DNA of 64,000 bases, taken from a virus. The notes under the pieces are model-generated. The model did no database searches and was not told the DNA's origin. It worked only from the letters and a program-made list of their open reading frames with translations. Numbering within the stretch: the stretch's first letter is position 1; each line of letters opens with the position of its first letter. The translations under genes were made by a program, and so were the position numbers. Location of the stretch: positions 28,056 to 92,055 of the IMG/VR virus record IMGVR_UViG_3300036766_002289; one strand, given 5' to 3'. Below are positions 1 through 64,000 of this stretch, one piece after another.

Positions 1-9375: not shown

Positions 9376-9391
9376 TAGCTTAGTTGTACCA
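9376..9391 (+). promoter_or_regulatory. conserved motif TAGCTTAGTTGTACCA (copy 2)
   Basis: Exact 16-mer between two tRNA genes. Confidence 0.4.
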
Positions 9392-9401
9392 AGAACGTTT
9401 T

Positions 9402-9475
9402 CTGGCTGTGGGCTAATGGTAAGCCTCCTGCGTTGGAAGCAGGACATCATCTCAGTTCGACTCTGAGTAGCCAGA
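9402..9475 (+). tRNA. tRNA-Pro(TGG), paralogue of 9206-9279
   Basis: Acceptor CTGGCTG/TAGCCAG, same D-arm, anticodon loop GTTGGAA, 7-nt variable region ACATCAT. Confidence 0.5.
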
Positions 9476-9484
9476 CTGATTTAT

Positions 9485-9559
9485 TGCGGTGGTTTCAGTG
9501 CTGGTACTGATCTCTGCCTTTGAAGCAGATGTACGCTGGTTCAATTCCAGCCGCCGCAG
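9485..9559 (+). tRNA. tRNA-Gln(TTG), second diverged copy
   Basis: D-arm TCAG-TGCTGGTA-CTGA, anticodon arm TCTGC-CTTTGAA-GCAGA, T-arm GCTGG-TTCAATT-CCAGC. Confidence 0.5.
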
Positions 9560-9563
9560 CTAG

Positions 9564-9634
9564 TAAGTGTCGTAGTGTATCGGACAGCACACTCCCGTCC
9601 TGGGAGTAGAACCGTTCAATTCGGTAGCACTTAC
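9564..9634 (+). tRNA. atypical tRNA-like gene (possible Gly-TCC; irregular D/anticodon arms)
   Basis: Acceptor TAAGTGT/GCACTTA and T-loop TTCAATT are clear; the anticodon arm is ambiguous. Confidence 0.3.
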
Positions 9635-9642
9635 TTCCTATC

Positions 9643-9711
9643 GGGGGCAGTCTATGGGTAGCCGTTGGCCTTTGCAAGGCTGACTATGGGGATCGTAACC
9701 CCATGCCTCCA
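9643..9711 (+). tRNA. atypical tRNA-like gene (anticodon loop TTTGCAA, Ala-TGC?; non-canonical T-loop ATCGTAA); copy 1 of an exact duplicate
   Basis: Acceptor GGGGGCA/TGCCTCC, T-arm TGGGG-ATCGTAA-CCCCA; 72 nt identical to 33982-34053. Confidence 0.4.
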
Positions 9712-9717
9712 CTGTAT

Positions 9718-9788
9718 CGGCCATTGTTGAAATGGTATCATGCTTCTTTTACACGGAAGAATCGGGGGTCCGATTCCCTCATGGCCGA
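9718..9788 (+). tRNA. tRNA-Val(TAC)
   Basis: Acceptor CGGCCAT/ATGGCCG, anticodon loop TTTACAC, T-loop TCCGATT. Confidence 0.55.
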
Positions 9789-9795
9789 CTGTTAG

Positions 9796-9868
9796 CGACC
9801 TATGTTGTAGTGGCTCTGCAAGACTGTCTGATAAGCAGTAAGTCCAGGTTCGATTCCTGGTGGGTCGA
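9796..9868 (+). tRNA. tRNA-Ile(GAT)
   Basis: Acceptor CGACCTA/TGGGTCG, anticodon arm ACTGT-CTGATAA-GCAGT, T-arm CCAGG-TTCGATT-CCTGG. Confidence 0.55.
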
Positions 9869-9879
9869 TTGTTATTTAT

Positions 9880-9951
9880 GCGGGTATGACCGATTGGTTA
9901 GGTGCTAATCTTCCAAATTAGTTGAAGTGAGTTCGATTCTCACTACCCGTA
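9880..9951 (+). tRNA. tRNA-Gly(TCC)
   Basis: Acceptor GCGGGTA/TACCCGT, anticodon arm CTAAT-CTTCCAA-ATTAG, T-arm GTGAG-TTCGATT-CTCAC. Confidence 0.6.
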
Positions 9952-9957
9952 CTGTAA

Positions 9958-9992
9958 ATTTTCTTTTAATCTTATGGAAAGATTAAAAGAAA
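9958..9992 (+). terminator. perfect 15-bp hairpin (ttttcttttaatctt-atgga-aagattaaaagaaaa)
   Basis: Exact inverted repeat directly after the tRNA block and before the HNH gene; could be a terminator or an RNA-processing hairpin. Confidence 0.4.
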
Positions 9993-10008
9993 ATGACTAT
10001 ATCATGGT

Positions 10009-10449
10009 ATGAAAACAAAAACATGTAATAATTGTCATTCAGAAAAACCATTATCAGAGTTTAATAGTAAAAAAAATAGTAAAGATGGACTTCAGCCGTG
10101 GTGTAGGGAATGTAATAAACAAAGATCACGACAGTATTATGCAGATAACAGAGAATCCCATAAAAAAACTATTTTAAAAAGAAAGCATGAAAATTACAGG
10201 AAGATAAGAGATAGGATTTTAGAATTTAAAAAGAGTAATCCTTGTCTTGTTTGTGGGGAAAAAGAGCCGATTTGTTTAGATTTTCATCATGTGGAAAAGA
10301 AAAAAGTAAGAATTGCTGCGATTGCTTCAACGAATTGCAGTTTAGATACGGTGGAAAAAGAAATTAAAAAGTGTGTAATTCTTTGCTCTAATTGTCATCG
10401 TAAATTACATGCTGGAATAATTGCCCTCGAAGCATTAATGGTGATGTAG
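10009..10449 (+). CDS. HNH endonuclease (Zn-ribbon N-domain plus CLDFHH..CSNCHRKLH)
   Basis: Motifs visible in the translation; its 3' end overlaps the 5' half of tRNA-Lys at 10423-10494. Confidence 0.7.
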   Translation: MKTKTCNNCHSEKPLSEFNSKKNSKDGLQPWCRECNKQRSRQYYADNRESHKKTILKRKHENYRKIRDRILEFKKSNPCLVCGEKEPICLDFHHVEKKKVRIAAIASTNCSLDTVEKEIKKCVILCSNCHRKLHAGIIALEALMVM

Positions 10450-10494
10450 CGGTCTTTTAAACCGCACAACAGAGTTCGATTCTCTGCGGGGGTA
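10423..10494 (+). tRNA. tRNA-Lys(TTT)
   Basis: Acceptor GCCCTCG/CGGGGGT (two GU pairs), anticodon arm GCGGT-CTTTTAA-ACCGC, T-arm CAGAG-TTCGATT-CTCTG. Confidence 0.5.
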
Positions 10495-10503
10495 CTGAAT
10501 TTT

Positions 10504-10573
10504 GGGCGTGTCGTCTAACGGGAAGACGGTTGGTTTGCACCCAGCAAATGAGGGTTCAATTCCCTTCACGGTC
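10504..10573 (+). tRNA. tRNA-Ala(TGC)
   Basis: D-arm GTCT-AACGGGA-AGAC, anticodon arm GTTGG-TTTGCAC-CCAGC, T-loop TTCAATT; one acceptor mismatch. Confidence 0.5.
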
Positions 10574-10583
10574 CACTGTTTTA

Positions 10584-10658
10584 TGGCTCCGAAACCTTTA
10601 GTTGGATGAGGTCCAGTCTTTTAAACTGGTTAAGAGGGTTCGATTCCCTACGGAGCTA
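10584..10658 (+). tRNA. tRNA-Lys(TTT), second diverged copy
   Basis: Acceptor GGCTCCG/CGGAGCT, anticodon arm CCAGT-CTTTTAA-ACTGG, T-loop TTCGATT. Confidence 0.5.
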
Positions 10659-10663
10659 CTTTT

Positions 10664-10735
10664 GCCGTTCTAACATAGTGGACTATGTGCTTGTGTGAAG
10701 AACAAGAAATTTGGGTTCAATTCCCAGGAACGGCA
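10664..10735 (+). tRNA. tRNA-Phe(GAA)
   Basis: Acceptor GCCGTTC/GAACGGC, D-stem ACAT/ATGT, anticodon arm CTTGT-GTGAAGA-ACAAG. Confidence 0.55.
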
Positions 10736-10779
10736 CTTCACTACTATATTATAATTGGTTATACTTTTAAGGATTAAAC

Positions 10780-10938
10780 ATGATAAGTGCAAACGATTTG
10801 AATGAATTACGAAGGCTAGTAACGAATTCCTATGACGGTGATAAGGGCATTATTAGCAGAGTATTAAGAGGTATCACTGACTTAACAAACGAGAACGCTC
10901 GTTTAAAGGCAGAGATTCAAAAGCTTAAGGCTAAGTAA
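10780..10938 (+). CDS. small coiled-coil hypothetical protein (52 aa)
   Basis: ORF between tRNA genes; MISANDLNELRRLV...KAEIQKLKAK. Confidence 0.3.
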   Translation: MISANDLNELRRLVTNSYDGDKGIISRVLRGITDLTNENARLKAEIQKLKAK

Positions 10939-11010
10939 GCAGCTTTGGTGAAGTTGGTACTCACGTTTGTCTGAAGAACAAAAGAACTCGGTTCGATTCT
11001 GAGAGGCTGC
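10939..11010 (+). tRNA. tRNA-Phe(GAA), second diverged copy
   Basis: Acceptor GCAGCTT/AGGCTGC, D-stem GTGA/TCAC, anticodon arm TTTGT-CTGAAGA-ACAAA. Confidence 0.55.
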
Positions 11011-11127
11011 ACTAAGGAGAGCCTTACTCCAATTGAGAAAGAAATTTCTAGGGACGGTCAATCCCGATGATGAAAAAGTATTTCAACGAGGTGACTCAAG
11101 GCTGAGAGGGTGACACCTCTTATTTAT

Positions 11128-11199
11128 TCCCTTGTCTTTCAATGTGTAGGAAGACTGGCTGTTAACCAGTTAATCTAGGTTCGAGTCCTAGCGAGGGAG
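11128..11199 (+). tRNA. tRNA-Asn(GTT)
   Basis: Acceptor TCCCTTG/CGAGGGA, anticodon arm ACTGG-CTGTTAA-CCAGT, T-loop TTCGAGT. Confidence 0.55.
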
Positions 11200-11206
11200 T
11201 TAGAAT

Positions 11207-11277
11207 TGTGGAGTCGTACAACGGTAGTACGCGAAGCTGTTAACTTCGTTATGGGGGTTCGATTCCCTCCTCCACAG
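11207..11277 (+). tRNA. tRNA-Asn(GTT), second diverged copy
   Basis: Acceptor TGTGGAG/CTCCACA, D-stem GTAC/GTAC, anticodon arm CGAAG-CTGTTAA-CTTCG. Confidence 0.55.
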
Positions 11278-11284
11278 CTTTTAT

Positions 11285-11356
11285 GGTGTACGTCGTCTAA
11301 TGGTAGGACGCCAGACTGTGAATCTGATAATGGCGGTTCGATTCCGCTCGCACACC
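11285..11356 (+). tRNA. tRNA-His(GTG) with G-1
   Basis: Extra 5' G pairs with C73 as is typical for tRNA-His; anticodon loop CTGTGAA, T-arm GGCGG-TTCGATT-CCGCT. Confidence 0.6.
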
Positions 11357-11365
11357 CTTACATTA

Positions 11366-11438
11366 GCCTCGTTAGACTTCTGGGAAGTCACCACGCTTTC
11401 AACGTGGAACAAGATGGGATCGAAACCCATACGAGGTA
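11366..11438 (+). tRNA. tRNA-Glu(TTC) with non-canonical T-loop ATCGAAA
   Basis: Acceptor GCCTCGT/ACGAGGT, D-stem GACT/AGTC, anticodon arm CCACG-CTTTCAA-CGTGG, T-arm ATGGG-ATCGAAA-CCCAT. Confidence 0.5.
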
Positions 11439-11441
11439 CTT

Positions 11442-11909
11442 ATGAAAGTATGTTCTAGATGTGGTTTGGGAAAAAATATATTGTGTTTTTCCAAAAATGC
11501 TGGTAAAGTCGATGGACTTAACGTCTGGTGTAAAGAATGTTGTAAAGTTTACCGAGATGATTATTATATCCTACATAAAGATTATGAAATAGAGAGAAAA
11601 AATCTTCGCAAAGCAAGTAATAAAAAATGGTTCGAAGACTACCGATCTAAACTTTGTTGTGAGATTTGTGAGGAAAGCCATCCTGCTACACTTGATTTTC
11701 ATCACAAAAACGTAATAGAAAAAGATTTTAATGTGAGCATACTTGTCAGTGAAGGTTATGGAATTAAGAGGATTCTTGAAGAGATTGCTAAATGTAGGGT
11801 GTTATGTTCTAACTGTCATAGAAAACTTCATTGGGAAGAAAGGAGAGAGTATAATGACACATATGACTCCAGAGCAAGCGGCGGAATTTTGGAAACAAAT
11901 GGACGCTGA
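11442..11909 (+). CDS. HNH endonuclease
   Basis: CSRCG..WCKECCK Zn ribbon plus LDFHH...CSNCHRKLH; starts 4 nt after the tRNA-Glu 3' end. Confidence 0.7.
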   Translation: MKVCSRCGLGKNILCFSKNAGKVDGLNVWCKECCKVYRDDYYILHKDYEIERKNLRKASNKKWFEDYRSKLCCEICEESHPATLDFHHKNVIEKDFNVSILVSEGYGIKRILEEIAKCRVLCSNCHRKLHWEERREYNDTYDSRASGGILETNGR

Positions 11910-11995
11910 AATTTGAAAAAGAGAACGTTTTTCTTAATTCTCGCGGCTGGATTCAATGTCTGGGAACATTTGTAGATCATAACGGGAAAGAATAT

Positions 11996-12544
11996 GTGTC
12001 AGAAGCATGGGCACATCCTATTACGCTTAAAAAGTATAGTACAGGTGCTTTTGTTGTCGCAACAGAAGATTATCTTCGTGAAAAAGGTTGGAAAAGTATT
12101 CTCGAAGTTGAGCGTGCTGGGGAAAAGAAGTGGAACAAGATTTATAAGATGGGAAGGTGTCAAAGCCCTGTAACAAAAAGGATTTATTGCTATCTTGAAG
12201 CAGAATGGTATGCAATTGAACGTAATTTCGATGAAAGTGATTATCCTTTTGGAATGTCCCAACATACTATTGAACTAAACAAACTTATCAAGGATTTTAA
12301 AAAGGATGAATATTTCATCTGGTTTCATCGGAGTTCAGAAGGACAGCATGTAGGAGTATACGGAGAAACTTATATTACTGAATTTTGGACTCAAGATGAA
12401 ATCAAAACGTATAAAATAGACGAGGCAGCAAAAATTTCAAAGGTAATGATTGAAGCATTAGTATCTCCTGATAGGGCCAGATGCGCTTTGAATTGGTCTC
12501 AAGATGATGTTGAAAAGGCAATAGAACGTGCTAGTATCGTATAG
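11996..12544 (+). CDS. hypothetical protein
   Basis: ORF 182 aa. Confidence 0.5.
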   Translation: MSEAWAHPITLKKYSTGAFVVATEDYLREKGWKSILEVERAGEKKWNKIYKMGRCQSPVTKRIYCYLEAEWYAIERNFDESDYPFGMSQHTIELNKLIKDFKKDEYFIWFHRSSEGQHVGVYGETYITEFWTQDEIKTYKIDEAAKISKVMIEALVSPDRARCALNWSQDDVEKAIERASIV

Positions 12545-12665
12545 TCGGTGTCAACATGAATAGAAGTGAATTGTGATGCTTTGACTGATACATACAAATC
12601 TAAAAATTTGGGCAATGGAAGGGCTAAAAGAAGAGAGAGATATCGCACAGGTAAAAGTTATTAAT

Positions 12666-12738
12666 GCCGCTTAAGCAAAATGGTATGCGCCTGTTTTGTA
12701 AGCAGGAAAATAAGTGAGTTCGATTCTCACAGGCGGCT
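12666..12738 (+). tRNA. tRNA-Thr(TGT)
   Basis: Acceptor GCCGCTT/AGGCGGC, anticodon arm CCTGT-TTTGTAA-GCAGG, T-arm GTGAG-TTCGATT-CTCAC. Confidence 0.55.
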
Positions 12739-12746
12739 CTGTTCTT

Positions 12747-12762
12747 TAGCTTAGTTGTACCA
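12747..12762 (+). promoter_or_regulatory. conserved motif TAGCTTAGTTGTACCA (copy 3)
   Basis: Exact 16-mer about 30 nt upstream of ORF 12793. Confidence 0.4.
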
Positions 12763-12764
12763 AT

Positions 12765-12802
12765 GGGAACGTTATGACACAGTGGGAACGTTATGACACA
12801 GA
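12765..12802 (+). repeat. 19-bp tandem duplication (gggaacgttatgacacag-t/a) spanning the start codon
   Basis: Two adjacent copies, 18/19 identical, each containing an ATG. Confidence 0.6.
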
Positions 12803-13074
12803 ACGAAATGTTAGACCGAATTGTGGAGATTTATGAAAATAATCCTTCTCCACTCCCTGAAGAACTACTCCCTGAATGGCGAAAGCTTAATGATGATTTG
12901 AGGGAACTAGATGAAGAAAAATGTTATGGTCTTGGGTTCTATCATAAAGGGTATACGATAAATTTACATGGCAGTAAGATATTTTTAAATAAAATGTCGA
13001 AAGAACAGTATTGTGATATGTTGGATATGTTTCGTGGCAAGATAACGGTTAAGGAGTTTAATAAGAAGTGGTAA
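12793..13074 (+). CDS. hypothetical protein
   Basis: ORF 93 aa. Confidence 0.45.
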   Translation: MTQNEMLDRIVEIYENNPSPLPEELLPEWRKLNDDLRELDEEKCYGLGFYHKGYTINLHGSKIFLNKMSKEQYCDMLDMFRGKITVKEFNKKW

Positions 13075-13078
13075 GAAT

Positions 13079-13150
13079 GCCTCCGTGATCGTAATGGTAA
13101 CGAATCAGACTCTTAATCTGAGAATCCGAGTTCAACTCTCGGCGGGGGTA
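13079..13150 (+). tRNA. tRNA-Lys(CTT)
   Basis: Acceptor GCCTCCG/CGGGGGT, anticodon arm TCAGA-CTCTTAA-TCTGA, T-arm CCGAG-TTCAACT-CTCGG. Confidence 0.5.
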
Positions 13151-13155
13151 CTAGT

Positions 13156-13698
13156 ATGCCCTTAACTATGAAAAAGTGTAATAAATGTGGTCTAGAAAAA
13201 ACAGAATTTCATAAAAATACATCTTACTGTAAAGAGTGTAATATTGTTAGAGTTAAAGAGTGGGCAATACTTAATAAAGAAAAAATAACTAAAAACAGCG
13301 GTATCTATATAAAAGCTAAGCACTTTTTATTAAAGGCTATACTAGATGATATTAAACATGAGAATGGGTGTAGTTTTTGTGGAGAGAATGATGCGTGCTG
13401 TTTAGATTTTCATCATATTGCTAATAAATCTGATAATGTTTCTAAACTTCAACGAGATAAGAATGTTAAAAAGATTTGTGAAGAGTTGAATAAGTGTATC
13501 ATAGTATGCGCAAACTGTCATCGAAAATTACACGATGGGAAAATAAATATTGGCGTTAGAAAGCTATTTGACATTAGTTTAGAAGAATTTATTACTAGAG
13601 TAAGTAACAGAGCAGCAGAATTTCTTCCCGATGAAAAACGGGTTAGAAAATGGTTAATTGCTCCTAAAGCTGTAGCGGCACAAGCACCTGTCTCTTAA
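13156..13698 (+). CDS. HNH endonuclease
   Basis: CNKCG..CKECN Zn ribbon plus CLDFHH...CANCHRKLH; starts 6 nt after tRNA-Lys(CTT); its 3' end overlaps the next tRNA-like gene. Confidence 0.7.
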   Translation: MPLTMKKCNKCGLEKTEFHKNTSYCKECNIVRVKEWAILNKEKITKNSGIYIKAKHFLLKAILDDIKHENGCSFCGENDACCLDFHHIANKSDNVSKLQRDKNVKKICEELNKCIIVCANCHRKLHDGKINIGVRKLFDISLEEFITRVSNRAAEFLPDEKRVRKWLIAPKAVAAQAPVS

Positions 13699-13743
13699 AC
13701 AGGGGTCGTAATGACATTCCGAGTTCAAGTCTCGGTAGGGGCA
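13660..13743 (+). tRNA. atypical type-II-like tRNA (about 15-nt variable arm) with anticodon loop CTCTTAA (CTT)
   Basis: Acceptor GCTCCTA/TAGGGGC, anticodon arm CCTGT-CTCTTAA-ACAGG, variable arm GGTCGTAATGACATT, T-arm CCGAG-TTCAAGT-CTCGG. Confidence 0.4.
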
Positions 13744-13745
13744 CT

Positions 13746-13817
13746 GTGGGTGAAGCCAAACGGTGCGGCATCTGTGTGTGAATCAGAATATAATGGGTTC
13801 AACTCCCATCATCCACC
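13746..13817 (+). tRNA. tRNA-like gene, possible His(GTG) without G-1
   Basis: Acceptor GTGGGTG/CATCCAC, anticodon loop GTGTGAA, T-arm ATGGG-TTCAACT-CCCAT. Confidence 0.4.
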
Positions 13818-13818
13818 C

Positions 13819-14229
13819 TTAATCGTCGATTTCTTCTATGGTATGTTGCTCTGTGCGATTAGCATCATTGGCGGCTTTAGCAGCAAGTTCATGATATCTT
13901 TTTTTAAGTTTTTCGATTTCTTCTTCAGTGAGGTTTTCGATATGGAGCAAACGGTTACTAGCTCCTTTATGGGATACAAGTAATTCGTCTAACTTTAAAT
14001 GAAGTGCTATTTGCTCTTTATTTTGAGTTCTTTGAATAAGGAAGACCATTAAGAAGGTAATGATGGTGGTAAGGGTATTGATGAATAGGCTGTGAGAATC
14101 GCTCCAGTTGAAAAATGGACCTGAGCATAACCAGATAAGCACAATGAAAATGGCCATAATGAAGGCTGATGTACTGCCAGCCCAATTGGTTATCTTTTTG
14201 GCCATCAGTTCAAATTTGCTTATTCGCAC
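13819..14229 (-). CDS. small membrane protein with coiled-coil tail
   Basis: 136-aa ORF on the minus strand; two TM segments (AFIMAIFIVLIWL.., IITFLMVFLIQ) followed by a charged helical region. Confidence 0.5.
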   Translation of the reverse strand: MRISKFELMAKKITNWAGSTSAFIMAIFIVLIWLCSGPFFNWSDSHSLFINTLTTIITFLMVFLIQRTQNKEQIALHLKLDELLVSHKGASNRLLHIENLTEEEIEKLKKRYHELAAKAANDANRTEQHTIEEIDD

Positions 14230-14258
14230 GGTTTATATATGGTTAATAATTTTTAAAC

Positions 14259-14331
14259 GGGGAAGAAGCTCAGTTGGGAGAGCAACCGCCTGTCGAGCGG
14301 AAGGGTGCGGGTTCGACTCCCGTGTTCCTCG
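14259..14331 (+). tRNA. tRNA-Asp(GTC)
   Basis: D-arm GCTC-AGTTGGGA-GAGC, anticodon loop CTGTCGA, T-arm GCGGG-TTCGACT-CCCGT, G73. Confidence 0.55.
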
Positions 14332-14341
14332 CCTTATTTTT

Positions 14342-14433
14342 TGCGGTGTCATCTAATGGCAAGATACGGGTCTCAAGGGTCAAACAGCCCATAAATGAAG
14401 CCTGAAATGTAGGTTCGACTCCTACCGCCGTAA
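14342..14433 (+). tRNA. atypical long tRNA-like gene (92 nt; possible type-II or intron-containing; a CAA loop is present)
   Basis: Acceptor TGCGGTG/CGCCGTA, D-arm ATCT-AATGGCA-AGAT, T-arm GTAGG-TTCGACT-CCTAC; the anticodon arm could not be folded cleanly. Confidence 0.3.
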
Positions 14434-14518
14434 TTATAGACCGTAAGTATTGGTGTAAAAGAGCAGATTAAGTCTTCTCACGAAGCGTATAAGTCTCTTT
14501 AGCACAGCGGTCGCGTTT

Positions 14519-14593
14519 AGGATTGTGGGCCAGCCTGGAGTGGCCGTCTCCCTGTCACGGAGAAGATCGAGGGTTCAAATCCCTTCAATCCTG
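14519..14593 (+). tRNA. tRNA-Asp(GTC), second diverged copy
   Basis: Acceptor AGGATTG/CAATCCT, D-stem GGCC/GGCC, anticodon arm TCTCC-CTGTCAC-GGAGA, T-loop TTCAAAT. Confidence 0.5.
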
Positions 14594-14626
14594 CTGAAAT
14601 AAGTTGAACCTTACTCTATATATGGT

Positions 14627-15238
14627 ATGCCATATAAAGATAAGGTTAAGCAGAAAGAATTTTCAAAACGTCATTATTTGTTGAATAAGGAAGTTTATCA
14701 ACAATCCAGAAAACAAAATCGTAATAATCGCCATATTTGGTTCAATGGAGTAAAATCACAACTAAAATGTTGTCAATGTGGAGAAAACGATTATCGCTGT
14801 TTAGATTTTCACCATAGGGAATTTGAGGAAAAAGTATTTGGAATTTCTGAAGGTGTAAAATCAGGTTATAGTGAAGAGAAAATTATAAAAGAAATTTCTA
14901 AATGTGATGTGTTATGTGCTAATTGTCATAGGAAAAAACATGCAAGCGTAAGATTGCCTGCTGACGGGTACCACAGGGAACGAGTTGGCAAAAACATAAA
15001 ATGGCTAAGAGAATTTAAAAGAAAATTAAGTTGTGTTGATTGCGGCATAAAAGATGAATTTGTTCTAGATTTTCATCATCTTCGAGATAAAGATGATACT
15101 ATTTGTAGATTAGCGGGAAATGGTTGTTCCGTCGAACGACTCTTAGAAGAAATTGCTAAATGCGAGGTTATATGTGCTAATTGCCATAGAAAGCGACATA
15201 ATGGTAATGTATGGTCTGAAGATTCAGTGAAAAATTAG
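14627..15238 (+). CDS. tandem double HNH endonuclease
   Basis: Two consecutive CLDFHH....C.NCHRK.H modules in one ORF. Confidence 0.7.
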   Translation: MPYKDKVKQKEFSKRHYLLNKEVYQQSRKQNRNNRHIWFNGVKSQLKCCQCGENDYRCLDFHHREFEEKVFGISEGVKSGYSEEKIIKEISKCDVLCANCHRKKHASVRLPADGYHRERVGKNIKWLREFKRKLSCVDCGIKDEFVLDFHHLRDKDDTICRLAGNGCSVERLLEEIAKCEVICANCHRKRHNGNVWSEDSVKN

Positions 15239-15270
15239 GAGCAGATTTAAAAATACTTTAAGGGGGAACA

Positions 15271-15471
15271 ATGAAACTGCCAGAACCAACCATAGCAGAT
15301 TTGAGACGTGCTAAGGAATTTATTGGTGAAGAAAGTTTGCTGCTTGCTCAGTGGGCTGCGGAGGAACGCAGGCGAATTCTTTCAATTTTAAGGGGCGTTA
15401 ATTTAACTGGTGGTCCTTCTGGTTGGGAAATAGCCGATTATTTGAAAGAAGAAACTGATAATGAGATATAG
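15271..15471 (+). CDS. hypothetical protein
   Basis: ORF 66 aa; RBS gggggaac. Confidence 0.4.
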   Translation: MKLPEPTIADLRRAKEFIGEESLLLAQWAAEERRRILSILRGVNLTGGPSGWEIADYLKEETDNEI

Positions 15472-15658
15472 TAAGGAAAAAAAAGTTATTACTTATTACG
15501 ATAAATTAATTAGGGGCGACCAATTCATTGGAAATCCCCAAGGTGGTTGGATATTTGTAAAAACTGATATTAAAGGTATTGCGGTTAGGCTTGCTGATGG
15601 CGGAACTGTTCAGTGGGAAGACAATGCAGAAGTGCATAAAGTGCAGTCTGCTTCCTAA
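15461..15658 (+). CDS. hypothetical protein
   Basis: ORF 65 aa, overlapping start. Confidence 0.35.
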   Translation: MRYSKEKKVITYYDKLIRGDQFIGNPQGGWIFVKTDIKGIAVRLADGGTVQWEDNAEVHKVQSAS

Positions 15659-15690
15659 TTGAGATATAGGTATTAAAACTATATACCTAT

Positions 15691-16095
15691 ATGCCAATGT
15701 ATCCTTGTCTTTGTGTCCCTTATAATCCAGGTACTCCTGTCCCATGTTCGATGCCTGGAACAGGTGATGCTGGTGGAATTTTGGAATTACAGTTGCTTAA
15801 TGTTCAAATGGGGATGATGGGAGTTTTTGACGGTGGTTGTGGACTGTTTTTCTACACACATGTACTAGCCTATAATGTAAGTTTTGGCCCGTCAGGGGCT
15901 TATCAGATGCAGGTTTTTGATAAGTTCCAGGGCGTGTGGAATTTAGTAATGTTTAGTGGAGTTTTATACCAAACTACAGATGCATTAAATGCCTACGGGC
16001 CTTTTTTACCACTTGACCAAATTACTTTGTTTTGGAATAATGTAAAGTTACCACCTACTAATCCAAATGGTGGATTTTTATTGAATCCAGTGTGA
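15691..16095 (+). CDS. hypothetical protein
   Basis: ORF 134 aa. Confidence 0.45.
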   Translation: MPMYPCLCVPYNPGTPVPCSMPGTGDAGGILELQLLNVQMGMMGVFDGGCGLFFYTHVLAYNVSFGPSGAYQMQVFDKFQGVWNLVMFSGVLYQTTDALNAYGPFLPLDQITLFWNNVKLPPTNPNGGFLLNPV

Positions 16096-16098
16096 TTT

Positions 16099-16281
16099 AT
16101 GGCAAAGAAAAAAGAAGAATATAAGTTTGCAAAACTTGACACAATTCACAATGTTTACGAAATGACTGAAATCCCAGAAGGCGCAACTCATGTTGAATCA
16201 GAAACGGATTACAGTAATTGCTATTACGAGAGCGATAGCCCAAGTATCAAGTTAACTTTTTACAAGAAAGAAAAAGCATGA
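16099..16281 (+). CDS. hypothetical protein
   Basis: ORF 60 aa. Confidence 0.35.
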   Translation: MAKKKEEYKFAKLDTIHNVYEMTEIPEGATHVESETDYSNCYYESDSPSIKLTFYKKEKA

Positions 16282-16449
16282 GAAAGATAGCTGCGATTCT
16301 TGAATTAAATGCTCAAGAACTCAAGTATTTGCTTCACGGTCTTAAACAGTTAGATATGCATTACAATGCTGGTTCCAGAGATTTTAATCGTGAAGAAATG
16401 CATGAGAAACTTCAACAGAAACTTGAAAAGGCTTCTGTTGATTTGAAAT

Positions 16450-16522
16450 AGCTCTACTGTTGGTGGGTACAACGGGTGGCCTCCAAAACCACTGCTTGCG
16501 GGTTCGATTCCTGCTAGGGCTG
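16450..16522 (+). tRNA. tRNA, probably Trp(CCA); anticodon arm irregular
   Basis: Acceptor AGCTCTA/TAGGGCT, D-stem GTTG/CAAC, loop CTCCAAA, T-arm GCGGG-TTCGATT-CCTGC. Confidence 0.4.
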
Positions 16523-16541
16523 CTTATAGAAAGGTGATTAA

Positions 16542-17102
16542 ATGACAATTTCAATAGACATTGGTAAGTTTGAGGCCGAGATTGAATATATAAGTGCAAT
16601 CGGTAAACGCAGCCGCAAGGTGGAATTAGAAGTTATGTGGCATAGTTGTTGGGTGTATCAAGTAACCTACTATAGGCCAAGAGATGCTGAAGATCATGTT
16701 GTAGTCGTAACTAAAGACTGGTATCCACCCAACATCAATATTAGTTTCACTCCAGAACAATTTGATAAGGTAGTAGAATTATATCCTTTGGCTCCCAAAA
16801 ATGAGAGAGATCAATGTTATAAGCCATTTTATGAAGATTATGATTTGAGTAGGGGCATGTTTGATTTTGGGGATGATGTTCTATTTCAAGCGTTCAAAAG
16901 CCCACAACCGACCGATGATGAAAGAGTATATTTAGTGCGACATTGTTTTTCTTATGGCACACCTACACCTGATACAGCTGTTCTTGGCTTACATGTTGAT
17001 GATCTAAAAAAATTGAAAGAATTGCTTGATAGTAAGAAAAATGAAATTTTTTATTCTGGATGTAAAATATCTTGGCCATCTAAAATATTAGGTGATCTTT
17101 AA
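16542..17102 (+). CDS. hypothetical protein
   Basis: ORF 186 aa. Confidence 0.5.
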   Translation: MTISIDIGKFEAEIEYISAIGKRSRKVELEVMWHSCWVYQVTYYRPRDAEDHVVVVTKDWYPPNINISFTPEQFDKVVELYPLAPKNERDQCYKPFYEDYDLSRGMFDFGDDVLFQAFKSPQPTDDERVYLVRHCFSYGTPTPDTAVLGLHVDDLKKLKELLDSKKNEIFYSGCKISWPSKILGDL

Positions 17103-17103
17103 T

Positions 17104-17176
17104 TCCTCAGTAGCTCAATAGGTAGAGCGCAAAGCTGTTAACTTTGATGTTCCTCGTTCGAGTCGAGGCTGAGGAG
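17104..17176 (+). tRNA. tRNA-Asn(GTT), third diverged copy
   Basis: Acceptor TCCTCAG/CTGAGGA, D-arm GCTC-AATAGGTA-GAGC, anticodon arm CAAAG-CTGTTAA-CTTTG, T-loop TTCGAGT. Confidence 0.55.
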
Positions 17177-17179
17177 CTT

Positions 17180-17350
17180 ATGAATCTTACATGGTTTGGT
17201 AAAATGGGCATGGTGTTTATGATAGCATCTTGTATGCTAGGTGTTGTGTCGATGGCAACTAGGTCAGTAACCATGTTATGGTGTTCTGCCGCATTTAGCG
17301 TCATTGCTGGCGTATTAATGACATTTGAAGCAACTAAACACAAGAGATAA
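17180..17350 (+). CDS. small membrane protein
   Basis: ATG 17180 after a gaggag RBS; hydrophobic 56 aa; the listed ORF start at 17144 would overlap the tRNA. Confidence 0.4.
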   Translation: MNLTWFGKMGMVFMIASCMLGVVSMATRSVTMLWCSAAFSVIAGVLMTFEATKHKR

Positions 17351-17678
17351 AATTATGAACTTAATATTTATGTTAACTTTGTGTTGCGGTGAAATCCCTA
17401 CTGCCGAAGATACTAATCTTCAAACTAAAAAGGCGATTGTCGAGATTCAGAGAAAAGCAGAAAAGGATTTTGAATCTTATATTGAGTTGAATATAAGGGA
17501 CGCAGTAAGGAAAGGGAAATATACCACATCTTTGATTATTCAGGAAGATTTTAATGTTCTTCCTTATGTGAAGGCTGTATTAATGCCAAAGTTAGAAAAA
17601 CTTGGGTATAAAGTTGAATTAAAGATTCCTCCGAAAGATTCGATTGGTAATCCAACTTTGTATATCAGGTGGGAGTAG
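17325..17678 (+). CDS. hypothetical protein
   Basis: ORF 117 aa. Confidence 0.45.
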   Translation: MKQLNTRDKIMNLIFMLTLCCGEIPTAEDTNLQTKKAIVEIQRKAEKDFESYIELNIRDAVRKGKYTTSLIIQEDFNVLPYVKAVLMPKLEKLGYKVELKIPPKDSIGNPTLYIRWE

Positions 17679-17679
17679 T

Positions 17680-17898
17680 TTATTTTTCTGCGAATGGTGG
17701 ACGGGCAGTACCAGGGAAATCTTGATTTAACGTTCCAAGTGGTTGTGGTTTCTTGATTTGATATTGGGCTGTTTGGCCCTTTTTGATAGGGATCATTAAA
17801 TTAGGATTGATTGGGACTTGCATAGGATTTGGGCCGTTTGGAGTCACCATTTGTTGTGGGCCAGGTTCTAAGCCTTCAAGCCATTGTCTGAAGTTCAT
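17680..17898 (-). CDS. hypothetical protein
   Basis: 72-aa ORF on the minus strand, contiguous with 17895-18446. Confidence 0.35.
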   Translation of the reverse strand: MNFRQWLEGLEPGPQQMVTPNGPNPMQVPINPNLMIPIKKGQTAQYQIKKPQPLGTLNQDFPGTARPPFAEK

Positions 17899-18446
17899 TG
17901 AGGTAATCCTGTTCTTAACTTTTTAGCGCCTGCTGGTTTGTAAATTCCAGTGCCAACGTATTGTGTTGTATCTGGTTGCATTGGTGGAGAGCTAAAATAT
18001 TGGTTAGTATTGCCGACTGTTTGTGGTGTTAGTGTCATTGTTGGGGAATACCCTAATGACCTACCGAATTCAACTGTTTTTCTGCTAATTGGGTCTTTTT
18101 GTAATACACCCATTACGTAATTCCTGGCGAGTGTTCTTCCTGCTTGTCGTCTATCGCCTATTTTGGCTTTAGAAGCTATTTTTCGCATTGTTCCTTGAAT
18201 AATTTCTTGTCTGTTAGTAGGGTTGCTTAGGTAGTCGGCGGCGTAGTGTAACCAGGAAAAAGGTGGTGGGCCTTGTTGAGAATCTGGTCCCCTTCTCATG
18301 GTTCGTGTAGGTTCGGTACTCATTTTAACGATGGCATTGTATGCAGCTTCTGCATCCTCGGCTGTTTCCGCTTTCGAGTTACCTCTTGTATAGACGCCTA
18401 AATTTATACCTTGTGCTTCACGAATTTCAATCCATTCTTTAAACAT
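17895..18446 (-). CDS. hypothetical protein
   Basis: 183-aa ORF on the minus strand. Confidence 0.45.
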   Translation of the reverse strand: MFKEWIEIREAQGINLGVYTRGNSKAETAEDAEAAYNAIVKMSTEPTRTMRRGPDSQQGPPPFSWLHYAADYLSNPTNRQEIIQGTMRKIASKAKIGDRRQAGRTLARNYVMGVLQKDPISRKTVEFGRSLGYSPTMTLTPQTVGNTNQYFSSPPMQPDTTQYVGTGIYKPAGAKKLRTGLPQ

Positions 18447-18488
18447 ATGGTATTTATATAAAATTTTTGATTTTTGTTGAATAATTTA

Positions 18489-18539
18489 GCCCTCATAGTA
18501 CAATGGCAGTATAACTGAGTCCGATTCTCAGTGAGGGCT
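18489..18539 (+). ncRNA. truncated tRNA-like element (51 nt) with acceptor, D- and T-arms but no anticodon arm
   Basis: GCCCTCA-TA-GTAC-AATGGCA-GTAT-AA-CTGAG-TCCGATT-CTCAG-TGAGGGC-T. Confidence 0.4.
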
Positions 18540-18546
18540 TTGGATA

Positions 18547-18795
18547 ATGGAAGAATTATATTTCTGTATGCACTTGACGGAAAATGAGCATTACATAGCT
18601 GAATGGGATTTTCAAGAAAAATGTGAAGTATTGGGACTGACTATCGTTTATTACAGGAAGTTGAAGGAAGGTCATGTGCCGATGTATCGTGAGATTAAGG
18701 TGAAGGGTGAACGGCTCGCTATAAATCAATTTAAGAAATTCTTGAAAGAGAAATTTTATACAGAGCAAATTGAGAGAAACCCGCACAAAGTTTAG
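18547..18795 (+). CDS. hypothetical protein
   Basis: ORF 82 aa. Confidence 0.4.
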   Translation: MEELYFCMHLTENEHYIAEWDFQEKCEVLGLTIVYYRKLKEGHVPMYREIKVKGERLAINQFKKFLKEKFYTEQIERNPHKV

Positions 18796-18815
18796 CCTTT
18801 TTTTGGAGAATAATT

Positions 18816-19001
18816 ATGTTTACAGAGAAAGAAATCCAGACGATTAAACTTGCTTTAAAGGCATTTAAATTGCAGATGTGTTTTGATTCAAGAAGCACTA
18901 CTAAGGATTTTAATCCAGTCCTTTTAGATGAGTTAACTTCTCAAATGGAAAATTTTTATAAGACTTTATTGGGAAAAGTCGATAACCTTTTGCCACTATA
19001 G
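18816..19001 (+). CDS. hypothetical protein
   Basis: ORF 61 aa. Confidence 0.35.
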   Translation: MFTEKEIQTIKLALKAFKLQMCFDSRSTTKDFNPVLLDELTSQMENFYKTLLGKVDNLLPL

Positions 19002-19062
19002 TATAATGGCATTACGTCTGTTTCGTAATCAGAAATTGAGGGTTCGATTCCTTCTAGTGGCT
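18992..19062 (+). tRNA. tRNA, anticodon uncertain (loop TTCGTAA, Thr-CGT?)
   Basis: Acceptor GCCACTA/TAGTGGC, T-arm GAGGG-TTCGATT-CCTTC. Confidence 0.4.
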
Positions 19063-19073
19063 CTGTGGAATTA

Positions 19074-19172
19074 GTGTAAATGGACAGCACGTAGGAGAAA
19101 GCAACAGTAAAGCCTTTTTAGGTGAAAATGATGCTCATCCCTGAAGTGACGGTTCGAATCCGTTATTACACC
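19074..19172 (+). tRNA. atypical long tRNA-like gene (99 nt)
   Basis: Acceptor GTGTAAA/ATTACAC (one mismatch), T-arm GACGG-TTCGAAT-CCGTT; the internal about 45 nt could not be folded into standard D/anticodon/variable arms. Confidence 0.3.
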
Positions 19173-19178
19173 TGACTA

Positions 19179-19194
19179 TAGCTTAGTTGTACCA
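19179..19194 (+). promoter_or_regulatory. conserved motif TAGCTTAGTTGTACCA (copy 4)
   Basis: Exact 16-mer 40 nt upstream of ORF 19236. Confidence 0.4.
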
Positions 19195-19235
19195 ATGGTG
19201 GTGTTCCGATTTTTCAATAAAAAAGGAGGCTTCAC

Positions 19236-19526
19236 ATGCGGTTCTCATTGGCTATGGTATTTTTGCTTTTTGTGTCCCCGTGTTTCGCTGATAATTTTCT
19301 TTCTGTTCTAAAGAAAGATCAGAAAATCGTCTTGAGGGAAGGTCCACAGGGCTATCAAATTGTCATTTACAAGAATTTCGGCGTTGAGCCTGCGTCATTT
19401 AAGGTTATTGAGGTTGGTACAGACTATATTGTGGTTGAAGATGCGGTTGGTTTGAACGAAATTCGTATTCCGATTTACTCAATTAAGTCGATTACAACGA
19501 CTAAACTTCCAAAGGTTAAAGAATGA
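19236..19526 (+). CDS. secreted hypothetical protein
   Basis: aaggagg RBS; signal peptide MRFSLAMVFLLFVSPCFA. Confidence 0.45.
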   Translation: MRFSLAMVFLLFVSPCFADNFLSVLKKDQKIVLREGPQGYQIVIYKNFGVEPASFKVIEVGTDYIVVEDAVGLNEIRIPIYSIKSITTTKLPKVKE

Positions 19527-19915
19527 AGTTTGACAGTGAAGGTAAATTGGAGTATGGTCCAGGTCGTAGAGCGGTGGTCTGGGTGGATCAAGGGATTTCG
19601 GATTTTTACCGAAAGTTAGTTCCTAAGTATTATTATGCTCAGCCACAGATGTATCCAGCCCACATTACGGTTGTGAGATTACGTTTAGAAGATGCAAAAA
19701 ATCTAGATGTGTGGAATAAATACAATTTGGAAGCAATTCCATTTGTGTATGACAGTGAAGTGTATTTTGATGGAACTTACTTCTATTTGAATGTCCAAAG
19801 TGATAGGATAGGTGACATTCGTGAAGAGTTAGGGTTGCCTAGATTCCGTTTTGGGGATTTAGGGGCTGCGAAGCAATGTTATCATATTTCTATTGGGAAT
19901 GTTAAAAATGGTTAA
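19523..19915 (+). CDS. hypothetical protein
   Basis: ORF 130 aa, start/stop overlap. Confidence 0.45.
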   Translation: MKFDSEGKLEYGPGRRAVVWVDQGISDFYRKLVPKYYYAQPQMYPAHITVVRLRLEDAKNLDVWNKYNLEAIPFVYDSEVYFDGTYFYLNVQSDRIGDIREELGLPRFRFGDLGAAKQCYHISIGNVKNG

Positions 19916-20126
19916 TTTGTGTTTGTTTTTGTTTGCGGCATTACTTGCCTATTTTAGGTTTCATATGTCATCACATCCAGTGAGCATAGATGGAAGTTAT
20001 GAAGCAATAGCGCACTTGTTTGTTGGTGGGTTGCTTGGAGCATGGTTGGTGTCGCGTAAATATTTTTATTTAGTTTTGGTGGTAGCTTTATCTGGTTTTG
20101 AGTTATTTTCGTTTTTAAGTAGGTGA
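19893..20126 (+). CDS. small membrane protein
   Basis: ORF 77 aa, hydrophobic. Confidence 0.4.
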   Translation: MGMLKMVNLCLFLFAALLAYFRFHMSSHPVSIDGSYEAIAHLFVGGLLGAWLVSRKYFYLVLVVALSGFELFSFLSR

Positions 20127-20136
20127 GGAGATTTGG

Positions 20137-20340
20137 ATGGTCAGTAATGCTTTTCGCAAGATGATGGGTGATCGTCATCAGAATTCTGATGGTTTCACTT
20201 ACGTCTATGGGGCCATTAAGGATGGTTCCACTGCCCGTCCCGCAACTGCTTCCACCAAGAAGTCGATTCGTAGCGACAAGAGGAAGGTCAGAAATCAGGA
20301 ACTTAGGCAGATTGAGAAGGATTCATATGAGAGACGGTAA
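20137..20340 (+). CDS. hypothetical basic protein
   Basis: Strong RBS gaggag; ORF 67 aa. Confidence 0.4.
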   Translation: MVSNAFRKMMGDRHQNSDGFTYVYGAIKDGSTARPATASTKKSIRSDKRKVRNQELRQIEKDSYERR

Positions 20341-20595
20341 GGCAAAAATTGAGCAAGCTGACGGCTCATCTGGTAATTGGCATCGTTCCCTTAAAAAGAG
20401 GAAGTTGAGAAGTGAGCGCCGTCGAGCCAAAAGGAATCCAGAATGTCAGACCGCGTATCGTAGATACAGTGGTTACGAATTGTAAGATTGGCCCGTTAAG
20501 ATTTATATTATTTGTCCTCTGAGTGTGATAGATAGCACGACAGTCTACGAAGCTGTAGGAAATAGAGCGTAACTATTAGAGGATATTTGAATAAA

Positions 20596-20638
20596 ATAAT
20601 ATGAACCTCTACTATATTATAGTAGAGGTTCATATTAT
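20596..20638 (+). promoter_or_regulatory. about 43-nt near-perfect palindrome (atgaacctctactata-t-tatagtagaggttcat plus flanks)
   Basis: Inverted repeat immediately upstream of, and overlapping, the first ATG of the DUF559-like gene. Confidence 0.45.
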
Positions 20639-21503
20639 GAAATACAATTTAGAACATATACAGAAACATTATGATGAAGGTTTGTCGTGGATTGAAGTTG
20701 CATCTAATTTAAAAATTAGTGAAGGCAGTTTAAGATATATGAGGAAAAAAGGATTCTTGAAAAGCAGGGATGCTAAAACAAAAATGAAATTTGCGGCTAA
20801 AAAGATATCTAGTGCTATGAAAGTGGCTCATGATGAAGGTAGGCACCCTGGCTGGTTATCAGTAAACTTGAATAAGGAAAATAGAACCTACCCAGAACAG
20901 TTTTTTATTAATGCTATTGGTAATTTTAGATATTTAGATAACTATACCATATTGGAGAAAGTTGCTTTTCATCAATATGTTTTTGATTTTGTGATAGTAG
21001 AAGAAAAAATTGATATAGAGATAGACGGTGAACACCACCTTCATGATTTTAATACAGTTGAAAAAGATGTAAAAAGAGACAAGAAAGCAATTGCTAATGG
21101 ATGGAAGGTTTTTAGGATATCATGGGATGAATTGCGTTTGAATACTTCTAAGGTTATGGATGAATTAATTAACTTCATAAAATTAAATAAAAGTGATAAT
21201 GAATCTGTGATTCAAGTTATTACGCTTGAACCTACAGATAATCCAAGAAGTTTCCGTGCGGCTAAATTTAAGATTAGTTGTCATCCACCTAAGCCAAAAA
21301 GACAAGTTGGGGAATATAGGCCAAAATTTAAATTAAGAAAAGTGGTGAGACCACCAAAAGAAGAGTTAGAAAAATTAGTTTGGCAAATTCCATCATTGCA
21401 TCTGTCTAGTAAGTTCGGAGTTAGTGATAGAACAATTGGAAAGTGGTGTAAATGGTATGATATTACTAAGCCACCTAGAGGTTATTGGATGAAGAACGCT
21501 TGA
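20637..21503 (+). CDS. DUF559/Vsr-like (PD-(D/E)xK) endonuclease-domain protein with N-terminal HTH
   Basis: Core FDFVIVEEKIDIEIDGEHHLH...KRDKKAIANGWKVFRISWDE matches the DUF559/Vsr fold; second ATG chosen to avoid the palindrome. Confidence 0.5.
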   Translation: MKYNLEHIQKHYDEGLSWIEVASNLKISEGSLRYMRKKGFLKSRDAKTKMKFAAKKISSAMKVAHDEGRHPGWLSVNLNKENRTYPEQFFINAIGNFRYLDNYTILEKVAFHQYVFDFVIVEEKIDIEIDGEHHLHDFNTVEKDVKRDKKAIANGWKVFRISWDELRLNTSKVMDELINFIKLNKSDNESVIQVITLEPTDNPRSFRAAKFKISCHPPKPKRQVGEYRPKFKLRKVVRPPKEELEKLVWQIPSLHLSSKFGVSDRTIGKWCKWYDITKPPRGYWMKNA

Positions 21504-21523
21504 ATACATACAAGAAGAGGTTT

Positions 21524-21961
21524 ATGAAAAATTATTGGTTAGATAAGAAAAAGGGCGGATTTCCACAAGACGATGAATTTTCGAAAGTGGCGGGTTGTTG
21601 TGGTGATTTTGCTTGTAATTGCTCTGCTAATTTAGATATATTTTATGGGTCTCAGTTTGTTCAAAATGAAGAGATTTATGGCCGAGCGATAGAACGAAAC
21701 GAAAGTAAGGCTATTTGGAAAACTGAATTTACTCCTATATTAAGAGGCACAATGTTCGGTAAGGTCTATATGAATGGTGCCGAAATTTATGATTTTAGTT
21801 TTTGTTTTTCGGGCAGTGTTGTTTTGAAACAAGTTAATGATAGTGAGATGAAGATTTTGCGTATAAATTTAAAGGAAGCAACTGGAGAAATTGAAACTTG
21901 GTGGGATAAGTTGCCTATATTAGACACCATAATTAAGGTAAATTACGAATTTATTAGATGA
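21524..21961 (+). CDS. hypothetical Cys-rich protein, MKNYWLD family
   Basis: Start at the conserved MKNYWLDKK module; paralogue of 21973-22584. Confidence 0.45.
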   Translation: MKNYWLDKKKGGFPQDDEFSKVAGCCGDFACNCSANLDIFYGSQFVQNEEIYGRAIERNESKAIWKTEFTPILRGTMFGKVYMNGAEIYDFSFCFSGSVVLKQVNDSEMKILRINLKEATGEIETWWDKLPILDTIIKVNYEFIR

Positions 21962-21972
21962 ATTAGGAGACT

Positions 21973-22584
21973 ATGAAAAATTATTGGTTGGATAAAAGGT
22001 CTGATTTGCCAGGGTGGAAAGATGGTAAAATAGTTGACATGGATTTGTGGAAGGGCAAATGCTCTAAGTGTGGTGAGTATGAGTGGCCGTTTAACGATGA
22101 AAATATCATGATGCAAGGCGACCCTATGTGTGCATGTTACAGTGGTTATTGCAATTTAGATATTTTTTATCCTAGTAGGTTTATCCAGAATGAAACATTG
22201 GATGTTCGGAGTGATAATGGTTATATAACCACTTATCAGGTAATGCATACGCCTATTTTACCTGGAACAATGAGCGGTTATATTTGCTTAGAAGAACAAT
22301 GTCCGCCACTTAATGGTTGGAGTTTCACAGTAAATTCGGAAGGTAAGTTTGAAGTGAAGCGATATGGTGAATGGGCGAAGAATTCTTTATCTGGCGATGA
22401 CGACGTATTGACTTTGCAAAAATTAGCAGAAAGTGATGAACCACTAATTAGTTATTATGATGAAATTCATTATTGGGAAACAAAGTTAAATTGTGTGACA
22501 GGTATATTAGAACTTCATCATCATACTGTTGGACCTACACCAAAAATAGTTGCATCCTACGAATATGATAAGTGTGAGGTTTAG
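21973..22584 (+). CDS. hypothetical Cys-rich protein, MKNYWLD family
   Basis: aggag RBS; shares N-terminus and CNLDIFY segment with the previous gene. Confidence 0.5.
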   Translation: MKNYWLDKRSDLPGWKDGKIVDMDLWKGKCSKCGEYEWPFNDENIMMQGDPMCACYSGYCNLDIFYPSRFIQNETLDVRSDNGYITTYQVMHTPILPGTMSGYICLEEQCPPLNGWSFTVNSEGKFEVKRYGEWAKNSLSGDDDVLTLQKLAESDEPLISYYDEIHYWETKLNCVTGILELHHHTVGPTPKIVASYEYDKCEV

Positions 22585-22746
22585 ATAAGGAGTATTAACA
22601 TGAACTGCTCAGAATGCAAGAGATCATGTGATGAATTGCACGATTGCGATTGTGGAGAATACTCTGGCAAGTGCAATGAATGTTGGCAGAAAGTTCCTTC
22701 TAAGCATAGAGAAGAAGTCTGTGTTGTAGATTGGCTGGAAGATGAT

Positions 22747-22817
22747 GCGGCTGTGATGTAGTGGTAGCCTGCTTGCTTGCCGAGCAAGATGTTCGGGTCC
22801 GATTCCCGATAGCCGCT
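22747..22817 (+). tRNA. tRNA-Gly(GCC)
   Basis: Acceptor GCGGCTG/TAGCCGC, anticodon arm CTTGC-TTGCCGA-GCAAG, T-arm TCGGG-TCCGATT-CCCGA. Confidence 0.55.
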
Positions 22818-22820
22818 CTT

Positions 22821-23207
22821 ATGAATACAATAGAAGAAGCTTGTGATAAGATAAGAGAGTACTTAACTCAATGGTATATTGAGCATAAGAGTGCCATCGT
22901 CAAAACTTGTACCCCTTATGCTCAATATTTAAACGGTAGTTATTTGTATGACGCCAAACAAAAGTTTATTGAATTGAATCCAAAATATAAGAAATTTGAT
23001 TTTTATATTCATACTGGCTTTGATGTAGATGGCGATACTTGGCAACCTGGGTGTTTAGATGGTTGTTGCCAAACTCGGGCAAAAGTGCGTGGAATATATG
23101 TAGTGCCTATAGATTGGAAGCAGGCCAGAAATCTAGCTCTTAAAAAATCAAGAACACTCGCAATGATATCGAGATTTAAGTTTATGTCAAAATGGGTAGG
23201 ACAATGA
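22821..23207 (+). CDS. hypothetical protein
   Basis: ATG 22821 immediately after the tRNA; the listed start at 22761 would overlap the tRNA. Confidence 0.45.
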   Translation: MNTIEEACDKIREYLTQWYIEHKSAIVKTCTPYAQYLNGSYLYDAKQKFIELNPKYKKFDFYIHTGFDVDGDTWQPGCLDGCCQTRAKVRGIYVVPIDWKQARNLALKKSRTLAMISRFKFMSKWVGQ

Positions 23208-23560
23208 AAGATGAATTAACTTTAGAAGAATTCAAGCATATGAACGAAGAAGCCAAAGCGTTGAGAATACAATGGATGACTGAGTATCATCTAACTGAAG
23301 AGGAAATGGCGGAAAGTTTGATATATGATCCTCCAAGTGATGTGCAGAAGGAACAAGAAGAATTGGATGCAGTTAGGCACTGTGCTACCATCGACTTTTC
23401 TTGGCTTAAAGATTTGCATAAAGAGATATATAAGGAAAACGGACTCCCTGAAGACACAACTGGCAGGATAATTTGCATAGCTTGTAGAAAGCTTGTTTGG
23501 TTTGACGAAAAAGGTCTCGCTTATTGTAATTGTCATGCCGAAGGAATAGAACTTTTATGA
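23192..23560 (+). CDS. hypothetical protein
   Basis: ORF 122 aa. Confidence 0.45.
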   Translation: MGRTMKDELTLEEFKHMNEEAKALRIQWMTEYHLTEEEMAESLIYDPPSDVQKEQEELDAVRHCATIDFSWLKDLHKEIYKENGLPEDTTGRIICIACRKLVWFDEKGLAYCNCHAEGIELL

Positions 23561-23736
23561 CATACGTAAATCTAATAGTTAATGTTGGTTGTTTGAGCGA
23601 AGATGAGTGTGAGGTCATTGAAGCTGAGATTAGTGAGTTATTGGAAAGACATAAGATGAAATTGCATTCAACTCGTTCGGCACCTCAGCAAAGTTGGATA
23701 GATGAGGAATTGCAGTTTTATCCCGAAGATATGTAA
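23530..23736 (+). CDS. hypothetical protein
   Basis: ORF 68 aa. Confidence 0.35.
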   Translation: MSCRRNRTFMTYVNLIVNVGCLSEDECEVIEAEISELLERHKMKLHSTRSAPQQSWIDEELQFYPEDM

Positions 23737-23737
23737 T

Positions 23738-23809
23738 GGCCCGTTCGACTTCTAGAGAGGTCGCTTGATTCTCAATCAAGCTAGATGGGAGCGTAACCCA
23801 TACGGGTCA
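23738..23809 (+). tRNA. tRNA-Glu(CTC) with non-canonical T-loop AGCGTAA
   Basis: Acceptor GGCCCGT/ACGGGTC, anticodon arm CTTGA-TTCTCAA-TCAAG, T-arm ATGGG-AGCGTAA-CCCAT. Confidence 0.45.
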
Positions 23810-23928
23810 CTAACGAGTAGGATCGACATAGGCCGTCTGACAAACACTTGCACAGTCTAGTCGGACCTTTCCTTAACTGATCTAAAGAGTTTATTTTGGT
23901 GCAACGGGATAAACTTCTGCTCGTTTAT

Positions 23929-24000
23929 GCCGCATTAGTTTAGAAGTTAGAACATAGGACTTTCAATCCTAAGAAGAGGGAGCATTACCCTCATGCGGTA
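23929..24000 (+). tRNA. tRNA-Glu(TTC), second copy, non-canonical T-loop AGCATTA
   Basis: Acceptor GCCGCAT/ATGCGGT, anticodon arm TAGGA-CTTTCAA-TCCTA, T-arm GAGGG-AGCATTA-CCCTC. Confidence 0.45.
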
Positions 24001-24003
24001 CTA

Positions 24004-24204
24004 ATGTATATTGAAGAATGGCATAAATGCTGGTGCAGTTGTGAAGCCGTGAATTGGGTATGTTCAGGTAATCTAGAAGATTACACTGTGCCCGATGTTC
24101 ACGGCTTTAAGTGTTTTAAGTGTGGTGAAACTAATAAGTTTGACCTTGATTTGTTTGAAGAAGATGAGTTATACATTGTGGATGGCTTAGAAAGTCCTAA
24201 CTAA
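24004..24204 (+). CDS. small Zn-ribbon protein
   Basis: CWCSC...CFKCG cysteine pairs. Confidence 0.4.
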   Translation: MYIEEWHKCWCSCEAVNWVCSGNLEDYTVPDVHGFKCFKCGETNKFDLDLFEEDELYIVDGLESPN

Positions 24205-24205
24205 T

Positions 24206-24400
24206 ATGGAACGAGTAGAATTTGTAATTATTGAAACTGACGGATTTCATGAAACTTTGGCGTGTCCAAAATGCGGCAATATTTTTGAAATTGACGTTCA
24301 CACAGAGTTGAACCTTGTATTTGATAAGGAATACATGGGTCTAGTGAGTAAATGTCCTGATTGTGGGGCTTTACAAAAGGGCGATGAGGAGTTAGTATGA
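24206..24400 (+). CDS. small Zn-ribbon protein
   Basis: CPKCG...CPDCG. Confidence 0.4.
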   Translation: MERVEFVIIETDGFHETLACPKCGNIFEIDVHTELNLVFDKEYMGLVSKCPDCGALQKGDEELV

Positions 24401-24622
24401 TTTTCAAGGGTAAAGTTTGGAAATATCAACTTTTCAAAGAGGTTAGTATATGACTGAGAATGAATTCATGCGTGGAAAACTCTTGGATTATTATTCCACA
24501 CTTAATGTGGAAGGTGTCATAACAGAGTTGGAAATGGAAAGTGAAATGGATAATATTTCACTCAATATGTCTGAGTTAGAAGTTAAGAGGAAGTACAAAC
24601 GCTTAAAAGGGTTGGGCATTTC

Positions 24623-25027
24623 ATGAAAAAGTTACTCATTGTACTAGTTTTGTTATTAAGTCCAGCTTTATTTGCCGCTGATAAAGTTGAAAAACGAACT
24701 ATCGAAATCTACATGCAGAAAAAGAATTTTGATGATAACACAATTGGCTTTTATATGTGGGTGAACGATGCTGATTTTATCATTAGAAATAGTGCCCCGA
24801 ATGTTGATGTTGGGTATAGTTTTTCTGGGGGCATTTACTTGGAGAGTGACCGTCTAAGAACTGCTATGTTTTTCATCCACAATTGGAATGAGAAAAGTAG
24901 TAATTATTGCACCGTAATCGAATTTGGCGGAATACGTCCTGATGATATTCATATCTATCTCCCCGAGGGAGCAACGGCAAAAGTATACGCTAGTAGTTTA
25001 GATAGAATATATAAGAAGAAAGAATAA
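24623..25027 (+). CDS. secreted hypothetical protein
   Basis: Signal peptide MKKLLIVLVLLLSPALFA. Confidence 0.45.
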   Translation: MKKLLIVLVLLLSPALFAADKVEKRTIEIYMQKKNFDDNTIGFYMWVNDADFIIRNSAPNVDVGYSFSGGIYLESDRLRTAMFFIHNWNEKSSNYCTVIEFGGIRPDDIHIYLPEGATAKVYASSLDRIYKKKE

Positions 25028-25041
25028 AGCATACATATTGC

Positions 25042-25455
25042 ATGTTCAATGAATGGCTCTGTCTAAAAGAAGCAGCAAATCGTGGACTTTACCAGCAGTT
25101 GTTAGCAATGCGTCCACTAATGGCTCAAGCTGCTCAGAAGATTTATAATGAATGGAATCAGGAAGATGAATGCGACGTAGGTGGTATTTGTGACGAAATT
25201 GAACGAGCGGTTGCCACTGTAATCTCTATGCGAGTCAGGAATGCCAATACCACAGAAGGTGGCCAAGATGGTGACGATCATGCTTGGACAATTGTTTATA
25301 ATCGCAGTGAATCATATGGGGTAGACATACCGCCGCATGTATATGAAACTGGTGGTGGTTATTGCTGGAAAAAGGTTCCAGGTGTAGTTATTCAGGCTAA
25401 TGATGTTGTGGTATGGGATTTAGGAATTCATCCAAGCGAGTTTCAGGAACGGTAG
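25042..25455 (+). CDS. hypothetical protein
   Basis: ORF 137 aa. Confidence 0.45.
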   Translation: MFNEWLCLKEAANRGLYQQLLAMRPLMAQAAQKIYNEWNQEDECDVGGICDEIERAVATVISMRVRNANTTEGGQDGDDHAWTIVYNRSESYGVDIPPHVYETGGGYCWKKVPGVVIQANDVVVWDLGIHPSEFQER

Positions 25456-25489
25456 CTTTACAACGTCTTGGTTTCGTGCTATACTAATC

Positions 25490-26596
25490 ATGGAGGAACC
25501 AATGAAACTACCTACGCTTTATTCACGTCGTTCTGATGGCAAAGTCCAAATCTGGGAAAAAGAAATTGTAGACAATAAATACCGTACACATTCAGGCATT
25601 AAAGACGGTGAAATCGTCACTGCTGAGTGGACAGTGTGTGTAGAAAAGAACTTAGGCAAGACAAATTACATTGACGCCAAACATCAGGCAGTCACGGAAG
25701 CCAAGGCCGAATGGCAGAAGAAAAAAGATAAAGGTTATAAGGAAGATATCAAGGATATTGATAATTCCACTTTTTTTGAGCCGATGCTTGCCAAGGTTTG
25801 GCAGGATTATAAGGATGAGGCAATTTATCCTGCCTATGTCCAGCCTAAGTTAGACGGAATGCGTCTTATTGCAAATAAAGAAGGTCTGTGGACAAGGAAC
25901 GGCAAAGAGTATAAGTCTATTCCGCACATCTATGAAGCTCTGAAGCCTTTATTTAAATTCAACCCTAAATACATTTTTGACGGGGAGGTTTACGCGGATA
26001 AATTCGCGCACGATTTCAACAAAATCTGTTCGCTGGCTAAAAAGACTAAACCAACGGATGAAGACATTGCAGAGTCTGAGAAAAGTATTGAATATCATGT
26101 TTACGATTTCCCGTATTGGGATGATGTATTCAGTGCCCGTCATGCTGAGTTGCTTAAAGTCGCTAAGCATTTCAAGAACAAGAAATTAAAGATTGTTGAG
26201 ACGCATGAAGTTGCGTCTAGTAAAGAAATTGATACTCACTATGAGAAGTTTGTTCAGGACGGTTATGAGGGTTTAATGGTTCGCATGGATGCAAAGTATG
26301 AGAATAAGCGAACTAAGGTTCTGCTTAAGTATAAGGAATTTAAGGATGATGAGTATGAAATTTTGGATGTAGTGGAAGGTGTAGGCAATAAGAGTGGTGG
26401 TGCAGGGGCACTTGTTTGTAAGAACAAGGACAACAGCACGTTCCATTCTAACATTAAGGGCAATCGTGAGTTCTGTAAGGCCATGTTAATCAATAAGAAT
26501 GATTACATTGGCAAGATGGCGACTATTCAATTCTTTAATTTGACGGTGGATGGTGTGCCTCGATTCCCTTATTTCTTGAGGGTTCGTGATGAATAG
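25490..26596 (+). CDS. ATP-dependent DNA ligase (T7/PBCV-1-like minimal ligase)
   Basis: Adenylation motif I PKLDGMR (KxDG); motifs FDGEVY, EGLMV, LLKYK; ggagg RBS. Confidence 0.8.
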   Translation: MEEPMKLPTLYSRRSDGKVQIWEKEIVDNKYRTHSGIKDGEIVTAEWTVCVEKNLGKTNYIDAKHQAVTEAKAEWQKKKDKGYKEDIKDIDNSTFFEPMLAKVWQDYKDEAIYPAYVQPKLDGMRLIANKEGLWTRNGKEYKSIPHIYEALKPLFKFNPKYIFDGEVYADKFAHDFNKICSLAKKTKPTDEDIAESEKSIEYHVYDFPYWDDVFSARHAELLKVAKHFKNKKLKIVETHEVASSKEIDTHYEKFVQDGYEGLMVRMDAKYENKRTKVLLKYKEFKDDEYEILDVVEGVGNKSGGAGALVCKNKDNSTFHSNIKGNREFCKAMLINKNDYIGKMATIQFFNLTVDGVPRFPYFLRVRDE

Positions 26597-26721
26597 TTTT
26601 GATGTAGAAGTTATAATTCATTCTAGGAAAAAGTCATGGACATGGACATAGATAAATTTCAAACCAGAGCGGAATTTATTGATTCTGAAGATGGGGATTT
26701 TGAGGTAATGCACGCTAAGGA

Positions 26722-27090
26722 ATGTTCAAAATGAACGAGTTTGATTACGTGGAAAGTCTTGAATTTTCCGCTAGGATTAATGTATGCAGCGGTTTTAAAT
26801 GTGTGGTGAATAGTTTTCGGGATGATGAGATTATTCAGAAGTTAATTGCTGGGATGAGTGATTGGCGTAATCAGTTATCAGTTTTTGAGCGAGTGCAGTT
26901 AGTGTTGTTGAAAGATTCTGGAGGCGATGAATACGAACATCAGCATGACACAGCTATGGCGGCATATCTCTATGTACTTGGCCAGTGTAACATGGCTTTA
27001 GCTACATTGTGTTGTAATTTGGTGTTGGATATTGACCGTATATTTTGGGCACGCAAAATGGCGTGGGAATTAAAGTATGGACTGGCTTAA
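26722..27090 (+). CDS. hypothetical protein
   Basis: ORF 122 aa. Confidence 0.4.
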   Translation: MFKMNEFDYVESLEFSARINVCSGFKCVVNSFRDDEIIQKLIAGMSDWRNQLSVFERVQLVLLKDSGGDEYEHQHDTAMAAYLYVLGQCNMALATLCCNLVLDIDRIFWARKMAWELKYGLA

Positions 27091-27736
27091 ATTTGAAATC
27101 TTTGTCCGAGTCCTAATTTTTTATAGTATATTCAGCTTTTATGCCGAAGTTGATTTTGCTCAAGAAAACACAAGTAGCGGTTTTTGGTTATGGAGTGAGC
27201 GAATAGTCGCAATTCTATTTACTATTGAATATTTCTTAAGATGGAGTTGGTCAAAACATGGTTGGAAGTGGCCATTCACTTTTTATGCTGTTGTAGATTT
27301 ACTTGCAATTCTTCCTTTCTATGTTGGCCTTTTTGTTCAGCCACATCATCTTGGCGTTATTAGGTCTTTTCGTGTATTAAGGCTTTTAAAGCTTACACGT
27401 TACAGCATTGCCTTGGATAGGTTCTTGGAGAGTTTTAGAAGAATCAAGGACGAGTTGGCGATTATTGTAGTTTTCTTAATGATTGTTGTGTTTTTGGGGG
27501 CTACTTTATTATACGAATTTGAGCATCCTGCTCAACCTGATAAGATAACTTGTTTATCTGATGCTACTTGGCTTTGTTTTATTACCATCTCGACTATTGG
27601 CTACGGGGACATATTCCCAATAACATGGCCAGGAAGAATTGTTGTAATGGTCGTTTGTGTATTAGGGTTAGGTGTTTTTGGGTCATTTGTAAGTTTGCTG
27701 GGGAGTTCCCTAACTAACAAAGACTTGACAAAGTGA
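27077..27736 (+). CDS. voltage-gated potassium-channel-like protein (compact 6-TM Kv)
   Basis: K+ selectivity filter TISTIGYGD; S4-like IRSFRVLRLLKLTRYS with Arg at every third position; hydrophobic segments consistent with S1-S6. Confidence 0.7.
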   Translation: MDWLKFEIFVRVLIFYSIFSFYAEVDFAQENTSSGFWLWSERIVAILFTIEYFLRWSWSKHGWKWPFTFYAVVDLLAILPFYVGLFVQPHHLGVIRSFRVLRLLKLTRYSIALDRFLESFRRIKDELAIIVVFLMIVVFLGATLLYEFEHPAQPDKITCLSDATWLCFITISTIGYGDIFPITWPGRIVVMVVCVLGLGVFGSFVSLLGSSLTNKDLTK

Positions 27737-28034
27737 TTTTTTGTACTATGTTAATAGTAAAGGAGAATAACATGCTCTAGGTAGAAAACTGTGATTGTGT
27801 ATTTCATTTTAACAAAGCTAGTTTGGCTGACCCAACTCTTCCTGCTTGGGTTTTGAAGATAAAAGGTGAATCATATTACGTGACACATGTTACGTCTAAT
27901 GCTCCTTGGTCTACCAAGGAAACTCCTGATAATTCACATACAAAGGGAAGTTTGAAATTTAAGCGGGTGAATGTTGTAATTAATGATGATAAATCTGCTG
28001 ATATCAACCCTATATAAGTAAAAGGGGTGATATT

Positions 28035-28319
28035 ATGCAATTAGTAAGATTTAAGAATGCGGAAGGCTGTGCAACATGCACTCAAACAGTAAATTTTGCA
28101 ACTTTGCGAGCAATCGGCATGTTGAAAGCGAATGATGCCGATGACAATAGTTACTTTGTTAGAATTTCATTTGCTAACGGTGACACATATCTAGCCAGAG
28201 ATAATATGAGTCTTTCACAAGCAACTGATTACAGGAATTTGCTAGAAAGTTATTGGTTTGGTGTTGACACCAACAGTTCTTTTGGACTCGGGCTTGATAA
28301 GTGTGCGATTGATGCTTAA
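28035..28319 (+). CDS. hypothetical protein
   Basis: ORF 94 aa. Confidence 0.4.
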   Translation: MQLVRFKNAEGCATCTQTVNFATLRAIGMLKANDADDNSYFVRISFANGDTYLARDNMSLSQATDYRNLLESYWFGVDTNSSFGLGLDKCAIDA

Positions 28320-28342
28320 TACTATGTGGTAAAAGATGAGAA

Positions 28343-28364
28343 GGCTGGAGATTCCAGCCTTTTT
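28343..28364 (+). terminator. rho-independent terminator
   Basis: ggctgga-gat-tccagcc followed by ttttt. Confidence 0.55.
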
Positions 28365-28381
28365 CCATTTAGGAGGCTAAA

Positions 28382-28672
28382 ATGCCTAATCAAGTGAAGT
28401 TTCGTGGCGGTCCTAATCTTACTTGGTATATTGTAACTGCTGTTTTGTTTGCCATTGATATCTATTATGGCATAGCATGGCTCGCTTCTAATCTAGCTAC
28501 TGCTGCTATTGTCTATTCTTATCTAAGATATAAGCATATTCCTATTATCAAAAGTCTACTTGATACTGACTGGTACAAGCTGACTATGGGGCAGGTAGTA
28601 TTTCGAAAATTCCCAAAAGCAATAGCAAAATATCATTTTATTAATCGCATGGTTAGAAGACGGCTACATTAA
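28382..28672 (+). CDS. small membrane protein
   Basis: aggagg RBS; two TM segments. Confidence 0.4.
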
Positions 28673-28730
28673 ACTTCGTGATATTACAAGAAACAAGGAT
28701 ATCGAGTTTAATTGCTACGGCAGCAAATTG

Positions 28731-29252
28731 ATGGGGTTTGATGGCAGGATTTATACCCAGAGCGGCATGAATATCATCGAAGTGATTTTTACAGAAATAA
28801 AAGATAAGATTATTGCCACCCCGCATATCGTTGCCAATGTTCTGGAACAGGCAACAAGATTTTACGATGGTGCAGTCGTCCAGAATTTGTTTGATGCTTA
28901 TTATGTATCCATTTTTCCTGTAAGCAAGGCTTGTCAGCAGATTGCACTGAGAGAATTGGATGGTCTTCGTGTTATCGACGCAAAATTCGAAGGTAAAATT
29001 CTGATGGTAGTTGCAGTCGATAAAAAGGGACACTACAATAGGTTTACTTTTGCCTTCAAGGACGATTGGAAGTCTTATGATATTGCCAAAAAGGAAAACA
29101 TCACTTACACTGGTTTGAATTTCACGGTGCTGGATAACGGCGTGTGTGTTCACATTGATGAAGATGAAAATATTGAAATTTTTCAAATAGGCAAGCTTGG
29201 TAGTGCAAAAGTTGTGACCGATGATGTAATTAATCACGATATGCTCTTGTAA
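28731..29252 (+). CDS. hypothetical protein
   Basis: ORF about 173 aa on the + strand, preferred over the antisense ORF 28653-29279. Confidence 0.45.
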   Translation: MGFDGRIYTQSGMNIIEVIFTEIKDKIIATPHIVANVLEQATRFYDGAVVQNLFDAYYVSIFPVSKACQQIALRELDGLRVIDAKFEGKILMVVAVDKKGHYNRFTFAFKDDWKSYDIAKKENITYTGLNFTVLDNGVCVHIDEDENIEIFQIGKLGSAKVVTDDVINHDMLL

Positions 29253-29315
29253 CAAGGGCGCAACGGTTATGTTTACCAAAGAGGATTCAATTTACTCTGT
29301 AACCATGAGGAAACC

Positions 29316-30107
29316 ATGAGCGAAGAAAACGAACAAGTTGATGAAAAGTGGGAATTGATCCAGAATTTGGAGTTGTCCACAGTTAAAGAACGTCTTCTTA
29401 ATAAGAAGAATTTCATATGGAAGTGGACACATGACTTGGATAAGGTAGAAGCTGAATACAGACAATTTCTGTACTTGGCTGCTACGCATCCTGACGATGT
29501 AATTGTGCCTTGGTCTGATGCCTTAGATGAATTCTGGCATATGCATATTCTGGACACTCGCAAGTATGAACAGGATTGCATGGCGATATTTGGCAAGATG
29601 TTTCATCATGACCCACATACGCCAATTGGTAGTGAAAAACAAGTAAGTAATTTTACTAATACTAAGAAGATTTACAGGGCAACCTTTAGGGATAGGGTTA
29701 CGTCTACTGCTTACGTAGGTTGTGGGGGCGTGTTCGAACCTGTATTTTGTTCTAGTTGCGCTGGGGTTGTGATAGATATTCAACCAGACGTTACACATAC
29801 TCAACCTGAAGATTCTAGCGTCGATAGTGTTGGTGGCGGGATTGTTGCAGGCGTAAGCGAAGCTGCAAATGGTGTTTCTATCGCGGTTTCAGATTCTGTA
29901 AGCAGTCCAGATAGCTCAGACAGTGGGTCCAGTCCAAGTAGTTGTGGTGGAAGTAGCAGTCCAGATAGCGGTAGCTCAGATAGTGGGTCCAGTTCTAGCT
30001 CAGATAGCGGTAGCTCAGATAGTGGTAGCTCTGGTAGTAGCTGTAGTGGCGGTGGCAGTTCTTGTGGTGGAGGAAGTAGTTGCGGCGGTGGTGGAGGCGG
30101 GGATTAA
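29316..30107 (+). CDS. hypothetical protein with C-terminal Ser/Asp/Gly-rich low-complexity tail
   Basis: ORF 263 aa; DSGSS repeats at the C-terminus. Confidence 0.5.
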   Translation: MSEENEQVDEKWELIQNLELSTVKERLLNKKNFIWKWTHDLDKVEAEYRQFLYLAATHPDDVIVPWSDALDEFWHMHILDTRKYEQDCMAIFGKMFHHDPHTPIGSEKQVSNFTNTKKIYRATFRDRVTSTAYVGCGGVFEPVFCSSCAGVVIDIQPDVTHTQPEDSSVDSVGGGIVAGVSEAANGVSIAVSDSVSSPDSSDSGSSPSSCGGSSSPDSGSSDSGSSSSSDSGSSDSGSSGSSCSGGGSSCGGGSSCGGGGGGD

Positions 30108-30501
30108 ATTTTGCTATAATTTACTAGATTAGATTGCCTACCGTAGTAAAATGTCCCAACCGTGGCGGCTTCGGACCTTCGCTAGCAGGGGTGAAAGACA
30201 GCACTGAACCGAGAAAAGCTAACCACATTTTTATATATAGATTATGACGAAAGATGAATGCAAAAAGCTGATTGCGGAAAAAATCACCCAAGTAGGTGGT
30301 GCTAGGGCTGATGAATTAGTGGCGTGGCATGGTTTTTACAAAACAGAGGGATTTTCTGAAGTATTCCATCCAGAGTTTTTACAGCAAATGGTTACGGAAG
30401 GAATGATTACAGAAATAAAGTATACTATACCAGAAGATAAGAATAGTTTCAGTTTTTTGGTGCCAAAGGGCACAAAGGTCAGTATAATAGGGTAGAGAAT
30501 T

Positions 30502-30576
30502 CGGGCTATAGCGTAACTTGGCTATCGCGTCTGGTTTGGGGCCAGAAGACTTTCGGTTCAAATCCGAATAGCCCGA
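30502..30576 (+). tRNA. tRNA-Pro(TGG), third diverged copy
   Basis: Acceptor CGGGCTA/TAGCCCG, anticodon arm TCTGG-TTTGGGG-CCAGA, T-arm TTCGG-TTCAAAT-CCGAA. Confidence 0.5.
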
Positions 30577-30579
30577 TTT

Positions 30580-31023
30580 ATGAATTTTACAGAAATTGAA
30601 GAAGTAGTAAATAACTGGCGAATATTCGATCTCGACCAACTATTTGAAGACAGAATTCCAATATCACTATGTCTTCAAGCACAGGTTAAGTATAATGAAA
30701 GCAATAATTTTGAGCCTCAATTTATGAGGTTGAGCATTCCTTTGGTAATTCGTGCATTTGCAGAATCTAAAGCTTTCAAAAGAAACCACTTTATTAACTA
30801 CGACGAACATGACAAACCGCAACTTGCGATATTGAAGGTTAAGCACAAAGCATTTATTCCTAATAACTTGGATGAGGAAGCTGAATATGCGGCTAAGCTT
30901 GCTGTACAGATTCTAAAAGAAATAGATGCTTTGTTTGAAGATGTAATGAATGAAGATATAGTTTTTCATGGACTTGGCTGCTTGAAAGATGGAGCGATCA
31001 CCATTTTATTTAGTCGAGGTTGA
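30580..31023 (+). CDS. hypothetical protein
   Basis: ORF 147 aa starting 4 nt after the tRNA. Confidence 0.45.
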   Translation: MNFTEIEEVVNNWRIFDLDQLFEDRIPISLCLQAQVKYNESNNFEPQFMRLSIPLVIRAFAESKAFKRNHFINYDEHDKPQLAILKVKHKAFIPNNLDEEAEYAAKLAVQILKEIDALFEDVMNEDIVFHGLGCLKDGAITILFSRG

Positions 31024-31387
31024 TATGCTAATCCCTGGCACTACTTTCAGCGATTATGATCCCTTAGATGATTATAAAAAAAAGATTAGTCCACAACTTT
31101 ATGAGTTTATGGCTAGAGTATCTTATATTACTAAAGCCGATCTAAACAAAAATCACTCAGAAGATTTACTTTTTGCTAATACCGTTGAAGAACTTGGTGA
31201 ATATGCTGCTGCCAAGACCGTAGAAAAGGGTATCAAGAAGAAGATGCTCAAAGAAAGTTCCAAGATTGAATCAGTTGATTTGACCATTTGTGCCCTGTCA
31301 CTTTTCTTTGCAAATGGTGGCACATTGCAGGATTTGTGTAGCATCGGTCAAGAAAAACTGAATAAATGGGAAGATAGAGTAAAATGA
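30989..31387 (+). CDS. hypothetical protein
   Basis: ORF 132 aa. Confidence 0.45.
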   Translation: MERSPFYLVEVDMLIPGTTFSDYDPLDDYKKKISPQLYEFMARVSYITKADLNKNHSEDLLFANTVEELGEYAAAKTVEKGIKKKMLKESSKIESVDLTICALSLFFANGGTLQDLCSIGQEKLNKWEDRVK

Positions 31388-31599
31388 GTTGGAACTATAG
31401 AATAATGAAGCATGTGGACGATGGCGAAACATGGTATGGAATACACGAAGTCATCTATGACGAAGGAAAACTTAGTTATACAGAGACTGCATTTGCAATT
31501 GGGGATAGCCCCGAAGAATTGAAGTCTGTGTGCGAGATGATGTGTGAAGCTTTCAAAAAACCTATTTTGGAGTATGAAAATGAGCGAGAATCTACTTAA
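31384..31599 (+). CDS. hypothetical protein
   Basis: ORF 71 aa. Confidence 0.35.
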   Translation: MSWNYRIMKHVDDGETWYGIHEVIYDEGKLSYTETAFAIGDSPEELKSVCEMMCEAFKKPILEYENEREST

Positions 31600-32464
31600 A
31601 GCTTGTGGTCTGATCCTTGGTGTTGGTTTAGTTTGTGGCGTACTTTCGTTCTTTGTCTGGTTTCTCAATAGCTCCAATCCAGACGTGCCTGCTGGATATG
31701 TTGGCTATCAGACTCAAGGAGCAGTTTTTGGTCAAGGCAAGTTTTATGGAACATTAAAAGGCCCAGCTTCCCCAGGTCGAACATGGATGGTTAAGAGTTT
31801 CCCTGTTAGTATTACTCCTTACACTTACGCAGAAGAATTCTCTGGAGAGAGTGAAGTTCTTTCCAAGGACAATCTGAAGATTAATTACAGAATTCATATA
31901 GTATGGCGTATCAAGGAAGATAGTGTTAAGGATGCTGTGGAAAAATTCTCTACTATTGATACAACTGGTAAGATACAAGACCCAGAAAAAGTCGTAAAAG
32001 ACATTTATGGCAATTACCTTAAAGAACCACTTAGAACTTTTAGTCGAGATGAAGTGCAAAAGTTGAATTGGGTCGAAATCAAAGAAAAACAGGTCATTAT
32101 AGGGGATAACATCAAGAATAATATGCTTAAGTTAACAAAGGACACACCATTCGATATCATTAGTGTGGTTGTCGGCAATATCCAATATCCTAAAGTAGTA
32201 TCTGATGCAGTAGCAGATAATCTTGCTACAACACAGCATTTAGAGAAGGAAAGAAAAGATGCCGAACGAAGGGTTGTGCAGGCGGAAGGTATTGCTAAGT
32301 CTATGGAAATTATCAACCAAAGACTGACTTCACAATACTTGCAGCACGAGGCTATTGAAGCACAGAAGTCTATGGTTAATAGTCCTAATCATACGGTTAT
32401 CTACATTCCTGTAGGTAATATGGGTATTCCTTTGGTGGGGACTATTGATGCGGGTAAAAAATGA
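31578..32464 (+). CDS. SPFH/band-7 (HflK/C-like) domain membrane protein
   Basis: N-terminal TM segment; SPFH-like core ending ..QYLQHEAIEAQ..HTVIYIP. Confidence 0.55.
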
Positions 32465-32621
32465 GTGAAGTAGAGATTTTACAAAAGGAAAATGAGCAAC
32501 TAAGAGCTACTATTAAGGAATTAAGAGAGCAATTAGAAGCTTATAAAAGACAAACAAGGCGGCAATATTATGCCGACCAAGACTACGTGTCTTACCATGA
32601 TGAAGATAGGCGTGACTAATT

Positions 32622-33164
32622 ATGGCTGAAACAAGTAAGGCAGAACAACGTAGGGGCAGAGAAGGTTGGTTTGCACAGTATGCTCCGTTCGACAAGTCTG
32701 GGATTGATCTAGGTTGCGGTGATGATTGCTTAAATCAATCTTTTCGTAGGTTTGACTGTGTTTTTGGCGATGGCGATGCTCAGTTTATGCATGGAACTTA
32801 TGACGACCAATTTCATACTGTATATGCCAGCCACCTTCTAGAACACCTTAATAACCCAATAGAAGCCATATATAACTGGTATAGAATTTGCCGAAGTCCT
32901 GGCCACGTAATCATTTGTGTCCCACACAGGGATTTGTATGAGAAAAAGCTAGAATTGCCTAGCAGGTGGAATGCAGAGCATAAGACCTTTTGGTTGCCAG
33001 AAAATGGGGAATCGCCTGTAACAATGGGGTTAAAGGAAGTGATCTTGCAGGCTATTCCACATGCTGATATAGTGTCATTAAGGATTTTGAATGAAGGTTG
33101 GGCGTCTAATGGTGATGCTCATTCTAGTGGCGAATATAGTATAGAGGCTATAATAAGAAAGTGA
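32622..33164 (+). CDS. SAM-dependent methyltransferase-like protein
   Basis: DLGCGDD motif-I-like segment; VFGDGD...HTVYASHLLEHL resembles class I MTase post-I/II motifs. Confidence 0.5.
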   Translation: MAETSKAEQRRGREGWFAQYAPFDKSGIDLGCGDDCLNQSFRRFDCVFGDGDAQFMHGTYDDQFHTVYASHLLEHLNNPIEAIYNWYRICRSPGHVIICVPHRDLYEKKLELPSRWNAEHKTFWLPENGESPVTMGLKEVILQAIPHADIVSLRILNEGWASNGDAHSSGEYSIEAIIRK

Positions 33165-33185
33165 CTAACTATAATAGATAATATT

Positions 33186-33258
33186 GGCCCGTGAGTGTGA
33201 CGGATTAACACGAAAGTCTTCGAAACTTTTATAATAGGTTCAATTCCTATACGGGCTA
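33186..33258 (+). tRNA. tRNA-Arg(TCG)
   Basis: Acceptor GGCCCGT/ACGGGCT, D-stem GTGT/ACAC, anticodon arm AAAGT-CTTCGAA-ACTTT, T-arm ATAGG-TTCAATT-CCTAT. Confidence 0.55.
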
Positions 33259-33260
33259 CT

Positions 33261-33494
33261 ATGACGTTAGTGATAAGTTACTCTATTAATTACGAGAACG
33301 GTGAAGGTGATTTACTAGAAGCGATAGCAGATATAAATTTTCCCAATGCCGTAGAGTCACCAGACTTTCCAGAAAGTGCGTGTGATGAGACAGCAAGAAG
33401 ATATTTAGTCAATCGTATTTTAACTGAAGGTGGCAGGGTCATTAAGATAAATAAAGCTGGATATAGATGGAAAGAATATGAGGATGGAGACTAA
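33261..33494 (+). CDS. hypothetical protein
   Basis: ORF 77 aa starting 3 nt after the tRNA. Confidence 0.35.
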   Translation: MTLVISYSINYENGEGDLLEAIADINFPNAVESPDFPESACDETARRYLVNRILTEGGRVIKINKAGYRWKEYEDGD

Positions 33495-33802
33495 TGGATA
33501 TTCCAGACGAGTGGATGTGGTGTCACGACGTATTATATGGTTTTGGCTACCGTAAAGGTGATTCGGATAAGGTTATAAGGTTAGAAGATGCTGCTCAATT
33601 TCTTGGATGGACTGTTGAACATAGAAGTTTTCGTGATGCTCTAAGCATAGAACGGCAGCTTGAGCTTGACGAAATCTATGACAAATTGCAACCTTTTCTC
33701 GCAGAAAGATTAGAGAAACGACGTAAATATGTTGAAGAACATCCATCCAAATATGATAGGATAACTGTGGCTCAAGTAAGCAGAGAGTATCCTAAATTAT
33801 GA
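33494..33802 (+). CDS. hypothetical protein
   Basis: ORF 102 aa. Confidence 0.4.
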   Translation: MDIPDEWMWCHDVLYGFGYRKGDSDKVIRLEDAAQFLGWTVEHRSFRDALSIERQLELDEIYDKLQPFLAERLEKRRKYVEEHPSKYDRITVAQVSREYPKL

Positions 33803-33982
33803 AGAAGTTTAAATCTATTAACAAATGGATTTTTGAGAATTGTGCGTGTGACTGCTGGATTTGCCAGAAGACTAATAATCTATTGCTTAAAATAGCAGTT
33901 TATGCGGTTTGGTTTACTTTAGTACTTTGTATATTGTGTAGTTTGTTTGTTTTGATTGTGAAAGTTGGGGAATTAATATAAC

Positions 33983-34051
33983 GGGGGCAGTCTATGGGTA
34001 GCCGTTGGCCTTTGCAAGGCTGACTATGGGGATCGTAACCCCATGCCTCCA
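33983..34051 (+). tRNA. atypical tRNA-like gene, exact copy 2 of 9643-9711
   Basis: 72 nt (33982-34053) identical to 9642-9713. Confidence 0.4.
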
Positions 34052-34055
34052 CTAT

Positions 34056-34403
34056 ATGCAGAAATATAAAGAAGACAGTCCTTTTGTAAAAGGGTGTAAG
34101 CCAGACGGATTTGCCACAAGCTGGGAGCCTAAGAAGTTCAAATACAAATGGCTAGAATTATGGCAAAAAAGTACTGATGGCTTTGTGGGGCTGGCAAAAA
34201 TCAGTAAGAAAATGCCTTTGTATTGGAGAAGTCCAAAAAATTTGATTTATGGAGTCATAGTATTGCAGGCTGGTTTTCATAACGACCAAGAGTGGGTCAG
34301 AGTATTAAGGAAAACTGCTGATAGCGTCATAATTCCAAATCCTGAATATAATAAGAATGGCAACCCAACAAGAATAATCATCGACCTTAATCCAAAAAAC
34401 TAA
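34056..34403 (+). CDS. hypothetical protein
   Basis: ATG 34056 just after the tRNA-like copy; the listed ORF start at 34005 lies inside the tRNA. Confidence 0.4.
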   Translation: MQKYKEDSPFVKGCKPDGFATSWEPKKFKYKWLELWQKSTDGFVGLAKISKKMPLYWRSPKNLIYGVIVLQAGFHNDQEWVRVLRKTADSVIIPNPEYNKNGNPTRIIIDLNPKN

Positions 34404-34417
34404 TAAAAAGGTTTAAA

Positions 34418-34627
34418 ATGTTTTCACACAATCCAAAATGGTTTAGTGACAAGATGCGTGAGACTAAGGATTTACCCCATATTGAGGTGACAAAGAAAGA
34501 ATTCATCAAATTGTTTGTTAAGAATGGTGGCGAAAAGAAGGACGCAAGCTTCCAAGCTAATATATGCGAAGGATTAGGCAGTAGTGTTCAAATAGGCAAT
34601 CAGATGGTAAGTATTAAGGGGGCTTAA
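34418..34627 (+). CDS. hypothetical protein
   Basis: ORF 69 aa. Confidence 0.35.
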   Translation: MFSHNPKWFSDKMRETKDLPHIEVTKKEFIKLFVKNGGEKKDASFQANICEGLGSSVQIGNQMVSIKGA

Positions 34628-34682
34628 CTCATCGGCTAAATTTTTTAATTAAGCTTTTGAGTCATCCATACTATATTATTGT

Positions 34683-35165
34683 ATGGATATAATTCAACTG
34701 GAAAACCTTGTAAATCAAGGATTAAGTCAATATAAAATTGCAGATATTTTTGGTTGCTCGCAAAGTAAGATAAAATATTGGTGCATTAAACTTGGTATAA
34801 AGGCAAAACAAAAAATTAGGAAATGTGCTTTGTGCGGGGAAACGGATGCCATTAAAATTTATAGGCATAAAGATGGTAGGTTTAGGTATCGTTGCAAGAA
34901 GTGTGATAATAAAAAAACTATTGAGCGGTTTAGGGATTACAAAAAGAAGGCCGTAGAATATAAAGGTAGTAAGTGTTTGATTTGCGGTTATTCTAAGTGT
35001 TTAGCGTCTTTAGAATTTCATCATAGGAGTCCAGATGAAAAAGACCCGCGTTGGACTAAAATGCGAAATTGGCCCCTTTATAAAATAAAAACTGAATTGG
35101 ATAAATGTGATTTAGTCTGTAGTAATTGTCATAGGGAGATTCATTATGGAAGAGGTGAAATATGA
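34683..35165 (+). CDS. HNH endonuclease with N-terminal HTH
   Basis: CALCG..CKKCDNK Zn ribbon plus LEFHH...CSNCHREIH. Confidence 0.7.
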   Translation: MDIIQLENLVNQGLSQYKIADIFGCSQSKIKYWCIKLGIKAKQKIRKCALCGETDAIKIYRHKDGRFRYRCKKCDNKKTIERFRDYKKKAVEYKGSKCLICGYSKCLASLEFHHRSPDEKDPRWTKMRNWPLYKIKTELDKCDLVCSNCHREIHYGRGEI

Positions 35166-35427
35166 ATTTTTTTGAAGTTTGTTTTAACAGCATGTCTGGC
35201 TTAAGAATCTTGATTGTAAAGAGCGTTATGCCTTGTCTCAGTTAATGATTTGTAGGACAATTACTGGAGAACAAGTTCGTGAAAAACATCCCGAAGTAGA
35301 TTTTACTAGAATACACAATGTAACTCCTTTTTTAAGTCTTATCCCACCACCAGTGGATTTATGGTCGTTTAATGAAGATTGGTATGATGTTTTGGTCAAG
35401 GTTATGCTTTTAGAAGGTATTCGTTAA

Positions 35428-36207
35428 TTGGAGATAATCATGAATAAAGAACGTAGGGGCTTTATGGCTTGGCTAGCTGGGTTTTTTGGTCTTGGCGCGG
35501 TTACGCAATTAGGTGCGCAACCAGTAAGTATGACCAACAATCATCCAGTATATGGGAAACAAGGTGAATGGATTCTTTACAAACAAGATGTGCCAAATAA
35601 AAAAGGCATTATTGTCTTTACAATGAATGTTGGTAATCTTCCCCCCTTAAAAGCAGAAGCCTACATTGAAAGGATCAAAGATCAGTTCCGTAAAAGTGGC
35701 AACCCACAAGATTGGCAAGACTGGCAGCATATTTTTATGCCAGTCCGCCATCAAGAAACTAAGGTTGAGATTTTTTCATTTGAAAAGTGTGATTACATAG
35801 AGCCTATGAAAGTTCTGGGGGCTGTCGTTCCTTTTGTAGCCCCAAGTAAAGAATCTGTAAAGGATTATGTCCTTTTGATGTTAGGTGCGCCAGTTGTTAA
35901 GGTTGAATTAGATGATACTCAACTTGAATTTGCATATAACAGTACCAAAGAAGCTTTTGCACATGTGTCTGAGGCTAAGGGTAGCGTTTTGATGAAGTTT
36001 GAGGGTAGTCGCCCTTGGGCTGGTTTGGGCGATGAGATTTTCAAGCAAATGGTGTATGCTCGGGCCATGATTATGTTGGGTCATATTCGTGGTAAGTATA
36101 TCTCACTTCCAGGTTCAGGCGGTAATATTGTGATGGATGGTGAAACACTTAGAGAAGAAGGTAATACATTGCTAGCTGAGTGTATGGAGGAACTAAGTAA
36201 TTTATGA
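35428..36207 (+). CDS. hypothetical protein
   Basis: ORF 259 aa; ggag RBS. Confidence 0.5.
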   Translation: MEIIMNKERRGFMAWLAGFFGLGAVTQLGAQPVSMTNNHPVYGKQGEWILYKQDVPNKKGIIVFTMNVGNLPPLKAEAYIERIKDQFRKSGNPQDWQDWQHIFMPVRHQETKVEIFSFEKCDYIEPMKVLGAVVPFVAPSKESVKDYVLLMLGAPVVKVELDDTQLEFAYNSTKEAFAHVSEAKGSVLMKFEGSRPWAGLGDEIFKQMVYARAMIMLGHIRGKYISLPGSGGNIVMDGETLREEGNTLLAECMEELSNL

Positions 36208-36391
36208 CAGGTGATGAATTAGACCGATTTGAAAATTTATTACTATTCTGTTGTTCTCATGATAAGTTCAGAAGGGCACCAGTTGGGCAGGCTGTAGGGA
36301 TGTTGCCTGAATCTGTAAAAGAATTCCTTAGAACAATTAAGTCTGATGATTTAAAGAATATTAGGCCAGATTATATTAAGAAGAATTGGCT

Positions 36392-36586
36392 TTAAGCCTT
36401 AATATCGGATTTTCTAACAGTCAGGACATATCTTTGGACAAAGATATTGTCAAGTTGAAATAAAAGATCAATTAGGTCGAAGTCAACGCCTACAATAGTG
36501 CCATACATGCCGTAGAATCGGTGATCTGTGCCAATATATTTTACCCTTTTGCCTATTCTGTAAGGATTTAACCAATAGTTTTTCAC
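36392..36586 (-). CDS. small hypothetical protein, MKNYWL family, GTG start
   Basis: Minus-strand ORF starting with the conserved tgaaaaactattggtt module. Confidence 0.35.
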   Translation of the reverse strand: MKNYWLNPYRIGKRVKYIGTDHRFYGMYGTIVGVDFDLIDLLFQLDNIFVQRYVLTVRKSDIKA

Positions 36587-36602
36587 ATAGATATTTACTC
36601 AG

Positions 36603-36986
36603 ATGCTCTACTATCTGTTTTTCCTACATTTGATTGGCGATTTTGTTTTTCAAATCCGCTGGATGGCTAATAACAAAAGCCATAATCGGTGGGCACTTAT
36701 GCTGCATTGTCTGGTATATTCAGCAACTTTAGGCGGTGGTTTGTATTGGCTTAGACCTGAGTATGTTACACTGCCAGAGTTTGGTTTATTTATATTTTTT
36801 AATCTTTGTGCCCATTATTTAACTGATTCTATCACAAGCAAAATTACTTCTTATTTTTATAGTAAAGAGCAATTTTATTTATTTTTTGTTACCGTAGGAT
36901 TGGACCAATTCATACATACTGCGACGTTATTATTGAGTTGTCAGCTTATAATTGAGAAAATTGGTGGGCATAAATGGCTAACATAA
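36603..36986 (+). CDS. membrane protein
   Basis: ORF 127 aa, several TM segments. Confidence 0.4.
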   Translation: MLYYLFFLHLIGDFVFQIRWMANNKSHNRWALMLHCLVYSATLGGGLYWLRPEYVTLPEFGLFIFFNLCAHYLTDSITSKITSYFYSKEQFYLFFVTVGLDQFIHTATLLLSCQLIIEKIGGHKWLT

Positions 36987-37432
36987 GAAAATATAAGAAG
37001 TTAAGGACAGAAGGCTATACAATACTTGGTCTTTATAAGATTGGTAGAGAAAATGGCCTGGCTCCAGATGAAATTGTGATAATGTTGGATAAAGTTATGC
37101 CAGAGGAAGGGCATGATGATGTTGTTAAGTTTATGCGAAAAATGGAGTTTGGTGAAGAATATTGTATGACTTGTCAGAAATTTTTCATAGATAAGCCAGG
37201 AGAATGGTGTGATTTTCATTGCAAGGATTGCCAGAAAAGAATTGACAAAATGTGGGAAAAGGTCTATGATGCATGTGAGGAATCTGGTGAAGAATTGTCC
37301 AGTGACGAGCAGGTTAGGTTTAGTATTTTAATTGGAATGGTTACGGCGATGGATAGCTTAGTTGTACAGGAGGCAGATGGGACACAAGAGAACCAAGGGA
37401 GTGAGACAAAAACTTCGTTCAAAACAGAGTGA
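36974..37432 (+). CDS. hypothetical Cys-rich protein
   Basis: ORF 152 aa; CMTCQ...CKDCQ. Confidence 0.45.
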   Translation: MANIRKYKKLRTEGYTILGLYKIGRENGLAPDEIVIMLDKVMPEEGHDDVVKFMRKMEFGEEYCMTCQKFFIDKPGEWCDFHCKDCQKRIDKMWEKVYDACEESGEELSSDEQVRFSILIGMVTAMDSLVVQEADGTQENQGSETKTSFKTE

Positions 37433-37827
37433 GAAAACAAAACAGTATGCGGTAGTGCCAGCTATTATTGTTAATAGTGAAATTCGTGGGGATGTGGAAA
37501 TTTTAAGCAAACGTGGTGACGGTAGGTTTGAATGCAAAGTTGGGGAATCGAGTATCCAATACTTAAGTAAAAAAGAGATAGATAAACTTGTCGTCAGAAG
37601 CTAATTTCGCATGGCGCGGGGCTGGTCTGCAAAATCAGTGCTAATAGGTTCGAATCCTACTGACGATTCTAGAGGAAGTGATATGAAAGTTTTTGTATTA
37701 GACAATCATGATTCAAAGTTCATAATGCGTAGGGAAGAAGCCTTGGCCGCGATTGGATATGAATTGGATATACTTGAAGTTGGGGATACTTTTACTATTG
37801 AATGTAAGGTAATGACTGAAGAAGAAG

Positions 37828-38562
37828 TTGACGCCTTACCAGAGATGTAAAATGTCAGCAGTAGCAACTTGGATTAATCATGATGCCTTACGCAATGACA
37901 TAGAAAGCCATACTGCGTTTGCATTAATTTCGGCATTGGATATAATTAATTGGGAATGCCCAATTACTGTTATTCAACAAGACGCGCTGATTTATGCTAT
38001 AAAAGAACTAATGCCGACGCATCATTGGTCGCGTATCAGCGAATATCCGTGGGCATTAGTAAATGCAAGGATTACAGGCAAACAATCCGTTTTAGATGTT
38101 GGTGGGGCAGATTCGCCTTTTCAATATGCTTTAGTTATGCGGGCAGGGGCTGTTACCAACATTGACTTAGATGAAGATGGTAAGTTTGCCCTTGCCAAGA
38201 AATCAATCCTTGGCAAGGCTTTATCTGATAAGATTGTTTGGCTAAAGCAGGATGTGCTTACTTATAAGAAAACTTTTGATCGGGTGTTGTGTATATCGGT
38301 CCTTGAACATATGCGTGACCCTATTGGTGCCGTCAAGCACCTTTATTCGCTTGTGAATCCTGGTGGTCGGTTATTGTTTTCGTTTGATGTTGCAGAAAAA
38401 CCATGTAAGGATTTTCCTATTGGGATAGTTGAGGCTAAGAAAATATTGAATATATTCTCTCTTAAAATGCCATCTATTTCGGAAGCTTATGTTCAGCCGT
38501 TCAAGATCGCTAAGAATTTAAGAGTTATGTGTGTTTATGCAGATAAAGGATTTGGAAAATAG
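37828..38562 (+). CDS. SAM-dependent methyltransferase-like protein
   Basis: VLDVGGADSPF (motif I-like), NIDLDE, ..SVLEHMRDP...LVNPGGRLLF. Confidence 0.5.
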   Translation: MTPYQRCKMSAVATWINHDALRNDIESHTAFALISALDIINWECPITVIQQDALIYAIKELMPTHHWSRISEYPWALVNARITGKQSVLDVGGADSPFQYALVMRAGAVTNIDLDEDGKFALAKKSILGKALSDKIVWLKQDVLTYKKTFDRVLCISVLEHMRDPIGAVKHLYSLVNPGGRLLFSFDVAEKPCKDFPIGIVEAKKILNIFSLKMPSISEAYVQPFKIAKNLRVMCVYADKGFGK

Positions 38563-38575
38563 ATATATATTATAT

Positions 38576-38647
38576 GGTCCCGTAGTCTAATGGAGAGGCA
38601 CTTGTTTCCTAAACAAGGTTATGCAGGTTCGATTCCTGTCGGGACTA
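38576..38647 (+). tRNA. tRNA-Arg(CCT)
   Basis: Acceptor GGTCCCG/CGGGACT, D-stem GTCT/AGGC, anticodon arm CTTGT-TTCCTAA-ACAAG, T-arm GCAGG-TTCGATT-CCTGT. Confidence 0.55.
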
Positions 38648-38653
38648 CTTTAG

Positions 38654-38727
38654 GGGGTCACAATGGGCGGTAAAATCATAAACCGAAAGGCTTGATTTTA
38701 TTAAAGGTTCAATTCCTTTTGACTCCA
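38654..38727 (+). tRNA. atypical tRNA-like gene (anticodon arm not foldable; contains CCGAAAGG)
   Basis: Acceptor GGGGTCA/TGACTCC, D-arm ATGG-GCGGTAAAA-TCAT, T-arm AAAGG-TTCAATT-CCTTT. Confidence 0.3.
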
Positions 38728-38946
38728 CTATGACGTTAGATAATATAGTAAAATCTTATGTGACAGCAGGATTGACAACAAAGGTATACGATGCTCCGAA
38801 AGATGCTGTTACCTTTGACAAAATGATTGTTATTTTCAGTACACCAGCCTGTAAATCCATTAAAATGGTAATGCTGCATAGCAGTAAAACTCAAGGCATC
38901 GTAGGTAAGTTTTAGACTTTACGGAAGCAGAAAGTCATAGTATGAT

Positions 38947-39297
38947 ATGGTTGTTGATTTTGAGATTACGTTGAACAGATTTGGGTTTTATCGGCTCACA
39001 AACAAAGTTCAGATAGCGTTTGTTAGGATATCTTGGTGGGATATTCCAAATAAACACTCTGTTAGTTTTGAAATAAACTGGAAAAACATGACTAAGCAAG
39101 AGATGGAATTATCGCAAGCATTTACTGAGTTGGAATATAAAGTAAAAGCTTTAAAAATGGCTCATGATATTAGTGAAAGTTTAGGTTCGCAGAAGCATAG
39201 TTATTGGATTGCTTATATTGAGCCAGTGGAGAAACGTCTGGCTGATTTTAAGACTAAATTTTACAAAATTATGCTAGAGATGGAAGAACCTGAATAA
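38947..39297 (+). CDS. hypothetical protein
   Basis: ORF 116 aa. Confidence 0.4.
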   Translation: MVVDFEITLNRFGFYRLTNKVQIAFVRISWWDIPNKHSVSFEINWKNMTKQEMELSQAFTELEYKVKALKMAHDISESLGSQKHSYWIAYIEPVEKRLADFKTKFYKIMLEMEEPE

Positions 39298-39384
39298 ATA
39301 TTAGTATGGAACATGGCCTACCCAGGCTTACAGGGGAACGCTGCTCTGCGGGATAAGCAGATTTGAAACACCCGCATTGTTATT

Positions 39385-39456
39385 GGTCTCATGGTGAAAT
39401 GGATATCATTCAATGCTTCTAACATTGAGTTTTAGGTTCGATTCCTAATGGGACTA
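39385..39456 (+). tRNA. tRNA-Arg(TCT)
   Basis: Acceptor GGTCTCA/TGGGACT, anticodon arm CAATG-CTTCTAA-CATTG, T-arm TTAGG-TTCGATT-CCTAA. Confidence 0.55.
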
Positions 39457-39461
39457 CTCAT

Positions 39462-39533
39462 GCTCCTGTAGTCTAGTGGACAGGCAACCGCCTTCTAAGC
39501 GGTTCGACGCAGGTTCGATTCCTGCCAGGAGTG
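39462..39533 (+). tRNA. tRNA-Arg(TCT), second diverged copy
   Basis: Acceptor GCTCCTG/CAGGAGT, D-stem GTCT/AGGC, anticodon arm ACCGC-CTTCTAA-GCGGT, T-arm GCAGG-TTCGATT-CCTGC. Confidence 0.55.
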
Positions 39534-39774
39534 CTTTTCTAGAGACTACTTAAAATGTTATTTCAACTTGTTTGTTGGGTTACTGGCCATGACTGGCATT
39601 ATTATTATACTTATTATGGCACTTATCGCCGTCGTTGTCAAGATTGTGGCTCAGACGAGAAACTTTAATGCGAATACCTTGGTTCGATGGTGGTGAAGAA
39701 TCCAGAAGGGATGCACGCCTTTTGACAACAATGTTTCTTGTTGCTTTGTCTATGGCAATAGGTATAATGTTGCT

Positions 39775-40224
39775 ATGTCTGATCGAGTAATGTTCTTTGT
39801 TGGCCGAACGATTGGGGCTATTTACTTAACCGCTGGTTTATTTCATGTATTTGGCGGTGAAGGCTGTGTAGACACATATTTTATTGGCATTCTCTTAATT
39901 GGGGTTCTAGTTTCTTTGGCTCTTGAGAGGGGCATAATCAAGTTCATTAAGGACAAAATCATGGGTGTAGACTTCTTTCCTTGTGATTATTGTAGTGAAA
40001 CAATCTGCGATTGTGGTGATTATATTCGGTGTGATTGTGGACGTGTGTGGTGCGATGAAAAATGTGCTAAAGAAGAAGGTTTTCGCACTAAGAGGAAGAA
40101 AAATACTTGTTCGTTTTGTAGAGTTGAAGCTGCCGAAGATTCTGACCTTTTCGAGTTCCTTTTGAAGAAGTATAACCTTACAAGGGATGATGTTCTCAAA
40201 GAATATATCAAGAATCATGACTAA
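39775..40224 (+). CDS. membrane-anchored Cys-rich protein
   Basis: ORF 149 aa. Confidence 0.45.
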   Translation: MSDRVMFFVGRTIGAIYLTAGLFHVFGGEGCVDTYFIGILLIGVLVSLALERGIIKFIKDKIMGVDFFPCDYCSETICDCGDYIRCDCGRVWCDEKCAKEEGFRTKRKKNTCSFCRVEAAEDSDLFEFLLKKYNLTRDDVLKEYIKNHD

Positions 40225-40713
40225 AAAAGAACTAGATTTAGTCCAGGCATTTACGGCGGTAGAAACTGCATGGGCTAGAATTGAATACTATAACGATCAA
40301 GAAAGTGTTATTAATGAAATTGATGATGCTTTAAAAGAGTTTAAAACTTTGTTCTATGACCTTATTACGGAAGAGGAAACGGAATGAGTCCTGTTTACAT
40401 TAGGTTATCGGATAAGAAATGGTTCCGTACTCTTGATATAAATAACCGTGGCTTGGTTTATATTGACTTATCGGAAGATGGCGAAATCATAGGTGTAGAG
40501 GTTTTAAATAACAATTACAAGATTGAGATTGACGGTAAAACACATGAACAAAATTGAAGTAGAATTAATAGACGTGCTTCTAAAGCTTGAACAAGCAGTA
40601 ACTGTGGTAATATCTAACTATGGGTCTGGCAACGCTTCGTCAATGAACTTAAGTAAAGAATTAAATAATTTTAAAGTGTGCTTATTTAAACTTTTAGCCA
40701 GTAATGCCGAGGA

Positions 40714-41082
40714 TTGAACATGCCTTACGATTCTAATGGTAATTGGTATGCTCCAACAGGTTCTCATAAAGCGGGGGGATATCCGCCAATGTCGGTTACA
40801 CCAATTTCACCGCCTCCAGTTTTTAAACCTATAGGGGGAGTTAATCCAAATTTTCCGCCTATAGTTTTTCCACCACCATCTCAACCTGTGTATAGTCTAC
40901 CCCCATATCAACCTGGCATAGTATTTAATTCGACACCACCACCATTAATAACTATTACATGTCCAACACTAGTCCCTTTTGATTTTTCATCGCCACTGAA
41001 ATGCACTTGTGACATAATGGCGTTGATGCAACGGGGTTGTAAATGTGGGCAATTTGAAAGAGAACAAAAGTCTAAAAACTGA
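40714..41082 (+). CDS. proline-rich hypothetical protein
   Basis: ORF 122 aa. Confidence 0.4.
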   Translation: MNMPYDSNGNWYAPTGSHKAGGYPPMSVTPISPPPVFKPIGGVNPNFPPIVFPPPSQPVYSLPPYQPGIVFNSTPPPLITITCPTLVPFDFSSPLKCTCDIMALMQRGCKCGQFEREQKSKN

Positions 41083-41419
41083 GAAAGTTGCTTTACAAAT
41101 TCAGGATTCGTGCTAGTATATATTGTTAGATGGGCAGTGTCCTCGACGGCTTGAGGGCTGGACTTATATTCCAGCACATGTGGTTCAACTCCATAACTGC
41201 CTACTTCATGAAGAATTTTTGGGTGAATACAATAGATCGGGCTTTAAGGCGATTAGGATACATGCCCGATACAATTAACGGTCTTTTAGATAAAGAAAAA
41301 GAAGCCGTTATCATTGAACAATACCTCTATATTTTGCGAGAAGATAATGAAGACTGTATGCCGCTTTCTTTGGAAGAGATGGCGGAATACGTCGTTGACT
41401 ACTTTAGAAAAGGTGTTAA

Positions 41420-41896
41420 ATGTTGACTCCGCGTGACCATTTGGATAATTTGGTCCGTCACATTGATCTAGTTCGTGAAGCATGTCTTTTGTTAGGTCGT
41501 CGGTTAATGGATTCTGGCCGACTTGAATTTGGCAGATTACTTATCGCTGCTGGATTCCACCATGATGTTTCCAAATTCTTCGGCATTGAATGGAATTATC
41601 TTCATGCAGGACGCGACGTTCCCAAAGAACAACTCGATTTAGCAATTAAACAACATACTCAAACCAACTCTCATCATCCCGAATATTGGGGTGGCGTAGA
41701 AAATATGCCAGAGATAGCAGTTGCAGAAATGGTCTGTGACTGGTATGCTCGTAGTCAAGAGTTTGGCACTTGCCTGCGTGACTGGATTAAGCAAAATGCA
41801 ATTGACAGATTCAAGATTGACCTAGAATCTGAGCAATACTTATGGATTTATAAGTTTGTAGACCTTCTTTTAGAAGACCAATTTGTGAGGAATTAA
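41420..41896 (+). CDS. possible HD-domain phosphohydrolase
   Basis: AAGFHHDVSKF and NSHHPEYWGG resemble H..HD and downstream His motifs; weak. Confidence 0.4.
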   Translation: MLTPRDHLDNLVRHIDLVREACLLLGRRLMDSGRLEFGRLLIAAGFHHDVSKFFGIEWNYLHAGRDVPKEQLDLAIKQHTQTNSHHPEYWGGVENMPEIAVAEMVCDWYARSQEFGTCLRDWIKQNAIDRFKIDLESEQYLWIYKFVDLLLEDQFVRN

Positions 41897-41898
41897 TT

Positions 41899-42234
41899 AT
41901 GGACAGACGAACTTGGTTCGCATCTTTGTTTGGCGGTGTTGCTGCTATCTTAGGTTATAAGACTGCACAGATTTCCAGTATGGGAGCAACAGAAGCCAGG
42001 CTTCTCAATGACCTGATCTCCAGTGGGGAGCAGGCAACAAAAAAAGTCAATGACCTTAGAGACTCAGGCTTAGTGTCTGACTACGACATTTTGACAAAAT
42101 GGATGGGTTATTCAGCAAATGATGCCACGGAGATGGTGACTCGTCTTAAAATTCAGAAACTTGAAGAAATTAAGCTGCAAGTTTTGGCTCAAAACCCACA
42201 GCTATTGGGAATTGGTGTTCCTAAAAATGCATAA
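41899..42234 (+). CDS. hypothetical protein
   Basis: ORF 111 aa. Confidence 0.4.
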   Translation: MDRRTWFASLFGGVAAILGYKTAQISSMGATEARLLNDLISSGEQATKKVNDLRDSGLVSDYDILTKWMGYSANDATEMVTRLKIQKLEEIKLQVLAQNPQLLGIGVPKNA

Positions 42235-42619
42235 AATAGCTTGGAAATCACTTCGTAAAGATGGAGGCATGGGACGTGCCTCCATTAATCATTTTACGTC
42301 CGATGGGAAGAAGACTTTATGCAATAAGCCTATTCCTGTCACCGAACTTTGTTTAGACTCCAAGCATGATTGTAAAAAATGTAGTGCAATAAAAACGCGG
42401 GCGGAAGATTATGTTAAAATAATGGCAGACAAGCCAGCTTATTTTAAGGAAGTGGTTGAATTGCTTGGTGGTCATTATGAGCCAGAAGGCGTTGCTTGGT
42501 GGGATAATCATGGCAATAAGAAAGATATGTATGTTGCCTATGGTCGTCTTGCTCCATTCATGGACAATAGTGACAATTTTAGAATGACTGATAATGCCTT
42601 ATATTATGCAAAATCTTAA
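42227..42619 (+). CDS. hypothetical protein
   Basis: ATG overlaps the upstream stop (ATGCATAA). Confidence 0.4.
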   Translation: MHKIAWKSLRKDGGMGRASINHFTSDGKKTLCNKPIPVTELCLDSKHDCKKCSAIKTRAEDYVKIMADKPAYFKEVVELLGGHYEPEGVAWWDNHGNKKDMYVAYGRLAPFMDNSDNFRMTDNALYYAKS

Positions 42620-42956
42620 AATAATCAGAAAAGCCATGCTGAAAGCAGCTAGGGCCGACACTTCATGTAGTCCAGAAGGATATGATAGGAAAAAGTCCCC
42701 TTTGCATCTGCATTGTGCTGCCGCCGCATGTATTGTTAAAGCCTTATTTAATGGCGAAATAGTGACGGGAAGAGTGAAAGGCATTCAGCATTATTGGAAT
42801 AGACTGCCAGATGGCGTCGAAGTAGATTTAACTTCTTGTCAGTTTGGTGGGGATGGATTTACGCCCTTCAAAAAGGGCAGGAAAGTTATAAGAAAAGGGT
42901 TGACGCCTTTAAGGTTTCTTTTATTTGCAGCTAGAGTTAGGAATGAATTGGTGTAA
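42594..42956 (+). CDS. hypothetical protein
   Basis: ORF 120 aa. Confidence 0.4.
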   Translation: MPYIMQNLKIIRKAMLKAARADTSCSPEGYDRKKSPLHLHCAAAACIVKALFNGEIVTGRVKGIQHYWNRLPDGVEVDLTSCQFGGDGFTPFKKGRKVIRKGLTPLRFLLFAARVRNELV

Positions 42957-42958
42957 TA

Positions 42959-43309
42959 ATGGAAAAAAGATATGTTGCAAGTTTGCAGGATGAAATCGAC
43001 AGGGATTGTTACAAAGATTTTTTTGAATCTGACAAATTAGAAGAAACGAAGCAACACGCTGACGAAAGAGCCGAAAAATACCAAAGATCGGCAGTTGTGT
43101 TTGACAGGCGTTTTGGCATAGTGTACAAGAAAGAGATTAAAAGAACTGGTGATACGGAAGTTAAGGTCGTGAAACCAATAATCAGTAAGCGTTCTAAGGT
43201 AGTGACGAAGCCAGAACCTGTGTCAGAATCTACACCGCCGATTAAGCGTGGTAGAGGGCGTCCTCCTAAGTCAGAATTCAAACCTGCATCTAATGATGAT
43301 TATTTTTAG
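42959..43309 (+). CDS. hypothetical DNA-binding protein with C-terminal AT-hook (KRGRGRPPK)
   Basis: AT-hook core GRP flanked by basic residues. Confidence 0.45.
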   Translation: MEKRYVASLQDEIDRDCYKDFFESDKLEETKQHADERAEKYQRSAVVFDRRFGIVYKKEIKRTGDTEVKVVKPIISKRSKVVTKPEPVSESTPPIKRGRGRPPKSEFKPASNDDYF

Positions 43310-43317
43310 GAGGATTT

Positions 43318-43734
43318 ATGTCTCTTGAAGAAGCATTGCAAACTAGATTGAAAAGCCTCCCTAACAAAAGGTACAAAAGCAATGAGATGTTTAATATAAT
43401 TAGCGAATTTTTATTATCTCCATTGCTCCCTGATATTATTGAACTTAATAATATCCTGCATTGGGTCGTCCTGAACAAGGATGGCAATTCTTCATCTATC
43501 GACATAAGATATGAGAAAAAGAAAAGATCAGGATTGTTGAGTTCTCTTTTTTGGGTTTTTAATCGGTGGGGAACTGGCTTGAGGATTAAATACGAAAAAG
43601 ACGGACAAATTTTTATTTGCTCGTATTATAGGCATAGCTTTTACTCTCTGGCTGAACAACTAAAAACTGCCTATTATGAAAAGTTGCATGATGCGTTTCA
43701 TGCTGGGTTTGTTATCGTTGATAAAACCAGATAG
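43318..43734 (+). CDS. hypothetical protein
   Basis: aggagg RBS; ORF 138 aa. Confidence 0.45.
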   Translation: MSLEEALQTRLKSLPNKRYKSNEMFNIISEFLLSPLLPDIIELNNILHWVVLNKDGNSSSIDIRYEKKKRSGLLSSLFWVFNRWGTGLRIKYEKDGQIFICSYYRHSFYSLAEQLKTAYYEKLHDAFHAGFVIVDKTR

Positions 43735-43743
43735 GGGAAAATT

Positions 43744-44136
43744 ATGAACCAGGAACAAATCATCTCACAAGTTAAGACAGTCGTAACGGATTGCCTTAAT
43801 GTTGATGAGGACGAAATCACTCTAGATTCTAGGCTTAGTGCCGATTTGGGGGCAGAGTCCATCGACTTTTTGGATTTGACATTCAGACTTGAAAGACAAT
43901 TCAATATAAGAATCCCACATGGCGACTTGTTCCCAACTGACCTTTTTAGGGATTTAGATAATTGTGTCGAAGGTGGTAAAGTTACACCTAAAGGAATTGA
44001 CTTGCTGAAGAGTAAAATTCCTTTTGCTGATTTTTCTGAGTGGGAGAAAAACCCACAATATGCTACCGTTACGGATTCCTTTACCGTTGGGACTTTGGTA
44101 AAGTATATTGGGATGCAGCAAACCATTATCAGCTAG
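43744..44136 (+). CDS. acyl-carrier-protein-like (PP-binding) domain protein
   Basis: N-terminal about 80 aa with DLGAESIDFLDL (ACP Ser-attachment-like DSL/ESI helix II motif). Confidence 0.5.
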   Translation: MNQEQIISQVKTVVTDCLNVDEDEITLDSRLSADLGAESIDFLDLTFRLERQFNIRIPHGDLFPTDLFRDLDNCVEGGKVTPKGIDLLKSKIPFADFSEWEKNPQYATVTDSFTVGTLVKYIGMQQTIIS

Positions 44137-44272
44137 GAGTTGAAATGTATTACTTGTTTACACAATGTCCCAATGGCGATTGGGAGTTGATTGTTGAATC
44201 AAAGGACTTTGCATACATCAACAGGGTGGAAAGAGAGTTGAATTATCACGGCATTATTACTGGTATGGTGGG

Positions 44273-45049
44273 ATGGTAGAACCGAACCAAATATACTGCT
44301 GTGACTATCTTGAACTACTTAGGCAAATTCCAGATAACTCTGTATCCTTAGTGTTGTCAGACCCGCCTTTTGGTATCAACTATAGCAATAACTATACCAA
44401 AAAAAAGCATGAAGTCCTACAAGGCGATGCTAGCAAGTTCTCTTATCTAGAATTTGGCAAGGAAGCCTTCAGAATTCTTAAAGATGACACCGCAATCTTT
44501 GTTTTTACTGGCTGGAGCGAATATCCAGACCACTATAAACAATTAGAGTCTTGCGGATTCTCTATGAAGGAACCAATTATTTGCCAGAAGAGAGCTTCTG
44601 GCAAAACTGATTTATACGGTTCTTTTCAAACCAATTCCGATTGGATTATTTTTGCTCATAAGGGCAGATTTAAGTTCAGGAAGACTACTTTAGTAAAGAA
44701 TAAGAAGGCTGGTGTAATTCCTAATATTGGAAGGTCGCCCGTGCCAGAGTATAAAACGCGATTTCCCTCTTGTTGGTTTGGTGAAGAATATCCTTGGTCA
44801 AGTGAGAATTCTGCGTGGCAGAAGGTCAACGGGATTTATCACCCAACTATAAAAGGGCAAATGTTCCTGATGTGGTTGATCCTTTTATCTACAGAACCTG
44901 GGGATTTAGTTGTTGATCCTTTTGTTGGGTCTGGGACAACTGCTGTGGCAGCAAAAATGGCTGCTAGGCAGTTTTTTGCTAGTGACGTATCACCAGAGTT
45001 TTGTGAGCAAGCAAGGAAGCGATTGACATTGTGTGATTTTGTAGTATAG
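44273..45049 (+). CDS. DNA methyltransferase (beta-class N6-adenine/N4-cytosine)
   Basis: Motif IV DPPF (LSDPPFG) precedes motif I VVDPFVGSGTT. Confidence 0.7.
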   Translation: MVEPNQIYCCDYLELLRQIPDNSVSLVLSDPPFGINYSNNYTKKKHEVLQGDASKFSYLEFGKEAFRILKDDTAIFVFTGWSEYPDHYKQLESCGFSMKEPIICQKRASGKTDLYGSFQTNSDWIIFAHKGRFKFRKTTLVKNKKAGVIPNIGRSPVPEYKTRFPSCWFGEEYPWSSENSAWQKVNGIYHPTIKGQMFLMWLILLSTEPGDLVVDPFVGSGTTAVAAKMAARQFFASDVSPEFCEQARKRLTLCDFVV

Positions 45050-45400
45050 TAAAGGTGTATGTATGAAAATGGAGACCTGTATGCATGTCGCCGCCAGAAT
45101 TTGGTGCGACAAGGAATTTGAGCATATCGTAATGGATACGGATGTCGCAATGAAGATTGCTAAGATATTGTTCTTTGTAGCCAATGCAGATGAGGCTAGT
45201 CGTGTATTATTGGCGGATACAACTAAGTCACAGTGAAGTGTATTGGTCGTCGAGTATCAATTATGGTCTGTTCTCAGTACCGCGTGAAGCGGTTTTGGAT
45301 GGGCATATGCTTAATGCATTTTTGACTTCTGTTGTGAAGATTGATAAAATTTCAAAAGAACAATATAATGAATTTATGGTCGATTGATATATAAATTCAT

Positions 45401-45472
45401 GCTACTCTGGCAGAGAAGTGATGCACCGCTCTAGTAAGGCGGACAAGGTGGGCGCGATACCCACGGGTAGCT
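45401..45472 (+). tRNA. atypical tRNA-like gene (anticodon loop CTAGTAA reads AGT; non-canonical T-loop CGCGATA)
   Basis: Acceptor GCTACTC/GGGTAGC, D-stem GCA/TGC, anticodon stem CCGCT/GGCGG. Confidence 0.35.
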
Positions 45473-45476
45473 CTGC

Positions 45477-45548
45477 GCCACTTTGGCAGAGCGGTTATGC
45501 ACTGGTTTTGTAAACCAGACAATCTGGGTTCGACTCCCAGAGGTGGCT
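45477..45548 (+). tRNA. tRNA-Thr(TGT), second diverged copy
   Basis: Acceptor GCCACTT/AGGTGGC, anticodon arm CTGGT-TTTGTAA-ACCAG, T-arm CTGGG-TTCGACT-CCCAG. Confidence 0.55.
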
Positions 45549-45551
45549 CTT

Positions 45552-45788
45552 ATGAAATTTGATTTTAAAAATCGAAAGTATCATAGTCTAAAGATTACAG
45601 CCACCAATCCAAAAGATATTTGGTTAAGTGATGACGAAGGTAATCTAGTCCAAAAAGAAGATGTTTTAATGGATACTAGCTTAATTCCTGGCAATTACTT
45701 TGTTGAGTTTGGGCTTGGCAATAAGCAATACTCAATCAAGCTAGATAAAAATTTAGAATTCAAACAATCAGATTTTGAAGGAAATTAA
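45552..45788 (+). CDS. hypothetical protein
   Basis: ATG 45552 just after the tRNA. Confidence 0.4.
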   Translation: MKFDFKNRKYHSLKITATNPKDIWLSDDEGNLVQKEDVLMDTSLIPGNYFVEFGLGNKQYSIKLDKNLEFKQSDFEGN

Positions 45789-46009
45789 TGGAAGATATAG
45801 ATTCGACTGAAGTAATTGACAATGAATATTGGATAGTTAGTCTTGGGAATGTGGCCGAATTAATGGGTCGGGCGCAGTTAAGTATAGGTAAATCCATTGC
45901 AAGTCCCAACCATGTTCAAGGTGAATTGGCGTTAGCCTTTTTGAAAAAGGCTGTCAGAGAACTTGAAGAAACGCTTGATAAAAATTCAAGCGAACAATCG
46001 AAGGAGTGA
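45788..46009 (+). CDS. hypothetical protein
   Basis: ORF 73 aa. Confidence 0.4.
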   Translation: MEDIDSTEVIDNEYWIVSLGNVAELMGRAQLSIGKSIASPNHVQGELALAFLKKAVRELEETLDKNSSEQSKE

Positions 46010-46012
46010 GTC

Positions 46013-46372
46013 ATGTCCACTGAATTGCGGGCTGCTATCATTACTCTTTTGGAGAATGGTGGTCAGGTAAACATGGACGCTGACCTTGCTTGTTACTCAA
46101 CCCGTGACGGATACTACTTTGTTGAATATTTTCTTAATCCAGATACTGTTGATACCATGAACCTTACTGCCCATGAAAAGAAACTTTTGGATAATGAAGA
46201 AGAGTTGATGGAGATATTTGATAAGCCAGAAGAAGCGGCAGACTTCTACATGAGGCTTACTAATGGCAGAATGATTCCTGTGCCAAGTTATTGCCGTGAT
46301 AAGTCCCCAAAGAAGTCCATCAAGGAAAAAGTTGTTGAAGTAAAAGTTGCAGAAAAAGATGATTATTTCTAG
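46013..46372 (+). CDS. hypothetical protein
   Basis: ggag RBS; ORF 119 aa. Confidence 0.45.
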   Translation: MSTELRAAIITLLENGGQVNMDADLACYSTRDGYYFVEYFLNPDTVDTMNLTAHEKKLLDNEEELMEIFDKPEEAADFYMRLTNGRMIPVPSYCRDKSPKKSIKEKVVEVKVAEKDDYF

Positions 46373-46385
46373 TATATAAGTGTAT

Positions 46386-46457
46386 GCGGCTGTAACTCAA
46401 TGGCAGAGTGCTGGTTTTCCAAGCCAGATGTTGTGGGTTCAAGTCCCATCAGCCGCT
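46386..46457 (+). tRNA. tRNA-Gly(TCC), second diverged copy
   Basis: Acceptor GCGGCTG/CAGCCGC, D-stem ACTC/GAGT, anticodon arm CTGGT-TTTCCAA-GCCAG, T-loop TTCAAGT. Confidence 0.55.
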
Positions 46458-46461
46458 CTGA

Positions 46462-46710
46462 ATGCGAAATCACTGGACAGATAAAAGTGCAATTAAGAGG
46501 TACATAGACCTTCTCGTTAAAGAGGTGGCCAGATTATGTACAGCGGATTACGATACCGTTAGAGAACTGCTTGAGCAAGAAATTGTTAAAAGGCCGTTTT
46601 CTCCAGAAGAAATAGATGAATTGGTTACTGCTAGTGACGACGATATTCTTATAGAAGCTGGAAGAATATACAGTTATCTAACTAAGTCCCAACGTAAAGG
46701 GGTATGGTAA
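46462..46710 (+). CDS. hypothetical protein
   Basis: ORF 82 aa. Confidence 0.4.
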   Translation: MRNHWTDKSAIKRYIDLLVKEVARLCTADYDTVRELLEQEIVKRPFSPEEIDELVTASDDDILIEAGRIYSYLTKSQRKGVW

Positions 46711-46851
46711 TGCCAGAAGGTAAAAGTCTTCTTCAAATTGCTTATATCTGCATAAGTATAATTGCCATTCTATGTGCAATGATATTATCTTGTGTTCTGC
46801 AAGATAAAGATATTTTTATATCTACCTCCATCGTTGTCGCATTTATTGGAT

Positions 46852-47340
46852 TTATGTCTTATATGGGCGATCTTTGGGATTGAGCTTATTCCATAATATC
46901 TTAACTGGCTTTTTGAAATAATGTCCGACAAATCCCCCTATTTGTTTCATGCCAAGTCTTTTTCTTATTGCATTTTCTAAATTTGTTGATTGACACTCGA
47001 CCCTGGTGGTTGAGAAGAACCATATGAATGTCATTGATGGCACAGCAATATACCAAGGTGCGTAAATTGGCAATATAAAGAATGAGCCTAATACCCCAAG
47101 AATTACTAGTATATGTAATGTGACAAGTGTATAAAAGCTAAACCATAGCCATAATGGTGCTGGCGGAATTGGTTTGTCAACGATTCTTCTTAAGCTTGAA
47201 AGGAATTTTTTGGTGATTTCATTATTACTCTTTTTACCGATTTCCTCATCAAGTTTGATGAGCAACTCGGTAAGTTTGTCTTCTGGCAGGTACGTTAATG
47301 CTAGTGCTACGATACGCGGAGAGTCATCGCTTGCTACCAT
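46852..47340 (-). CDS. membrane protein (minus strand)
   Basis: 162-aa ORF with three or four TM segments. Confidence 0.45.
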   Translation of the reverse strand: MVASDDSPRIVALALTYLPEDKLTELLIKLDEEIGKKSNNEITKKFLSSLRRIVDKPIPPAPLWLWFSFYTLVTLHILVILGVLGSFFILPIYAPWYIAVPSMTFIWFFSTTRVECQSTNLENAIRKRLGMKQIGGFVGHYFKKPVKILWNKLNPKDRPYKT

Positions 47341-47385
47341 CTTGGACTCCTTTCAACCTATATAGTAATATGACCTCACGGTTTT

Positions 47386-48189
47386 GTGCAACAGGAAATT
47401 GAAAAAAATATTATGAATAAGATTATCATTAAAAACGAGAAGCAAATAAGAGGTATTCGTAAAAGTTGTCAAATCGCAGCAGCAACTTTAGAATATGCTA
47501 AAAAATCTATTGCTGTAGGAATGACTACAGAAGAATTGGACAGGGCTATAGAAAACTTCATTAGGTCTAAGGGGGCGACTTCAGCGACATTAGAGTATAA
47601 AGGTTTTCATAAAGGTCAGCCAAAATTTCCAAAGAGTTGCTGTATTTCAGTAAATGAAGAAGTCTGTCATGCAATTCCAGATAGCTATATTATCAAAAAC
47701 GGAGACATAGTTAGTATAGATGTAGCTGTTATCTTGAATGGTTATTATGGTGATAATTGTACTACAGTTCCAGTTGGTAACATATCAGATGACGCCAGAC
47801 ATTTGATTGAGGTCGCTAAAAAATGCTTAGATTTAGGAATAAGACAAGTTGCTCCTGGTCGCAAAACTGGTGTGATTGGTCAAGCAATTTATCAATATGC
47901 AATTTTACAGGGCTGTACAATAGTAGAGGAATTTTGTGGTCATGGTGTAGGAATGGCTTTTCATGAACAACCACAAATTCTTCATGTTGCAAAACAAGAT
48001 GATGGTGATATAATGAAGCCTGGGATGATTTTCACCATAGAACCGATGGTCAATTTGGGCGGTCCTGAAGTAATAATGGATAATGATGACCAATGGACCG
48101 TTAGAACCGTGGACCAAAGTTTGTCGGCTCAATTTGAGCATTCGGTTCTGGTAACGACTAATGGATATGAAATACTAACTTTACCATGA
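47386..48189 (+). CDS. map: methionine aminopeptidase (type I)
   Basis: Conserved FCGHGVG, metal-ligand Asp/His/Glu context, overall MAP length. Confidence 0.8.
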   Translation: MQQEIEKNIMNKIIIKNEKQIRGIRKSCQIAAATLEYAKKSIAVGMTTEELDRAIENFIRSKGATSATLEYKGFHKGQPKFPKSCCISVNEEVCHAIPDSYIIKNGDIVSIDVAVILNGYYGDNCTTVPVGNISDDARHLIEVAKKCLDLGIRQVAPGRKTGVIGQAIYQYAILQGCTIVEEFCGHGVGMAFHEQPQILHVAKQDDGDIMKPGMIFTIEPMVNLGGPEVIMDNDDQWTVRTVDQSLSAQFEHSVLVTTNGYEILTLP

Positions 48190-48464
48190 TTTATTTTATA
48201 CTAATGGCCAACTGTTTGTCGATGGGTCTGGGGCTTTATCTCGCATTTGATGGACAATTTGTATTAAGCATCGTTTGTTTATTGATTTCATCAATAGGAT
48301 TTCGTCATCTTTGCATGGAAATTGATAAGCAGGCCCGAAGGAAGAAAAAAGAGAAGAGAATAAAACCAAAACTTGAAAAGTCGAAACCTAAAAAGGTGGA
48401 GAAGGTCAAGGAACAGATGAGTGTGGAAGCTCAACTTAGACTTAATAAGTTCTCCATTAACTAG
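48186..48464 (+). CDS. membrane protein with Lys-rich tail
   Basis: ORF 92 aa. Confidence 0.4.
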   Translation: MIYFILMANCLSMGLGLYLAFDGQFVLSIVCLLISSIGFRHLCMEIDKQARRKKKEKRIKPKLEKSKPKKVEKVKEQMSVEAQLRLNKFSIN

Positions 48465-48472
48465 GGGGCATT

Positions 48473-49231
48473 ATGTTAGAGATTATCGGCTCCGTCGCAA
48501 CTGTTTTGCTTATCATTTTGATTGTTGTCTCTCTTAAAAAGAGTGGCAAAATCGTTTTCATGGGCAGGTCTGAGAAAATAGATTTTGAAAAAGACATTAC
48601 TACCATTCCACCGATCCCCATATCTGCGGCCACTTGTAGCCATAGCTGGGATATAGTAGATGATAAATTGCTAGAAATGCCGCATGAGAAGAAGCATGTC
48701 CTGGTATTACAATGCCGTACTTGCGGAATGTTAGATAAGACTATGGCAGTGACTAGCACTGCGCCCAAACCGCTCCCACCCCCGCCGCTACCACCATGTA
48801 ATCATAGTTGGGTTGCAGTAACTGATAATACGCTTGATGTAGCACACGAAAAGAAAATTGTTGTTATCTTAACCTGCAAGAATTGTGGGGCTATAGAGAA
48901 GACTGTTGAGACCACTAGCAAAGCACCCCCGCCACCACAAGTTCCACTTCCAAAGGCTGAATGCCGCCATAAATGGGAAGTGGAAAAGAGAGTGTTGCTA
49001 GATTCTGCATACGAGCAAATGTTAGAGAGCATTAAGGTTAAGACAAGTTCTTATAGTAGTGCCAAAAAGGTTGACCCAAGTAAAGAATTAGATTTGGATT
49101 TAAATAAGGCACCAACTTGGATGTTTCAAAAGACTTATGTGTGTATCAGGGTTTGCACGTTATGTGGCGAGATTGATAAGACAATAGCTTCGAATTTTGA
49201 TAAAGAAGAAAACGAGGAGGAGATATCATGA
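48473..49231 (+). CDS. membrane-anchored protein with three internal C-x-H-x-W...C-x2-C-G repeats separated by Pro-rich linkers
   Basis: Repeats CSHSWDIV..CRTCG, CNHSWVAV..CKNCG, CRHKWEVE..CTLCGE. Confidence 0.5.
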   Translation: MLEIIGSVATVLLIILIVVSLKKSGKIVFMGRSEKIDFEKDITTIPPIPISAATCSHSWDIVDDKLLEMPHEKKHVLVLQCRTCGMLDKTMAVTSTAPKPLPPPPLPPCNHSWVAVTDNTLDVAHEKKIVVILTCKNCGAIEKTVETTSKAPPPPQVPLPKAECRHKWEVEKRVLLDSAYEQMLESIKVKTSSYSSAKKVDPSKELDLDLNKAPTWMFQKTYVCIRVCTLCGEIDKTIASNFDKEENEEEIS

Positions 49232-49406
49232 GCGAATTTACTTGGCCTTGGGAATGGGATTGGAATTGGCCTTTTGCCGCTATTTGTGGCGTTGGTCTGT
49301 TTGTCCTTGGAATCGTTCTACATCTTGTCTGTTTTCCTGGTATTGCTGCCATTATTATCGGCGGTGTAGTTGGTGCTTTTGCAGGAACTTATGAGTGGTT
49401 TGAACT

Positions 49407-49712
49407 ATGAAATCTCCATCAGTTTGCCCATGTTGCGGGCTTACTTGTTTCCAGGGACGGTTTAAGATATGTAAGAAAGAACATTGGGATTATCCTGATG
49501 ATGGTGCTGAAGTATGGTGCCAGTTTTGTAATACATGGTTTATGTGGAATGAAGAGAAACAGATTGCAAAAGTGATAGAGACCGCATTCCCGCGTGGCCA
49601 TAGGGGTAATAAGGGTGAGATTGTCGGCAAGCCGATTAAAGTTTTAGCAACGGCTGAATGGGATATGGTGTCGCAACAAAGAACCGACCAAGAAGACCTT
49701 ATCTGGGAGTAA
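49407..49712 (+). CDS. Cys-rich hypothetical protein
   Basis: CPCCG..C...CQFCN. Confidence 0.4.
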   Translation: MKSPSVCPCCGLTCFQGRFKICKKEHWDYPDDGAEVWCQFCNTWFMWNEEKQIAKVIETAFPRGHRGNKGEIVGKPIKVLATAEWDMVSQQRTDQEDLIWE

Positions 49713-49715
49713 ACT

Positions 49716-50060
49716 ATGAGTACGTTCAGTAGAGATATGGGTGAGTGTGTTTTGTACACGTTACTTAATCTTTCAGATGATAAAAATAACAATGATGGTC
49801 TACCGACCGAAATGGCTGGTTGGGTGAAAGAAAAAATTGAAGCTTTTGTTGTAAGTCCATACTCAGACATGGAGTTATATGATTTTCTTGATAGCGTAGC
49901 GAGGATTCCAATTGAAAGATTTGGTGGTGGTTGCGTAGGAGATATTAGTGGATTCATCCAGGCAGCGTGTGATGTTAAAAAATGTTATGACCGTCCCGAA
50001 GATGGTGATAAGAAGTTTCTTGATAAGGAAGAATGTAGGAAAAAATTGGAGAAAAGATGA
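49716..50060 (+). CDS. hypothetical protein
   Basis: ORF 114 aa. Confidence 0.4.
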   Translation: MSTFSRDMGECVLYTLLNLSDDKNNNDGLPTEMAGWVKEKIEAFVVSPYSDMELYDFLDSVARIPIERFGGGCVGDISGFIQAACDVKKCYDRPEDGDKKFLDKEECRKKLEKR

Positions 50061-50485
50061 CAGGCATATTTGGATTTTTTGAAGAATACAGGTTCCTTTC
50101 TAACTTTTACCCAGCCAAAGTTGAGTTCGATGGTCTGGAGTACAGTTCCACCGAACACGCATACCAAGCCGCTAAAACGGATGACCCTGCTGAAAGACGT
50201 AGAATCAGGGAAACCCAGAAATTTGGCGAAGCTAAGAGATTAGGAAAAAAAGTCAAGATACGTCCTGATTGGGAAAAGGTTAAGTTCGAAGTAATGGAGG
50301 ACTTAGTAAGACAGAAGTTTACTAAGCATAAAGAGTTAAAGGAAAAGCTCTTGGAAACAGGCGACCAATACTTAGAAGAGACAAACACTTGGGGCGATAA
50401 AATTTGGGGAGTCTGCAAAGGTGTAGGGCAGAATCATCTTGGGAAAATCCTAATGAAAATTAGGGGAGAATTAAGAAATGAGTGA
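50057..50485 (+). CDS. NADAR (YbiA/DUF1768) domain protein
   Basis: FLSNFYPA..F.G..YSSTEHAYQAAK signature. Confidence 0.6.
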   Translation: MTGIFGFFEEYRFLSNFYPAKVEFDGLEYSSTEHAYQAAKTDDPAERRRIRETQKFGEAKRLGKKVKIRPDWEKVKFEVMEDLVRQKFTKHKELKEKLLETGDQYLEETNTWGDKIWGVCKGVGQNHLGKILMKIRGELRNE

Positions 50486-50768
50486 TATTCAAACAGGGAT
50501 TCGCTATACTATTCAACGACAGGGATTTAGTTATGATGAAGAAGAAAGGGAATGGACAACTTGTTATCATGAGGGTAACTTGATTGACACTCCAGACCGT
50601 GAATGGATTGCAGCTATGATGGAGTTTTTATCTAAAACAGAAAGAAAATCTTATCGTTTCCGTATATTGAAAATTGAGACGAGTGTTATAGGCATGGACA
50701 CGATTAGGGAAGCAATTATTGCGGACCTTGTTAAGTCTGCATATGGGGATCAATCTAAGCCCCATTAA
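50478..50768 (+). CDS. hypothetical protein
   Basis: ORF 96 aa. Confidence 0.4.
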   Translation: MSDIQTGIRYTIQRQGFSYDEEEREWTTCYHEGNLIDTPDREWIAAMMEFLSKTERKSYRFRILKIETSVIGMDTIREAIIADLVKSAYGDQSKPH

Positions 50769-51081
50769 GAAAATCTTTATACCTGTCTTTAAGCTCTTGA
50801 TAGTTTTTCTTTTTTTGGGTGCCCTGTCGGAATAGGCAAAGAATAATTGTACTAAAGAAATTGTAGGCTTTGCCTTTTTCTCTGTCATATCTTGGCAGTT
50901 TGTCGAAACAAATCATGACTGCTTCTTGGATATAGTCATCTCGGTCGGTGAGTATTTTCTTAATGTCTAAACCATTAACTATTCGCTCTGCGACCCAATA
51001 AAAAGCTTCGCAGAGCTTGTCTTCACTTATTTTATTATCTAAAAAATCAGAAACTGCTTGTTCAAATTCTGAAGCATTCAT
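50755..51081 (-). CDS. minimal sigma-factor-like protein (sigma70 region 2 only; T4 gp55-like)
   Basis: IQEAVMICFDKLPRYDREKGKAYNFFSTIILCLFRQ resembles sigma70 region 2.1-2.2; minus strand. Confidence 0.45.
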   Translation of the reverse strand: MNASEFEQAVSDFLDNKISEDKLCEAFYWVAERIVNGLDIKKILTDRDDYIQEAVMICFDKLPRYDREKGKAYNFFSTIILCLFRQGTQKKKNYQELKDRYKDFLNGA

Positions 51082-51461
51082 GAATTAAGATAGTGCGATA
51101 ATATCTTTAATTACTTTTTCTAGTAATTTTTCCTTTTTAGCTTCGTCTACATTGTATAGTAAACCATTGAGTTTAGTGACCCACTGTTCAAGTTGGTTGA
51201 CGATTAATGCATCATCTTGACTTGTCGTCAAATCCACATTGTTATTGGTGAGGGCGGCAATCTCCTCAGTCTTATTCTGTGTGAGCCATTCGTTAAATTT
51301 CATACTTTATTTATATTAACCATATATATTTTAATGAAGAATTATTGGCTAGATCGAAGAAAAGAGAAAAAAGAAAGTAAAAGCTGGAATGTAGCCGATT
51401 TTAATCGGATTCTTTTGAATAAAATGAGGCAAGCTCAATTGAACAAAATAAGAAAAAAACC

Positions 51462-51884
51462 TTAGATGAATATAATTGCGGCTGCAATAGTATTAAAGTA
51501 AAGAGTGCCTTTTAGACCAATAGCCGTGTTGTTTTCATGCATATTTTCCTGAACATCTATATTATGATACATGATTTCTAGGAATATTTTCTTCTGCCAG
51601 AGTGGTTCTCTTGCTGTAGCCATTAGTTTTTGCAACATTCCGTTAATATGTTCTTTGTTCTTAGCGACGGCAGAACCTTTAGCCTCAAGGTTCATTTGCA
51701 GTCCTTGCGTAGCTCTTTCTTCAGTAATTAAATCGAATTTTAAGTCATTAATGCCGAATCCATTGATTTTTGGGATTTGACTCAATGATTGGTTAATAAC
51801 AATCTGAATTTCTCTCATGGCTTCTTTGCCTTCTGGAGAGATGTTTTCTACCAACCTATTCTCGATGTATTGCTGAAAGTCCAT
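51462..51884 (-). CDS. hypothetical protein (minus strand)
   Basis: ORF 140 aa. Confidence 0.45.
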   Translation of the reverse strand: MDFQQYIENRLVENISPEGKEAMREIQIVINQSLSQIPKINGFGINDLKFDLITEERATQGLQMNLEAKGSAVAKNKEHINGMLQKLMATAREPLWQKKIFLEIMYHNIDVQENMHENNTAIGLKGTLYFNTIAAAIIFI

Positions 51885-51934
51885 ATTAGTTATATACTAT
51901 TGACGCAGTGCATTTTTTTTGCTACTATTGGGGA

Positions 51935-52825
51935 ATGAGCAATATCTATGAAACAAATGTACCTAATTTTGTTTGCAAACGGGGCAAGGTACGGGACACT
52001 TATGCCTATGGTGATACGATGTTAATCATCGTAACTACCGATAGAATAAGTGCTTTTGATTGGGTATTTCCAAATACCACAATTCGAGATAAAGGAAAAA
52101 TTCTTCAAGGTATATCATCTTATTGGGCTGATGCTTTGAATTTAAGGTATCATGAGATCAATACTGACTTGAACCATCTGCCAGAAGATTTTAGAAAACC
52201 AGAATTTGAAGGCAGGGCAATGTTGGTGGAAAAAGCGGATGTTATCCCTTTTGAATGCGTGGTTCGTGGATACTTAGCTGGTTCAGCATGGAAAGAATAC
52301 AAGCAAACAGGTGAAGTTTGCGGTATTAAGTTGCCAAGCGGTCTTAAAGAAAATCAACATCTTATAAAGCCACTTTTTACACCCGCTACTAAAGCAGAAT
52401 CAGGGCACGATCAAAATGTAACTTTTGACTATATGGCAGGTAAGATTGGTCTTGACTTAGCCGCCGAACTAGAATCTTTGAGTTTGGATATTTATTCAGA
52501 AGCATCCCAGATAGCCTGGAATCGTGGTATCATAATAGCCGATACTAAGTTCGAATTTGGTGTATTGCCACATTCTAGCAATGTATTGATACTGATAGAC
52601 GAAGTTTTAACACCCGATAGCTCTCGTTTCTGGCCATTAGAAGATTATAAATTAGATGGGCCTATTAACTCATTCGATAAACAATTTGTGCGTGATTTCA
52701 TAGAGCAATCAGGGTGGGATAAGAATAGTCCCCCACCAGCATTACCAGAAGACGTTATAATGAAGACTAGGGACAAATACTTAGAAGCTTATGAAAAAAT
52801 AACGGGGCACAGTTTATGCAAATAA
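51935..52825 (+). CDS. purC: phosphoribosylaminoimidazole-succinocarboxamide (SAICAR) synthase
   Basis: TTDRISAFD motif and overall similarity; ATG 51935 chosen over the listed GTG 51908. Confidence 0.8.
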   Translation: MSNIYETNVPNFVCKRGKVRDTYAYGDTMLIIVTTDRISAFDWVFPNTTIRDKGKILQGISSYWADALNLRYHEINTDLNHLPEDFRKPEFEGRAMLVEKADVIPFECVVRGYLAGSAWKEYKQTGEVCGIKLPSGLKENQHLIKPLFTPATKAESGHDQNVTFDYMAGKIGLDLAAELESLSLDIYSEASQIAWNRGIIIADTKFEFGVLPHSSNVLILIDEVLTPDSSRFWPLEDYKLDGPINSFDKQFVRDFIEQSGWDKNSPPPALPEDVIMKTRDKYLEAYEKITGHSLCK

Positions 52826-53050
52826 AAGAATTAGTCCAGAAAATGGAAATCACTGATATCCTCTGTGATATTTGTGATAAAAGTTGTTACCATGAAAATG
52901 GATATACCCCAGAATATGTGTGCATAGATCAGAGTTGGGGTTATTCTTCTAATAAAGATGGCACTAGAACACAATGCGATATTTGTGAAAGCTGTTTTGA
53001 TAAAGTTAAAGACTTTATAGTGAATACTTTAAAAGGAAAGGTAAGAGAAG

Positions 53051-53329
53051 ATGTTCATATGTAATTTTTGTAAGAAATCGGTTCCATGTAGGACACCTTG
53101 TAAGAAAGTAGTTATTCAGACTGTGATGTATCATCATCCACATCGACCAAAGGTGCATCGTAAATGGATATTGGACAAGCAAGGTAAGCCCAGACTTGAT
53201 TGGTTAGATGATAAGGGCGGAATTGGTCCGCAAATCGCTGTTGAAGTCCCAGCATGTCCAACCTGTGGCTTGGAACAAGAACTTAAGAGAGAAAAAAGAG
53301 AAACTGAACAATTGAGGCTTATAGGATGA
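53051..53329 (+). CDS. Cys-rich hypothetical protein
   Basis: CNFC..C...CPTCG. Confidence 0.4.
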   Translation: MFICNFCKKSVPCRTPCKKVVIQTVMYHHPHRPKVHRKWILDKQGKPRLDWLDDKGGIGPQIAVEVPACPTCGLEQELKREKRETEQLRLIG

Positions 53330-53468
53330 AAAGTGCTAGAGAAATCGCTGAACATATAGCCTATGTGTTTAATGATTACACTGATTATGACGCAGAATCA
53401 GCAGAGGAGTTTGTTGTAGAAGTCACTTCCATTATAGAAGATTATGTTAAAGACATAAAGGGTGAAAA

Positions 53469-53726
53469 ATGCAAAAAGAAGCAAAAGGAATAGAAGGTTT
53501 TCTTTTAATTTACCCAGATTTTTCGACTGCCGAACCCACTGGTGAAAAAAATAGGTTTGGCCAAGAAAGAGTTAAGTGCAAGGATACAATTGTAGTATTT
53601 CGTGTATACGAAAAACCTGGCACGGGCTTTAAAGATTATGATATTCGTCACCCTGATTTGAAGATTAAGTTGTTAGATGGGGTTTTATACGAAACTGAAG
53701 AAGGAAATTACATTGATTATGAGTGA
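53469..53726 (+). CDS. hypothetical protein
   Basis: ORF 85 aa. Confidence 0.4.
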   Translation: MQKEAKGIEGFLLIYPDFSTAEPTGEKNRFGQERVKCKDTIVVFRVYEKPGTGFKDYDIRHPDLKIKLLDGVLYETEEGNYIDYE

Positions 53727-54054
53727 TAATCCTAATAAACTAAAAGCGATTCTTTTAGAGGCCGCCGACACCGAGACACAAAAGCAATTTGCTAAGATGC
53801 TTGCGGAGCAATGTGCAGTTGCCGACCGTGAAGCTAAGGATCATTATGATTGGTTCTTCATTCCTTCCCCAACAGAATACGAACGTATGAAGAAGTATAA
53901 TCAGGCTCCAGATTATGATAAATGCCCTAAATGCGGTAAAGGTCGTATTATTATAGAGAAACGAACTTGGCCTTTAGGAGATAGTCTTACTCTTAAGTGC
54001 AGATGGAGTGGTGGCGGTTGTGATTTCTCAGAACTAATTTCGGATGATTTATAA
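53677..54054 (+). CDS. hypothetical protein with C-terminal Zn ribbon
   Basis: CPKCG...C..GGGC. Confidence 0.4.
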   Translation: MGFYTKLKKEITLIMSDNPNKLKAILLEAADTETQKQFAKMLAEQCAVADREAKDHYDWFFIPSPTEYERMKKYNQAPDYDKCPKCGKGRIIIEKRTWPLGDSLTLKCRWSGGGCDFSELISDDL

Positions 54055-54485
54055 TGAAAAGTTGGCAGGAACAGTGTGCTGAAATCATTAGTTTCCTAGA
54101 AGACATTTTCAAAGAAACAAAATATCGTATTGTTTTCAGAAAATATGAGACTGACCAAAAAGAAGATGAATGGTTATTCTTTGTTGAATCAATACGTGGC
54201 GATGGTGGACGCCATGATGGGACTGCGATTACATGGGTGAGTGTTGGTGGCAAAAACATAGAAGAATTGCCTGGTTTGTTGCTTCTGAAAGCACAACAAC
54301 GTGTTAATGAATGGCAGCAAGAAGGTCTAAAAGAAGTGGAAAAGAAAGCTTTAGAATTAGAGAAAGCTAAGAATGAACTAGACAAAAGACTAAACACTAA
54401 GATGGATAGTCTTGCAAAGAGAGTGAACAATGGATGTAAAGCAAGTGATTGTGATTCGCCGCGACCTGAAAATGCGGAGGGGTAA
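54054..54485 (+). CDS. hypothetical coiled-coil protein
   Basis: ORF 143 aa. Confidence 0.45.
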   Translation: MKSWQEQCAEIISFLEDIFKETKYRIVFRKYETDQKEDEWLFFVESIRGDGGRHDGTAITWVSVGGKNIEELPGLLLLKAQQRVNEWQQEGLKEVEKKALELEKAKNELDKRLNTKMDSLAKRVNNGCKASDCDSPRPENAEG

Positions 54486-54846
54486 GGAATGTAGCCAAGC
54501 TGCACATGCAGCTATGATATGGCTAACTAGTAGAATTAGAACCAAACCAAATTGGATCATAAGATTCTTTCTATGGCTTTTTAGACGAACTGCCGCAATA
54601 CGTTTATCTACGGAAGAACAAGAATGGATTGATGGGTCTTTTACTAAAATCACTTTACAAGTGGATAGTCAAGATGAGTTGCTGAGATATTACACTATGG
54701 CTAAGTCGAAAGGTTTAACAGTAAGTTTGGTTACAGATGCAGGTAAAACAGAATTTAATGGCGTACCTACTTTCACTGCGATAGCTATTGGACCCCATGA
54801 AGCTTCTAGGATAGATGAAGTAACAAGAAGTTTAAAACTTTATTAA
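54430..54846 (+). CDS. peptidyl-tRNA hydrolase, PTH2 family
   Basis: VIVIRRDLKMRRGKECSQAAHAA matches the PTH2 N-terminal signature. Confidence 0.6.
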   Translation: MDVKQVIVIRRDLKMRRGKECSQAAHAAMIWLTSRIRTKPNWIIRFFLWLFRRTAAIRLSTEEQEWIDGSFTKITLQVDSQDELLRYYTMAKSKGLTVSLVTDAGKTEFNGVPTFTAIAIGPHEASRIDEVTRSLKLY

Positions 54847-55529
54847 GGACGAGAATGGACGAAATTATAGATACTGATGTTATAATCGCTATAATTGTAG
54901 GCATTGTTGTCGTGTTGTTTCTTCTGATTAGCATCATATTCGACTTATTTGACTAATGGTTCCTGACGTAGACATAAAATATGATCCAAGATTCTCTTTA
55001 GAAGAGAATTGGGTGTGTTGTACTACTGCTATTCAGGAGGCACAGGAAAGAGGTGTGTTGGTAACACCTTTAACTGTGTTTAATGATGAAGGCAAAATCG
55101 TTGGTTGGTACTTACATGGTTGGGAGCCACCTCCCGTTTTTTACACGTATCGACCACCCATGTAGTGTAGCAGTCTTCTGTGCAAAAAGTCCTATCTACT
55201 TCTGGTATTAGTTTTGGCATTTTCATTTCTTTTTGACACCCAAAACATATTAACTTGGTGGTCTCGGACATATAAATCCTTTCACTTTCATAGTTTTGTG
55301 TTGTATTACAGGGAAGTTGTTAGGTGGCCCACAAGTCACTTGAGCGATAATTGCTGGTTGTGGGAATTCCATAGCTACCACTTCAAAACATGCTCTAGCA
55401 GTATTGGGTTTACTGCAATCACATGGATTAGGTACTACCTGCCGTTCATTTCCACCAATTGGTAGATGACCGATTGAGCCGCCGCCGATTTTCATCTGTT
55501 TTATTTATCCAGTATGCTTAAATAATGGT

Positions 55530-58500
55530 GTGCAAGAGGTATTATATGACCGCATCGAAGTAACTTCCACGACCACGGGGTTAGGTGCGTTTGTTCTGCT
55601 GGGCGCGACCCCTGGCAATAGGCCATTCTCCATAGTTCCAGATGGAGATTCTATACCTTATTGTATAACCAATAATATCGACTATGAAATGGGTCTTGGA
55701 ACCGTCTCAGCAGGCGGCTCGATCCTTAGTAGAGACAAAGTTCTATCTAGCACCGCTGGTGGCGCGTTCATTAATTGGCCAGCAGGAACAAAAGAAGTAT
55801 TCCTAACAGCTACTTCAGACTTATTAACGCAAATAAATGTAGAATCTACACTAATCACCAGAGAAATGATTTCTGGTGGTCGTGCTGTTAATGTCAATAC
55901 ATCAGGATTAGCACAAATTGCTATGGCTGGCGATCCTACAAGAATGCCAGCCATTGGTGTAATGATAGACAACACCCTTTCTGGGCAACCAGCCAGAATT
56001 TATACCCGTTCACATCTATATTCAGATAAATTTAGTTATTCTGGCTATATTGGTTCTGAACTTTGGGTAGGAACTTCTGGTGATATAGTAACATCTGGTG
56101 GGATATCAGGCAATGTCCAGCAAATATTAGGCGTTGTAATCGCTCAATCTGGAATTTATTTGTCTCCTTCATTCCAAGTTCCTGGTACAACATTTAGTTT
56201 AACCTCTGGCATCATTACATCTGGGTTTATAGGCGATAATGCTGTCAATAGCGGCAACATTTCTAGTGGGCAAGTTGGCCAGTTTCACCTTGCTTCAGGT
56301 GCGGTTAATTCAGGGCATATTAGTAGCGGTGCAGTACAAGGTTTCTTTGGTAGCACAAGACACATAGCTTCAGGCACACTTGGCGTGTTTGATTTCGGCT
56401 CTGGCGCAGTAATAGCTGGTGCTGTTGGCTCAGGCGCAATTGTATCAGGAAATATAGCGTCAGGTCAAGTTGGCCAATTCCATATATCCTCTGGTGCCGT
56501 AACAAGTGGTAGATTAGGCGTTACTGGAACCCCAGACGGTACTAAGTTCTTAAGAGACGACTTCACATGGGCCACTCCAACTGTTGTAAGCGGTGCAATT
56601 CAATCAGGCATGATTGCTTCAGGTGCAGTCCAAGGCTTTTTTGGAAGTACAAGGAATATTGCTTCAGGAACAGTAGGTGTATTTGATTTTGGTAGTGGTG
56701 CAGTTATAGCAGGAACAGTTGGCAGTGGTGCAATTGTAAGTGGAAACATCGCTTCAGGTCAAGTCGGTCAATTCCATCTAGCGAGTGGTGCAGTTAATTC
56801 GGGTCACATAGGAAATAATGCTGTTGTAAGTGGTTCCATTGCATCTGGCCAGGTAAATACATATCACTTCGGTTCTGGAGCAACCGTTACAAGGGCACAA
56901 TTTGTCGCTCCATTTGTAAGCGGTACCCCTTGGACCGTAACTACAGAAGAAACCATATCTGGTGTAAGAGCAGTTGCATTTAGCCAAAGTGGTAATCTAG
57001 TAATTGCTATGGCAGGTGTTTCTGGTCGTGGCCCTGCAATAGGCATTGTAGTTGATAATGTTGCAAGTGGTACTCAAGCTAATGTTTATACTGTTGGGCC
57101 GCTACAATTTACTAGCGGCTTAGGTGATTATAGTGGTTATTTGGGTCAACCATTATACGTTGGACGTTCAGGACAAATTGTAACTGCGAGCGGTAGCTTC
57201 AATAGTGGTGGCTTCTTATCTGGTGATACGTTCCAGCAAATAGGTTATGCTTGGACTAGTGGTGGTGCCTTAATTGGCGTAAATGACCCTGTAATCAGCG
57301 GCGGCGTCCCATCATTAACTTCTGGCTTAGTACAATCTGGCAACATAGCATCTGGTGCAGTCCAGGGATTCTTTGGCAGCACAAGAAACATAGCTTCTGG
57401 TACAGTCGGCGTCTTCGATTTTGGTTCAGGCGCAGTTATAGCTGGGACAGTTGGCTCAGGTGCAATTGTAAGCGGAAACATCGCAAGCGGTCAAATAGGT
57501 CAGTTTCACATTGCAAGTGGTGCAGTTAATTCAGGTCATATAGGTAACAACGCAGTTGTATCAGGCTCAATTGCTTCTGGGCAGATCGGACAATTCCACA
57601 TTGCAAGTGGTGCAGTTAATTCTGGCCATATAGCATCAGGTGCCGTACAAGGTTTTTTTGGTTCAACAAGAAACATAGCAAGTGGTACTATAGGCGTTTT
57701 CGATTTCGGGTCTGGTGCTGTTATAGCAGGAACCGTTGGTAGTGGTGCAATTGTAAGTGGAAATATTGCTTCGGGTCAAGTCGGCCAGTTCCATATTTCT
57801 TCTGGTGCTGTAACAAGCGGCAGATTAGGAGTGACAGGAACACCAGACGGAACTAGATTCTTAAGAGACGATTTTGTTTGGGCTACTCCTACCGCAGCAG
57901 GTGTTACTAGCGGTGGCATTCAATCAGGTATGATTGCATCTGGCGCAGTCCAGGGCTTCTTTGGCTCAACAAGACACATAGCTTCGGGCACAGTAGGTGT
58001 ATTTGATTTTGGTTCAGGCGCAGTTATAGCTGGGACCGTTGGCAGTGGCGCAATTGTAAGTGGTAACATAGCAAGTGGTCAAATAGGTCAATTCCATCTT
58101 GCAAGCGGGGCTGTTAATTCAGGGCATATTGGCAACAACGCAGTCGTAAGTGGCTCAGTTGCAAGTGGTCAGTTATCAACATATCATTTCGGTTCTGGTG
58201 CAACGGTCACTAGGGCACAGTTTGTTTCGCCGTTCGTTAGCGGTACATCTTGGACAGCAATTACGGAAGAAACTATATCTGGTGTTCGTGCAGTTGCATT
58301 TAGTCAAAGCGGTAATTTAAGAATCGCAATGGCTAGCGTTTCGGGCAGAGGACCAGCCATTGGTGTAGTTATAGATAATGTTCTAAGCGGTTTACAGGCT
58401 AATGTTTATACTGTTGGTGCAGTCCAATTTACTAGTGGTTTAGGTGATTATAGTGGTTACATTGGTCAGCCATTATACGTAGGACGTTCAGGACAAGTTG

Positions 58501-61500
58501 TTACTGCGAGCGGTAGCTTCAACAGTGGCGGGTTCTTGTCTGGGGAAATGCTACAACAAATTGGTGTGGCATGGACAAGTGGTGGAGCATTAATTGGTGT
58601 GAATGACCCAATTGTTAGTGGTAGCGTTCCAGCATTAACTTCTGGTCTAGTCCAGTCTGGAAACATAGCATCTGGCGCAGTCCAAGGCTTTTTTGGAAGT
58701 ACAAGAAATATAGCTTCAGGCACAGTCGGTGTATTTGATTTTGGTTCAGGCGCAGTTATAGCAGGAACCGTTGGTAGTGGTGCAATTGTAAGTGGTAATA
58801 TAGCTTCAGGCCAAATTGGTCAATTCCACCTTGCATCTGGCTCAGTAACAAGTGGTGCAATTGCAAGTGGACAAGTAGGCCAGTTTGCTCATTCTTCTGG
58901 TGCAATTAATTCAGGACATGTATCTTCTGGTGCCGTTCAAGGTTTCTTTGGCTCAACAAGACACATAGCTTCAGGCACAATAGGCGTATTTGATTTCGGC
59001 TCAGGCGCAGTTATAGCAGGAACCGTTGGCAGTGGAGCAATTGTAAGTGGTAATATAGCTTCAGGTCAAGTTGGTAATTTTGCCATATCTTCTGGCGCAG
59101 TAACAAGTGGGCGATTAGGCGTCACAGGAACCCCAGATGGAACTAAGTTTTTAAGGGATGACTTTACTTGGTCCAGCCCAATTATAAGTGGCAGCATTCA
59201 ATCAGGCATGATTGCTTCAGGTGCAGTGCAAGGCTTCTTTGGAAGTACGAGAAATATTGCTTCAGGCACTGTAGGCGTGTTTGATTTTGGTTCGGGTGCA
59301 GTTATAGCTGGGACCGTTGGCAGTGGCGCAATTGTAAGTGGAAATATTGCTTCAGGCCAAATTGGTCAATTCCACCTTGCAAGTGGTGCAGTTAATTCGG
59401 GTCATATAGGTAATAATGCAGTTGTAAGCGGTTCAGTTGCCAGTGGCCAACTTTCAATATATCATTTCGCATCAGGAGCAACAGTCACAAGGGCACAGTT
59501 CGTTGCTCCATTTGTAAGTGGTACATCTTGGACAGTAATTACAGAAGAAACCATATCTGGTGTAAGAGCAGTTGCATTTAGCCAAAGTGGCACACTTAGA
59601 GTTGCAATGGCCAGTATTTCTGGTCGATATCCAGCAATCGGTGTCGTTGTAGACAACGTTCTAAGTGGTTTACAGGCCAACGTTTACACTGTTGGCCCAT
59701 TGCAGTTTACTAGTGGTTTAGGCGATTATAGTGGTTATTTGGGTCAACCACTATATGTTGGTCGTTCAGGACAAGTTGTAACCGCGAGCGGTAGTTTCAA
59801 TAGCGGTGGATTATTGTCTGGCGATATGACCCAGCAAATAGGTTTTGCTTGGACAAGCGGTGGCGCACTCATAGAAGTAAATGCACCATTTGTAAGTGGT
59901 GGTGTCCCAGCATTAACAAGTGGCTTAGTCCAATCTGGTAACATAGCATCAGGTGCAGTACAAGGTTTCTTCGGCTCTACTAGGAATATTGCAAGTGGAA
60001 CCGTAGGCGTCTTCGATTTTGGTTCAGGCGCAGTTATAGCAGGGACCGTTGGCAGCGGTGCAATTGTAAGTGGAAACATCGCTTCAGGTCAGATAGGTCA
60101 ATTCCACTTGGCTTCTGGTTCAGTAACAAGTGGTGCAATAGCAAGTGGACAAGTAGGCCAGTTTGCTCATTCAAGTGGCAGTGTAACGAGTGGTGCAATA
60201 GCTTCAGGTCAAGTTGGTCAATTTGCTCATTCTTCTGGCGCAATTAATAGTGGTCATGTTTCAAGTGGTGCGGTCCAGGGCTTCTTTGGCTCAACAAGAC
60301 ACATCGCTTCAGGCACAGTAGGCGTATTTGATTTTGGTAGTGGTGCAGTAATAGCAGGAACCGTTGGTAGCGGTGCAATTGTAAGCGGTAATATAGCAAG
60401 TGGTCAAGTAGGACAGTTCCACCTATCATCAGGCAGTGTAACTTCAGGTGCCATTTCAAGTGGTGTTGTAGGTCAGTTTGCACTTTCAAGTGGCTCAGTA
60501 ACAAGCGGTGCGATTTCAAGTGGTCAAGTAAATACTTATCATTTCGGCAGTGGTGCAACTGTCACTAGGGCACAATTCGTCGCTCCATTTGTAAGTGGTA
60601 CATCTTGGACAGTAATTACAGAAGAAATAATTTCAGGTGTAAGAGCAGTTGCATTAAGCCAAAGCGGTACTTTAAGGGTCGCTATGGCCAGTATTTCTGG
60701 TCGATACCCAGCAATCGGTGTGGTCGTAGACAACGTTCTAAGCGGTTTACAAGCTAATGTATACACTGTAGGACCGCTCCAGTTTACAAGCGGGTTGGGT
60801 GATTATAGTGGTTATTTGGGTCAACCATTATATGTTGGTCGTTCAGGACAAGTTGTTACTTCAAGCGGCAGCTTCAATAGTGGTGGATTGCTTTCTGGTG
60901 ATATGACCCAGCAAATAGGTTACGCCTGGACTAGTGGCGGTGCCTTAATAGAGGTCAATGCACCATTTGTAAGTGGTAGTGTTCCGTCATTAACAAGTGG
61001 TTTAGTCCAGAGTGGCAATATTGCTAGTGGTGCCGTACAAGGCTTCTTCGGAAGTACGAGAAACATAGCTTCAGGCACAGTAGGTGTATTTGATTTTGGT
61101 TCTGGTGCAGTTATAGCAGGAACAGTTGGTTCAGGTGCAATTGTAAGCGGAAATATAGCTTCAGGCCAAATTGGTCAATTCCACCTTGCAAGTGGCAGTG
61201 TAACTTCAGGTGCAATAGCAAGTGGACAAGTAGGCCAGTTCGCCCTTTCAAGTGGTTCAGTAACGAGTGGTGCAATAGCTTCAGGTCAAGTAGGACAATT
61301 TGCTCATTCTTCTGGCGCAATTAATAGTGGTCATGTTTCAAGTGGCGCAGTCCAGGGCTTCTTTGGCTCGACAAGACATATAGCAAGTGGTACTGTAGGC
61401 GTGTTTGATTTTGGTTCAGGTGCAGTTATAGCAGGAACAGTTGGCAGTGGAGCAATTGTAAGCGGTAATATAGCTTCAGGCCAAGTAGGACAATTTCATC

Positions 61501-62978
61501 TATCATCAGGCAGTGTAACTTCAGGTGCTATATCTTCGGGTGTTGTAGGCCAATTTGCACTAAGTTCTGGCTCAGTAACGAGTGGTGCAATATCATCTGG
61601 TCAAGTAAACACTTACCATTTTGGTTCTGGAGCAACAGTAACTAGGGCACAATTTGTTGCTCCATTTGTGAGTGGAACATCTTGGACAATAATTACAGAA
61701 GAAACTATATCAGGCGTAAAAGCAGTAGCACTAAGCCAGAGTGGCACACTTAGAGTTGCAATGGCCAGTATTTCTGGTCGATATCCAGCAATCGGTGTCG
61801 TTGTAGACAACGTTCTAAGTGGTTTACAAGCTAATGTATACACTGTTGGTCCGCTCCAGTTTACTAGCGGGTTAGGCGATTATAGTGGTTACATTGGTCA
61901 GCCATTGTATGTTGGTCGTTCAGGACAAGTTGTAACAAGCTCTGGCAGCTTCAACAGTGGTGGATTGTTGTCTGGCGATATGACCCAGCAAATAGGTTTT
62001 GCTTGGACAAGTGGCGGCGCACTCATAGAGGTTAATGCCCCATTTGTAAGCGGTGGAACTCCAACTTTAACATCAGGTATAGTCCAAAGTGGCAACATCG
62101 GTTCGGGTGCAGTCCAAGGCTTCTTTGGCAGTACACGTAACATAGCTTCAGGCACAGTCGGTGTATTTGACTTTGGTTCAGGTGCAGTTATAGCAGGAAC
62201 AGTTGGTAGCGGTGCAATTGTAAGCGGAAACATTGCAAGTGGTCAGATTGGTCAATTCCACTTGGCTTCTGGTTCAGTAACTTCAGGTGCAATAGCAAGT
62301 GGACAAGTAGGCCAGTTTGCTCTAAGTTCAGGCTCTGTAACAAGTGGTGCAATTGCTTCTGGGCAGATAAGTCAGTTTAAGTTAGCATCAGGTGCGGTTA
62401 ATAGTGGCCATATTGGTTCTGGTGCAGTCCAAGGCTTTTTTGGCTCAACAAGACACATCGCTTCAGGCACAGTGGGCGTATTTGATTTTGGTAGTGGTGC
62501 AGTAATAGCAGGAACAGTTGGGTCTGGTGCAATTGTAAGTGGAAATGTCGCAAGTGGTCAAATAGCAGATTTCCATTTTGCATCTGGTGCAAAAATAAAC
62601 GTGGCGGGTTGGATCACTGATACAGCATTGGTTGCAGGTACGCCAATTTCTGGCAGCTGTGCAGTTTCTGTTGACGCAAGTGGCCACCTAATTCAAAGTA
62701 ACCCAACACTATCTGGTCAGTTCCCAATTTATGGCATTGCAGACGGGGCACTTGTGTCTGGTTCTGCTGGTATTATAAGATTAATGGGACCATTTACATC
62801 TACAGAGTTTAACTTCTCTGGCAGTATCGGTAGAGTTTTGTATGTCGGTTTAAGTGGTCAAATAACCCCAACAATGCCTTCACTATCTGGTGTCTTTACA
62901 CAGAAAGTTGGCATTGCAACTAGCCATTCTGGTATGTTGGTTAGAATAGATAACCAATTCATACAAATTGGCTTATAA
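55530..62978 (+). CDS. giant repeat protein (2482 aa), putative tail fibre/adhesin
   Basis: Single ORF; five or more tandem units of about 360-440 aa, each built from about 60-aa SGAVQGFFGSTRNIASGTVGVFDFGSGAVIAGTVGSGAIVSGNIASGQ subrepeats; unique N- and C-terminal domains. Confidence 0.8.
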   Translation: MQEVLYDRIEVTSTTTGLGAFVLLGATPGNRPFSIVPDGDSIPYCITNNIDYEMGLGTVSAGGSILSRDKVLSSTAGGAFINWPAGTKEVFLTATSDLLTQINVESTLITREMISGGRAVNVNTSGLAQIAMAGDPTRMPAIGVMIDNTLSGQPARIYTRSHLYSDKFSYSGYIGSELWVGTSGDIVTSGGISGNVQQILGVVIAQSGIYLSPSFQVPGTTFSLTSGIITSGFIGDNAVNSGNISSGQVGQFHLASGAVNSGHISSGAVQGFFGSTRHIASGTLGVFDFGSGAVIAGAVGSGAIVSGNIASGQVGQFHISSGAVTSGRLGVTGTPDGTKFLRDDFTWATPTVVSGAIQSGMIASGAVQGFFGSTRNIASGTVGVFDFGSGAVIAGTVGSGAIVSGNIASGQVGQFHLASGAVNSGHIGNNAVVSGSIASGQVNTYHFGSGATVTRAQFVAPFVSGTPWTVTTEETISGVRAVAFSQSGNLVIAMAGVSGRGPAIGIVVDNVASGTQANVYTVGPLQFTSGLGDYSGYLGQPLYVGRSGQIVTASGSFNSGGFLSGDTFQQIGYAWTSGGALIGVNDPVISGGVPSLTSGLVQSGNIASGAVQGFFGSTRNIASGTVGVFDFGSGAVIAGTVGSGAIVSGNIASGQIGQFHIASGAVNSGHIGNNAVVSGSIASGQIGQFHIASGAVNSGHIASGAVQGFFGSTRNIASGTIGVFDFGSGAVIAGTVGSGAIVSGNIASGQVGQFHISSGAVTSGRLGVTGTPDGTRFLRDDFVWATPTAAGVTSGGIQSGMIASGAVQGFFGSTRHIASGTVGVFDFGSGAVIAGTVGSGAIVSGNIASGQIGQFHLASGAVNSGHIGNNAVVSGSVASGQLSTYHFGSGATVTRAQFVSPFVSGTSWTAITEETISGVRAVAFSQSGNLRIAMASVSGRGPAIGVVIDNVLSGLQANVYTVGAVQFTSGLGDYSGYIGQPLYVGRSGQVVTASGSFNSGGFLSGEMLQQIGVAWTSGGALIGVNDPIVSGSVPALTSGLVQSGNIASGAVQGFFGSTRNIASGTVGVFDFGSGAVIAGTVGSGAIVSGNIASGQIGQFHLASGSVTSGAIASGQVGQFAHSSGAINSGHVSSGAVQGFFGSTRHIASGTIGVFDFGSGAVIAGTVGSGAIVSGNIASGQVGNFAISSGAVTSGRLGVTGTPDGTKFLRDDFTWSSPIISGSIQSGMIASGAVQGFFGSTRNIASGTVGVFDFGSGAVIAGTVGSGAIVSGNIASGQIGQFHLASGAVNSGHIGNNAVVSGSVASGQLSIYHFASGATVTRAQFVAPFVSGTSWTVITEETISGVRAVAFSQSGTLRVAMASISGRYPAIGVVVDNVLSGLQANVYTVGPLQFTSGLGDYSGYLGQPLYVGRSGQVVTASGSFNSGGLLSGDMTQQIGFAWTSGGALIEVNAPFVSGGVPALTSGLVQSGNIASGAVQGFFGSTRNIASGTVGVFDFGSGAVIAGTVGSGAIVSGNIASGQIGQFHLASGSVTSGAIASGQVGQFAHSSGSVTSGAIASGQVGQFAHSSGAINSGHVSSGAVQGFFGSTRHIASGTVGVFDFGSGAVIAGTVGSGAIVSGNIASGQVGQFHLSSGSVTSGAISSGVVGQFALSSGSVTSGAISSGQVNTYHFGSGATVTRAQFVAPFVSGTSWTVITEEIISGVRAVALSQSGTLRVAMASISGRYPAIGVVVDNVLSGLQANVYTVGPLQFTSGLGDYSGYLGQPLYVGRSGQVVTSSGSFNSGGLLSGDMTQQIGYAWTSGGALIEVNAPFVSGSVPSLTSGLVQSGNIASGAVQGFFGSTRNIASGTVGVFDFGSGAVIAGTVGSGAIVSGNIASGQIGQFHLASGSVTSGAIASGQVGQFALSSGSVTSGAIASGQVGQFAHSSGAINSGHVSSGAVQGFFGSTRHIASGTVGVFDFGSGAVIAGTVGSGAIVSGNIASGQVGQFHLSSGSVTSGAISSGVVGQFALSSGSVTSGAISSGQVNTYHFGSGATVTRAQFVAPFVSGTSWTIITEETISGVKAVALSQSGTLRVAMASISGRYPAIGVVVDNVLSGLQANVYTVGPLQFTSGLGDYSGYIGQPLYVGRSGQVVTSSGSFNSGGLLSGDMTQQIGFAWTSGGALIEVNAPFVSGGTPTLTSGIVQSGNIGSGAVQGFFGSTRNIASGTVGVFDFGSGAVIAGTVGSGAIVSGNIASGQIGQFHLASGSVTSGAIASGQVGQFALSSGSVTSGAIASGQISQFKLASGAVNSGHIGSGAVQGFFGSTRHIASGTVGVFDFGSGAVIAGTVGSGAIVSGNVASGQIADFHFASGAKINVAGWITDTALVAGTPISGSCAVSVDASGHLIQSNPTLSGQFPIYGIADGALVSGSAGIIRLMGPFTSTEFNFSGSIGRVLYVGLSGQITPTMPSLSGVFTQKVGIATSHSGMLVRIDNQFIQIGL
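56918..62750 (+). repeat. tandem 1.1-1.3 kb DNA repeats inside the giant gene (about 85-95% identical)
   Basis: Unit landmarks at about 56918, 58238, 59515, 60592 and 61671. Confidence 0.7.
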
Positions 62979-63050
62979 ATCTTATTAACTCCTTATTAAC
63001 ACAGTCTTTTTAATCTGGAATAAATCAGACGCATATTATAAATATGGTAT

Positions 63051-64000
63051 ATGGGAGTGCCCTTAGTATTCGACACCAGCACAGGTATAACCACAGCAAG
63101 ACCATTTATAGCTAGTGATAATGTTTTTGCGTCGGGGGTTGTTGCGTCTGGTGTTATAGCGTCAGGTGCAGTCCAAGGCTTCTTTGGCACTACTAGAAAC
63201 ATAGCTTCAGGTACATTAGGCGTATTTGATTTCGGTTCTGGTGCAGTTATAGCTGGGGCTGTTGGCAGTGGCGCAATTGTAAGTGGAAATATAGCTTCAG
63301 GTCAGATCGGTCAATTCCATATCGCCTCTGGTGCAGTAACAAGTGGCAGACTAGGAGTTACGGGCACTCCAGACGGTACTAAATTCCTAAGAGACGACTT
63401 CACATGGTCCAGTCCAATTATAAGTGGCTCTATTCAATCAGGCATGATAGCAAGTGGTGCTGTACAAGGTTTCTTCGGTTCTACTAGAAATATAGCAAGT
63501 GGAACCGTAGGCGTATTTGATTTTGGCAGTGGTGCAGTAATAGCAGGAACAGTCGGCAGTGGGGCAATTGTAAGTGGAAATGTTGCTTCAGGTCAGATTG
63601 GTCAAGCCCATTTGGCTTCTGGTATTATCGCTGTGTTTACCGATTCGGTTAGTGCTGCGAAGGGCAATGTTGCCGCTGGTCCTGGCGTGAATGCAATAAG
63701 TGGGTCGCGAAATACAGCATTTGGATATACGGTTCTCAATAATTCACGAGGCAGCAGCGGTAATACTGGTTTTGGATTCCAATCCTTGTTTGCTTGCAGT
63801 AGCGGATGGTATAACACCGCTATCGGTGCGACTGCATTAGTCAACTTTCAATGGGGTAGTGGTAATGTTGCTGTTGGGGCGGGGGCCATTGGGCCAATAG
63901 ATGGAACATTTGGCATGTCAGGTGCCTCGAGTGCAATATCATTTAATACAGCTATTGGTCAACAAGCTGGGACTCATATAAGTAGCGGGGCACTTAATAA
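63051..64000 (+). CDS. second repeat protein (partial, continues beyond the window), Hep_Hag-like C-terminal repeats
   Basis: ATG 63051; same subrepeats, then NTAIGATAL..GSGNVAVGAGA periodic motif; open at window end. Confidence 0.6.
   Translation, partial: MGVPLVFDTSTGITTARPFIASDNVFASGVVASGVIASGAVQGFFGTTRNIASGTLGVFDFGSGAVIAGAVGSGAIVSGNIASGQIGQFHIASGAVTSGRLGVTGTPDGTKFLRDDFTWSSPIISGSIQSGMIASGAVQGFFGSTRNIASGTVGVFDFGSGAVIAGTVGSGAIVSGNVASGQIGQAHLASGIIAVFTDSVSAAKGNVAAGPGVNAISGSRNTAFGYTVLNNSRGSSGNTGFGFQSLFACSSGWYNTAIGATALVNFQWGSGNVAVGAGAIGPIDGTFGMSGASSAISFNTAIGQQAGTHISSGALN

What the first reader, a model, noticed from the sequence alone, without database searches (positions are those of the whole stretch)
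9642..9713. Exact 72-nt duplicate of an atypical tRNA-like gene 24 kb apart
Positions 9642-9713 and 33982-34053 are identical over 72 nt, and the identity starts and stops essentially at the tRNA boundaries. Everything else between and around them is unique. Such a direct repeat could be an att-like pair bracketing a 24-kb insertion, a retro-copied tRNA, or a recombination scar. The element itself is unusual, with a very short D-loop and a T-loop ATCGTAA.
Basis: seen in the sequence. Interest (0 to 1): 0.55.

Follow-up and report, generated by a model that had tools for sequence, protein, structure and literature searches.

The report
Duplicated odd-shaped alanine tRNA gene
The two identical 72-base stretches are two copies of an unusually compact alanine tRNA gene in a 590-kb phage genome, sitting at two old tRNA-Ala sites that now carry the same allele, and they are not the ends of an inserted element.

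Summary
Positions 9642-9713 and 33982-34053 are identical, and this is the longest exact repeat outside one repetitive gene.

The element (G1-A73 = 9643-9711 and 33983-34051) is a 69-nt tRNA-Ala(UGC). It has the G3:U70 pair, A73 and a normal UUUGCAA anticodon loop. Its core is remodelled: a tiny D arm, a 7-bp anticodon stem and a 2-nt variable loop. Its T-loop is AUCGUAA (A54/U58). ARAGORN and the Rfam tRNA model both miss it.

Related phage contigs carry a tRNA-Ala gene at both sites, with conserved and mutually unrelated flanks:
- Array site: a 72%-identical compact version with five compensatory pair changes.
- Second site: either the same 69-nt allele or a canonical-core tRNA-Ala with the same T-loop.

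A third compact version lies in an otherwise unrelated phage contig. No integrase lies between the copies. The att/insertion reading is therefore rejected.

The same 69-nt allele is also found exactly in two other phage lineages, and its first 30 nt end a further contig. Neighbouring tRNAs in these lineages are only 72-86% identical. This points to recombinational homogenisation and allele spread, in a region rich in HNH endonuclease genes.

Function as a chargeable, decoding tRNA is inferred. A role in resisting tRNA-cutting nucleases is speculative.

The parts
9643..9711 (+). Copy 1 of the compact tRNA-Ala(UGC) gene ('ALAx'), G1 to A73. It sits in the dense tRNA array, 8 nt after tRNA-Gly(tcc) and 6 nt before tRNA-Val(tac). 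The exact repeat spans 9642-9713.
   Evidence: Sequence. The cloverleaf has no non-standard pair. Covariance model R1 scores 101 bits. The orthologous slot holds ALAy in L048 and the first 30 nt of ALAx in L050.
33983..34051 (+). Copy 2 of ALAx, between protein genes. The exact repeat spans 33982-34053.
   Evidence: It is at the position of the canonical-core tRNA-Ala of L003 (both flanks syntenic) and L040 (same gene order), and of the identical ALAx of L038.
9565..9634 (+). Atypical tRNA-Gly(tcc) just upstream of copy 1. Together with the spacer 'cttcctatc' it anchors the array site to its orthologues.
   Evidence: ARAGORN; absent from the Rfam list. L048 9012-9136 and L050 4614-5097 align across it into the Ala gene.
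9718..9789 (+). tRNA-Val(tac), directly downstream of copy 1. It is the only intact Val(tac) gene in the window.
   Evidence: It is 68% identical to the Val(tac) of L003, and visibly diverged from those of L003, L038 and L040 in the alignment.
10009..10449 (+). HNH endonuclease gene in the tRNA array, about 300 nt downstream of copy 1.
   Evidence: PHROG phrog_2255, E = 1.5e-33. No Pfam match at E <= 0.01.
10504..10574 (+). A third UGC-anticodon tRNA, with a normal D arm and normal T-loop. Its acceptor stem is imperfect.
   Evidence: ARAGORN; Rfam 49.6 bits; sequence. G3:U70 forms only if one G on the 3' strand is bulged (my reading of the sequence).
33186..33259 (+). tRNA-Arg(tcg), the upstream anchor of the second Ala site.
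   Evidence: The order Arg(tcg)-Ala is shared by L003, L038 and L040. It is only 72% identical to the L038 orthologue.
34618..34639 (+). 5' remnant (acceptor strand and D arm) of a tRNA-Val(tac) gene that is intact in L038.
   Evidence: Alignment A4.
34683..35165 (+). HNH endonuclease gene occupying the place of the 3' two-thirds of tRNA-Val(tac), about 630 nt downstream of copy 2.
   Evidence: PHROG phrog_2255, E = 3.7e-30. Window/L038 alignments.
35428..36207 (+). gp13-like gene, the downstream anchor of the second Ala site. It was used to fetch orthologous loci.
   Evidence: (P0001 is 100% identical and lies on a 590,099-nt contig).

Best explanation
The repeat is two copies of one gene for a structurally compact alanine tRNA (anticodon UGC) in a huge phage. 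The source contig is 590 kb.

**What the RNA looks like (shown).** It keeps what alanyl-tRNA synthetase needs: the G3:U70 wobble pair and discriminator A73. It keeps a standard anticodon loop, U33-UGC-A37. Its core is remodelled:
- a 3-bp D stem with the 4-nt loop UGGG;
- a 7-bp anticodon stem;
- a 2-nt variable loop;
- a T-loop AUCGUAA, with A54 and U58 in place of T54 and A58.

**How it most likely works (inferred).**
- It is transcribed with its neighbours on the + strand.
- It is cut out by RNase P and 3' processing.
- It receives CCA after transcription, since none is encoded.
- It is charged with alanine by the host enzyme.
- It reads GCA, and by wobble GCU and GCG. GCA and GCU are the phage's dominant alanine codons.

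**Why there are two identical copies.** Both positions are ancestral tRNA-Ala sites (shown). Relatives carry a different compact version at the array site and a canonical-core version at the second site. In this phage one allele occupies both sites. The same allele occurs exactly in other phage lineages. The identity therefore reflects recombinational replacement (gene conversion) confined to the only homologous stretch, the tRNA itself. It does not reflect an insertion. The mechanism of that replacement is inferred.

**Why the shape differs.** The remodelled shape may be favoured because it escapes tRNA-cutting nucleases. This last point is speculative.
For: **Alanine identity and fold**
- The sequence shows the identity elements and the anticodon loop.
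- The cloverleaf has no non-standard pair and an energy of -26.0 kcal/mol; the MFE fold (-31.5) is a near variant.

**Comparative support for the fold**
- ALAx, ALAy (L048) and ALAz (L054) are all 69 nt and align without gaps.
- 92.4% of cells pair, and 9 pairs change on both sides. None of 500 shuffles reached that number of pairs.
- The covarying pairs are 5 of 7 in the extended anticodon stem, 2 in the acceptor stem and 2 in the T stem.
- Slid-register controls give 26-53% pairing.
- ALAx against ALAy alone shows five compensatory pairs.

**Copy 1 sits in a regular slot of a tRNA array**.

**Orthology of both sites**
- Array site: L048 has Gly(tcc), the same spacer, then ALAy. L050 has Gly(tcc), the spacer, then the first 30 nt of ALAx.
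- Second site: L003 is collinear with window 32512-42607 and carries a canonical-core tRNA-Ala there. L038 is collinear with 31498-38314 and carries ALAx at 69/69. L040 has Arg(tcg), a canonical-core Ala, Val(tac), then the gp13-like gene.

**The exact identity is an outlier**
- Every other tRNA pair in the window is at most 79% identical, and same-anticodon pairs are 48-72%.
- Between the window and L038, Arg(tcg) is 72% identical while ALAx is 69/69.
- Between the window and L050, Gly(tcc) is 86% identical while the held part of ALAx is 30/30.
- L007 is 85% identical to L003 downstream of the tRNA, yet carries ALAx where L003 has the canonical-core gene.

**Context**
- Alanine codons in 18 ORFs: GCA 119, GCT 117, GCC 54, GCG 34.
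- The tRNA regions hold five HNH endonuclease genes, one of which replaced most of a tRNA-Val gene 570 nt from copy 2.
Against: - There are no expression, processing or charging data.
- ARAGORN does not call ALAx. The Rfam tRNA model gives no hit even at E <= 10. ALAy scores only 22.8 bits against a gathering score of 29.
- The D-stem register of ALAx and ALAy is not kept in ALAz, which has its own 4-bp register.
- G8 replaces the nearly universal U8, and A54/U58 is not known to me from any characterised tRNA.
- Only three distinct compact sequences were found, so covariation rests on few events.
- Conversion of the whole gene needs crossovers in only 5-7 nt of shared sequence at one end. The mechanism is not shown and no partial conversion tract was seen.
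- One Lys(ttt) gene is also 73/73 identical between the window and L048. Exact sharing of tRNA alleles is therefore not unique to this gene.
- That L048 and L040 come from one genome is assumed from their shared sample.
Confidence: 0.7

Rival explanations
1. The two copies are att-like direct repeats left by integration of a 24-kb mobile element, with a tRNA gene as target.
For: An exact direct repeat of tRNA size with unrelated flanks. Integrative elements often duplicate part of a tRNA gene (established knowledge).
Against: - Relatives have a tRNA-Ala gene at each site with conserved flanks on both sides.
- In L048 and L040 the two genes differ, so there is no repeat pair.
- No integrase, recombinase or transposase was found among 26 ORFs in 10.0-34.0 kb: all 23 of at least 130 aa, plus three shorter ones next to copy 2. 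Smaller ORFs elsewhere were not scanned.
- The segment has the same strand, the same GC content and the same mix of tRNA and HNH genes as its surroundings.
- Integration usually duplicates only the 3' part of a tRNA gene. Here the repeat is the whole gene.
Confidence: 0.03
2. The element is a decayed, non-functional tRNA pseudogene that happened to be copied recently.
For: General tRNA finders miss it. The D arm is degenerate and the T-loop non-canonical. The window holds other broken-looking tRNA-like pieces.
Against: - It is 69/69 identical at four loci in three phage lineages, and its first 30 nt end the contig of a fourth sample. Adjacent tRNAs in these lineages are 72-86% identical and flanks 67-84%.
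- Compensatory changes keep the acceptor, anticodon and T stems intact across ALAx, ALAy and ALAz.
- All identity elements and the anticodon-loop signature are intact.
- The GG of the D loop, which normally contacts U55-C56, is retained (sequence).
Confidence: 0.08
3. It is a functional tRNA-shaped RNA that is alanylated or bound by tRNA-binding proteins but does not decode. Possible roles are a decoy for a tRNA-targeting nuclease, an alanine donor outside the ribosome, or a regulatory or priming RNA.
For: - AlaRS needs only the acceptor stem, so charging does not depend on the core (established knowledge).
- The remodelled core and A54/U58 could reduce use by EF-Tu or the ribosome (speculation).
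- A second RNA with G3:U70 and A73 but no anticodon-like loop lies at 38654-38729 and is conserved in L003.
Against: - The anticodon loop is a perfect U33-UGC-A37 loop and is invariant in all three compact versions while the stem beneath it covaries.
- The anticodon matches the phage's main alanine codons.
- At the second site the gene replaces a canonical-core tRNA-Ala in relatives. This suggests the two are functionally equivalent.
Confidence: 0.15
4. The duplicate is an assembly artefact, such as a misjoin or a collapsed or duplicated segment.
For: Short repeats are typical sites of misassembly. The Logan contigs break at both copies.
Against: - The Logan breaks are as expected for a true two-context repeat.
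- L038 spans left flank, ALAx and right flank of copy 2 in one contig.
- L048 and L050 confirm the left flank of copy 1, and L048 also shows broadly similar array content downstream.
- L002 continues from the repeat into Val(tac), Ile and Gly exactly as in the window.
Confidence: 0.02

Closest known systems
Canonical bacterial and phage tRNA-Ala(UGC)
   Same: G3:U70, A73, the anticodon loop UUUGCAA, a 7-bp acceptor stem, a 5-bp T stem, and the GG in the D loop.
   Different: - The D stem has 3 bp with a 4-nt loop, instead of 4 bp with 8-11 nt.
- The anticodon stem has 7 bp instead of 5.
- The variable loop has 2 nt instead of 4-5.
- G8 replaces U8.
- The T-loop has A54/U58 instead of T54/A58.
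- ARAGORN and Rfam RF00005 do not recognise it.
Phage tRNA-Ala(UGC) genes with a canonical core and an A54/U58 T-loop (11 loci from ten IMG/VR and Logan contigs; 9 distinct sequences)
   Same: The same T arm: L004 matches all 17 nt. G3:U70 and A73 are also shared. In L003 and L040 the gene sits at the same genomic site as copy 2.
   Different: They keep the normal D arm, a 5-bp anticodon stem and a 5-nt variable loop, and ARAGORN calls them. A pattern combining this T arm with the UGC loop found no tRNA in representative genomes of 185,579 cellular species.
Compact-core tRNAs: animal mitochondrial tRNA-Ser(UCN) and tRNA-Pyl (from my own knowledge)
   Same: A lengthened anticodon stem combined with a small D loop and a short variable loop. 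This is the kind of compensation thought to preserve the L-shape.
   Different: - Those have 6-bp anticodon stems and one nucleotide between the acceptor and D stems. tRNA-Pyl also lacks G18G19 and T54-Psi55-C56.
- This RNA has 7 bp, two linker nucleotides, and keeps GG and U55-C56.
- The amino-acid identity differs, and this one is phage-borne.
The resemblance is of architecture only. No homology is implied.
Phage tRNAs that escape tRNA-targeting defences (PMC10264068, PMC11464382). A bacterial Schlafen nuclease is reported to cut the anticodon arm of tRNAs including phage T5 tRNA-Ala(UGC) (PMC13056530).
   Same: A phage-encoded isoacceptor that differs structurally from the usual form.
   Different: The published cases change the anticodon loop. 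Here the loop is standard and the changes lie in the core, the anticodon stem and the T-loop. No nuclease or defence system is linked to this gene, so the parallel is a hypothesis.
Free-standing homing endonucleases in phage tRNA clusters, such as T4 SegB (from my own knowledge)
   Same: HNH endonuclease genes are interspersed with tRNA genes. One has replaced most of a tRNA gene near copy 2. Such enzymes drive preferential inheritance of neighbouring tRNA alleles.
   Different: No cleavage site is known. The shared tract is only the 69-nt tRNA, without the endonuclease gene. L007 and L038 carry the allele without that HNH gene.
tRNA-like domain of tmRNA
   Same: G3:U70 alanine identity and a reduced D region.
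   Different: This RNA has a true anticodon arm, is 69 nt long, and has no mRNA-like part. ARAGORN finds no tmRNA in the window.

Membership tests
tRNA-Ala (substrate of alanyl-tRNA synthetase) | G3:U70 wobble pair in the acceptor stem | tested here: met
   GGGGGCA pairs with UGCCUCC, and the third pair is G-U. This holds in all three compact versions.
tRNA-Ala (substrate of alanyl-tRNA synthetase) | Discriminator A73 | tested here: met
   An A follows the acceptor stem in ALAx, ALAy and ALAz.
tRNA-Ala (substrate of alanyl-tRNA synthetase) | Seven-nucleotide anticodon loop with U33, an alanine anticodon and a purine at 37 | tested here: met
   The loop is UUUGCAA, invariant in the three versions while the stem beneath it covaries.
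tRNA-Ala (substrate of alanyl-tRNA synthetase) | Aminoacylation with alanine | not testable with these tools
   This needs an in vitro charging assay.
Canonical (type I) tRNA cloverleaf | 4-bp D stem with an 8-11 nt loop, U8, a 5-bp anticodon stem and a 4-5 nt variable loop | tested here: not met
   The element has a 3-bp D stem with a 4-nt loop, G8, a 7-bp anticodon stem and a 2-nt variable loop.
Canonical (type I) tRNA cloverleaf | T-loop with T54 and A58 (UUCRANY) | tested here: not met
   The T-loop is AUCGUAA.
Canonical (type I) tRNA cloverleaf | Recognition by general tRNA models | tested here: not met
   There is no ARAGORN call. There is no RF00005 match at the gathering score, nor at E <= 10 in a 241-nt search.
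Canonical (type I) tRNA cloverleaf | Stems maintained by compensatory substitutions among homologues | tested here: met
   Nine pairs change on both sides among three sequences, a number no shuffle of 500 reached. The D stem is not supported.
Integrative element bounded by att repeats in a tRNA gene | Integrase or recombinase inside the bounded segment | tested here: not met
   Pfam (26 ORFs) and PHROGs (7 of them) gave no integrase or recombinase for ORFs in 10.0-34.0 kb: all 23 of at least 130 aa, plus three shorter ones next to copy 2. They found only HNH and Vsr-like endonucleases, a ligase, an ion channel, a Band 7 protein and a methyltransferase. Smaller ORFs elsewhere were not scanned.
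Integrative element bounded by att repeats in a tRNA gene | Relatives with an empty site, that is a single copy joining the outer flanks | tested here: not met
   Relatives instead keep each site with its own flanks and its own Ala gene. The middle of the segment (12.5-31.5 kb) could not be compared.
Integrative element bounded by att repeats in a tRNA gene | Composition or strand break at the boundaries | tested here: not met
   GC content is 0.35-0.44 throughout, GC skew is positive throughout, and the large ORFs are almost all on the + strand.
Compact-core tRNAs (mitochondrial tRNA-Ser(UCN) and tRNA-Pyl type) | Anticodon stem longer than 5 bp together with a small D loop and a short variable loop | tested here: met
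   The 7-bp stem has five covarying pairs, including the sixth pair. The D loop is 4-5 nt and the variable loop 2 nt.
Compact-core tRNAs (mitochondrial tRNA-Ser(UCN) and tRNA-Pyl type) | Common descent with those tRNAs | not tested
   No test was made. At the second site the gene replaces a normal phage tRNA-Ala, which argues for an independent origin.
Homing-endonuclease-driven inheritance of tRNA alleles (T4 SegB type) | Endonuclease gene next to the allele, and a cleavage site in the alternative allele | tested here: inconclusive
   HNH genes lie 300 and 630 nt downstream of the two copies. L038 and L007 carry the allele without that HNH gene. Cleavage cannot be tested here.
tmRNA | tRNA-like domain joined to a tag-encoding reading frame | tested here: not met
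   ARAGORN finds no tmRNA. The element is a closed 69-nt cloverleaf with an anticodon arm.

The most novel reading that the evidence does not exclude
A phage-restricted structural class of alanine tRNA exists, with a compact core and an A54/U58 T-loop. One allele of it is sweeping through a clade of huge phages and overwriting other tRNA-Ala genes at two sites. It spreads because it stays usable by AlaRS and the ribosome while being invisible to a tRNA-cleaving or tRNA-modifying activity that disables normal tRNA-Ala. That activity could be a host defence or a phage host-shutoff function. The HNH endonucleases in the tRNA islands may help the allele spread.
Probability: 0.2. Interest if true: 0.7.

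Novelty: new variant of a known kind. Interest (0 to 1): 0.45.

Why it matters
Phage tRNA genes are well known, and a duplicated one is ordinary. Two aspects go beyond that.

**Shape.** If this tRNA is functional, a tRNA usable by a bacterial translation system can have the kind of compensated, shortened core known mainly from mitochondria and tRNA-Pyl, together with a swapped 54/58 T-loop pair. With the pattern used, that T-loop was seen only in phage contigs. Standard tRNA finders miss such genes, so the tRNA sets of huge phages are probably under-counted. This window alone holds at least four further tRNA-like genes that ARAGORN, Rfam or both skip.

**Evolution.** One 69-nt allele is identical at two sites and in several phage lineages whose neighbouring tRNAs are only 72-86% identical. 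This is a clear example of concerted evolution and horizontal spread of a single small RNA gene. It gives a concrete candidate for testing the idea that phages carry tRNAs to withstand tRNA-targeting immunity.

**Practical point.** The two 72-bp direct repeats could mediate deletion of the 24 kb between them, and they fragment k-mer assemblies.

Tried and rejected
**Searches that found nothing or only noise**
- GenBank phages (INPHARED): no megablast match to window 8000-32000, and no blastn match to 9600-9760.
- IMG/VR scans for a 23-mer of the element, for its D arm plus anticodon loop, and for the neighbouring atypical Gly gene all found nothing.
- The search for related loci with two single window proteins found no relatives in IMG/VR, which cost two scans.
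- The scan of cellular genomes for the A54/U58 T arm with a UGC loop gave 25 hits, about the number I estimated for chance. None is a tRNA.
- More distant gp13-like loci (L042-L046) have no tRNA-Ala nearby.
- The covariance model R1 found no further compact members in any held locus.
- Promoter and terminator scans around copy 2 were no better than shuffles.
- Literature searches for A54/U58 T-loops, and for phage tRNAs with extended anticodon stems, found nothing relevant in the held library.

**Ideas considered and dropped**
- ALAx as a recent chimera of the array-type core and the second-site T arm. This was weakened when ALAz (L054) showed the same combination in an otherwise unrelated phage contig. 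The direction of change stays open.
- An unbroken L038 contig as proof of a single copy in that phage. This is not safe, because L050, from a sister sample, breaks inside the element.
- A minus-strand gene. The reverse complement gives no tRNA-like arrangement (my reading of the sequence).

Full report
**1. The observation**

Positions 9642-9713 and 33982-34053 are identical over 72 nt. With one mismatch near each end the similarity runs to 79 nt (family D19). The flanks beyond that are unrelated. It is the longest exact repeat in the window outside the internally repetitive ORF 55530-62978.

An independent Logan assembly of run SRR11714510 carries the same phage. Two of its contigs start at window 9684 and 34024, exactly 30 nt before the end of the repeat. 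I attribute this to a k=31 graph branching where two real copies diverge. The k value is from my own knowledge of Logan.

**2. The setting**

The window is part of a 590,099-nt contig. Its large ORFs are almost all on the + strand, GC content is 35-45%, and GC skew is positive throughout.

ARAGORN finds 39 tRNA genes and Rfam finds 36. Neither calls the repeated element. The Rfam tRNA model gives no hit even at E <= 10 in a 241-nt search around copy 1.

Five ORFs among the tRNA genes match PHROG HNH endonuclease families, with E = 1e-26 to 1e-39. There is no match in GenBank phages.

**3. What the element is**

Read from G1 (9643 or 33983) to A73 (9711 or 34051), it is a 69-nt cloverleaf with no non-standard pair.

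| Part | Sequence or feature |
|---|---|
| Acceptor stem | GGGGGCA/UGCCUCC, with a G-U third pair (G3:U70) |
| Discriminator | A73 |
| Linker | G8 U9 |
| D arm | CUA-UGGG-UAG (3-bp stem, 4-nt loop) |
| Anticodon stem | 7 bp, GUUGGCC/GGCUGAC |
| Anticodon loop | UUUGCAA (U33, anticodon UGC, A37) |
| Variable loop | 2 nt |
| T arm | UGGGG-AUCGUAA-CCCCA |

G3:U70 with A73 is the established identity set of alanyl-tRNA synthetase, which ignores the anticodon and the core. The element is therefore an alanine tRNA with a remodelled core and an A54/U58 T-loop.

Copy 1 occupies a regular slot in the array. It lies 8 nt after a Gly(tcc) gene and 6 nt before Val(tac). The two bases 'CT' that both copies share after A73 follow the discriminator in nearly every tRNA of the window. 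The shared unit is therefore exactly the tRNA.

**4. Relatives at the second site (copy 2)**

- **L003**, from a 373-kb IMG/VR contig, is collinear with window 32512-42607 at about 70-80% nt identity. At the position of copy 2 it has a tRNA-Ala(UGC) with a normal D arm, a 5-bp anticodon stem and a 5-nt variable loop, but the same ATCGTAA T-loop.
- **L040** (Logan) has the same kind of gene in the order Arg(tcg), Ala, Val(tac), gp13-like gene.
- **L038** (Logan) is 82-84% identical to window 31498-38314 and carries the compact element at 69/69 identity at this site. The neighbouring Arg(tcg) is only 72% identical.
- **L007** (JGI) is 85% identical to L003 downstream of the tRNA. It nevertheless carries the compact element at 69/69 where L003 has the canonical-core gene.

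**5. Relatives at the array site (copy 1)**

- **L048** (Logan, same sample as L040) is collinear with window 15-12543. After the orthologous Gly(tcc) and the same spacer 'cttcctatc' it has a 69-nt tRNA-Ala(tgc), here called ALAy. ALAy has the same D arm, a 7-bp anticodon stem and a 2-nt variable loop, but a normal T-loop, TTCGATT. ARAGORN calls it. Rfam gives it 22.8 bits, below the gathering score.
- ALAy differs from the window's element at 19 of 69 positions. Five pairs change on both sides, one G-U becomes G-C, and one pair is lost.
- **L050** (Logan) has Gly(tcc), the spacer, and the first 30 nt of the window's element. Its contig then ends.

**6. A wider family**

- A last IMG/VR scan found **ALAz** in L054, a locus with no other similarity to the window. 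ALAz is also 69 nt. It has G3:U70, A73, the loop UUUGCAA, an extended anticodon stem of entirely different sequence, and the T-loop AUCGUUA.
- Across the three compact versions, 92.4% of cells pair and nine pairs change on both sides. None of 500 shuffles reached that number of pairs. Five of the seven anticodon-stem pairs covary, and slid registers give 26-53% pairing. The D-stem register is not conserved.
- Canonical-core tRNA-Ala genes with the A54/U58 T-loop occur at 11 loci from ten phage contigs: nine IMG/VR contigs of 23-373 kb and the Logan contigs L040/L041. They give 9 distinct sequences.
- The same pattern found no tRNA in representative genomes of 185,579 cellular species.
- A54/U58-type loops also occur in a Thr tRNA and in a CAT-anticodon tRNA of other phage contigs.

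**7. Why the att/insertion reading fails**

- Both sites hold tRNA-Ala genes in relatives, each with its own conserved flanks.
- In L048 and L040 the two genes differ, so no repeat pair exists there.
- No integrase or recombinase was found among 26 ORFs in 10.0-34.0 kb: all 23 of at least 130 aa, plus three shorter ones next to copy 2.
- Composition, strand and gene content do not change at either boundary.
- The interior of the segment (12.5-31.5 kb) could not be compared with relatives.

**8. Why the copies are identical**

- Every other tRNA pair in the window is at most 79% identical, and same-anticodon pairs are 48-72%.
- The allele is exact at four loci in three lineages, and over the first 30 nt in L050. 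Adjacent tRNAs in these lineages are 72-86% identical and flanking DNA 67-84%.
- Ordinary purifying selection on tRNAs in these phages allows much change, including compensatory change, as the ALAx/ALAy comparison shows.
- The best reading is therefore recent recombinational replacement. Within the genome this is gene conversion between the two paralogous sites. Between phages it is allele exchange. The tract is confined to the tRNA because nothing else is homologous.
- This step is inferred. The crossovers would need very short homology at one end, and no intermediate tract was seen.
- Exact sharing is not unique to this gene. Lys(ttt) 10423-10495 is 73/73 identical to a gene of L048.
- The islands are rich in HNH endonuclease genes. 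One (34683-35165) has replaced the 3' two-thirds of a Val(tac) gene that is intact in L038, leaving a 5' remnant at 34618-34639. These enzymes could supply the double-strand breaks that start such conversions, as T4 SegB does in my own knowledge. This is not shown here.

**9. Function**

- Decoding of alanine codons is the most economical reading.
- The anticodon loop is canonical and invariant, while the stem below it covaries.
- At the second site the gene stands in for a normal-core tRNA-Ala in relatives.
- GCA and GCT make up 73% of alanine codons in 18 ORFs, and GCA alone is 150 of 250 in the giant ORF.
- A lengthened anticodon stem combined with a reduced D region and a short variable loop recalls mitochondrial tRNA-Ser(UCN) and tRNA-Pyl, which are functional (my own knowledge).
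- Why this shape is favoured is unknown. Published work shows that phage tRNAs can escape or neutralise tRNA-targeting defences (PMC10264068, PMC11464382). One bacterial Schlafen nuclease cuts the anticodon arm of tRNAs including phage T5 tRNA-Ala(UGC) (PMC13056530). I offer escape from such an activity as a hypothesis at about 0.2-0.3.

**10. Verdict**

The finding is real, and the 'atypical tRNA-like gene' description is right. The mobile-element interpretation is wrong. The element is a new structural variant of a known kind of gene. It has an unusual conservation pattern that is worth a targeted follow-up but is not categorically new.

Noticed in passing
window 38654-38729; L003 7788-7862: A 75-nt tRNA-like RNA lies directly after tRNA-Arg(cct). 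Its acceptor stem is GGGGUCA/UGACUCC with G3:U70 and A73. It has no D stem, only a single-stranded CAAUGGGC. It has a 10-bp central stem with a 14-nt loop and no recognisable anticodon, and a normal T arm. L003 conserves it, with compensatory changes in the acceptor and T stems. The shape recalls the tRNA-like domain of tmRNA.
   Followed up: partly
window 18490-18540: A 51-nt mini tRNA-like sequence has an acceptor stem, a D arm and a T arm but no anticodon arm. No tool calls it.
   Followed up: partly
window 37591-37668: A tRNA-Cys(GCA)-like gene with an odd, long D region is missed by both ARAGORN and Rfam. L003 has an 85-nt tRNA-Cys at the syntenic place.
   Followed up: partly
window 9565-9634: The Gly(tcc) gene just upstream of copy 1 folds with a 6-bp anticodon stem and a 5-nt loop. 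It is absent from the Rfam list but conserved in L048 (76%) and L050 (86%). It is another non-canonical tRNA.
   Followed up: partly
window 34618-35165; L038 3025-3099: An HNH endonuclease gene has replaced the 3' two-thirds of a tRNA-Val(tac) gene. The 5' 22 nt of that tRNA remain.
   Followed up: yes
window 10423-10495; L048 9461-9533: tRNA-Lys(ttt) is 73/73 identical between the window and a relative whose flanks are about 71-82% identical. This is a second exactly shared tRNA allele.
   Followed up: no
window 10504-10574: This is a third UGC-anticodon tRNA with a normal core and T-loop. Its acceptor stem gives G3:U70 only if one G on the 3' strand is bulged. It has no counterpart in the L048 array.
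   Followed up: no
window, all tRNA genes: Nearly all tRNA genes are followed by 'CT' after the discriminator, and none encodes CCA. This looks like a common 3'-processing signal.
   Followed up: partly
L006 about 6721-6794; L033 about 10115 (minus strand); L036 about 8637: T-loops of the A54/U58 type (ATCGTAC, ATCGTTA) also occur in a tRNA-Thr(cgt) and in a CAT-anticodon tRNA of other phage contigs. The variant is therefore not restricted to tRNA-Ala.
   Followed up: no
L003 7705-7785 against window 38576-38648: The tRNA-Arg(cct) of L003 carries an extra 8 nt (CTGTGGCG) right after the anticodon loop, relative to the window's otherwise near-identical gene.
   Followed up: no
window 55530-62978: A 2482-aa ORF is built of diverged repeat units of about 1.1-1.3 kb, rich in SGxxxSG motifs. 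It is probably a fibre or surface protein.
   Followed up: no
window 3297-4238 and 4246-5193: Two adjacent paralogous ORFs are glycine-rich and share similar N- and C-terminal parts.
   Followed up: no
window 13746-13817 and 14342-14433: Rfam calls two tRNAs here that ARAGORN does not. The second is 92 nt long.
   Followed up: no
window 33800-33977: A stretch of about 177 nt holds a 60-aa hydrophobic ORF immediately upstream of copy 2. It is absent from the close relative L038.
   Followed up: no

What the first reader, a model, noticed from the sequence alone, without database searches (positions are those of the whole stretch)
11366..24000. A class of tRNAs carrying eukaryotic-initiator-like A54/A60 T-loops
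Four tRNA-type genes have T-loops ATCGAAA (11366-11438), ATCGTAA (9643-9711 and its copy), AGCGTAA (23738-23809) and AGCATTA (23929-24000) instead of the near-universal TTCRANY. A at positions 54 and 60 is a hallmark of eukaryotic initiator tRNA, yet three of these carry Glu anticodons. They may be a distinct functional class, for example tRNAs kept out of normal elongation or read by a phage factor, or alternatively decoys for tRNA-targeting nucleases.
Basis: partly seen in the sequence, partly recalled or inferred. Interest (0 to 1): 0.6.

Follow-up and report, generated by a model that had tools for sequence, protein, structure and literature searches.

The report
Phage tRNAs with rewired T-loops
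A giant-phage tRNA cluster holds tRNAs that have lost the near-universal U54 or U55 of the T-loop but carry matching changes at partner bases, a pattern found in about 3-4% of sampled phage tRNAs that could protect them from T-loop-cutting bacterial defence nucleases.

Summary
The window is part of a huge-phage genome with about 45 tRNA genes. The four T-loops named, and the exact second copy at 33983-34051, are as described. Two more members were missed: Arg-ACG at 20514-20585 and Thr-AGT at 45401-45472. A Met gene at 8345-8416 has G55.

These are not decayed genes. Most score above the Rfam tRNA threshold once filters are relaxed. The Glu type belongs to a phage tRNA family with strong compensatory pairing. 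The Ala type has an orthologue with compensatory changes.

Across about 1,400 other phage tRNAs, two rules hold:
- A54 goes with U58, which suggests a swapped 54-58 pair, and with a purine at position 60.
- G55 goes with A in place of G18.

About 3-4% of sampled phage tRNAs are of these kinds, and some phages have whole arrays of them. Cultured phages DLP6 and RcXuper carry them, and so does one housekeeping bacterial tRNA-Thr.

The resemblance to the eukaryotic initiator is only partial. Exclusion from elongation and a decoy role are not supported.

My best reading is that these are working elongator tRNAs that have shed the UUC motif. A 2026 paper showed that U54 or U55 substitutions block cleavage by the T-loop nuclease Cash. 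Escape from such nucleases is an inference and was not tested here.

The parts
8345..8416 (+). tRNA-Met(CAT) with T-loop TGCAAAT (G55) and D-loop AGAAGAA (A where G18 normally sits). Position 1-72 is an A/A mismatch.
   Evidence: ARAGORN. Rfam 50.8 bits. The minimum-free-energy fold is a cloverleaf. Met genes with the same G55 and A18 pattern occur in L115, L009, L028, L056 and L105.
9643..9711 (+). Compact tRNA-Ala(TGC)-type gene with G3:U70, A73, a 3-bp D-stem with a 4-nt loop (TGGG), a 7-bp anticodon stem and T-loop ATCGTAA (A54, T58, A60).
   Evidence: Sequence. ARAGORN calls it only at a 90% threshold. No Rfam hit. The orthologue in the 373-kb relative L115 has compensatory changes C6-G67 to T-A and C31-G39 to A-T.
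11366..11438 (+). tRNA-Glu(TTC) with T-loop ATCGAAA (A54, A58, A60) and D-arm GACTTCTGGGAAGTC.
   Evidence: ARAGORN. Rfam 44.4 bits with relaxed filters, but missed by the default run. Member of the covarying phage Glu family.
20514..20585 (+). tRNA-Arg(ACG) with T-loop AGCGTAA (A54, G55, T58, A60) and D-loop GATAGATA (no GG).
   Evidence: ARAGORN at 90% threshold. Rfam 35.7 bits. The predicted minimum-free-energy fold is not a cloverleaf, so this is the weakest member.
23738..23809 (+). tRNA-Glu(CTC) with T-loop AGCGTAA (A54, G55, T58, A60) and D-loop TCTAGAGA (no GG).
   Evidence: ARAGORN. No Rfam hit. The fold is a cloverleaf, z = -4.3. It aligns with the Glu family. It is absent from the syntenic site of relative L006.
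23929..24000 (+). tRNA-Glu(TTC) with T-loop AGCATTA (A54, G55, T58, A60) and D-loop AGAAGTTA (A18, G19).
   Evidence: Rfam 57.1 bits. The syntenic gene in L006 8861-8933 is a canonical Glu-TTC with TTCGATT and AGCGGCTA between conserved flanks.
33983..34051 (+). Second, identical copy of the compact tRNA-Ala(TGC)-type gene.
45401..45472 (+). tRNA-Thr(AGT) with T-loop CGCGATA (C54, G55, A58, A60) and D-loop GAGAAGTGA (no GG), directly upstream of a canonical Thr-TGT.
   Evidence: ARAGORN at 90% threshold. Rfam 37.9 bits. The same CGCGATA loop occurs in L056 and L105.

Best explanation
These are working phage-encoded elongator tRNAs built on alternative T-loop and elbow designs. The near-universal U54 and/or U55 are replaced, and the fold appears to be kept by compensating changes.

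- Design 1: A54 with U58, which suggests the U54-A58 reverse-Hoogsteen pair with its two bases exchanged, or less often A54-A58. It usually comes with a purine, mostly A, at position 60.
- Design 2: G55 with A in place of G18, while the G19-C56 pair stays.
- The two designs can be combined, as in AGCGTAA and AGCATTA.

Shown here: the genes exist, they fold and score as tRNAs, they keep anticodons and identity marks (G3:U70 and A73 in the Ala type), their stems covary across phages, and the 54/58/60 and 18/55 couplings are strong in two phage tRNA samples, one of them chosen without reference to A54.

Inferred, not tested: the selective reason is to remove the UUC (T-psi-C) motif that host factors read, above all defence or competition nucleases that cut tRNA in the T-loop. 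This would be the T-loop counterpart of the anticodon-loop changes by which T5-like phage tRNAs are proposed to escape anticodon nucleases. The geometry of the two replacement pairs is also inferred.
For: Gene reality:
- ARAGORN.
- Rfam scores of 57.1, 50.8, 44.4, 37.9 and 35.7 bits.
- Cloverleaf minimum-free-energy folds.

Family and covariation:
- The Glu type aligns with 28 other genes, mostly from phage contigs. 95.6% of cells are paired, 15 of 23 pairs change on both sides, the acceptor and anticodon stems are 100% paired, and 0 of 500 shuffles reach the observed values.
- The Ala-type orthologue shows two compensatory pair changes.

Tertiary coupling, first sample (715 unique phage tRNAs not matched by my search patterns):
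- T54 goes with A58 in 629 of 631.
- A54 goes with T58 in 52 of 75 and with A58 in 22 of 75.
- T58 occurs with A54 in 52 of 54 cases.
- A54 has a purine at 60 in 62 of 75. T54 has a pyrimidine at 60 in 610 of 631.

Tertiary coupling, control sample (680 tRNAs from loci chosen by a canonical T-arm):
- A54 goes with T58 in 12 of 19, and all 12 T58 cases have A54.
- A54 has a purine at 60 in 16 of 19.

G55 coupling: the D-loop contains GG in 0 of 25 and 1 of 9 G55 tRNAs, against 704 of 740 and 647 of 664 U55 tRNAs.

Phage bias:
- The exact A54 arm lies in a tRNA in about 95 of 108 viral hits.
- It lies in a tRNA in only 6 of 120 sampled cellular hits, and four of those six are in dense tRNA arrays.

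Clustering:
- 10.5% of co-resident tRNAs are A54 in loci that already hold one, against 2.8% in control loci (Fisher p = 6e-9).
- Whole arrays are converted in L056 (13 of 13) and L105 (17 of 19).
- Some phages carry both an A54 and a canonical Glu-TTC (L019, L084, L092).

Compatibility with elongation: the housekeeping tRNA-Thr(UGU) of an Anaerolineaceae genome has ATCGTAA.

Plausible selective agents from the literature:
- The CRISPR-associated Schlafen nuclease Cash cuts tRNA T-loops at UUC. Single U54 or U55 substitutions abolish cleavage, and the authors state that whether phage tRNAs are targeted is open (PMC13462974).
- CdiA-CT of Burkholderia pseudomallei E479 cuts between T and psi of the T-loop (PMC9086364).
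Against: - No expression, charging or cleavage data exist for any of these genes.
- The statistics count sequences, not independent events, so shared ancestry inflates them.
- Only about 3-4% of sampled phage tRNAs are of these kinds, and most arrays mix them with canonical genes. Both are also what tolerated neutral variants would look like.
- The host of this phage is unknown, and nothing shows that it carries a T-loop nuclease.
- 23738 and the Ala type fail the Rfam model, and 20514 does not fold as a cloverleaf at minimum free energy.
- A cellular housekeeping example shows the design is not confined to phages.
Confidence: 0.45

Rival explanations
1. Neutral alternative architecture. A54-U58 with a purine at 60, and A18 with G55, are simply near-equivalent ways to build the elbow. 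Fast-evolving, weakly constrained phage tRNA genes drift into them, and no defence-related advantage is involved.
For: - The frequency is low: 2.8% A54 and 1.3% G55 in the control sample.
- Variants are mixed with canonical genes in most arrays.
- A syntenic gene is canonical in a close relative.
- A cellular housekeeping tRNA uses the design.
- T5, the model phage for tRNA escape, has none.
Against: - Variants cluster within genomes: 10.5% against 2.8%, p = 6e-9.
- Whole arrays are converted: 13 of 13 in L056 and 17 of 19 in L105.
- Two chemically unrelated routes both remove the same U54-U55 dinucleotide.
- The exact A54 arm is mostly in tRNAs in viral contigs but rarely so in cellular genomes.
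Confidence: 0.25
2. Avoidance of, or independence from, other host factors that read U54 or U55. Candidates are the m5U54 methyltransferase (TrmA or TrmFO), the psi55 synthase TruB, and other elbow readers. The phage tRNAs would then mature or function without these enzymes, or avoid being held by them.
For: - A54 and G55 cannot receive m5U54 or psi55, which follows from the chemistry of those enzymes (review PMC7912444).
- Compensating partner changes would be needed if the stabilising modifications are given up.
Against: - There is no evidence here that these modifications harm phage tRNAs.
- Most phage tRNAs, including about 35 in this window, keep U54 and U55.
- Pfam searches of 30 ORFs of at least 150 aa in the window found no enzyme clearly tied to tRNA modification or repair.
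Confidence: 0.12
3. One reading: a special-purpose class that is kept out of normal elongation (initiator-like or used outside translation), read by a dedicated phage factor, or acting as decoys for tRNA nucleases.
For: - A54 and A60 are otherwise a signature of eukaryotic initiators (PMC7912444).
- Staphylococcal tRNA-Gly species that lack G18, G19, U55 and C56 are termed nonproteinogenic and serve cell-wall synthesis (PMC4574755).
- The compact Ala type departs strongly from a normal tRNA.
Against: - At least 20 anticodon types are involved.
- G19-C56 is kept, unlike in the staphylococcal case.
- No initiator marks other than the loop are present.
- A housekeeping bacterial tRNA-Thr has the same loop.
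- All phage Glu tRNAs in the window are of this class.
- A decoy would be expected to keep the motif that a nuclease recognises.
Confidence: 0.1
4. Decaying pseudogenes or chance hairpins.
For: - The default Rfam run misses four of them.
- 23738 and the Ala type give no Rfam hit.
- GenBank annotators left the DLP6 equivalents unannotated.
Against: - Compensatory changes occur in stems across phages.
- An exact 69-nt duplicate has diverged flanks.
- The tertiary couplings are strong.
- Scores are above threshold when filters are relaxed.
Confidence: 0.04

Closest known systems
Eukaryotic cytoplasmic initiator tRNA-Met (A54, A60 T-loop)
   Same: It has A at 54 and A at 60 in a 7-nt T-loop on a G53-C61 closing pair. 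In the phage tRNAs sampled here, A54 is likewise coupled to a purine at 60. Gene 11366 also has A58, so it can form the same A54-A58 pair (PMC7912444).
   Different: The window genes carry Glu, Ala, Arg and Thr anticodons. None of the A54 genes has CAU, A1:U72 or the run of three G:C pairs in the anticodon stem. Most have U58, which implies an A54-U58 pair and not A54-m1A58. They are phage and bacterial, not eukaryotic.
Phage tRNAs with anticodon-loop changes proposed to evade anticodon nucleases (van den Berg et al. 2023, PMC10264068; also T5 tRNA-Tyr and tRNA-Lys against retron, PARIS and Septu effectors, titles and abstracts seen)
   Same: Both are phage-encoded copies of tRNAs that differ from host tRNAs at a site a nuclease could read, sit in large tRNA arrays, and sometimes duplicate an anticodon already present.
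   Different: Here the altered site is the T-loop and elbow (54, 55, 58, 60 and 18), not the anticodon loop. The changes are structurally compensated and span many isoacceptors. Escape has not been demonstrated. T5 itself has no such T-loops.
Staphylococcal nonproteinogenic tRNA-Gly
   Same: These are bacterial tRNAs that lack the conserved U55 and G18 (PMC4574755).
   Different: They also lose G19 and C56 (U18U19 or C18U19). The phage variants keep G19-C56 and show a regular A18/G55 coupling. The staphylococcal tRNAs are specific to Gly and serve peptidoglycan synthesis.
tRNA-Pyl and mitochondrial tRNA-Ser(UCN) type compact tRNAs
   Same: The Ala-type gene shares a small D-loop, a lengthened anticodon stem and a very short variable region (PMC7609411).
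   Different: The Ala type has two nucleotides between the acceptor and D stems, keeps GG in the D-loop and UC at 55-56, and carries Ala identity marks (G3:U70, A73, TGC).

Membership tests
tRNA (Rfam RF00005) | Covariance-model score at or above the gathering score of 29 bits. | tested here: inconclusive
   Met for 23929 (57.1), 8345 (50.8), 11366 (44.4), 45401 (37.9) and 20514 (35.7). Not met for 23738 or for the Ala type at 9643 and 33983, which give no hit even at E up to 10 on short stretches.
tRNA (Rfam RF00005) | Cloverleaf supported by compensatory changes in related sequences. | tested here: met
   Glu family of 30 sequences: 95.6% paired, 15 of 23 pairs change on both sides, 0 of 500 shuffles as high. 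Ala type against L115: two compensatory pair changes.
Eukaryotic initiator tRNA-Met | Anticodon CAU. | tested here: not met
   The anticodons of the A54 and C54 genes are TTC, CTC, TGC, ACG and AGT.
Eukaryotic initiator tRNA-Met | A1:U72 pair and three consecutive G:C pairs (29-41, 30-40, 31-39) in the anticodon stem. These defining features are taken from my own knowledge, not from a tool result. | tested here: not met
   Pair 1-72 is G-U or G-C. The anticodon stems are CCACG/CGTGG, CTTGA/TCAAG and TAGGA/TCCTA.
Eukaryotic initiator tRNA-Met | A54 and A60 in the T-loop, with A58 pairing to A54. | tested here: inconclusive
   A54 and A60 are present in the four A54 loop types. A58 is present only in 11366, and the others have T58.
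Bacterial tRNA-Ala | G3:U70 wobble pair, A73 discriminator and an Ala anticodon. The identity set is taken from my own knowledge. | tested here: met
   GGGGGCA pairs with TGCCTCC, which gives G3-T70. The next base is A73, and the loop TTTGCAA holds anticodon TGC. The G3:U70 pair, A73 and the TGC anticodon are kept in the L115 orthologue.
Bacterial tRNA-Glu | YUC anticodon, U13-G22 mismatch, a 4-nt variable region without position 47, and U11-A24. The E. coli GluRS identity set is taken from my own knowledge. | tested here: inconclusive
   The anticodon and T13-G22 are present. The 4-nt variable region is present in 23738 but not in 11366, which has 6 nt. Pair 11-24 is A-T in 23 of 30 family members, the reverse of E. 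coli.
Staphylococcal nonproteinogenic tRNA-Gly type | Loss of G18, G19, U55 and C56, meaning no D-loop to T-loop pairing. | tested here: not met
   C56 is kept in every window variant. An AG dinucleotide replaces GG in the D-loop, so G19 is retained.
Nuclease-escape phage tRNAs | Resistance to a defined tRNA nuclease that cuts the host counterpart. | not testable with these tools
   Only indirect support: Cash requires U54 and U55 (PMC13462974), and the window variants lack one or both.

The most novel reading that the evidence does not exclude
[quoted passage not shown] That would add a second front, the tRNA elbow, to the tRNA arms race so far described for the anticodon arm and variable loop. 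It would also define two natural alternative solutions to the T-loop fold.
Probability: 0.35. Interest if true: 0.8.

Novelty: new variant of a known kind. Interest (0 to 1): 0.66.

Why it matters
- U54, U55 and A58 are treated as essentially invariant in elongator tRNAs. A dedicated 2021 review of the T-loop lists the eukaryotic initiator as the only A54 case and does not mention phages (PMC7912444). My full-text search found no paper containing 'A54-U58', although that library is incomplete.
- The data here show two regular, compensated alternatives that recur in phage tRNAs. They also give natural test substrates for a question left open in 2026: whether phage tRNAs escape T-loop-cutting Schlafen nucleases.
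- Two cultured phage-host pairs carry such tRNAs and could be used at once: Stenotrophomonas phage DLP6 and Rhodobacter phage RcXuper.
- There is a practical point for annotation. Default Rfam filtering missed four of these genes in the window, and GenBank records leave DLP6's A54 Glu and Asn genes unannotated. Phage tRNA counts and codon-usage analyses are therefore biased against this class.

Tried and rejected
- Megablast of 8300-24100 and blastn of 23700-24050 against cultured and deposited phages found nothing. The window has no close DNA relative there. Protein search with the ligase found LR756511.1 (595 kb, 68% identity) and a 373-kb IMG/VR contig (87%).
- In 100 kb of LR756511.1 and in L006, no A54 tRNAs were found, so close relatives do not all share them.
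- I looked for a refolding that would restore TTC and found none.
- I considered an extended 6-bp D-stem for the two Glu genes, as the minimum-free-energy fold suggests. Conservation of GG in the family's D-loops favours the normal 4-bp stem with an 8-nt loop. This remains unsettled.
- Pairing 13-22 in the Glu family holds in only 20 of 30 sequences. A 13-21 alternative looked possible by eye but was not tested.
- T5 was checked as a possible model and has only U54-U55 loops.
- Four literature searches for A54/U58 or T-loop variants in phage tRNAs found no description.
Only the fraction of hits in a tRNA context, 6 of 120, is usable.
- Pfam searches of 30 ORFs of at least 150 aa in the window found no clear tRNA repair or modification enzyme. 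The only lead is a class I methyltransferase with a CmoB-like match just below the curated cut-off.

Full report
**Context.** The window reads like part of a very large phage genome. Nearly all long ORFs are on the + strand. They include an ATP-dependent DNA ligase, a DNA methylase, a nuclease with DUF559/HNH-family matches (plus short C/H-rich ORFs I read by eye as HNH-like), tail-fibre-like proteins and a 2482-residue virion-type protein. The ligase is 68% identical to that of the 595-kb uncultured phage LR756511.1 and 87% identical to that of a 373-kb IMG/VR contig. ARAGORN finds 39 tRNA genes. Rfam finds 36 at gathering score, and three of those are not ARAGORN calls. With the genes recovered below, the total is about 45.

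**The observation.** The four T-arms are exactly as described, in the normal register of a 5-bp stem and 7-nt loop:
- 11366-11438, Glu-TTC: ATCGAAA.
- 9643-9711, TGC anticodon: ATCGTAA.
- 23738-23809, Glu-CTC: AGCGTAA.
- 23929-24000, Glu-TTC: AGCATTA.

A perfect 69-nt copy of the second lies at 33983-34051 with unrelated flanks. A degenerate pattern covering these arms occurs five times in the window against 0.4 expected. All three Glu genes that ARAGORN calls in the window are of this kind.

Lowering ARAGORN's threshold to 90% recovers the two TGC genes as tRNA-Ala. It also reveals two more members:
- Arg-ACG 20514-20585: AGCGTAA.
- Thr-AGT 45401-45472: CGCGATA.

Met 8345-8416 has TGCAAAT, and two genes (Val 9718, Gly 22747) have TCCGATT. 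About ten of 45 genes therefore lack U54 or U55.

The result is mixed. 23929 scores 57.1 bits. With relaxed filters, 11366 scores 44.4, 45401 scores 37.9 and 20514 scores 35.7. All are above the cut-off of 29, yet all three were lost by the default filters in the whole-window run. 23738 and the Ala type give no hit at all. All except 20514 fold as cloverleaf-like structures at minimum free energy.

**Are they real genes?** The evidence says yes.
- The Ala type has G3:U70, A73 and anticodon TGC. Its orthologue in the 373-kb relative differs by two compensatory pair changes, C6-G67 to T-A and C31-G39 to A-T.
- An exact-match scan of viral contigs with the Glu T-arm (ATGGGAKCGWAACCCAT) returned 108 stretches. 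About 95 of them lie in tRNA genes.
- Many of those genes are Glu-TTC with the same D-arm as 11366 and 23738. In an alignment of 30 such genes, 95.6% of cells are paired and 15 of 23 pairs change on both sides. The acceptor and anticodon stems are 100% paired, and 0 of 500 shuffles reach the observed values.
- Cultured phages have these tRNAs too. Rhodobacter phage RcXuper has a tRNA-Glu with ATCGTAA. Stenotrophomonas phage DLP6 has Ile, Asn and Glu genes and one further gene with A54 loops, and the Glu and Asn genes are unannotated in GenBank.

**What distinguishes the class.** I tabulated T-loops of 715 unique phage tRNAs that sit beside the hits but were not matched by my search patterns:
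- T54 goes with A58 in 629 of 631.
- A54 goes with T58 in 52 of 75 and with A58 in 22 of 75.
- T58 is found with A54 in 52 of 54 cases.
- A54 goes with a purine at 60 in 62 of 75, and T54 with a pyrimidine at 60 in 610 of 631.

A second sample was drawn from loci chosen by a canonical T-arm, so it is blind to A54. It gives the same result on 680 tRNAs. A54 goes with T58 in 12 of 19, and every one of the 12 T58 cases has A54. A54 goes with a purine at 60 in 16 of 19.

A second rule emerged. tRNAs with G55 almost never have GG in the D-loop (0 of 25 and 1 of 9). In the first sample, 24 of the 25 have AG in its place, for example AATAGTA where AATGGTA is normal. Of tRNAs with U55, 704 of 740 and 647 of 664 have GG.

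The window obeys both rules:
- The A54/U55 genes (11366 and the Ala type) keep GG.
- The G55 genes (8345, 20514, 23738, 23929, 45401) have AG.

The syntenic partner of 23929 in the 373-kb relative is a canonical Glu-TTC with TTCGATT and AGCGGCTA, set between conserved flanks. The differences between the two genes fall at the coupled positions 18, 54, 55 and 58, as well as at position 60 and elsewhere in the gene.

The simplest structural reading is inferred, not shown. The U54-A58 reverse-Hoogsteen pair is replaced by A54-U58 or A54-A58. The G18-psi55 contact is replaced by A18-G55. G53-C61, C56-G19 and purine 57 stay in place.

These counts treat sequences as independent, so the Fisher p-values overstate significance.

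**How common, and where.**
- In the blind sample, 2.8% of phage tRNAs have A54 and 1.3% have G55. 19 of 85 loci hold at least one variant.
- Variants cluster. 10.5% of neighbours are A54 in loci that already hold one (p = 6e-9).
- Two related phage loci consist almost entirely of tRNAs without the usual U54-U55: 13 of 13 in L056 and 17 of 19 in L105.
- The class spans at least 20 anticodon types.
- Some phages carry both an A54 and a canonical Glu-TTC.
- In a scan of 185,579 cellular genomes with ATGGGATCGWAACCCAT (the A54/U55 subset of the viral pattern), only 6 of the 120 sampled hits are in tRNAs. The rest are coding coincidences. Four of the six lie in dense tRNA arrays typical of phage DNA.
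- One of the six is clearly cellular. In an Anaerolineaceae genome, a tRNA-Thr(UGU) with ATCGTAA heads the operon Thr-Tyr-Thr-tuf-Trp-nusG-rplK-rplA.
- Phage T5 has none.

**Interpretation.**
- The eukaryotic-initiator analogy holds for the loop only, and fully only for 11366. None of the A54 genes has CAU, A1:U72 or the G:C run in the anticodon stem.
- Exclusion from elongation is unlikely given the housekeeping Thr gene, the breadth of anticodons and the fact that the window's only Glu tRNAs are of this class.
- The staphylococcal nonproteinogenic tRNA-Gly species lose G19 and C56 as well (PMC4574755). These phage tRNAs do not.
- A decoy would be expected to keep the recognised motif.
- Decay is excluded by the covariation.

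What both designs have in common is removal of the U54-U55 dinucleotide while the elbow is preserved. Two nucleases are known to cut there:
- CdiA-CT of B. pseudomallei E479 cuts between T and psi of the T-loop (PMC9086364).
- The CRISPR-associated Schlafen nuclease Cash targets the T-loop UUC of many tRNAs and loses activity on single U54 or U55 mutants. Its authors say that whether phage tRNAs are targeted is an open question (PMC13462974).

I therefore favour escape from T-loop-reading host factors, by analogy with anticodon-loop escape in other phage tRNAs (PMC10264068). That step is inference. A neutral, tolerated alternative architecture is the main rival.

**Novelty.** A dedicated review of the T-loop names the eukaryotic initiator as the special A54 case, calls position 60 a conserved pyrimidine, and does not mention phages (PMC7912444). 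My searches found no description of A54-U58 or of G55/A18 coupling, but the library does not hold most subscription-journal papers. I rate this a new variant of a known kind: phage tRNAs that differ from host tRNAs at sites a nuclease could read.

Noticed in passing
L139 4637-4710 (- strand), Anaerolineaceae MAG CAZQSG010000013.1: A chromosomal, housekeeping tRNA-Thr(UGU) with T-loop ATCGTAA heads the Thr-Tyr-Thr-tuf-Trp-nusG-rplK-rplA operon. It is a cellular use of the A54/U58/A60 loop, in the phylum from which the T-loop nuclease CbCash was described. That may be coincidence.
   Followed up: partly
L056 and L105 (IMG/VR contigs 3300034198_018992 and a relative): These phage tRNA arrays have 13 of 13 and 17 of 19 genes without U54-U55. 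Most have TGCAAGT-type loops with AG in place of GG in the D-loop. L105 also holds a CTA (amber-reading) tRNA.
   Followed up: partly
window 23810-23928, compared with L006 8745-8860: An intergenic block of about 115 nt between the two Glu genes is conserved with the 373-kb relative, although the tRNA next to it has been exchanged or heavily remodelled. It could be a promoter or processing region, or a small RNA.
   Followed up: no
window 8345-8416: The G55-type tRNA-Met has an A1/A72 mismatch at the top of the acceptor stem, which recalls the unpaired 1-72 of bacterial initiators. Similar G55 Met genes recur in otherwise canonical phage arrays (L009, L028, L115).
   Followed up: no
window 45401-45472: This tRNA-Thr has anticodon AGT (A34), which is unusual for bacteria. 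It sits immediately upstream of a canonical Thr-TGT.
   Followed up: no
window 10000-10420, 11442-11909, 13156-13698, 14627-15238, 34683-35165: A family of short ORFs rich in Cys and His, which I read by eye as HNH-type homing endonucleases, is interspersed among the tRNA genes. Their conserved DNA blocks appear as repeat families D1, D4 and D6. Four of the five ORFs gave no Pfam match at E up to 0.001, and the fifth (10000-10420) was not searched.
   Followed up: partly
whole window, Rfam gathering-mode run: Rfam's default speed filters lose tRNAs at 11366, 20514 and 45401 that score 44.4, 35.7 and 37.9 bits when short stretches are searched. Variant-loop tRNAs are therefore under-called by standard annotation. 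DLP6's A54 Glu and Asn genes are also unannotated in GenBank.
   Followed up: yes
L001 29589-29662 (LR756511.1): The 595-kb relative carries a tRNA with anticodon CTA, a possible amber suppressor, which may hint at stop-codon reassignment in that phage.
   Followed up: no
window 37828-38562, 32622-33164, 47386-48189, 51908-52825, 27077-27736: Pfam matches among the neighbouring ORFs include two class I SAM methyltransferases, one with a CmoB-like match (23.6 bits) just below the curated cut-off of 23.8. There are also a methionine aminopeptidase, a SAICAR synthetase and an ion-channel protein.
   Followed up: partly
window 9718-9788 and 22747-22817: Val-TAC and Gly-GCC have TCCGATT loops (C55) with normal GG D-loops. 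This is a third, rarer way of lacking U55.
   Followed up: no
window 59594-59667 and 61748-61821: An identical 74-nt segment occurs twice inside the 2482-residue ORF, which points to internal repeats in the large virion or tail-fibre protein. ARAGORN miscalls both as tRNA at low threshold.
   Followed up: no

What the first reader, a model, noticed from the sequence alone, without database searches (positions are those of the whole stretch)
21524..51465. Conserved MKNYWLD gene-start module shared by four otherwise different small genes
Four genes begin with nearly the same about 22 nt (tgaaaaa[tc]tattgg[tc]t[ag][ga]at) encoding MKNYWL(D/N): 21524, 21973, 36586 (minus strand, GTG start) and 51334. 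This could be an N-terminal targeting peptide analogous to the T4 capsid-targeting sequence, a translational regulatory element, or a recombination hotspot that shuffles gene cassettes.
Basis: seen in the sequence. Interest (0 to 1): 0.55.

Follow-up and report, generated by a model that had tools for sequence, protein, structure and literature searches.

The report
Shared N-terminal address tag, megaphage proteins
A giant phage with a T4-type head starts many unrelated small proteins with the same 7-9 residue peptide (MKNYWLDKK), which is most likely an address label like the one phage T4 uses to load proteins into its capsid, although this function has not been shown.

Summary
The four copies are at the stated coordinates (4 matches against 0.02 expected). 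The window holds two weaker copies, at 41208 (MKNFWVN) and 46462 (MRNHWTD).

The conservation is in the peptide, not the DNA. Synonymous codons vary freely (Asn AAT 17, AAC 16; Leu uses five codons), and DNA upstream of the start codon is not conserved.

The motif is M-[KR]-N-[YFH]-W-L-[DNE]-[KR]-[KR]. It is kept in diverged orthologs and sits on at least 18 unrelated protein families. It forms tandem arrays of 2-4 genes in related contigs. Some homologs carry it and others lack it.

It occurs in a lineage of about 0.5-0.6 Mb phages and was not found as a feature of 596 Gb of bacterial genomes. A complete relative (LR756511, 595 kb) has about 10-12 copies and a T4-type head module (gp20 portal, gp21 protease, gp23 capsid protein).

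Genes A and B are paralogs of the capsid protein's insertion domain. Other tagged mini-proteins are built from capsid or portal fragments.

A second, larger set of genes starts with a T4-like capsid targeting sequence (MKTF.EWL...E).

Best reading: a portable address or docking peptide, probably for procapsid loading (confidence 0.4). An RNA element or chance is rejected.

The parts
21524..21961 (+). Gene A (145 aa). The tag MKNYWLDKK is at 21524-21550. The body is a paralog of the insertion domain of the gp23-type major capsid protein.
   Evidence: blastp to the LR756511 capsid protein, residues 126-250, E=2e-13. Homologs P0005-P0008 keep the tag.
21973..22584 (+). Gene B (203 aa). The tag MKNYWLDKR is at 21973-21999. 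It is a paralog of A and belongs to the same capsid insertion-domain family.
36392..36586 (-). Gene C (64 aa, GTG start). The tag MKNYWLNPY is at 36560-36586. The body is a KOW/SH3-like beta barrel.
51334..51465 (+). Gene D (43 aa, very basic). The tag MKNYWLDRR is at 51334-51360.
   Evidence: P0010 is near-identical. Syntenic D-like genes in LR756511 lie at 230451 and 535233. TATATA lies 5 nt before the ATG.
41208..41426 (+). Gene E (72 aa). It carries a degenerate tag, MKNFWVNTI, and starts 4 nt after tRNA-Ile (41132-41204).
   Evidence: Orthologs P0019 and L130:2103 read MKNFWLDVV. The LR756511 ortholog at 241804 reads MRNFWLSKI.
46462..46710 (+). Gene F (82 aa). It carries a degenerate tag, MRNHWTDKS, and starts 4 nt after tRNA-Gly (46386-46458).
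   Evidence: The ortholog L130:7661 reads MRNYWTDKS.
45063..45236 (+). Untagged homolog (MKMETCMHVAARIWCDKEF...) of a protein that carries the tag in another phage (L033: MKNYWLDNKEGVS-METCLHVAARIWCDKEF...).
50755..51081 (-). Untagged sigma-70 region-2-like small protein. Its homologs in L136 and L138 carry the tag.
   Evidence: Pfam Sigma70_r2 E=0.0017, below the curated cutoff. tblastn from L138:10074 gives E=4.9e-16.

Best explanation
**What it is.** The module is a short, portable N-terminal peptide tag: M-[K/R]-N-[Y/F/H]-W-L-[D/N/E]-[K/R]-[K/R]. It is used by a lineage of about 0.5-0.6 Mb phages with T4-type heads, on many unrelated and mostly small proteins.

**Shown.**
- Selection acts on the peptide, not the nucleotides.
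- In the models the tag is an appendage outside the folded domain.
- It has been gained or lost on homologous proteins.
- It is specific to this phage lineage.

**Inferred.**
- The exposed aromatic-Trp-Leu patch and the basic residues after it dock on one common partner. This gives all carriers the same destination.
- The most likely destination is the assembling T4-type prohead, as with the capsid targeting sequence of T4 internal proteins. The cargo would then be packaged and possibly injected.
- The same genomes also carry a larger set of genes with a canonical T4-like leader. MKNYWLD would therefore be a second, distinct address, probably not cleaved.
- The similar DNA at many gene starts may also allow cassette exchange, as a secondary effect.
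For: **Peptide-level constraint.**
- In 33 instances not selected by codon choice, Asn3 is AAT 17 and AAC 16.
- Lys2 is AAA 12 and AAG 11, with 7 Arg from four codons.
- Leu6 uses 5 codons. Trp5 is 33/33. Position 8 is K or R in 28/33.
- Relatives with higher G+C write AAG AAC TAC TGG CTC GAC AAG.
- Upstream DNA is not conserved.

**Conserved in diverged orthologs.** This holds for every family examined.

**Many carriers.**
- At least 18 unrelated families after the tag is removed.
- Tandem arrays in L041, L102, L007, L135, L136 and L138.

**Present or absent on homologs.** L033 against window 45063, and the sigma-like gene.

**Specific to phages.** Only 6 scattered hits in 596 Gb of bacterial genomes.

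**Links to the head.**
- LR756511 has Gp20 portal (2.6e-73), Peptidase_S77/gp21 (2.5e-27), Gp23 (2.5e-86) and a T4-type large terminase.
- Tagged genes lie between terminase and portal (LR756511 535233, L033 3233), just after the capsid gene (L098/L102), and near the capsid/scaffold/protease genes (L005).
- A and B are paralogs of the capsid insertion domain.
- Other tagged mini-proteins carry the capsid propeptide, capsid residues 365-394, or portal residues 427-472 or 695-750.
- Carriers of such fragments are 3 of 17 tagged genes against 7 of 1103 untagged (p=3e-4).

**The tag is flexible and outside the fold**.

**T4 precedent.**
- Ip1-3 share only an N-terminal leader that directs packaging (PMC12373910; PMC3012670).
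- The T4 leaders read MKTYQEFIAE and MKTFKEFTST, so they share M-K-[T/N]-[Y/F] with the tag.
- T4-like leaders are abundant in the same genomes.
Against: - There is no direct evidence of virion location or processing.
- The tag has Y-W-L contiguous. The T4 pattern has aromatic residues at i, i+3 and i+4.
- No consistent (L/I)-x-E cleavage site follows the tag. My hand count found Glu at positions 8-13 in about half of the proteins, close to the roughly 37% I estimated from composition. No tool call made this count.
- Most tagged genes lie far from the head module. In LR756511 only one of about 11 is inside it.
- The cargo includes a sigma-like factor and a KOW-like domain, which are not typical virion proteins.
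- A canonical T4-like leader class coexists in the same genomes. MKNYWLD may therefore encode a different destination.
- Capsid and portal fragments also occur in untagged ORFs.
- The head module was seen in relatives, not in this window.
Confidence: 0.4

Rival explanations
1. A docking motif for a partner outside the virion, or a sorting signal for another place. Candidates are the transcription or replication machinery, the tail or baseplate, or the membrane surface. The tag would be a short linear motif that brings diverse proteins to one hub.
For: - Tagged proteins include a sigma-70 region-2-like factor and a KOW/NusG-CTD-like barrel.
- In L136 and L138 the tagged array sits directly after the baseplate and tail-fibre genes.
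- The tag is terminal and flexible, and a linker of variable length (0 to about 150 aa) follows it.
- A separate T4-like leader class already exists for capsid loading.
Against: - No candidate hub was identified.
- Capsid insertion-domain paralogs and capsid or portal fragments are enriched among the carriers. That is hard to explain with a transcription or replication hub.
- The baseplate-adjacent array is an insertion that LR756511 lacks.
Confidence: 0.22
2. A stability or folding signal. The tag would be an N-terminal degron or a site that recruits chaperones, giving the tagged set shared turnover or folding control. A hydrophobic core flanked by basic residues resembles DnaK and trigger-factor binding preferences and loosely resembles ClpX N-motifs. 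This resemblance is from my own knowledge and was not tested.
For: - The tag is optional on orthologs. That fits a generic function independent of the cargo.
- It is exposed and flexible.
Against: - Trp5 and Asn3 are invariant. That is more specific than known degenerate degron or chaperone motifs.
- No protease or adaptor gene was linked to it.
- The association with head-derived cargo is left unexplained.
Confidence: 0.1
3. A translation-level role. The nascent peptide or the first codons would tune initiation or early elongation, for example on mRNAs that lack a Shine-Dalgarno sequence or a leader.
For: - About half of the tagged genes lack an obvious Shine-Dalgarno sequence. This is my reading of the upstream sequences printed; I did not compare it with untagged genes.
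- E and F start 4 nt after tRNA genes.
- C, D and LR756511 413852 have a TA[AT]ATA box 3-6 nt before the start codon (3 of 16 against 45 of 1099, p=0.03).
- ATG and TGG have no synonymous codons, so an RNA role for those triplets cannot be excluded.
Against: - A, B and several relatives have good Shine-Dalgarno sequences.
- All positions that can vary do vary synonymously.
- Conservative replacements (K/R, Y/F/H, D/N/E) indicate that residue chemistry is what is selected.
Confidence: 0.1
4. Mainly a recombination module. The repeated stretch of about 24 nt at gene starts would exist because it lets cassettes swap or lets homing endonucleases spread, and the peptide itself would do nothing.
For: - Homologs occur with and without the tag, and the original Met is kept after the tag in L033.
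- Tagged genes form tandem arrays.
- Some tagged proteins are chimeras of capsid and portal fragments.
- Homing-endonuclease-like genes lie next to some tagged genes. One is the DUF559 gene at 20637-21503. The other is a 228-aa ORF upstream of the L013 tagged gene that I read as HNH-like from its sequence; it was not scanned against any family library.
Against: - Identity is confined to the coding triplets and broken by synonymous changes.
- The peptide is conserved between genomes of 36% and 55% G+C.
- A neutral peptide would not keep Asn3 and Trp5 invariant.
Confidence: 0.05

Closest known systems
Capsid targeting sequence (CTS) of the T4 / T-even internal proteins IpI, IpII and IpIII
   Same: - It is a short N-terminal peptide shared by small proteins that are otherwise unrelated (PMC12373910; PMC3012670).
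- It starts M-K-[T/N]-[Y/F].
- The phage lineage has the same gp20, gp21 and gp23 head machinery.
- The genes lie in variable regions with tRNA genes and homing endonucleases. In T4, ipI lies about 1 kb from the tRNA/segB cluster.
- The cargo set is diverse and varies between related phages.
   Different: - The sequence differs. Y-W-L-D-K-K is contiguous and basic, whereas T4 has Y-Q-E-F-I-A-E, which is helical-amphipathic and acidic.
- There is no (L/I)-x-E protease site.
- There are many more carriers: about 10-12 per genome and at least 18 families overall.
- The cargo includes capsid and portal fragments and a sigma-like factor.
- Packaging has not been demonstrated.
- A separate leader class in the same genomes matches the T4 pattern much better.
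The T4-like leader class in the same megaphage genomes, M(K)(T)F.(E/Q)(W/F)(L/I)..(L/A).E
   Same: - It is also an N-terminal module on many unrelated proteins of the same genomes.
- It shares the M-K-x-aromatic start and the W-L pair.
- LR756511 398794 (MKNFRVWLEEK) looks intermediate between the two classes.
- Some MKNYWLD genes share its arrangement of a TA[AT]ATA box just before the start codon.
   Different: - Two extra residues separate the aromatic residue from Trp.
- A Glu-ending, cleavage-like site follows the leader.
- It is strongly tied to a late-promoter-like box 3-6 nt before the start codon (14 of 21 against 45 of 1099, p=2e-14).
- No body homology was found between the two classes.
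N-terminal trafficking modules of polymorphic effectors, such as the N-terminal loading signals of PVC/eCIS payloads and the MIX motif of T6SS effectors (from my own knowledge)
   Same: - A conserved N-terminal address sits in front of variable cargo.
- Cargo genes are arrayed next to structural genes, as in L136 and L138 after the baseplate and fibre genes.
   Different: - Those signals are longer (tens of residues) and unrelated in sequence.
- They belong to cellular injection machines, not to a phage with a T4-type head.

Membership tests
T4-type capsid targeting sequence (internal-protein leader) | A short N-terminal peptide shared by otherwise unrelated, mostly small phage proteins | tested here: met
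   There are six carriers in five families in the window, and at least 18 families overall once the tag is removed.
T4-type capsid targeting sequence (internal-protein leader) | The phage builds a T4-type prohead (gp20 portal, gp21 core protease, gp23 capsid protein) | tested here: met
   This was tested in relatives that carry the tag, not in the window itself. LR756511 has Portal_T4 (2.6e-73), Peptidase_S77 (2.5e-27) and Gp23 (2.5e-86). L005, L033 and L098 carry capsid, portal or terminase genes next to tagged genes.
T4-type capsid targeting sequence (internal-protein leader) | The sequence pattern MKT[YF].EF[IT], with hydrophobic residues at positions i, i+3 and i+4 | tested here: not met
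   The T4 leaders were read from AF158101. The tag is M-K-N-Y-W-L-D-K with the aromatic, Trp and Leu residues contiguous. Only M-K-[T/N]-[Y/F] is shared.
T4-type capsid targeting sequence (internal-protein leader) | The leader ends at a gp21 cleavage site, (L/I)-x-E | tested here: not met
   No consistent site follows the tag. A, B, C, E and F have none within about 15 residues (sequences). W-L-D is only loosely analogous, and position 7 also takes N, E, S and Q.
T4-type capsid targeting sequence (internal-protein leader) | The carriers are found inside virions, are N-terminally processed and are injected | not testable with these tools
   No cultured relative and no proteome were available. 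Phage G, the only cultivated megaphage, showed no homology: the phage-collection search with B hit only LR756511.
Sec, Tat or lipoprotein signal peptide | A hydrophobic core of about 7-15 residues after a basic N-region | tested here: not met
   The sequence shows this directly. Y-W-L is followed by D and K/R-rich polar residues.
RNA operator or translational repressor site (RegA-like), or another cis RNA/DNA element | Conservation of nucleotides, including synonymous positions and flanking non-coding bases | tested here: not met
   Third-position entropy is maximal at Asn3. Leu, Lys and Arg codons vary. Upstream sequence is not conserved. Relatives with higher G+C recode the tag.
Genes-in-pieces (structural genes split by mobile elements) | The tagged fragment replaces the matching part of a split capsid or portal gene | tested here: not met
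   Full-length capsid and portal genes coexist with the fragments in LR756511. In L098 the capsid C-terminal half (residues 307-491) is intact.

The most novel reading that the evidence does not exclude
Megaphages with T4-type heads may use two distinct N-terminal address codes to load a very large and fast-evolving protein cargo into the capsid for injection.
- One code is a cleavable T4-like leader, MKTF.EWL..E. It is on about 20-40 genes per genome, and many of these appear to be driven by a late-promoter-like box that abuts the start codon.
- The other is the non-cleaved MKNYWLDKK tag, on about 10 genes per genome.
- The cargo would include a sigma-like factor, KOW-like domains, basic micro-proteins, and mimics of the phage's own capsid and portal segments.

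If so, the injected proteome of uncultured giant phages could be read directly from sequence.
Probability: 0.22. Interest if true: 0.85.

Novelty: new variant of a known kind. Interest (0 to 1): 0.62.

Why it matters
If the tag is a loading or sorting signal, it gives a way to list, from sequence alone, the proteins that uncultured megaphages (0.5-0.6 Mb) send to one destination, possibly into the host with the DNA.

It would extend the T4 internal-protein model to the largest known phages. There the tagged set is far larger and includes regulators and mimics of structural proteins.

It would also provide a 9-residue handle for experiments and for packaging foreign proteins.

Even without a known function, a peptide this short that is kept on at least 18 unrelated families is a clear, testable signal. 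I found no description of it: a full-text search for MKNYWL returned nothing, and it is not mentioned in the huge-phage paper or the jumbo-phage review I checked.

Tried and rejected
- **Megablast of 20 kb against INPHARED phages.** No match.
- **Pfam and PHROGs on the six tagged proteins.** Nothing significant.
- **Metagenome scan with the 20-mer.** It did not return the source contig.
- **Protein-database searches with the tag alone.**
  - A 40-column profile collected only 32 candidates, because the word index needs several shared words.
  - The exhaustive representative search lists only hits with E up to 0.001 and returned only the query families.
- **The look-up of encoding contigs for B.** It gave a 9.9 kb Logan contig, not the 590 kb JGI contig, so the rest of this genome could not be scanned. 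The related complete genome LR756511 was scanned instead.
- **Ribosomal protein S21 with a basic or aromatic N-terminal extension** (an idea from PMC7162821). LR756511 and the window have no S21 homolog.
- **Sliding-clamp-binding motif.** Rejected by reasoning: most sigma-like homologs lack the tag, and capsid-domain paralogs carry it.
- **Split-gene (genes-in-pieces) reading.** Rejected, because intact capsid and portal genes coexist with the fragments.
- **Glu-ending cleavage site after the tag.** A hand count found no clear excess over what composition predicts.
- **Exact TATAAATA upstream of the tagged genes in the window.** Absent on their own strand.

Full report
**1. The observation**

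The 20-nt pattern occurs four times in the window (21525+, 21974+, 36585-, 51335+ with one mismatch). The expectation is 0.02, and none of 100 dinucleotide-preserving shuffles reached four. Each copy is the start of an ORF:

| Gene | Coordinates | Length | Note |
|---|---|---|---|
| A | 21524-21961 | 145 aa | |
| B | 21973-22584 | 203 aa | |
| C | 36586-36392 | 64 aa | minus strand, GTG start |
| D | 51334-51465 | 43 aa | |

A six-frame peptide scan found two weaker members:
- E at 41208-41426 reads MKNFWVNTID.
- F at 46462-46710 reads MRNHWTDKSA.

Their orthologs elsewhere read MKNFWLDVV and MRNYWTDKS, so both are true members. A and B are paralogs (34% identity, E=2e-11). "Four otherwise different genes" is therefore three families among the four, and five families among the six.

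**2. Where the window comes from**

- Protein B is recorded on a 590,099-bp JGI contig.
- The window has 39 tRNA genes.
- Its accessory genes include DNA ligase, M24 methionine aminopeptidase, PTH2, NADAR, a ThiF-family protein and a DUF559 endonuclease.
- The ORF at 51908-52825 looks like SAICAR synthase (purC) by eye; it was not scanned.
- Megablast found no close match in INPHARED.
- tblastn found one relative, LR756511.1. It is an uncultured phage of 595,163 bp, which I take to belong to the huge-phage accession series. I fetched it whole.

**3. Peptide or nucleotide?**

- Upstream DNA is not conserved among the copies.
- Differences between window copies are mostly synonymous and follow the genome's codon usage.
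- Table of 33 instances found by peptide or homology, not by codon choice:

| Position | Residue | Codons or counts |
|---|---|---|
| 2 | Lys, or Arg in 7 | AAA 12, AAG 11; Arg from four codons |
| 3 | Asn, invariant | AAT 17, AAC 16 |
| 5 | Trp | 33 of 33 |
| 6 | Leu | five codons |
| 7 | D/N/E/Q | 28 of 33 |
| 8 | K/R | 28 of 33 |

- Relatives with 50-55% G+C write ATG AAG AAC TAC TGG CTC GAC AAG AAG.

Selection therefore acts on the peptide M-[KR]-N-[YFH]-W-L-[DNE]-[KR]-[KR]. ATG and TGG have no synonyms, so an RNA role for those two triplets cannot be formally excluded.

**4. The tag is a portable module**

- *Orthologs keep it.* It is retained across deep divergence:
  - The A/B family reads MKNHWLDKK, MKNYWLQKK and MKNQWLKKE at 30-50% identity.
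  - The C family reads MKN[YF]WL[NDG].
- *Many families carry it.* After the tag is removed, blastp clustering gives at least 18 unrelated families. Roughly a dozen more were seen later without formal clustering.
- *Tandem arrays.* Arrays of dissimilar tagged genes occur in L041 (3), L102 (3), L007 (3), L135 (2), L136 (4) and L138 (3, on a 532,729-bp contig).
- *Homologs differ in having it.*
  - L033 reads MKNYWLDNKEGVS-METCLHVAARIWCDKEF. Window 45063-45236 reads MKMETCMHVAARIWCDKEF, and L130 also lacks the tag.
  - The sigma-70 region-2-like small protein is tagged in L136 and L138. It is untagged in the window (50755-51081, minus strand) and in LR756511.
  - P0004, an A/B-family member, starts MNRFPQDDE where A has MKNYWLDKKKGGFPQDDE.
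- *It lies outside the fold.*
  - In the A/B family a linker of 0 to about 150 residues separates tag and core.
  - In the B model the tag has pLDDT about 36.
  - In the confident C model (pLDDT 89) the barrel begins at residue 14 and the tag is at pLDDT 68.

**5. Distribution**

- A codon-degenerate 24-nt pattern for MKN[YH]WLDK found 10 IMG/VR loci, several of them with clusters.
- In 596 Gb of GTDB species genomes it found only 6 scattered hits that look like chance, for example a hydrolase that happens to start MKNYWLDKS.
- LR756511 carries about 10-12 tagged genes, all on its main coding strand. Six of them lie within 209-242 kb, the region that corresponds to this window.
- The 64-kb window therefore probably holds about half of its genome's copies.

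**6. Links to the head**

LR756511 has a T4-type head module:

| Gene | Coordinates | Pfam match |
|---|---|---|
| Large terminase | 535401-537242 | T4-type terminase domains |
| Portal, with an intein | 531014-533587 | Portal_T4, 2.6e-73 |
| Prohead protease | 525953-526621 | Peptidase_S77, 2.5e-27 |
| Major capsid protein | 523506-524981 | Gp23, 2.5e-86 |

Positions of tagged genes relative to head genes:
- A tagged 42-aa basic gene (535233) lies between terminase and portal. L033:3233 lies in the same position.
- The L098/L102 array follows the capsid gene.
- L005 has the capsid, scaffold and protease genes plus three tagged genes.

Homology of tagged proteins to head proteins:
- The conserved core of A and B (NLDIFY..FxQNE..TPxLPGTMxG..SYEYN) is a paralog of the capsid protein's insertion domain. 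The E-values are A 2e-13, B 1.5e-10, LR756511 307348 3.5e-15 and L041:1968 2.7e-24.
- L135:1239 is the tag plus a copy of the capsid N-terminal propeptide. It ends RLSNE where the capsid protein has RLFNE.
- L102:286 is the tag plus capsid residues 365-394 (70% identity).
- L136:7707 is the tag plus capsid 325-355 plus portal 728-750.
- L102:492 is the tag plus portal 695-740.
- L013:1097 and L005:6367 are the tag plus portal 427-472.

Such fragments are enriched among tagged genes: 3 of 17 against 7 of 1103 in LR756511 plus the window (Fisher p=3e-4). They also occur in untagged ORFs, for example window 41899-42234 and 35428-36207.

In L136 and L138 the tagged array, led by the sigma-like gene, is inserted right after the baseplate genes (gpV-like hub, gp25, wedge, P2 gpI-like) and a tail-fibre N-terminal domain gene. 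LR756511 lacks that insertion.

**7. A second leader class**

Many genes in the window and in LR756511 start M(K)(T)F.(E/Q)(W/F)(L/I)..(L/A).E.
- There are 21 N-terminal matches in 1120 ORFs against 1.9 expected.
- This is the pattern of the T4 leaders, which I read from the T4 record: IpII and IpIII are MKTYQEFIAE, and IpI is MKTFKEFTST.
- Window members are 18446(-) MFKEWIEIRE-AQG, 17898(-) MNFRQWLEGLE, 25042(+) MFNEWLCLKE-AAN and 51303(-) MKFNEWLTQNKTEE.
- 14 of 21 have TA[AT]ATA 3-6 nt before the start codon, against 45 of 1099 other genes (p=2e-14).
- In the window the octamer TATAAATA lies 4 nt before the ATG of 18446(-) and 51303(-). From my own knowledge this octamer is the T4 late-promoter sequence.
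- The MKNYWLD class shows this arrangement in 3 of 16 genes (p=0.03).
- LR756511 398794 (MKNFRVWLEEK) looks intermediate between the two classes.
- No body homology links the two classes.

The lineage thus appears to use leader-based sorting of the T4 kind on a large scale. MKNYWLD is a related but distinct code.

**8. Interpretation**

*Shown:* the tag is a peptide-level, lineage-specific, portable N-terminal appendage on many unrelated proteins of T4-head megaphages.

*Inferred:* it is an address or docking peptide that gives its carriers a common partner. The most likely partner is the assembling prohead (confidence 0.4), for these reasons:
- T4 offers a precedent. Its internal proteins share nothing but a packaging leader (PMC12373910; PMC3012670).
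- The head machinery is shared.
- The tag and the T4 leaders both start M-K-[T/N]-[Y/F].
- Tagged genes lie near head genes, and some of their cargo derives from head proteins.

*Against:* the T4 spacing and cleavage site are missing, most tagged genes are far from the head module, the cargo includes sigma-like and KOW-like proteins, and a better T4-like leader class coexists.

*Rivals:* docking to a partner outside the virion (0.22), a degron or chaperone signal (0.10), a translation-level role (0.10), and a recombination module as the main function (0.05). Chance or codon bias is excluded.

**9. Novelty**

- A full-text search for MKNYWL found nothing.
- The huge-phage paper mentions only basic and aromatic N-terminal extensions on phage S21. 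LR756511 and the window have no S21 homolog.
- The jumbo-phage review has no targeting-sequence entry.

I rate it a new variant of a known kind: a leader in the style of the T4 capsid targeting sequence, with its function untested.

Noticed in passing
window 17895-18446(-), 17680-17898(-), 25042-25455(+), 51085-51303(-); looser matches at 6921(+) and 51884(-); about 20-40 genes in LR756511: A second shared N-terminal module, M(K)(T)F.(E/Q)(W/F)(L/I)..(L/A).E, matches the T4 internal-protein capsid targeting sequence. There are 21 N-terminal matches against 1.9 expected. 14 of 21 have TA[AT]ATA 3-6 nt before the start codon (p=2e-14). Exact TATAAATA lies 4 nt before the ATG of 18446(-) and 51303(-), which suggests late mRNAs with little or no leader.
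   Followed up: partly
window 21524-22584 (A, B); 41899-42234; 35428-36207; LR756511 588014, 195953, 125926, 430481 and 224453: Small ORFs are built from pieces of the phage's own head proteins. The pieces are the capsid insertion domain, capsid residues 317-476, and portal residues 505-542 and 678-741. Window 41899-42234 joins a Tat-like N-terminus (MDRRTWFASLFGG) to the portal C-terminal segment. Their purpose is unknown; they might act as assembly regulators, decoys or competitors.
   Followed up: partly
window 8345-46458: The 64-kb window holds 39 tRNA genes, many of them duplicated. Genes E (41208) and F (46462) start 4 nt after tRNA-Ile and tRNA-Gly, and the same arrangement is kept in the relative L130. 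The mRNA 5' ends may therefore be made by tRNA processing.
   Followed up: partly
window 20637-21503(+): A DUF559/Vsr-like endonuclease with HTH domains, probably a homing endonuclease, lies directly upstream of tagged gene A. In L013 a 228-aa ORF that looks HNH-like by eye (not scanned) sits before a tagged gene. L129 has HNH, AP2 and LAGLIDADG genes near its tagged gene.
   Followed up: partly
window 50755-51081(-); L136:7212-7592; L138:10074-10439: A small sigma-70 region-2-like protein (Pfam E about 0.002-0.003, below the cutoff). It is untagged here and in LR756511, which has two copies. In L136 and L138 it carries the tag and is inserted after the baseplate and tail-fibre genes.
   Followed up: partly
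window 55530-62978(+), with repeats continuing to about 63800: A 2482-aa ORF with extensive internal repeats (self-matches of 39-89% identity over hundreds of residues). It has no Pfam assignment.
   Followed up: no
window 47386-48189(+), 54430-54846(+), 5238-5885(+): The phage encodes an M24 methionine aminopeptidase, a PTH2 peptidyl-tRNA hydrolase and a ThiF-family protein. In LR756511 the aminopeptidase ORF is preceded in frame by TTG-RNFWLHGRIAT, a possible tagged form (232210). This was not resolved.
   Followed up: no
LR756511 531014-533587 (loci L156/L157): The T4-type portal gene of the relative contains an intein-like insertion (Intein_splicing at residues 151-330, 33.8 bits, just below Pfam's 35.8-bit cutoff).
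   Followed up: no
window 3297-4238(+) and 4246-5193(+): Two adjacent paralogous genes of about 314 aa (MTVEFFPGPDSDFWTVPAGV and MTVLLFPGPTSTTWTVPPGV). The first (3297-4238) had no Pfam match; the second was not scanned.
   Followed up: no

What the first reader, a model, noticed from the sequence alone, without database searches (positions are those of the whole stretch)
27077..27736. Phage-encoded compact voltage-gated K+ channel
The protein carries a canonical TISTIGYGD selectivity filter and an S4-like IRSFRVLRLLKLTRYS segment, with hydrophobic segments consistent with S1-S6, all in 219 aa. A voltage-sensor-containing K+ channel in a bacteriophage is rare; known viral K+ channels are mostly chlorovirus Kcv-type pores. 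It could depolarise the host or exclude superinfection.
Basis: seen in the sequence. Interest (0 to 1): 0.7.

Follow-up and report, generated by a model that had tools for sequence, protein, structure and literature searches.

The report
Huge-phage voltage-gated potassium channel gene
A roughly 590-kb bacteriophage carries an intact, well-conserved gene for a minimal Shaker-type voltage-gated potassium channel, which is real and untested by experiment but already appears in sequence databases and is not a new kind of protein.

Summary
ORF 27077-27736 (+) encodes a 219-aa protein with every sequence hallmark of a voltage-gated K+ channel:
- Filter T170-ISTIGYGD-178.
- S4 charges R96, R99, R102, K105 and R108.
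- Charge-transfer centre F48/E51/D74.
- Hinge glycine G197.

The setting is a huge phage. The window has 39 tRNA genes, nearly all ORFs on one strand and a tail-fibre-like giant ORF. Close relatives sit on contigs of 590 and 596 kb.

The gene keeps its place (ligase, small ORF, channel, NAPRTase) across a robust phage clade. Synonymous sites are saturated (pS 0.81) while pN is 0.10, so it is kept by selection.

It is not unprecedented:
- JGI already names this exact protein "voltage-gated potassium channel".
- PHROG 7872 matches it.
- Halorubrum virus Humcor1 and Dulem virus 33 encode full 6TM GYGD channels.
- At least 146 IMG/VR contigs carry relatives, about 30 of them in temperate-phage lysogeny modules.

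I found no paper that characterises any of them. The physiological role is inferred only. The most likely one is control of host membrane potential and K+ flux during a long infection. Verdict: new member of a known kind, moderate interest.

The parts
27077..27736 (+). Complete gene for the 219-aa voltage-gated-type K+ channel (stop codon included)
   Evidence: ORF list and translation; Pfam Ion_trans 2.9e-24 and Ion_trans_2 7e-15; phrog_7872 4e-31; AF2 pLDDT 89.7
27083..27157 (+). S1 helix (aa 3-27)
   Evidence: AF2/DSSP helix 3-27
27182..27250 (+). S2 helix (aa 36-58). Carries E41, F48 and E51 (the aromatic and acidic residues of the charge-transfer centre) and R55
   Evidence: AF2 helix 36-58. 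E51 is invariant and E41, F48, R55 are at least 90% conserved in 60 homologues. 'FTIEYFLRW' aligns to Kv2.1 'FTMEYLLRF'
27260..27334 (+). S3 helix (aa 62-86) with the invariant D74 and P80 (VVDLLAILPFY)
   Evidence: AF2 helices 62-67 and 69-86; invariant columns; aligns to Kv2.1 'IDLLAILPYY'
27341..27400 (+). S4 voltage-sensor helix (aa 89-108) with R96, R99, R102, K105, R108 at every third position
   Evidence: Sequence; AF2 helix 89-108; all five charges at least 90% conserved and invariant or nearly so across the viral set
27407..27442 (+). S4-S5 linker helix (aa 111-122)
27446..27523 (+). S5 outer pore helix (aa 124-149), ending in the invariant E149
   Evidence: AF2 helix 124-149; E149 invariant
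27554..27610 (+). Pore helix (aa 160-172) and K+ selectivity filter T170-I-S-T-I-G-Y-G-D178
   Evidence: AF2 helix 160-172. G175, Y176, G177, D178 invariant and T170, T173 at least 90% conserved
27626..27730 (+). S6 inner helix (aa 184-218) with the conserved hinge glycine G197. Only about 9 residues of cytoplasmic tail follow
   Evidence: AF2 helix 184-218. G197 at least 90% conserved and invariant in the viral set
26722..27090 (+). Upstream 122-aa orphan ORF whose stop overlaps the channel start by 14 nt. It always sits next to the channel in this phage clade, and its function is unknown
   Evidence: ORF list. Orthologues directly upstream of the channel in L001, L167, L168, L170. 43-51% identical to its L001, L167 and L168 counterparts, against 84-87% for the channel. 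No Pfam, PHROG or PADLOC match. AF2 uninformative, pLDDT 44
25490..26596 (+). ATP-dependent DNA ligase, the conserved upstream anchor of the syntenic block (context, not part of the channel)
   Evidence: Pfam DNA_ligase_A_M and OB_2; phrog_114 9e-71; 87% identical in L001

Best explanation
The gene encodes a working, minimal Shaker-type voltage-gated K+ channel. It has four voltage-sensor helices (S1-S4) joined by an S4-S5 linker helix to a K+-selective pore (S5, pore helix, S6), and almost no cytoplasmic domains. It is a conserved accessory gene of a clade of huge phages with genomes of about 590-600 kb.

Inferred steps: the protein is made in the infected cell and inserted into the host cytoplasmic membrane, where four copies form one pore. 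The S4 charges move when the membrane potential changes and open the S6 gate, most likely on depolarisation as in the domain-swapped Kv channels the model resembles. K+ then flows and pulls the membrane potential towards the K+ equilibrium potential. This would let the phage buffer host membrane potential and K+ content during a long, membrane-stressing infection.

Shown here by computation: the intact ORF, all hallmark residues, the fold, the phage context, conserved gene order and purifying selection. Inferred only: tetramer assembly, K+ conduction, gating polarity, membrane targeting and the physiological role.

My confidence is about 0.9 for the molecular identity and about 0.35 for the specific physiological role.
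For: Identity:
- Pfam Ion_trans and Ion_trans_2.
- PDB sequence hits to Kv2.1, Kv4.2, Kv1.2 and KvAP.
- Invariant or near-invariant filter, S4 charges, F48/E51/D74 and G197 in 60 homologues.
- AF2 pLDDT 89.7 with S1-S6, linker and pore helix.
- Foldseek TM-score 0.70-0.78 to Kv4, Kv2 and Kv1.
- Loop charges obey the positive-inside rule for the standard Kv topology.

A maintained phage gene:
- 39 tRNA genes, ligase and tail fibre in the window.
- The same gene order in L001 (596 kb), L007 (373-kb IMG/VR contig), L167, L168, L169 and L170.
- Clade bootstrap 193-200 of 200.
- pN 0.098 against a saturated pS of 0.81.
- GC and GC3 like the neighbouring genes, so no sign of recent capture.
- The gene lies among metabolic and accessory genes, about 28 kb upstream of the tail-fibre-like ORF, the only structural-type gene recognised in the window.

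Role:
- In four phage-like contigs with related channels (L008, L012, L016, L178), a PspA/IM30-like gene lies just upstream of the channel. From established knowledge, PspA proteins preserve membrane integrity and proton-motive force.
- The window itself has a Band_7/SPFH membrane-scaffold gene 4 kb downstream.
- L001 and L168 have a membrane fatty-acid hydroxylase gene abutting the channel.
Against: There are no functional data of any kind.
- Gating polarity cannot be read from sequence. The nearest NCBIfam model is the hyperpolarisation-activated MVP channel, although far below its cut-off (45.7 against 300 bits).
- The domain-swapped arrangement comes from a single-chain AF2 model, which may copy its training structures.
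- The PspA link is seen only in relatives whose grouping with the window clade has under 50% bootstrap support. No PspA-like gene lies in this 64-kb window.
- A related 595-kb phage (LR756511, ligase 68% identical) has no channel, so the gene is dispensable in the wider group.
- Promoter-like sites are no more frequent than chance, so expression timing is unknown.
Confidence: 0.5

Rival explanations
1. One reading: the channel harms host energetics on purpose. By passing K+ it collapses or shifts the membrane potential, which blocks DNA entry by superinfecting phages or sets the time of lysis, much as chlorovirus Kcv depolarises its algal host.
For: About 30 IMG/VR temperate-phage contigs, and Dulem virus 33, place a related channel between an Xre-type repressor and the integrase. 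That is the usual site for superinfection-immunity genes expressed from a prophage. Greiner et al. [quoted passage not shown]
Against: Tailed phages have no internal membrane to deliver a channel at entry (established knowledge), and the gene is not in a structural module. A depolarisation-opened K+ channel in a cell with high internal K+ drives the potential towards a negative K+ equilibrium potential, so it counters depolarisation. None of the proteins in this block reached significance against known defence-system models: the eight nearest had no hit at all, and Band_7 gave only a marginal E=0.008 match. The lysogeny-module channels are distant (24-37% identity) and come from a different kind of phage.
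Confidence: 0.2
2. The channel is a K+ supply route. It allows K+ uptake, driven by the membrane potential, to balance charge and osmotic pressure while the cell makes very large amounts of phage DNA and protein. It would compensate for K+ lost at infection.
For: The gene sits among metabolic helper genes: DNA ligase, NAPRTase (intact in relatives), purC-like, methionine aminopeptidase and many tRNAs. The closest NCBIfam model is an inward-conducting, hyperpolarisation-activated channel, though well below its cut-off.
Against: The predicted architecture is the domain-swapped type typical of depolarisation-activated Kv channels. Uptake through a channel works only when the membrane potential is more negative than the K+ equilibrium potential. 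No other K+-transport genes lie nearby.
Confidence: 0.15
3. The S1-S4 domain no longer senses voltage, as in MlotiK1 or E. coli Kch. The protein would then be a constitutive K+ leak, or a channel gated by a partner protein, possibly the co-translated upstream 122-aa ORF.
For: The upstream ORF is always adjacent, and in the window and L001 its end overlaps the channel start. There are no cytoplasmic domains on the channel to receive other signals.
Against: Five S4 charges and the complete F48/E51/D74 charge-transfer centre, plus E41, are conserved across the clade and the wider family. That conservation would not be expected for a vestigial sensor. The upstream ORF evolves much faster (43-51% against 84-87% identity) and has no recognisable fold.
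Confidence: 0.1
4. The gene is a passenger: a recently captured or decaying host gene with no role for the phage. Alternatively, the window is cellular DNA or a misassembly.
For: Phage accessory regions do collect host genes. The neighbouring NAPRTase is truncated in this genome. A related 595-kb phage lacks the channel.
Against: The ORF is intact and lies in the same place in at least four diverged phage lineages, with saturated synonymous change but pN of only 0.10. The best cellular relatives are only 37-50% identical. Composition matches the neighbours. An independent assembly (L170) gives the identical locus. The window has phage hallmarks.
Confidence: 0.05

Closest known systems
Prokaryotic 6TM voltage-gated K+ channels (KvAP of Aeropyrum pernix, KvLm of Listeria, MVP of Methanocaldococcus; Pfam PF00520 with a GYGD filter)
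   Same: Same domain plan and size class: S1-S4 sensor plus pore, about 210-295 aa, with few or no cytoplasmic domains. Same filter, S4 charge ladder and acidic counter-charges. KvAP is hit at 2e-12. Thousands of bacterial and archaeal relatives of 211-260 aa exist.
   Different: Encoded by a huge phage. Only 37-50% identical to any cellular sequence found. Very short S3-S4 loop (about 8 residues) and a 9-residue C-terminal tail. The model matches domain-swapped Shaker-type subunits rather than non-swapped ones; from my own knowledge, the KvAP cryo-EM structure is non-swapped. Well below the MVP equivalog cut-off.
Eukaryotic Shaker-type channels Kv1-Kv4 (transmembrane core)
   Different: No T1 tetramerisation domain, no N-terminal inactivation ball, no PVP motif in S6, no C-terminal domain, and much shorter S1-S2 and S3-S4 loops. 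It lacks the outermost S4 arginine (glycine at the Shaker R1 position, by my alignment of the 'KLTRYS' motif).
Kcv-type miniature viral K+ channels of chloroviruses and other algal viruses
   Same: Virus-encoded, GYGD filter, minimal size for its class, tetrameric pore expected.
   Different: Kcv channels are 2TM pore modules of about 80-125 aa with no voltage sensor, and they are carried in the virion's internal membrane (PMC6163359). BFVD structure hits to such proteins cover only about 80-130 residues of the pore region. This protein has a full sensor, and tailed phages have no membrane to carry it.
K+ channels of phages listed by Greiner et al. 2018 (Vibrio phages phi-pp2 and nt-1, Mycobacterium phage Myrna, Acinetobacter phage ME3, Lactobacillus phage PLE)
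   Same: Phage-encoded proteins with the K+ filter and unknown function. The authors propose repeated independent capture from cells.
   Different: Nearly all are 2TM proteins of 117-228 aa. None is described there as having a voltage sensor. The best BFVD hit, a 149-aa protein, aligns over 101 residues only.
Annotated 6TM 'ion transport proteins' of prokaryotic viruses: Halorubrum virus Humcor1 (MW344765, 276 aa), Dulem virus 33 (PP511792, 235 aa), and PHROG family 7872
   Same: The same class: a virus of a prokaryote encoding S1-S6 with a charged S4 and a T-T-x-GYGD filter. phrog_7872 matches residues 6-215 at 4e-31.
   Different: Only 25-30% identical. Those are 40-46-kb viruses, and the Dulem virus 33 gene sits in a lysogeny module. 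This one belongs to a clade of 590-600-kb phages with its own conserved neighbourhood.

Membership tests
Voltage-gated K+ channel (6TM Kv type; Pfam Ion_trans PF00520 with a K+ pore) | Significant match to the family profile over S1-S6 | tested here: met
   Ion_trans 86 bits (cut-off 25), residues 6-212 on profile positions 4-233 of 241; Ion_trans_2 55 bits (cut-off 22.5)
Voltage-gated K+ channel (6TM Kv type; Pfam Ion_trans PF00520 with a K+ pore) | Six transmembrane helices with a re-entrant pore helix between S5 and S6 | tested here: met
   AF2 pLDDT 89.7 with helices 3-27, 36-58, 62-86, 89-108, 124-149 and 184-218, and a pore helix at 160-172. Loop charges fit the positive-inside rule
Voltage-gated K+ channel (6TM Kv type; Pfam Ion_trans PF00520 with a K+ pore) | K+ selectivity signature TxxTxGYGD | tested here: met
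   T170-I-S-T173-I-G175-Y-G-D178; GYGD invariant in 60 homologues
Voltage-gated K+ channel (6TM Kv type; Pfam Ion_trans PF00520 with a K+ pore) | S4 with at least four basic residues at every third position | tested here: met
   R96, R99, R102, K105, R108, each at least 90% conserved
Voltage-gated K+ channel (6TM Kv type; Pfam Ion_trans PF00520 with a K+ pore) | Charge-transfer centre: aromatic and acidic residues in S2, acidic residue in S3 | tested here: met
   F48 and E51 in 'FTIEY', D74 in 'VDLLAILP'. They align to the Kv2.1 S2 and S3 motifs and are invariant or near-invariant
Voltage-gated K+ channel (6TM Kv type; Pfam Ion_trans PF00520 with a K+ pore) | S4-S5 linker helix and S6 hinge or gate that couple the sensor to the pore | tested here: met
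Voltage-gated K+ channel (6TM Kv type; Pfam Ion_trans PF00520 with a K+ pore) | Tetramer that conducts K+ selectively, with voltage-dependent open probability | not testable with these tools
   Needs electrophysiology or flux assays. Only single-chain structure prediction was available
Kcv-type miniature viral K+ channels | 2TM pore-only subunit of about 80-125 aa with no voltage-sensor domain | tested here: not met
   219 aa with a complete S1-S4. BFVD hits to viral K+ channels cover only the pore
MVP-type hyperpolarisation-activated K+ channel (NCBIfam NF040645) | Score above the equivalog cut-off | tested here: not met
   45.7 bits against a cut-off of 300
Kch / RCK- or CNBD-regulated 6TM K+ channels (E. 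coli Kch NF007828, MlotiK1) | C-terminal RCK/TrkA or cyclic-nucleotide-binding domain | tested here: not met
   The protein ends 9 residues after S6 and no such Pfam domain is found. Kch model scores 37 bits against a cut-off of 425
Bacterial voltage-gated Na+ channels (BacNav, also in Pfam Ion_trans) | Na+/Ca2+-type filter (TLESW-like) instead of GYG | tested here: not met
PHROG 7872 (phage protein family, function unknown) | Significant full-length profile match | tested here: met
   E=4.2e-31, residues 6-215 on profile positions 15-217 of 254
Known anti-phage defence systems (PADLOC) | Match of the channel or its neighbours to a defence-system model | tested here: not met
   No hit for the channel or for seven neighbouring proteins. 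Band_7 gave only a marginal hit at E=0.008

The most novel reading that the evidence does not exclude
Large lytic phages may carry a lineage of Kv-type channels as part of a kit for keeping the host membrane energised. In several relatives the channel is physically linked to a PspA/IM30-like gene and to an unnamed 230-aa gene. In this clade it lies near a Band_7/SPFH gene and, in some members, a lipid hydroxylase gene. In this reading the channel works as a repolarising clamp. It would hold the host membrane potential against damage from infection, or against abortive-infection defences that kill by depolarising the membrane. That would make it a new type of phage counter-defence or host-maintenance function. 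The 219-aa protein would also be one of the smallest natural Shaker-like channels available for structural and biophysical work.
Probability: 0.2. Interest if true: 0.7.

Novelty: new member of a known kind. Interest (0 to 1): 0.4.

Why it matters
If the channel works as predicted, some of the largest known phages take direct electrical control of the host membrane with a true voltage-gated channel. This goes beyond holins or pore-only channels.

That bears on an old question: how phages manage host K+ and membrane potential between DNA entry and lysis. It would also give a concrete gene to test.

The protein is a stripped-down Shaker-type channel of 219 aa with no accessory domains. Natural variants are available from several phage lineages, which makes it attractive for structural and gating studies.

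It does not change what kinds of proteins are known. Pipelines already label it correctly, and similar genes are present, though unstudied, in other viruses of bacteria and archaea.

Tried and rejected
(1) Megablast of 15 kb around the gene against 50,697 phage records found nothing, so the phage itself has not been deposited there.

(2) The 'Acinetobacter phage MD-2021a' hits looked like precedents. They are bacterial contigs carrying acnB and ydhP, so I discarded them.

(3) The upstream 122-aa ORF was tested as a possible channel partner or T1-like domain.
- No Pfam, PHROG or PADLOC match.
- Only clade-restricted homologues.
- The AF2 model is unusable at pLDDT 44.
No conclusion could be drawn.

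(4) The idea of a virus-specific Kv lineage. A neighbour-joining tree places the window clade with other phage-like contigs and almost no GTDB genomes. With bootstrapping, nodes beyond the huge-phage clade have under 50% support. That group also contains bacterial-context genes, P0007 and P0016. The idea is not established.

(5) A scan of IMG/VR for PspA-like relatives, meant to measure how often they sit next to a channel, failed. The derived peptide patterns were too degenerate and confirmed no hits.

(6) The promoter and terminator scan was no better than shuffled sequence.

(7) Rfam found only a tRNA in 24-31 kb. Nothing there, such as an intron, explains the truncated NAPRTase.

(8) Six literature searches for phage voltage-gated K+ channels, plus one for Humcor1, found no paper that characterises one. 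Greiner et al. 2018 is the nearest survey.

(9) Al-Shayeb et al. 2020 does not mention channels or potassium in its main text.
Full report
**Observation**

The two quoted motifs are present.
- TISTIGYGD is residues 170-178.
- IRSFRVLRLLKLTRYS is residues 95-110, with R96, R99, R102, K105 and R108 spaced three apart.

The match to the channel family is not a chance resemblance.
- Pfam Ion_trans scores 86 bits (E=2.9e-24) over residues 6-212, almost the whole profile. Ion_trans_2 scores 55 bits.
- phmmer against all PDB chains returns 217 sequences, led by Kv2.1 (5e-22), Kv4.2, Kv3.1, the Kv1.2 paddle chimera and KvAP.
- An exhaustive HMMER scan of 1.84 billion representative proteins finds 14,477 relatives at E<=1e-3.

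**Anatomy**

A 60-sequence alignment (A1) shows which residues matter.
- Invariant: E51, Y52, D74, P80, E149, G175-Y-G-D178, P181, T183, G186.
- At least 90% conserved: E41, F48, R55, all five S4 charges, T170, T173 and G197.

In the HMMER alignment to rat Kv2.1, 'FTIEYFLRW' lies on the S2 motif 'FTMEYLLRF'. 'VVDLLAILPFY' lies on the S3 motif 'IDLLAILPYY', and the S4 ladder is in register. The protein therefore has the aromatic and acidic residues of the gating charge-transfer centre (F48, E51, D74) and an outer acidic residue (E41).

By register with the Shaker 'FKLSRHS' motif (my own knowledge), the five charges correspond to R2, R3, R4, K5 and R6. The R1 position is a glycine.

AlphaFold2 with this alignment gives a confident model (mean pLDDT 89.7, no segment below 50). 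Its elements are:

| Element | Residues |
|---|---|
| S1 | 3-27 |
| S2 | 36-58 |
| S3 | 62-86 |
| S4 | 89-108 |
| S4-S5 linker helix | 111-122 |
| S5 | 124-149 |
| Pore helix | 160-172 |
| S6 | 184-218 |

The cytoplasmic loops hold the basic residues: 3 in S2-S3, 4 in the linker and 2 in the tail. The S1-S2 and S3-S4 loops hold none, which fits the usual Kv topology.

- Foldseek against PDB is led by Kv4.2, Kv4.3, Kv2.1, Kv1.x and Shaker, with query TM-scores of 0.70-0.78.

The model therefore has the Shaker-type, domain-swapped relation between sensor and pore. This comes from a single-chain prediction and is an inference.

There is no T1, RCK or cyclic-nucleotide-binding domain. The chain ends 9 residues after S6.

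**Is it a phage gene?**

Yes.
- The 64-kb window has 39 tRNA genes and nearly all long ORFs on the + strand.
- It has an ATP-dependent ligase of a phage family (phrog_114, 9e-71) and a 2482-aa ORF matching tail-fibre and virion-protein families.
- Its helper genes are typical of huge phages: methionine aminopeptidase, DNA and other methyltransferases, a ThiF-family protein and a purC-like gene.
- The identical channel protein is recorded on a 590,099-bp JGI contig. So is the upstream ORF (P0271).
- An 84%-identical orthologue lies on a 596-kb JGI contig (L001), and the same gene lies on a 373-kb IMG/VR contig (L007).
- Al-Shayeb et al. 2020 state that the largest circular phage genome before their work was 596 kb, citing Paez-Espino et al. 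2016. L001 is probably that genome, but I could not confirm it.
- The ligase's best deposited match is a 595-kb 'uncultured phage', LR756511, at 68% identity.

**Conservation**

The block of ligase, small ORF, channel, 55-64-aa ORF and NAPRTase recurs in L001, L167, L168 and L169. An independent assembly, L170, is identical to the window.
- The huge-phage channel clade has 193-200 of 200 bootstrap support.
- Between the window and L001 genes, synonymous sites are saturated (pS 0.81) while pN is 0.098. That indicates strong purifying selection over a long divergence.
- GC and GC3 are like those of neighbouring genes.
- The gene is not universal. LR756511 has the ligase but no channel anywhere.
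- The closest sequences in cellular contexts are only 40-50% identical: P0007 and P0016, next to SDF, YbjQ and DUF309 genes.
- The best of more than 516 hits in GTDB species genomes are 37-43% identical and spread over many phyla.

No donor can be named.

**Precedent**

In 50,697 deposited phage records, tblastn finds six hits.
- Two are bacterial contigs mislabelled as phage.
- Two are short unannotated contigs.
- Two are real: Halorubrum virus Humcor1, a cultured archaeal tailed virus whose 276-aa protein is already annotated 'pfam00520, six predicted transmembrane domains', and Dulem virus 33, with a 235-aa protein.

Both real hits have a charged S4 and a T-T-x-GYGD filter.

- PHROG 7872 (function 'unknown') matches the full length of the window protein.
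- A pattern-limited scan of IMG/VR confirms 146 contigs with relatives.
- Clustering the neighbours shows that about 30 of these contigs have the layout Xre-type repressor, channel, integrase. That is a gene in a temperate phage's lysogeny module.
- BFVD holds only pore-module matches.
- Greiner et al. 2018 catalogued phage K+ channels. Almost all were 2TM proteins, and their function was left open.
- Six literature searches for phage voltage-gated K+ channels found no paper that characterises one.
- JGI's pipeline already names the window protein 'voltage-gated potassium channel'.

A length of 219 aa is ordinary for prokaryotic members.

**Mechanism**

What is shown is the molecular equipment: a K+ filter, a complete voltage sensor, a coupling linker and a hinge glycine, all under selection.

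What is inferred runs as follows. Tailed phages have no membrane (established knowledge), and the gene sits among accessory genes about 28 kb upstream of the tail-fibre-like ORF. The channel must therefore be made after infection and inserted into the host's inner membrane as a tetramer. If it gates like the domain-swapped Kv channels it resembles, it opens when the membrane depolarises. Bacterial cytoplasm holds far more K+ than most environments, so K+ would leave and push the potential back towards a strongly negative K+ equilibrium value.

I therefore favour a role in stabilising host membrane potential and K+ balance during a long infection.

Circumstantial support comes from neighbouring genes.
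- In four phage-like contigs with related channels (L008, L012, L016, L178), a PspA/IM30-like gene and an unnamed 230-aa gene ('family X') lie directly upstream of the channel. L003 has family X about 4 kb upstream. From established knowledge, PspA proteins protect membrane integrity and proton-motive force.
- The window has a Band_7/SPFH gene 4 kb downstream.
- L001 and L168 have a membrane fatty-acid hydroxylase gene abutting the channel.

Against this:
- The link between those contigs and the window clade is weakly supported.
- No PspA-like gene lies in this window.
- Gating polarity is unknown.

The rival roles remain open: deliberate depolarisation or superinfection exclusion, K+ uptake, a vestigial sensor, or a passenger gene. 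Only the passenger and not-phage readings are largely excluded.

**Comparison and verdict**

The protein works like, and passes every testable membership criterion of, the 6TM voltage-gated K+ channel family.
- It is not a Kcv-type channel (no 2TM-only architecture).
- It is not an MVP or Kch equivalog (far below cut-offs).
- It is not a BacNav channel (GYGD filter).
- It matches no known defence system.

It is a new member of a kind that is already present in databases but uncharacterised: Kv-type channels encoded by viruses of prokaryotes. Its distinguishing point is stable residence in a clade of 590-600-kb phages.

Interest is moderate at 0.4. The gene is a good, testable candidate for how a giant phage manages host membrane electricity, and a neat minimal Kv channel. 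It is neither a new protein type nor a new observation for annotation pipelines.

Noticed in passing
window 28382-29252: The nicotinate phosphoribosyltransferase gene is truncated. Only the first ~89 residues survive, as a 96-aa ORF at 28382-28672. A 174-aa ORF with no family match follows at 28728-29252. Relatives L001, L167 and L168 have an intact 439-449-aa NAPRTase at this position. An independent assembly (L170) shows the same truncation, so it is real and not an assembly error. Rfam finds no intron there.
   Followed up: partly
L008 2876-6960; L012 4550-6741; L016 4169-6585; L178 5437-7750; L003 3463-4176: A recurring cassette in phage-like contigs: an unnamed ~230-aa protein ('family X', conserved motifs PLELQ.xNPL and YWDFWR, no Pfam match), then a PspA/IM30-like protein with an N-terminal TM helix, then a Kv-type channel. 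L008 also carries a T4-gp15-like tail sheath stabiliser. This may be a phage membrane-stress module.
   Followed up: partly
IMG/VR loci L010-L076 (about 30 of them) and L173 (Dulem virus 33): In many 10-60-kb temperate-phage contigs, a more distant Kv-type channel gene sits between an Xre-type HTH repressor gene and a tyrosine or serine integrase gene. This is the typical position of a gene expressed from a prophage. Some of these contigs also carry a reverse transcriptase nearby.
   Followed up: partly
window 8345-46458: 39 tRNA genes on the + strand, scattered among small ORFs. Many are duplicated (for example three Pro-TGG, three Asn-GTT and three Gly-TCC). One is an unusually long 85-nt tRNA-Lys(CTT) at 13660-13744.
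   Followed up: no
L001 10672-11223 (-) and L168 4478-5029 (-): A fatty-acid hydroxylase superfamily gene lies on the opposite strand, abutting the 3' end of the channel gene in two relatives. It is absent from the window and from L167, where only ~86-300 nt follow the channel.
   Followed up: no
window 31544-32464: A Band_7/SPFH (stomatin/HflK-like) membrane protein gene with an N-terminal TM segment, 4 kb downstream of the channel (phrog_200 1e-29; Pfam Band_7 on the identical L170 gene).
   Followed up: no
window 29316-30107: A 263-aa ORF whose C-terminal ~90 residues are an extreme Ser/Gly/Asp/Cys low-complexity run (…SSDSGSSPSSCGGSSSPDSGSSDSGSSSSSDSG…GGGGGGD). No family match.
   Followed up: no
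INPHARED records CAKLQH020000004.1 and CAKLQF020000002.1 (L171): Records named 'Acinetobacter phage MD-2021a' (232 and 305 kb). The inspected record (L171) carries ordinary bacterial genes (acnB, ydhP) around its 'ion transport protein', so both look like mislabelled bacterial contigs.
   Followed up: yes
L175 / L176 (TARA and NCBI metagenome contigs, up to 137 kb): Another channel relative (P0015, 41% identity, seen on 15 contigs) lies in a large phage-like genome beside SmpB, a PARP/WGR protein, an RNA ligase, a LAGLIDADG endonuclease and a PTH2-like gene.
   Followed up: no
L177 6153-7783: In a bacterial contig, two Ion_trans/GYGD-type channel genes lie in tandem next to SDF, YbjQ_1 and DUF309 genes. 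The same neighbourhood surrounds P0007, the closest cellular-context relative at 50% identity.
   Followed up: no
window 55530-62978: A 2482-aa ORF with matches to tail-fibre and virion structural protein families, and higher GC (0.45) than the rest of the window.
   Followed up: no
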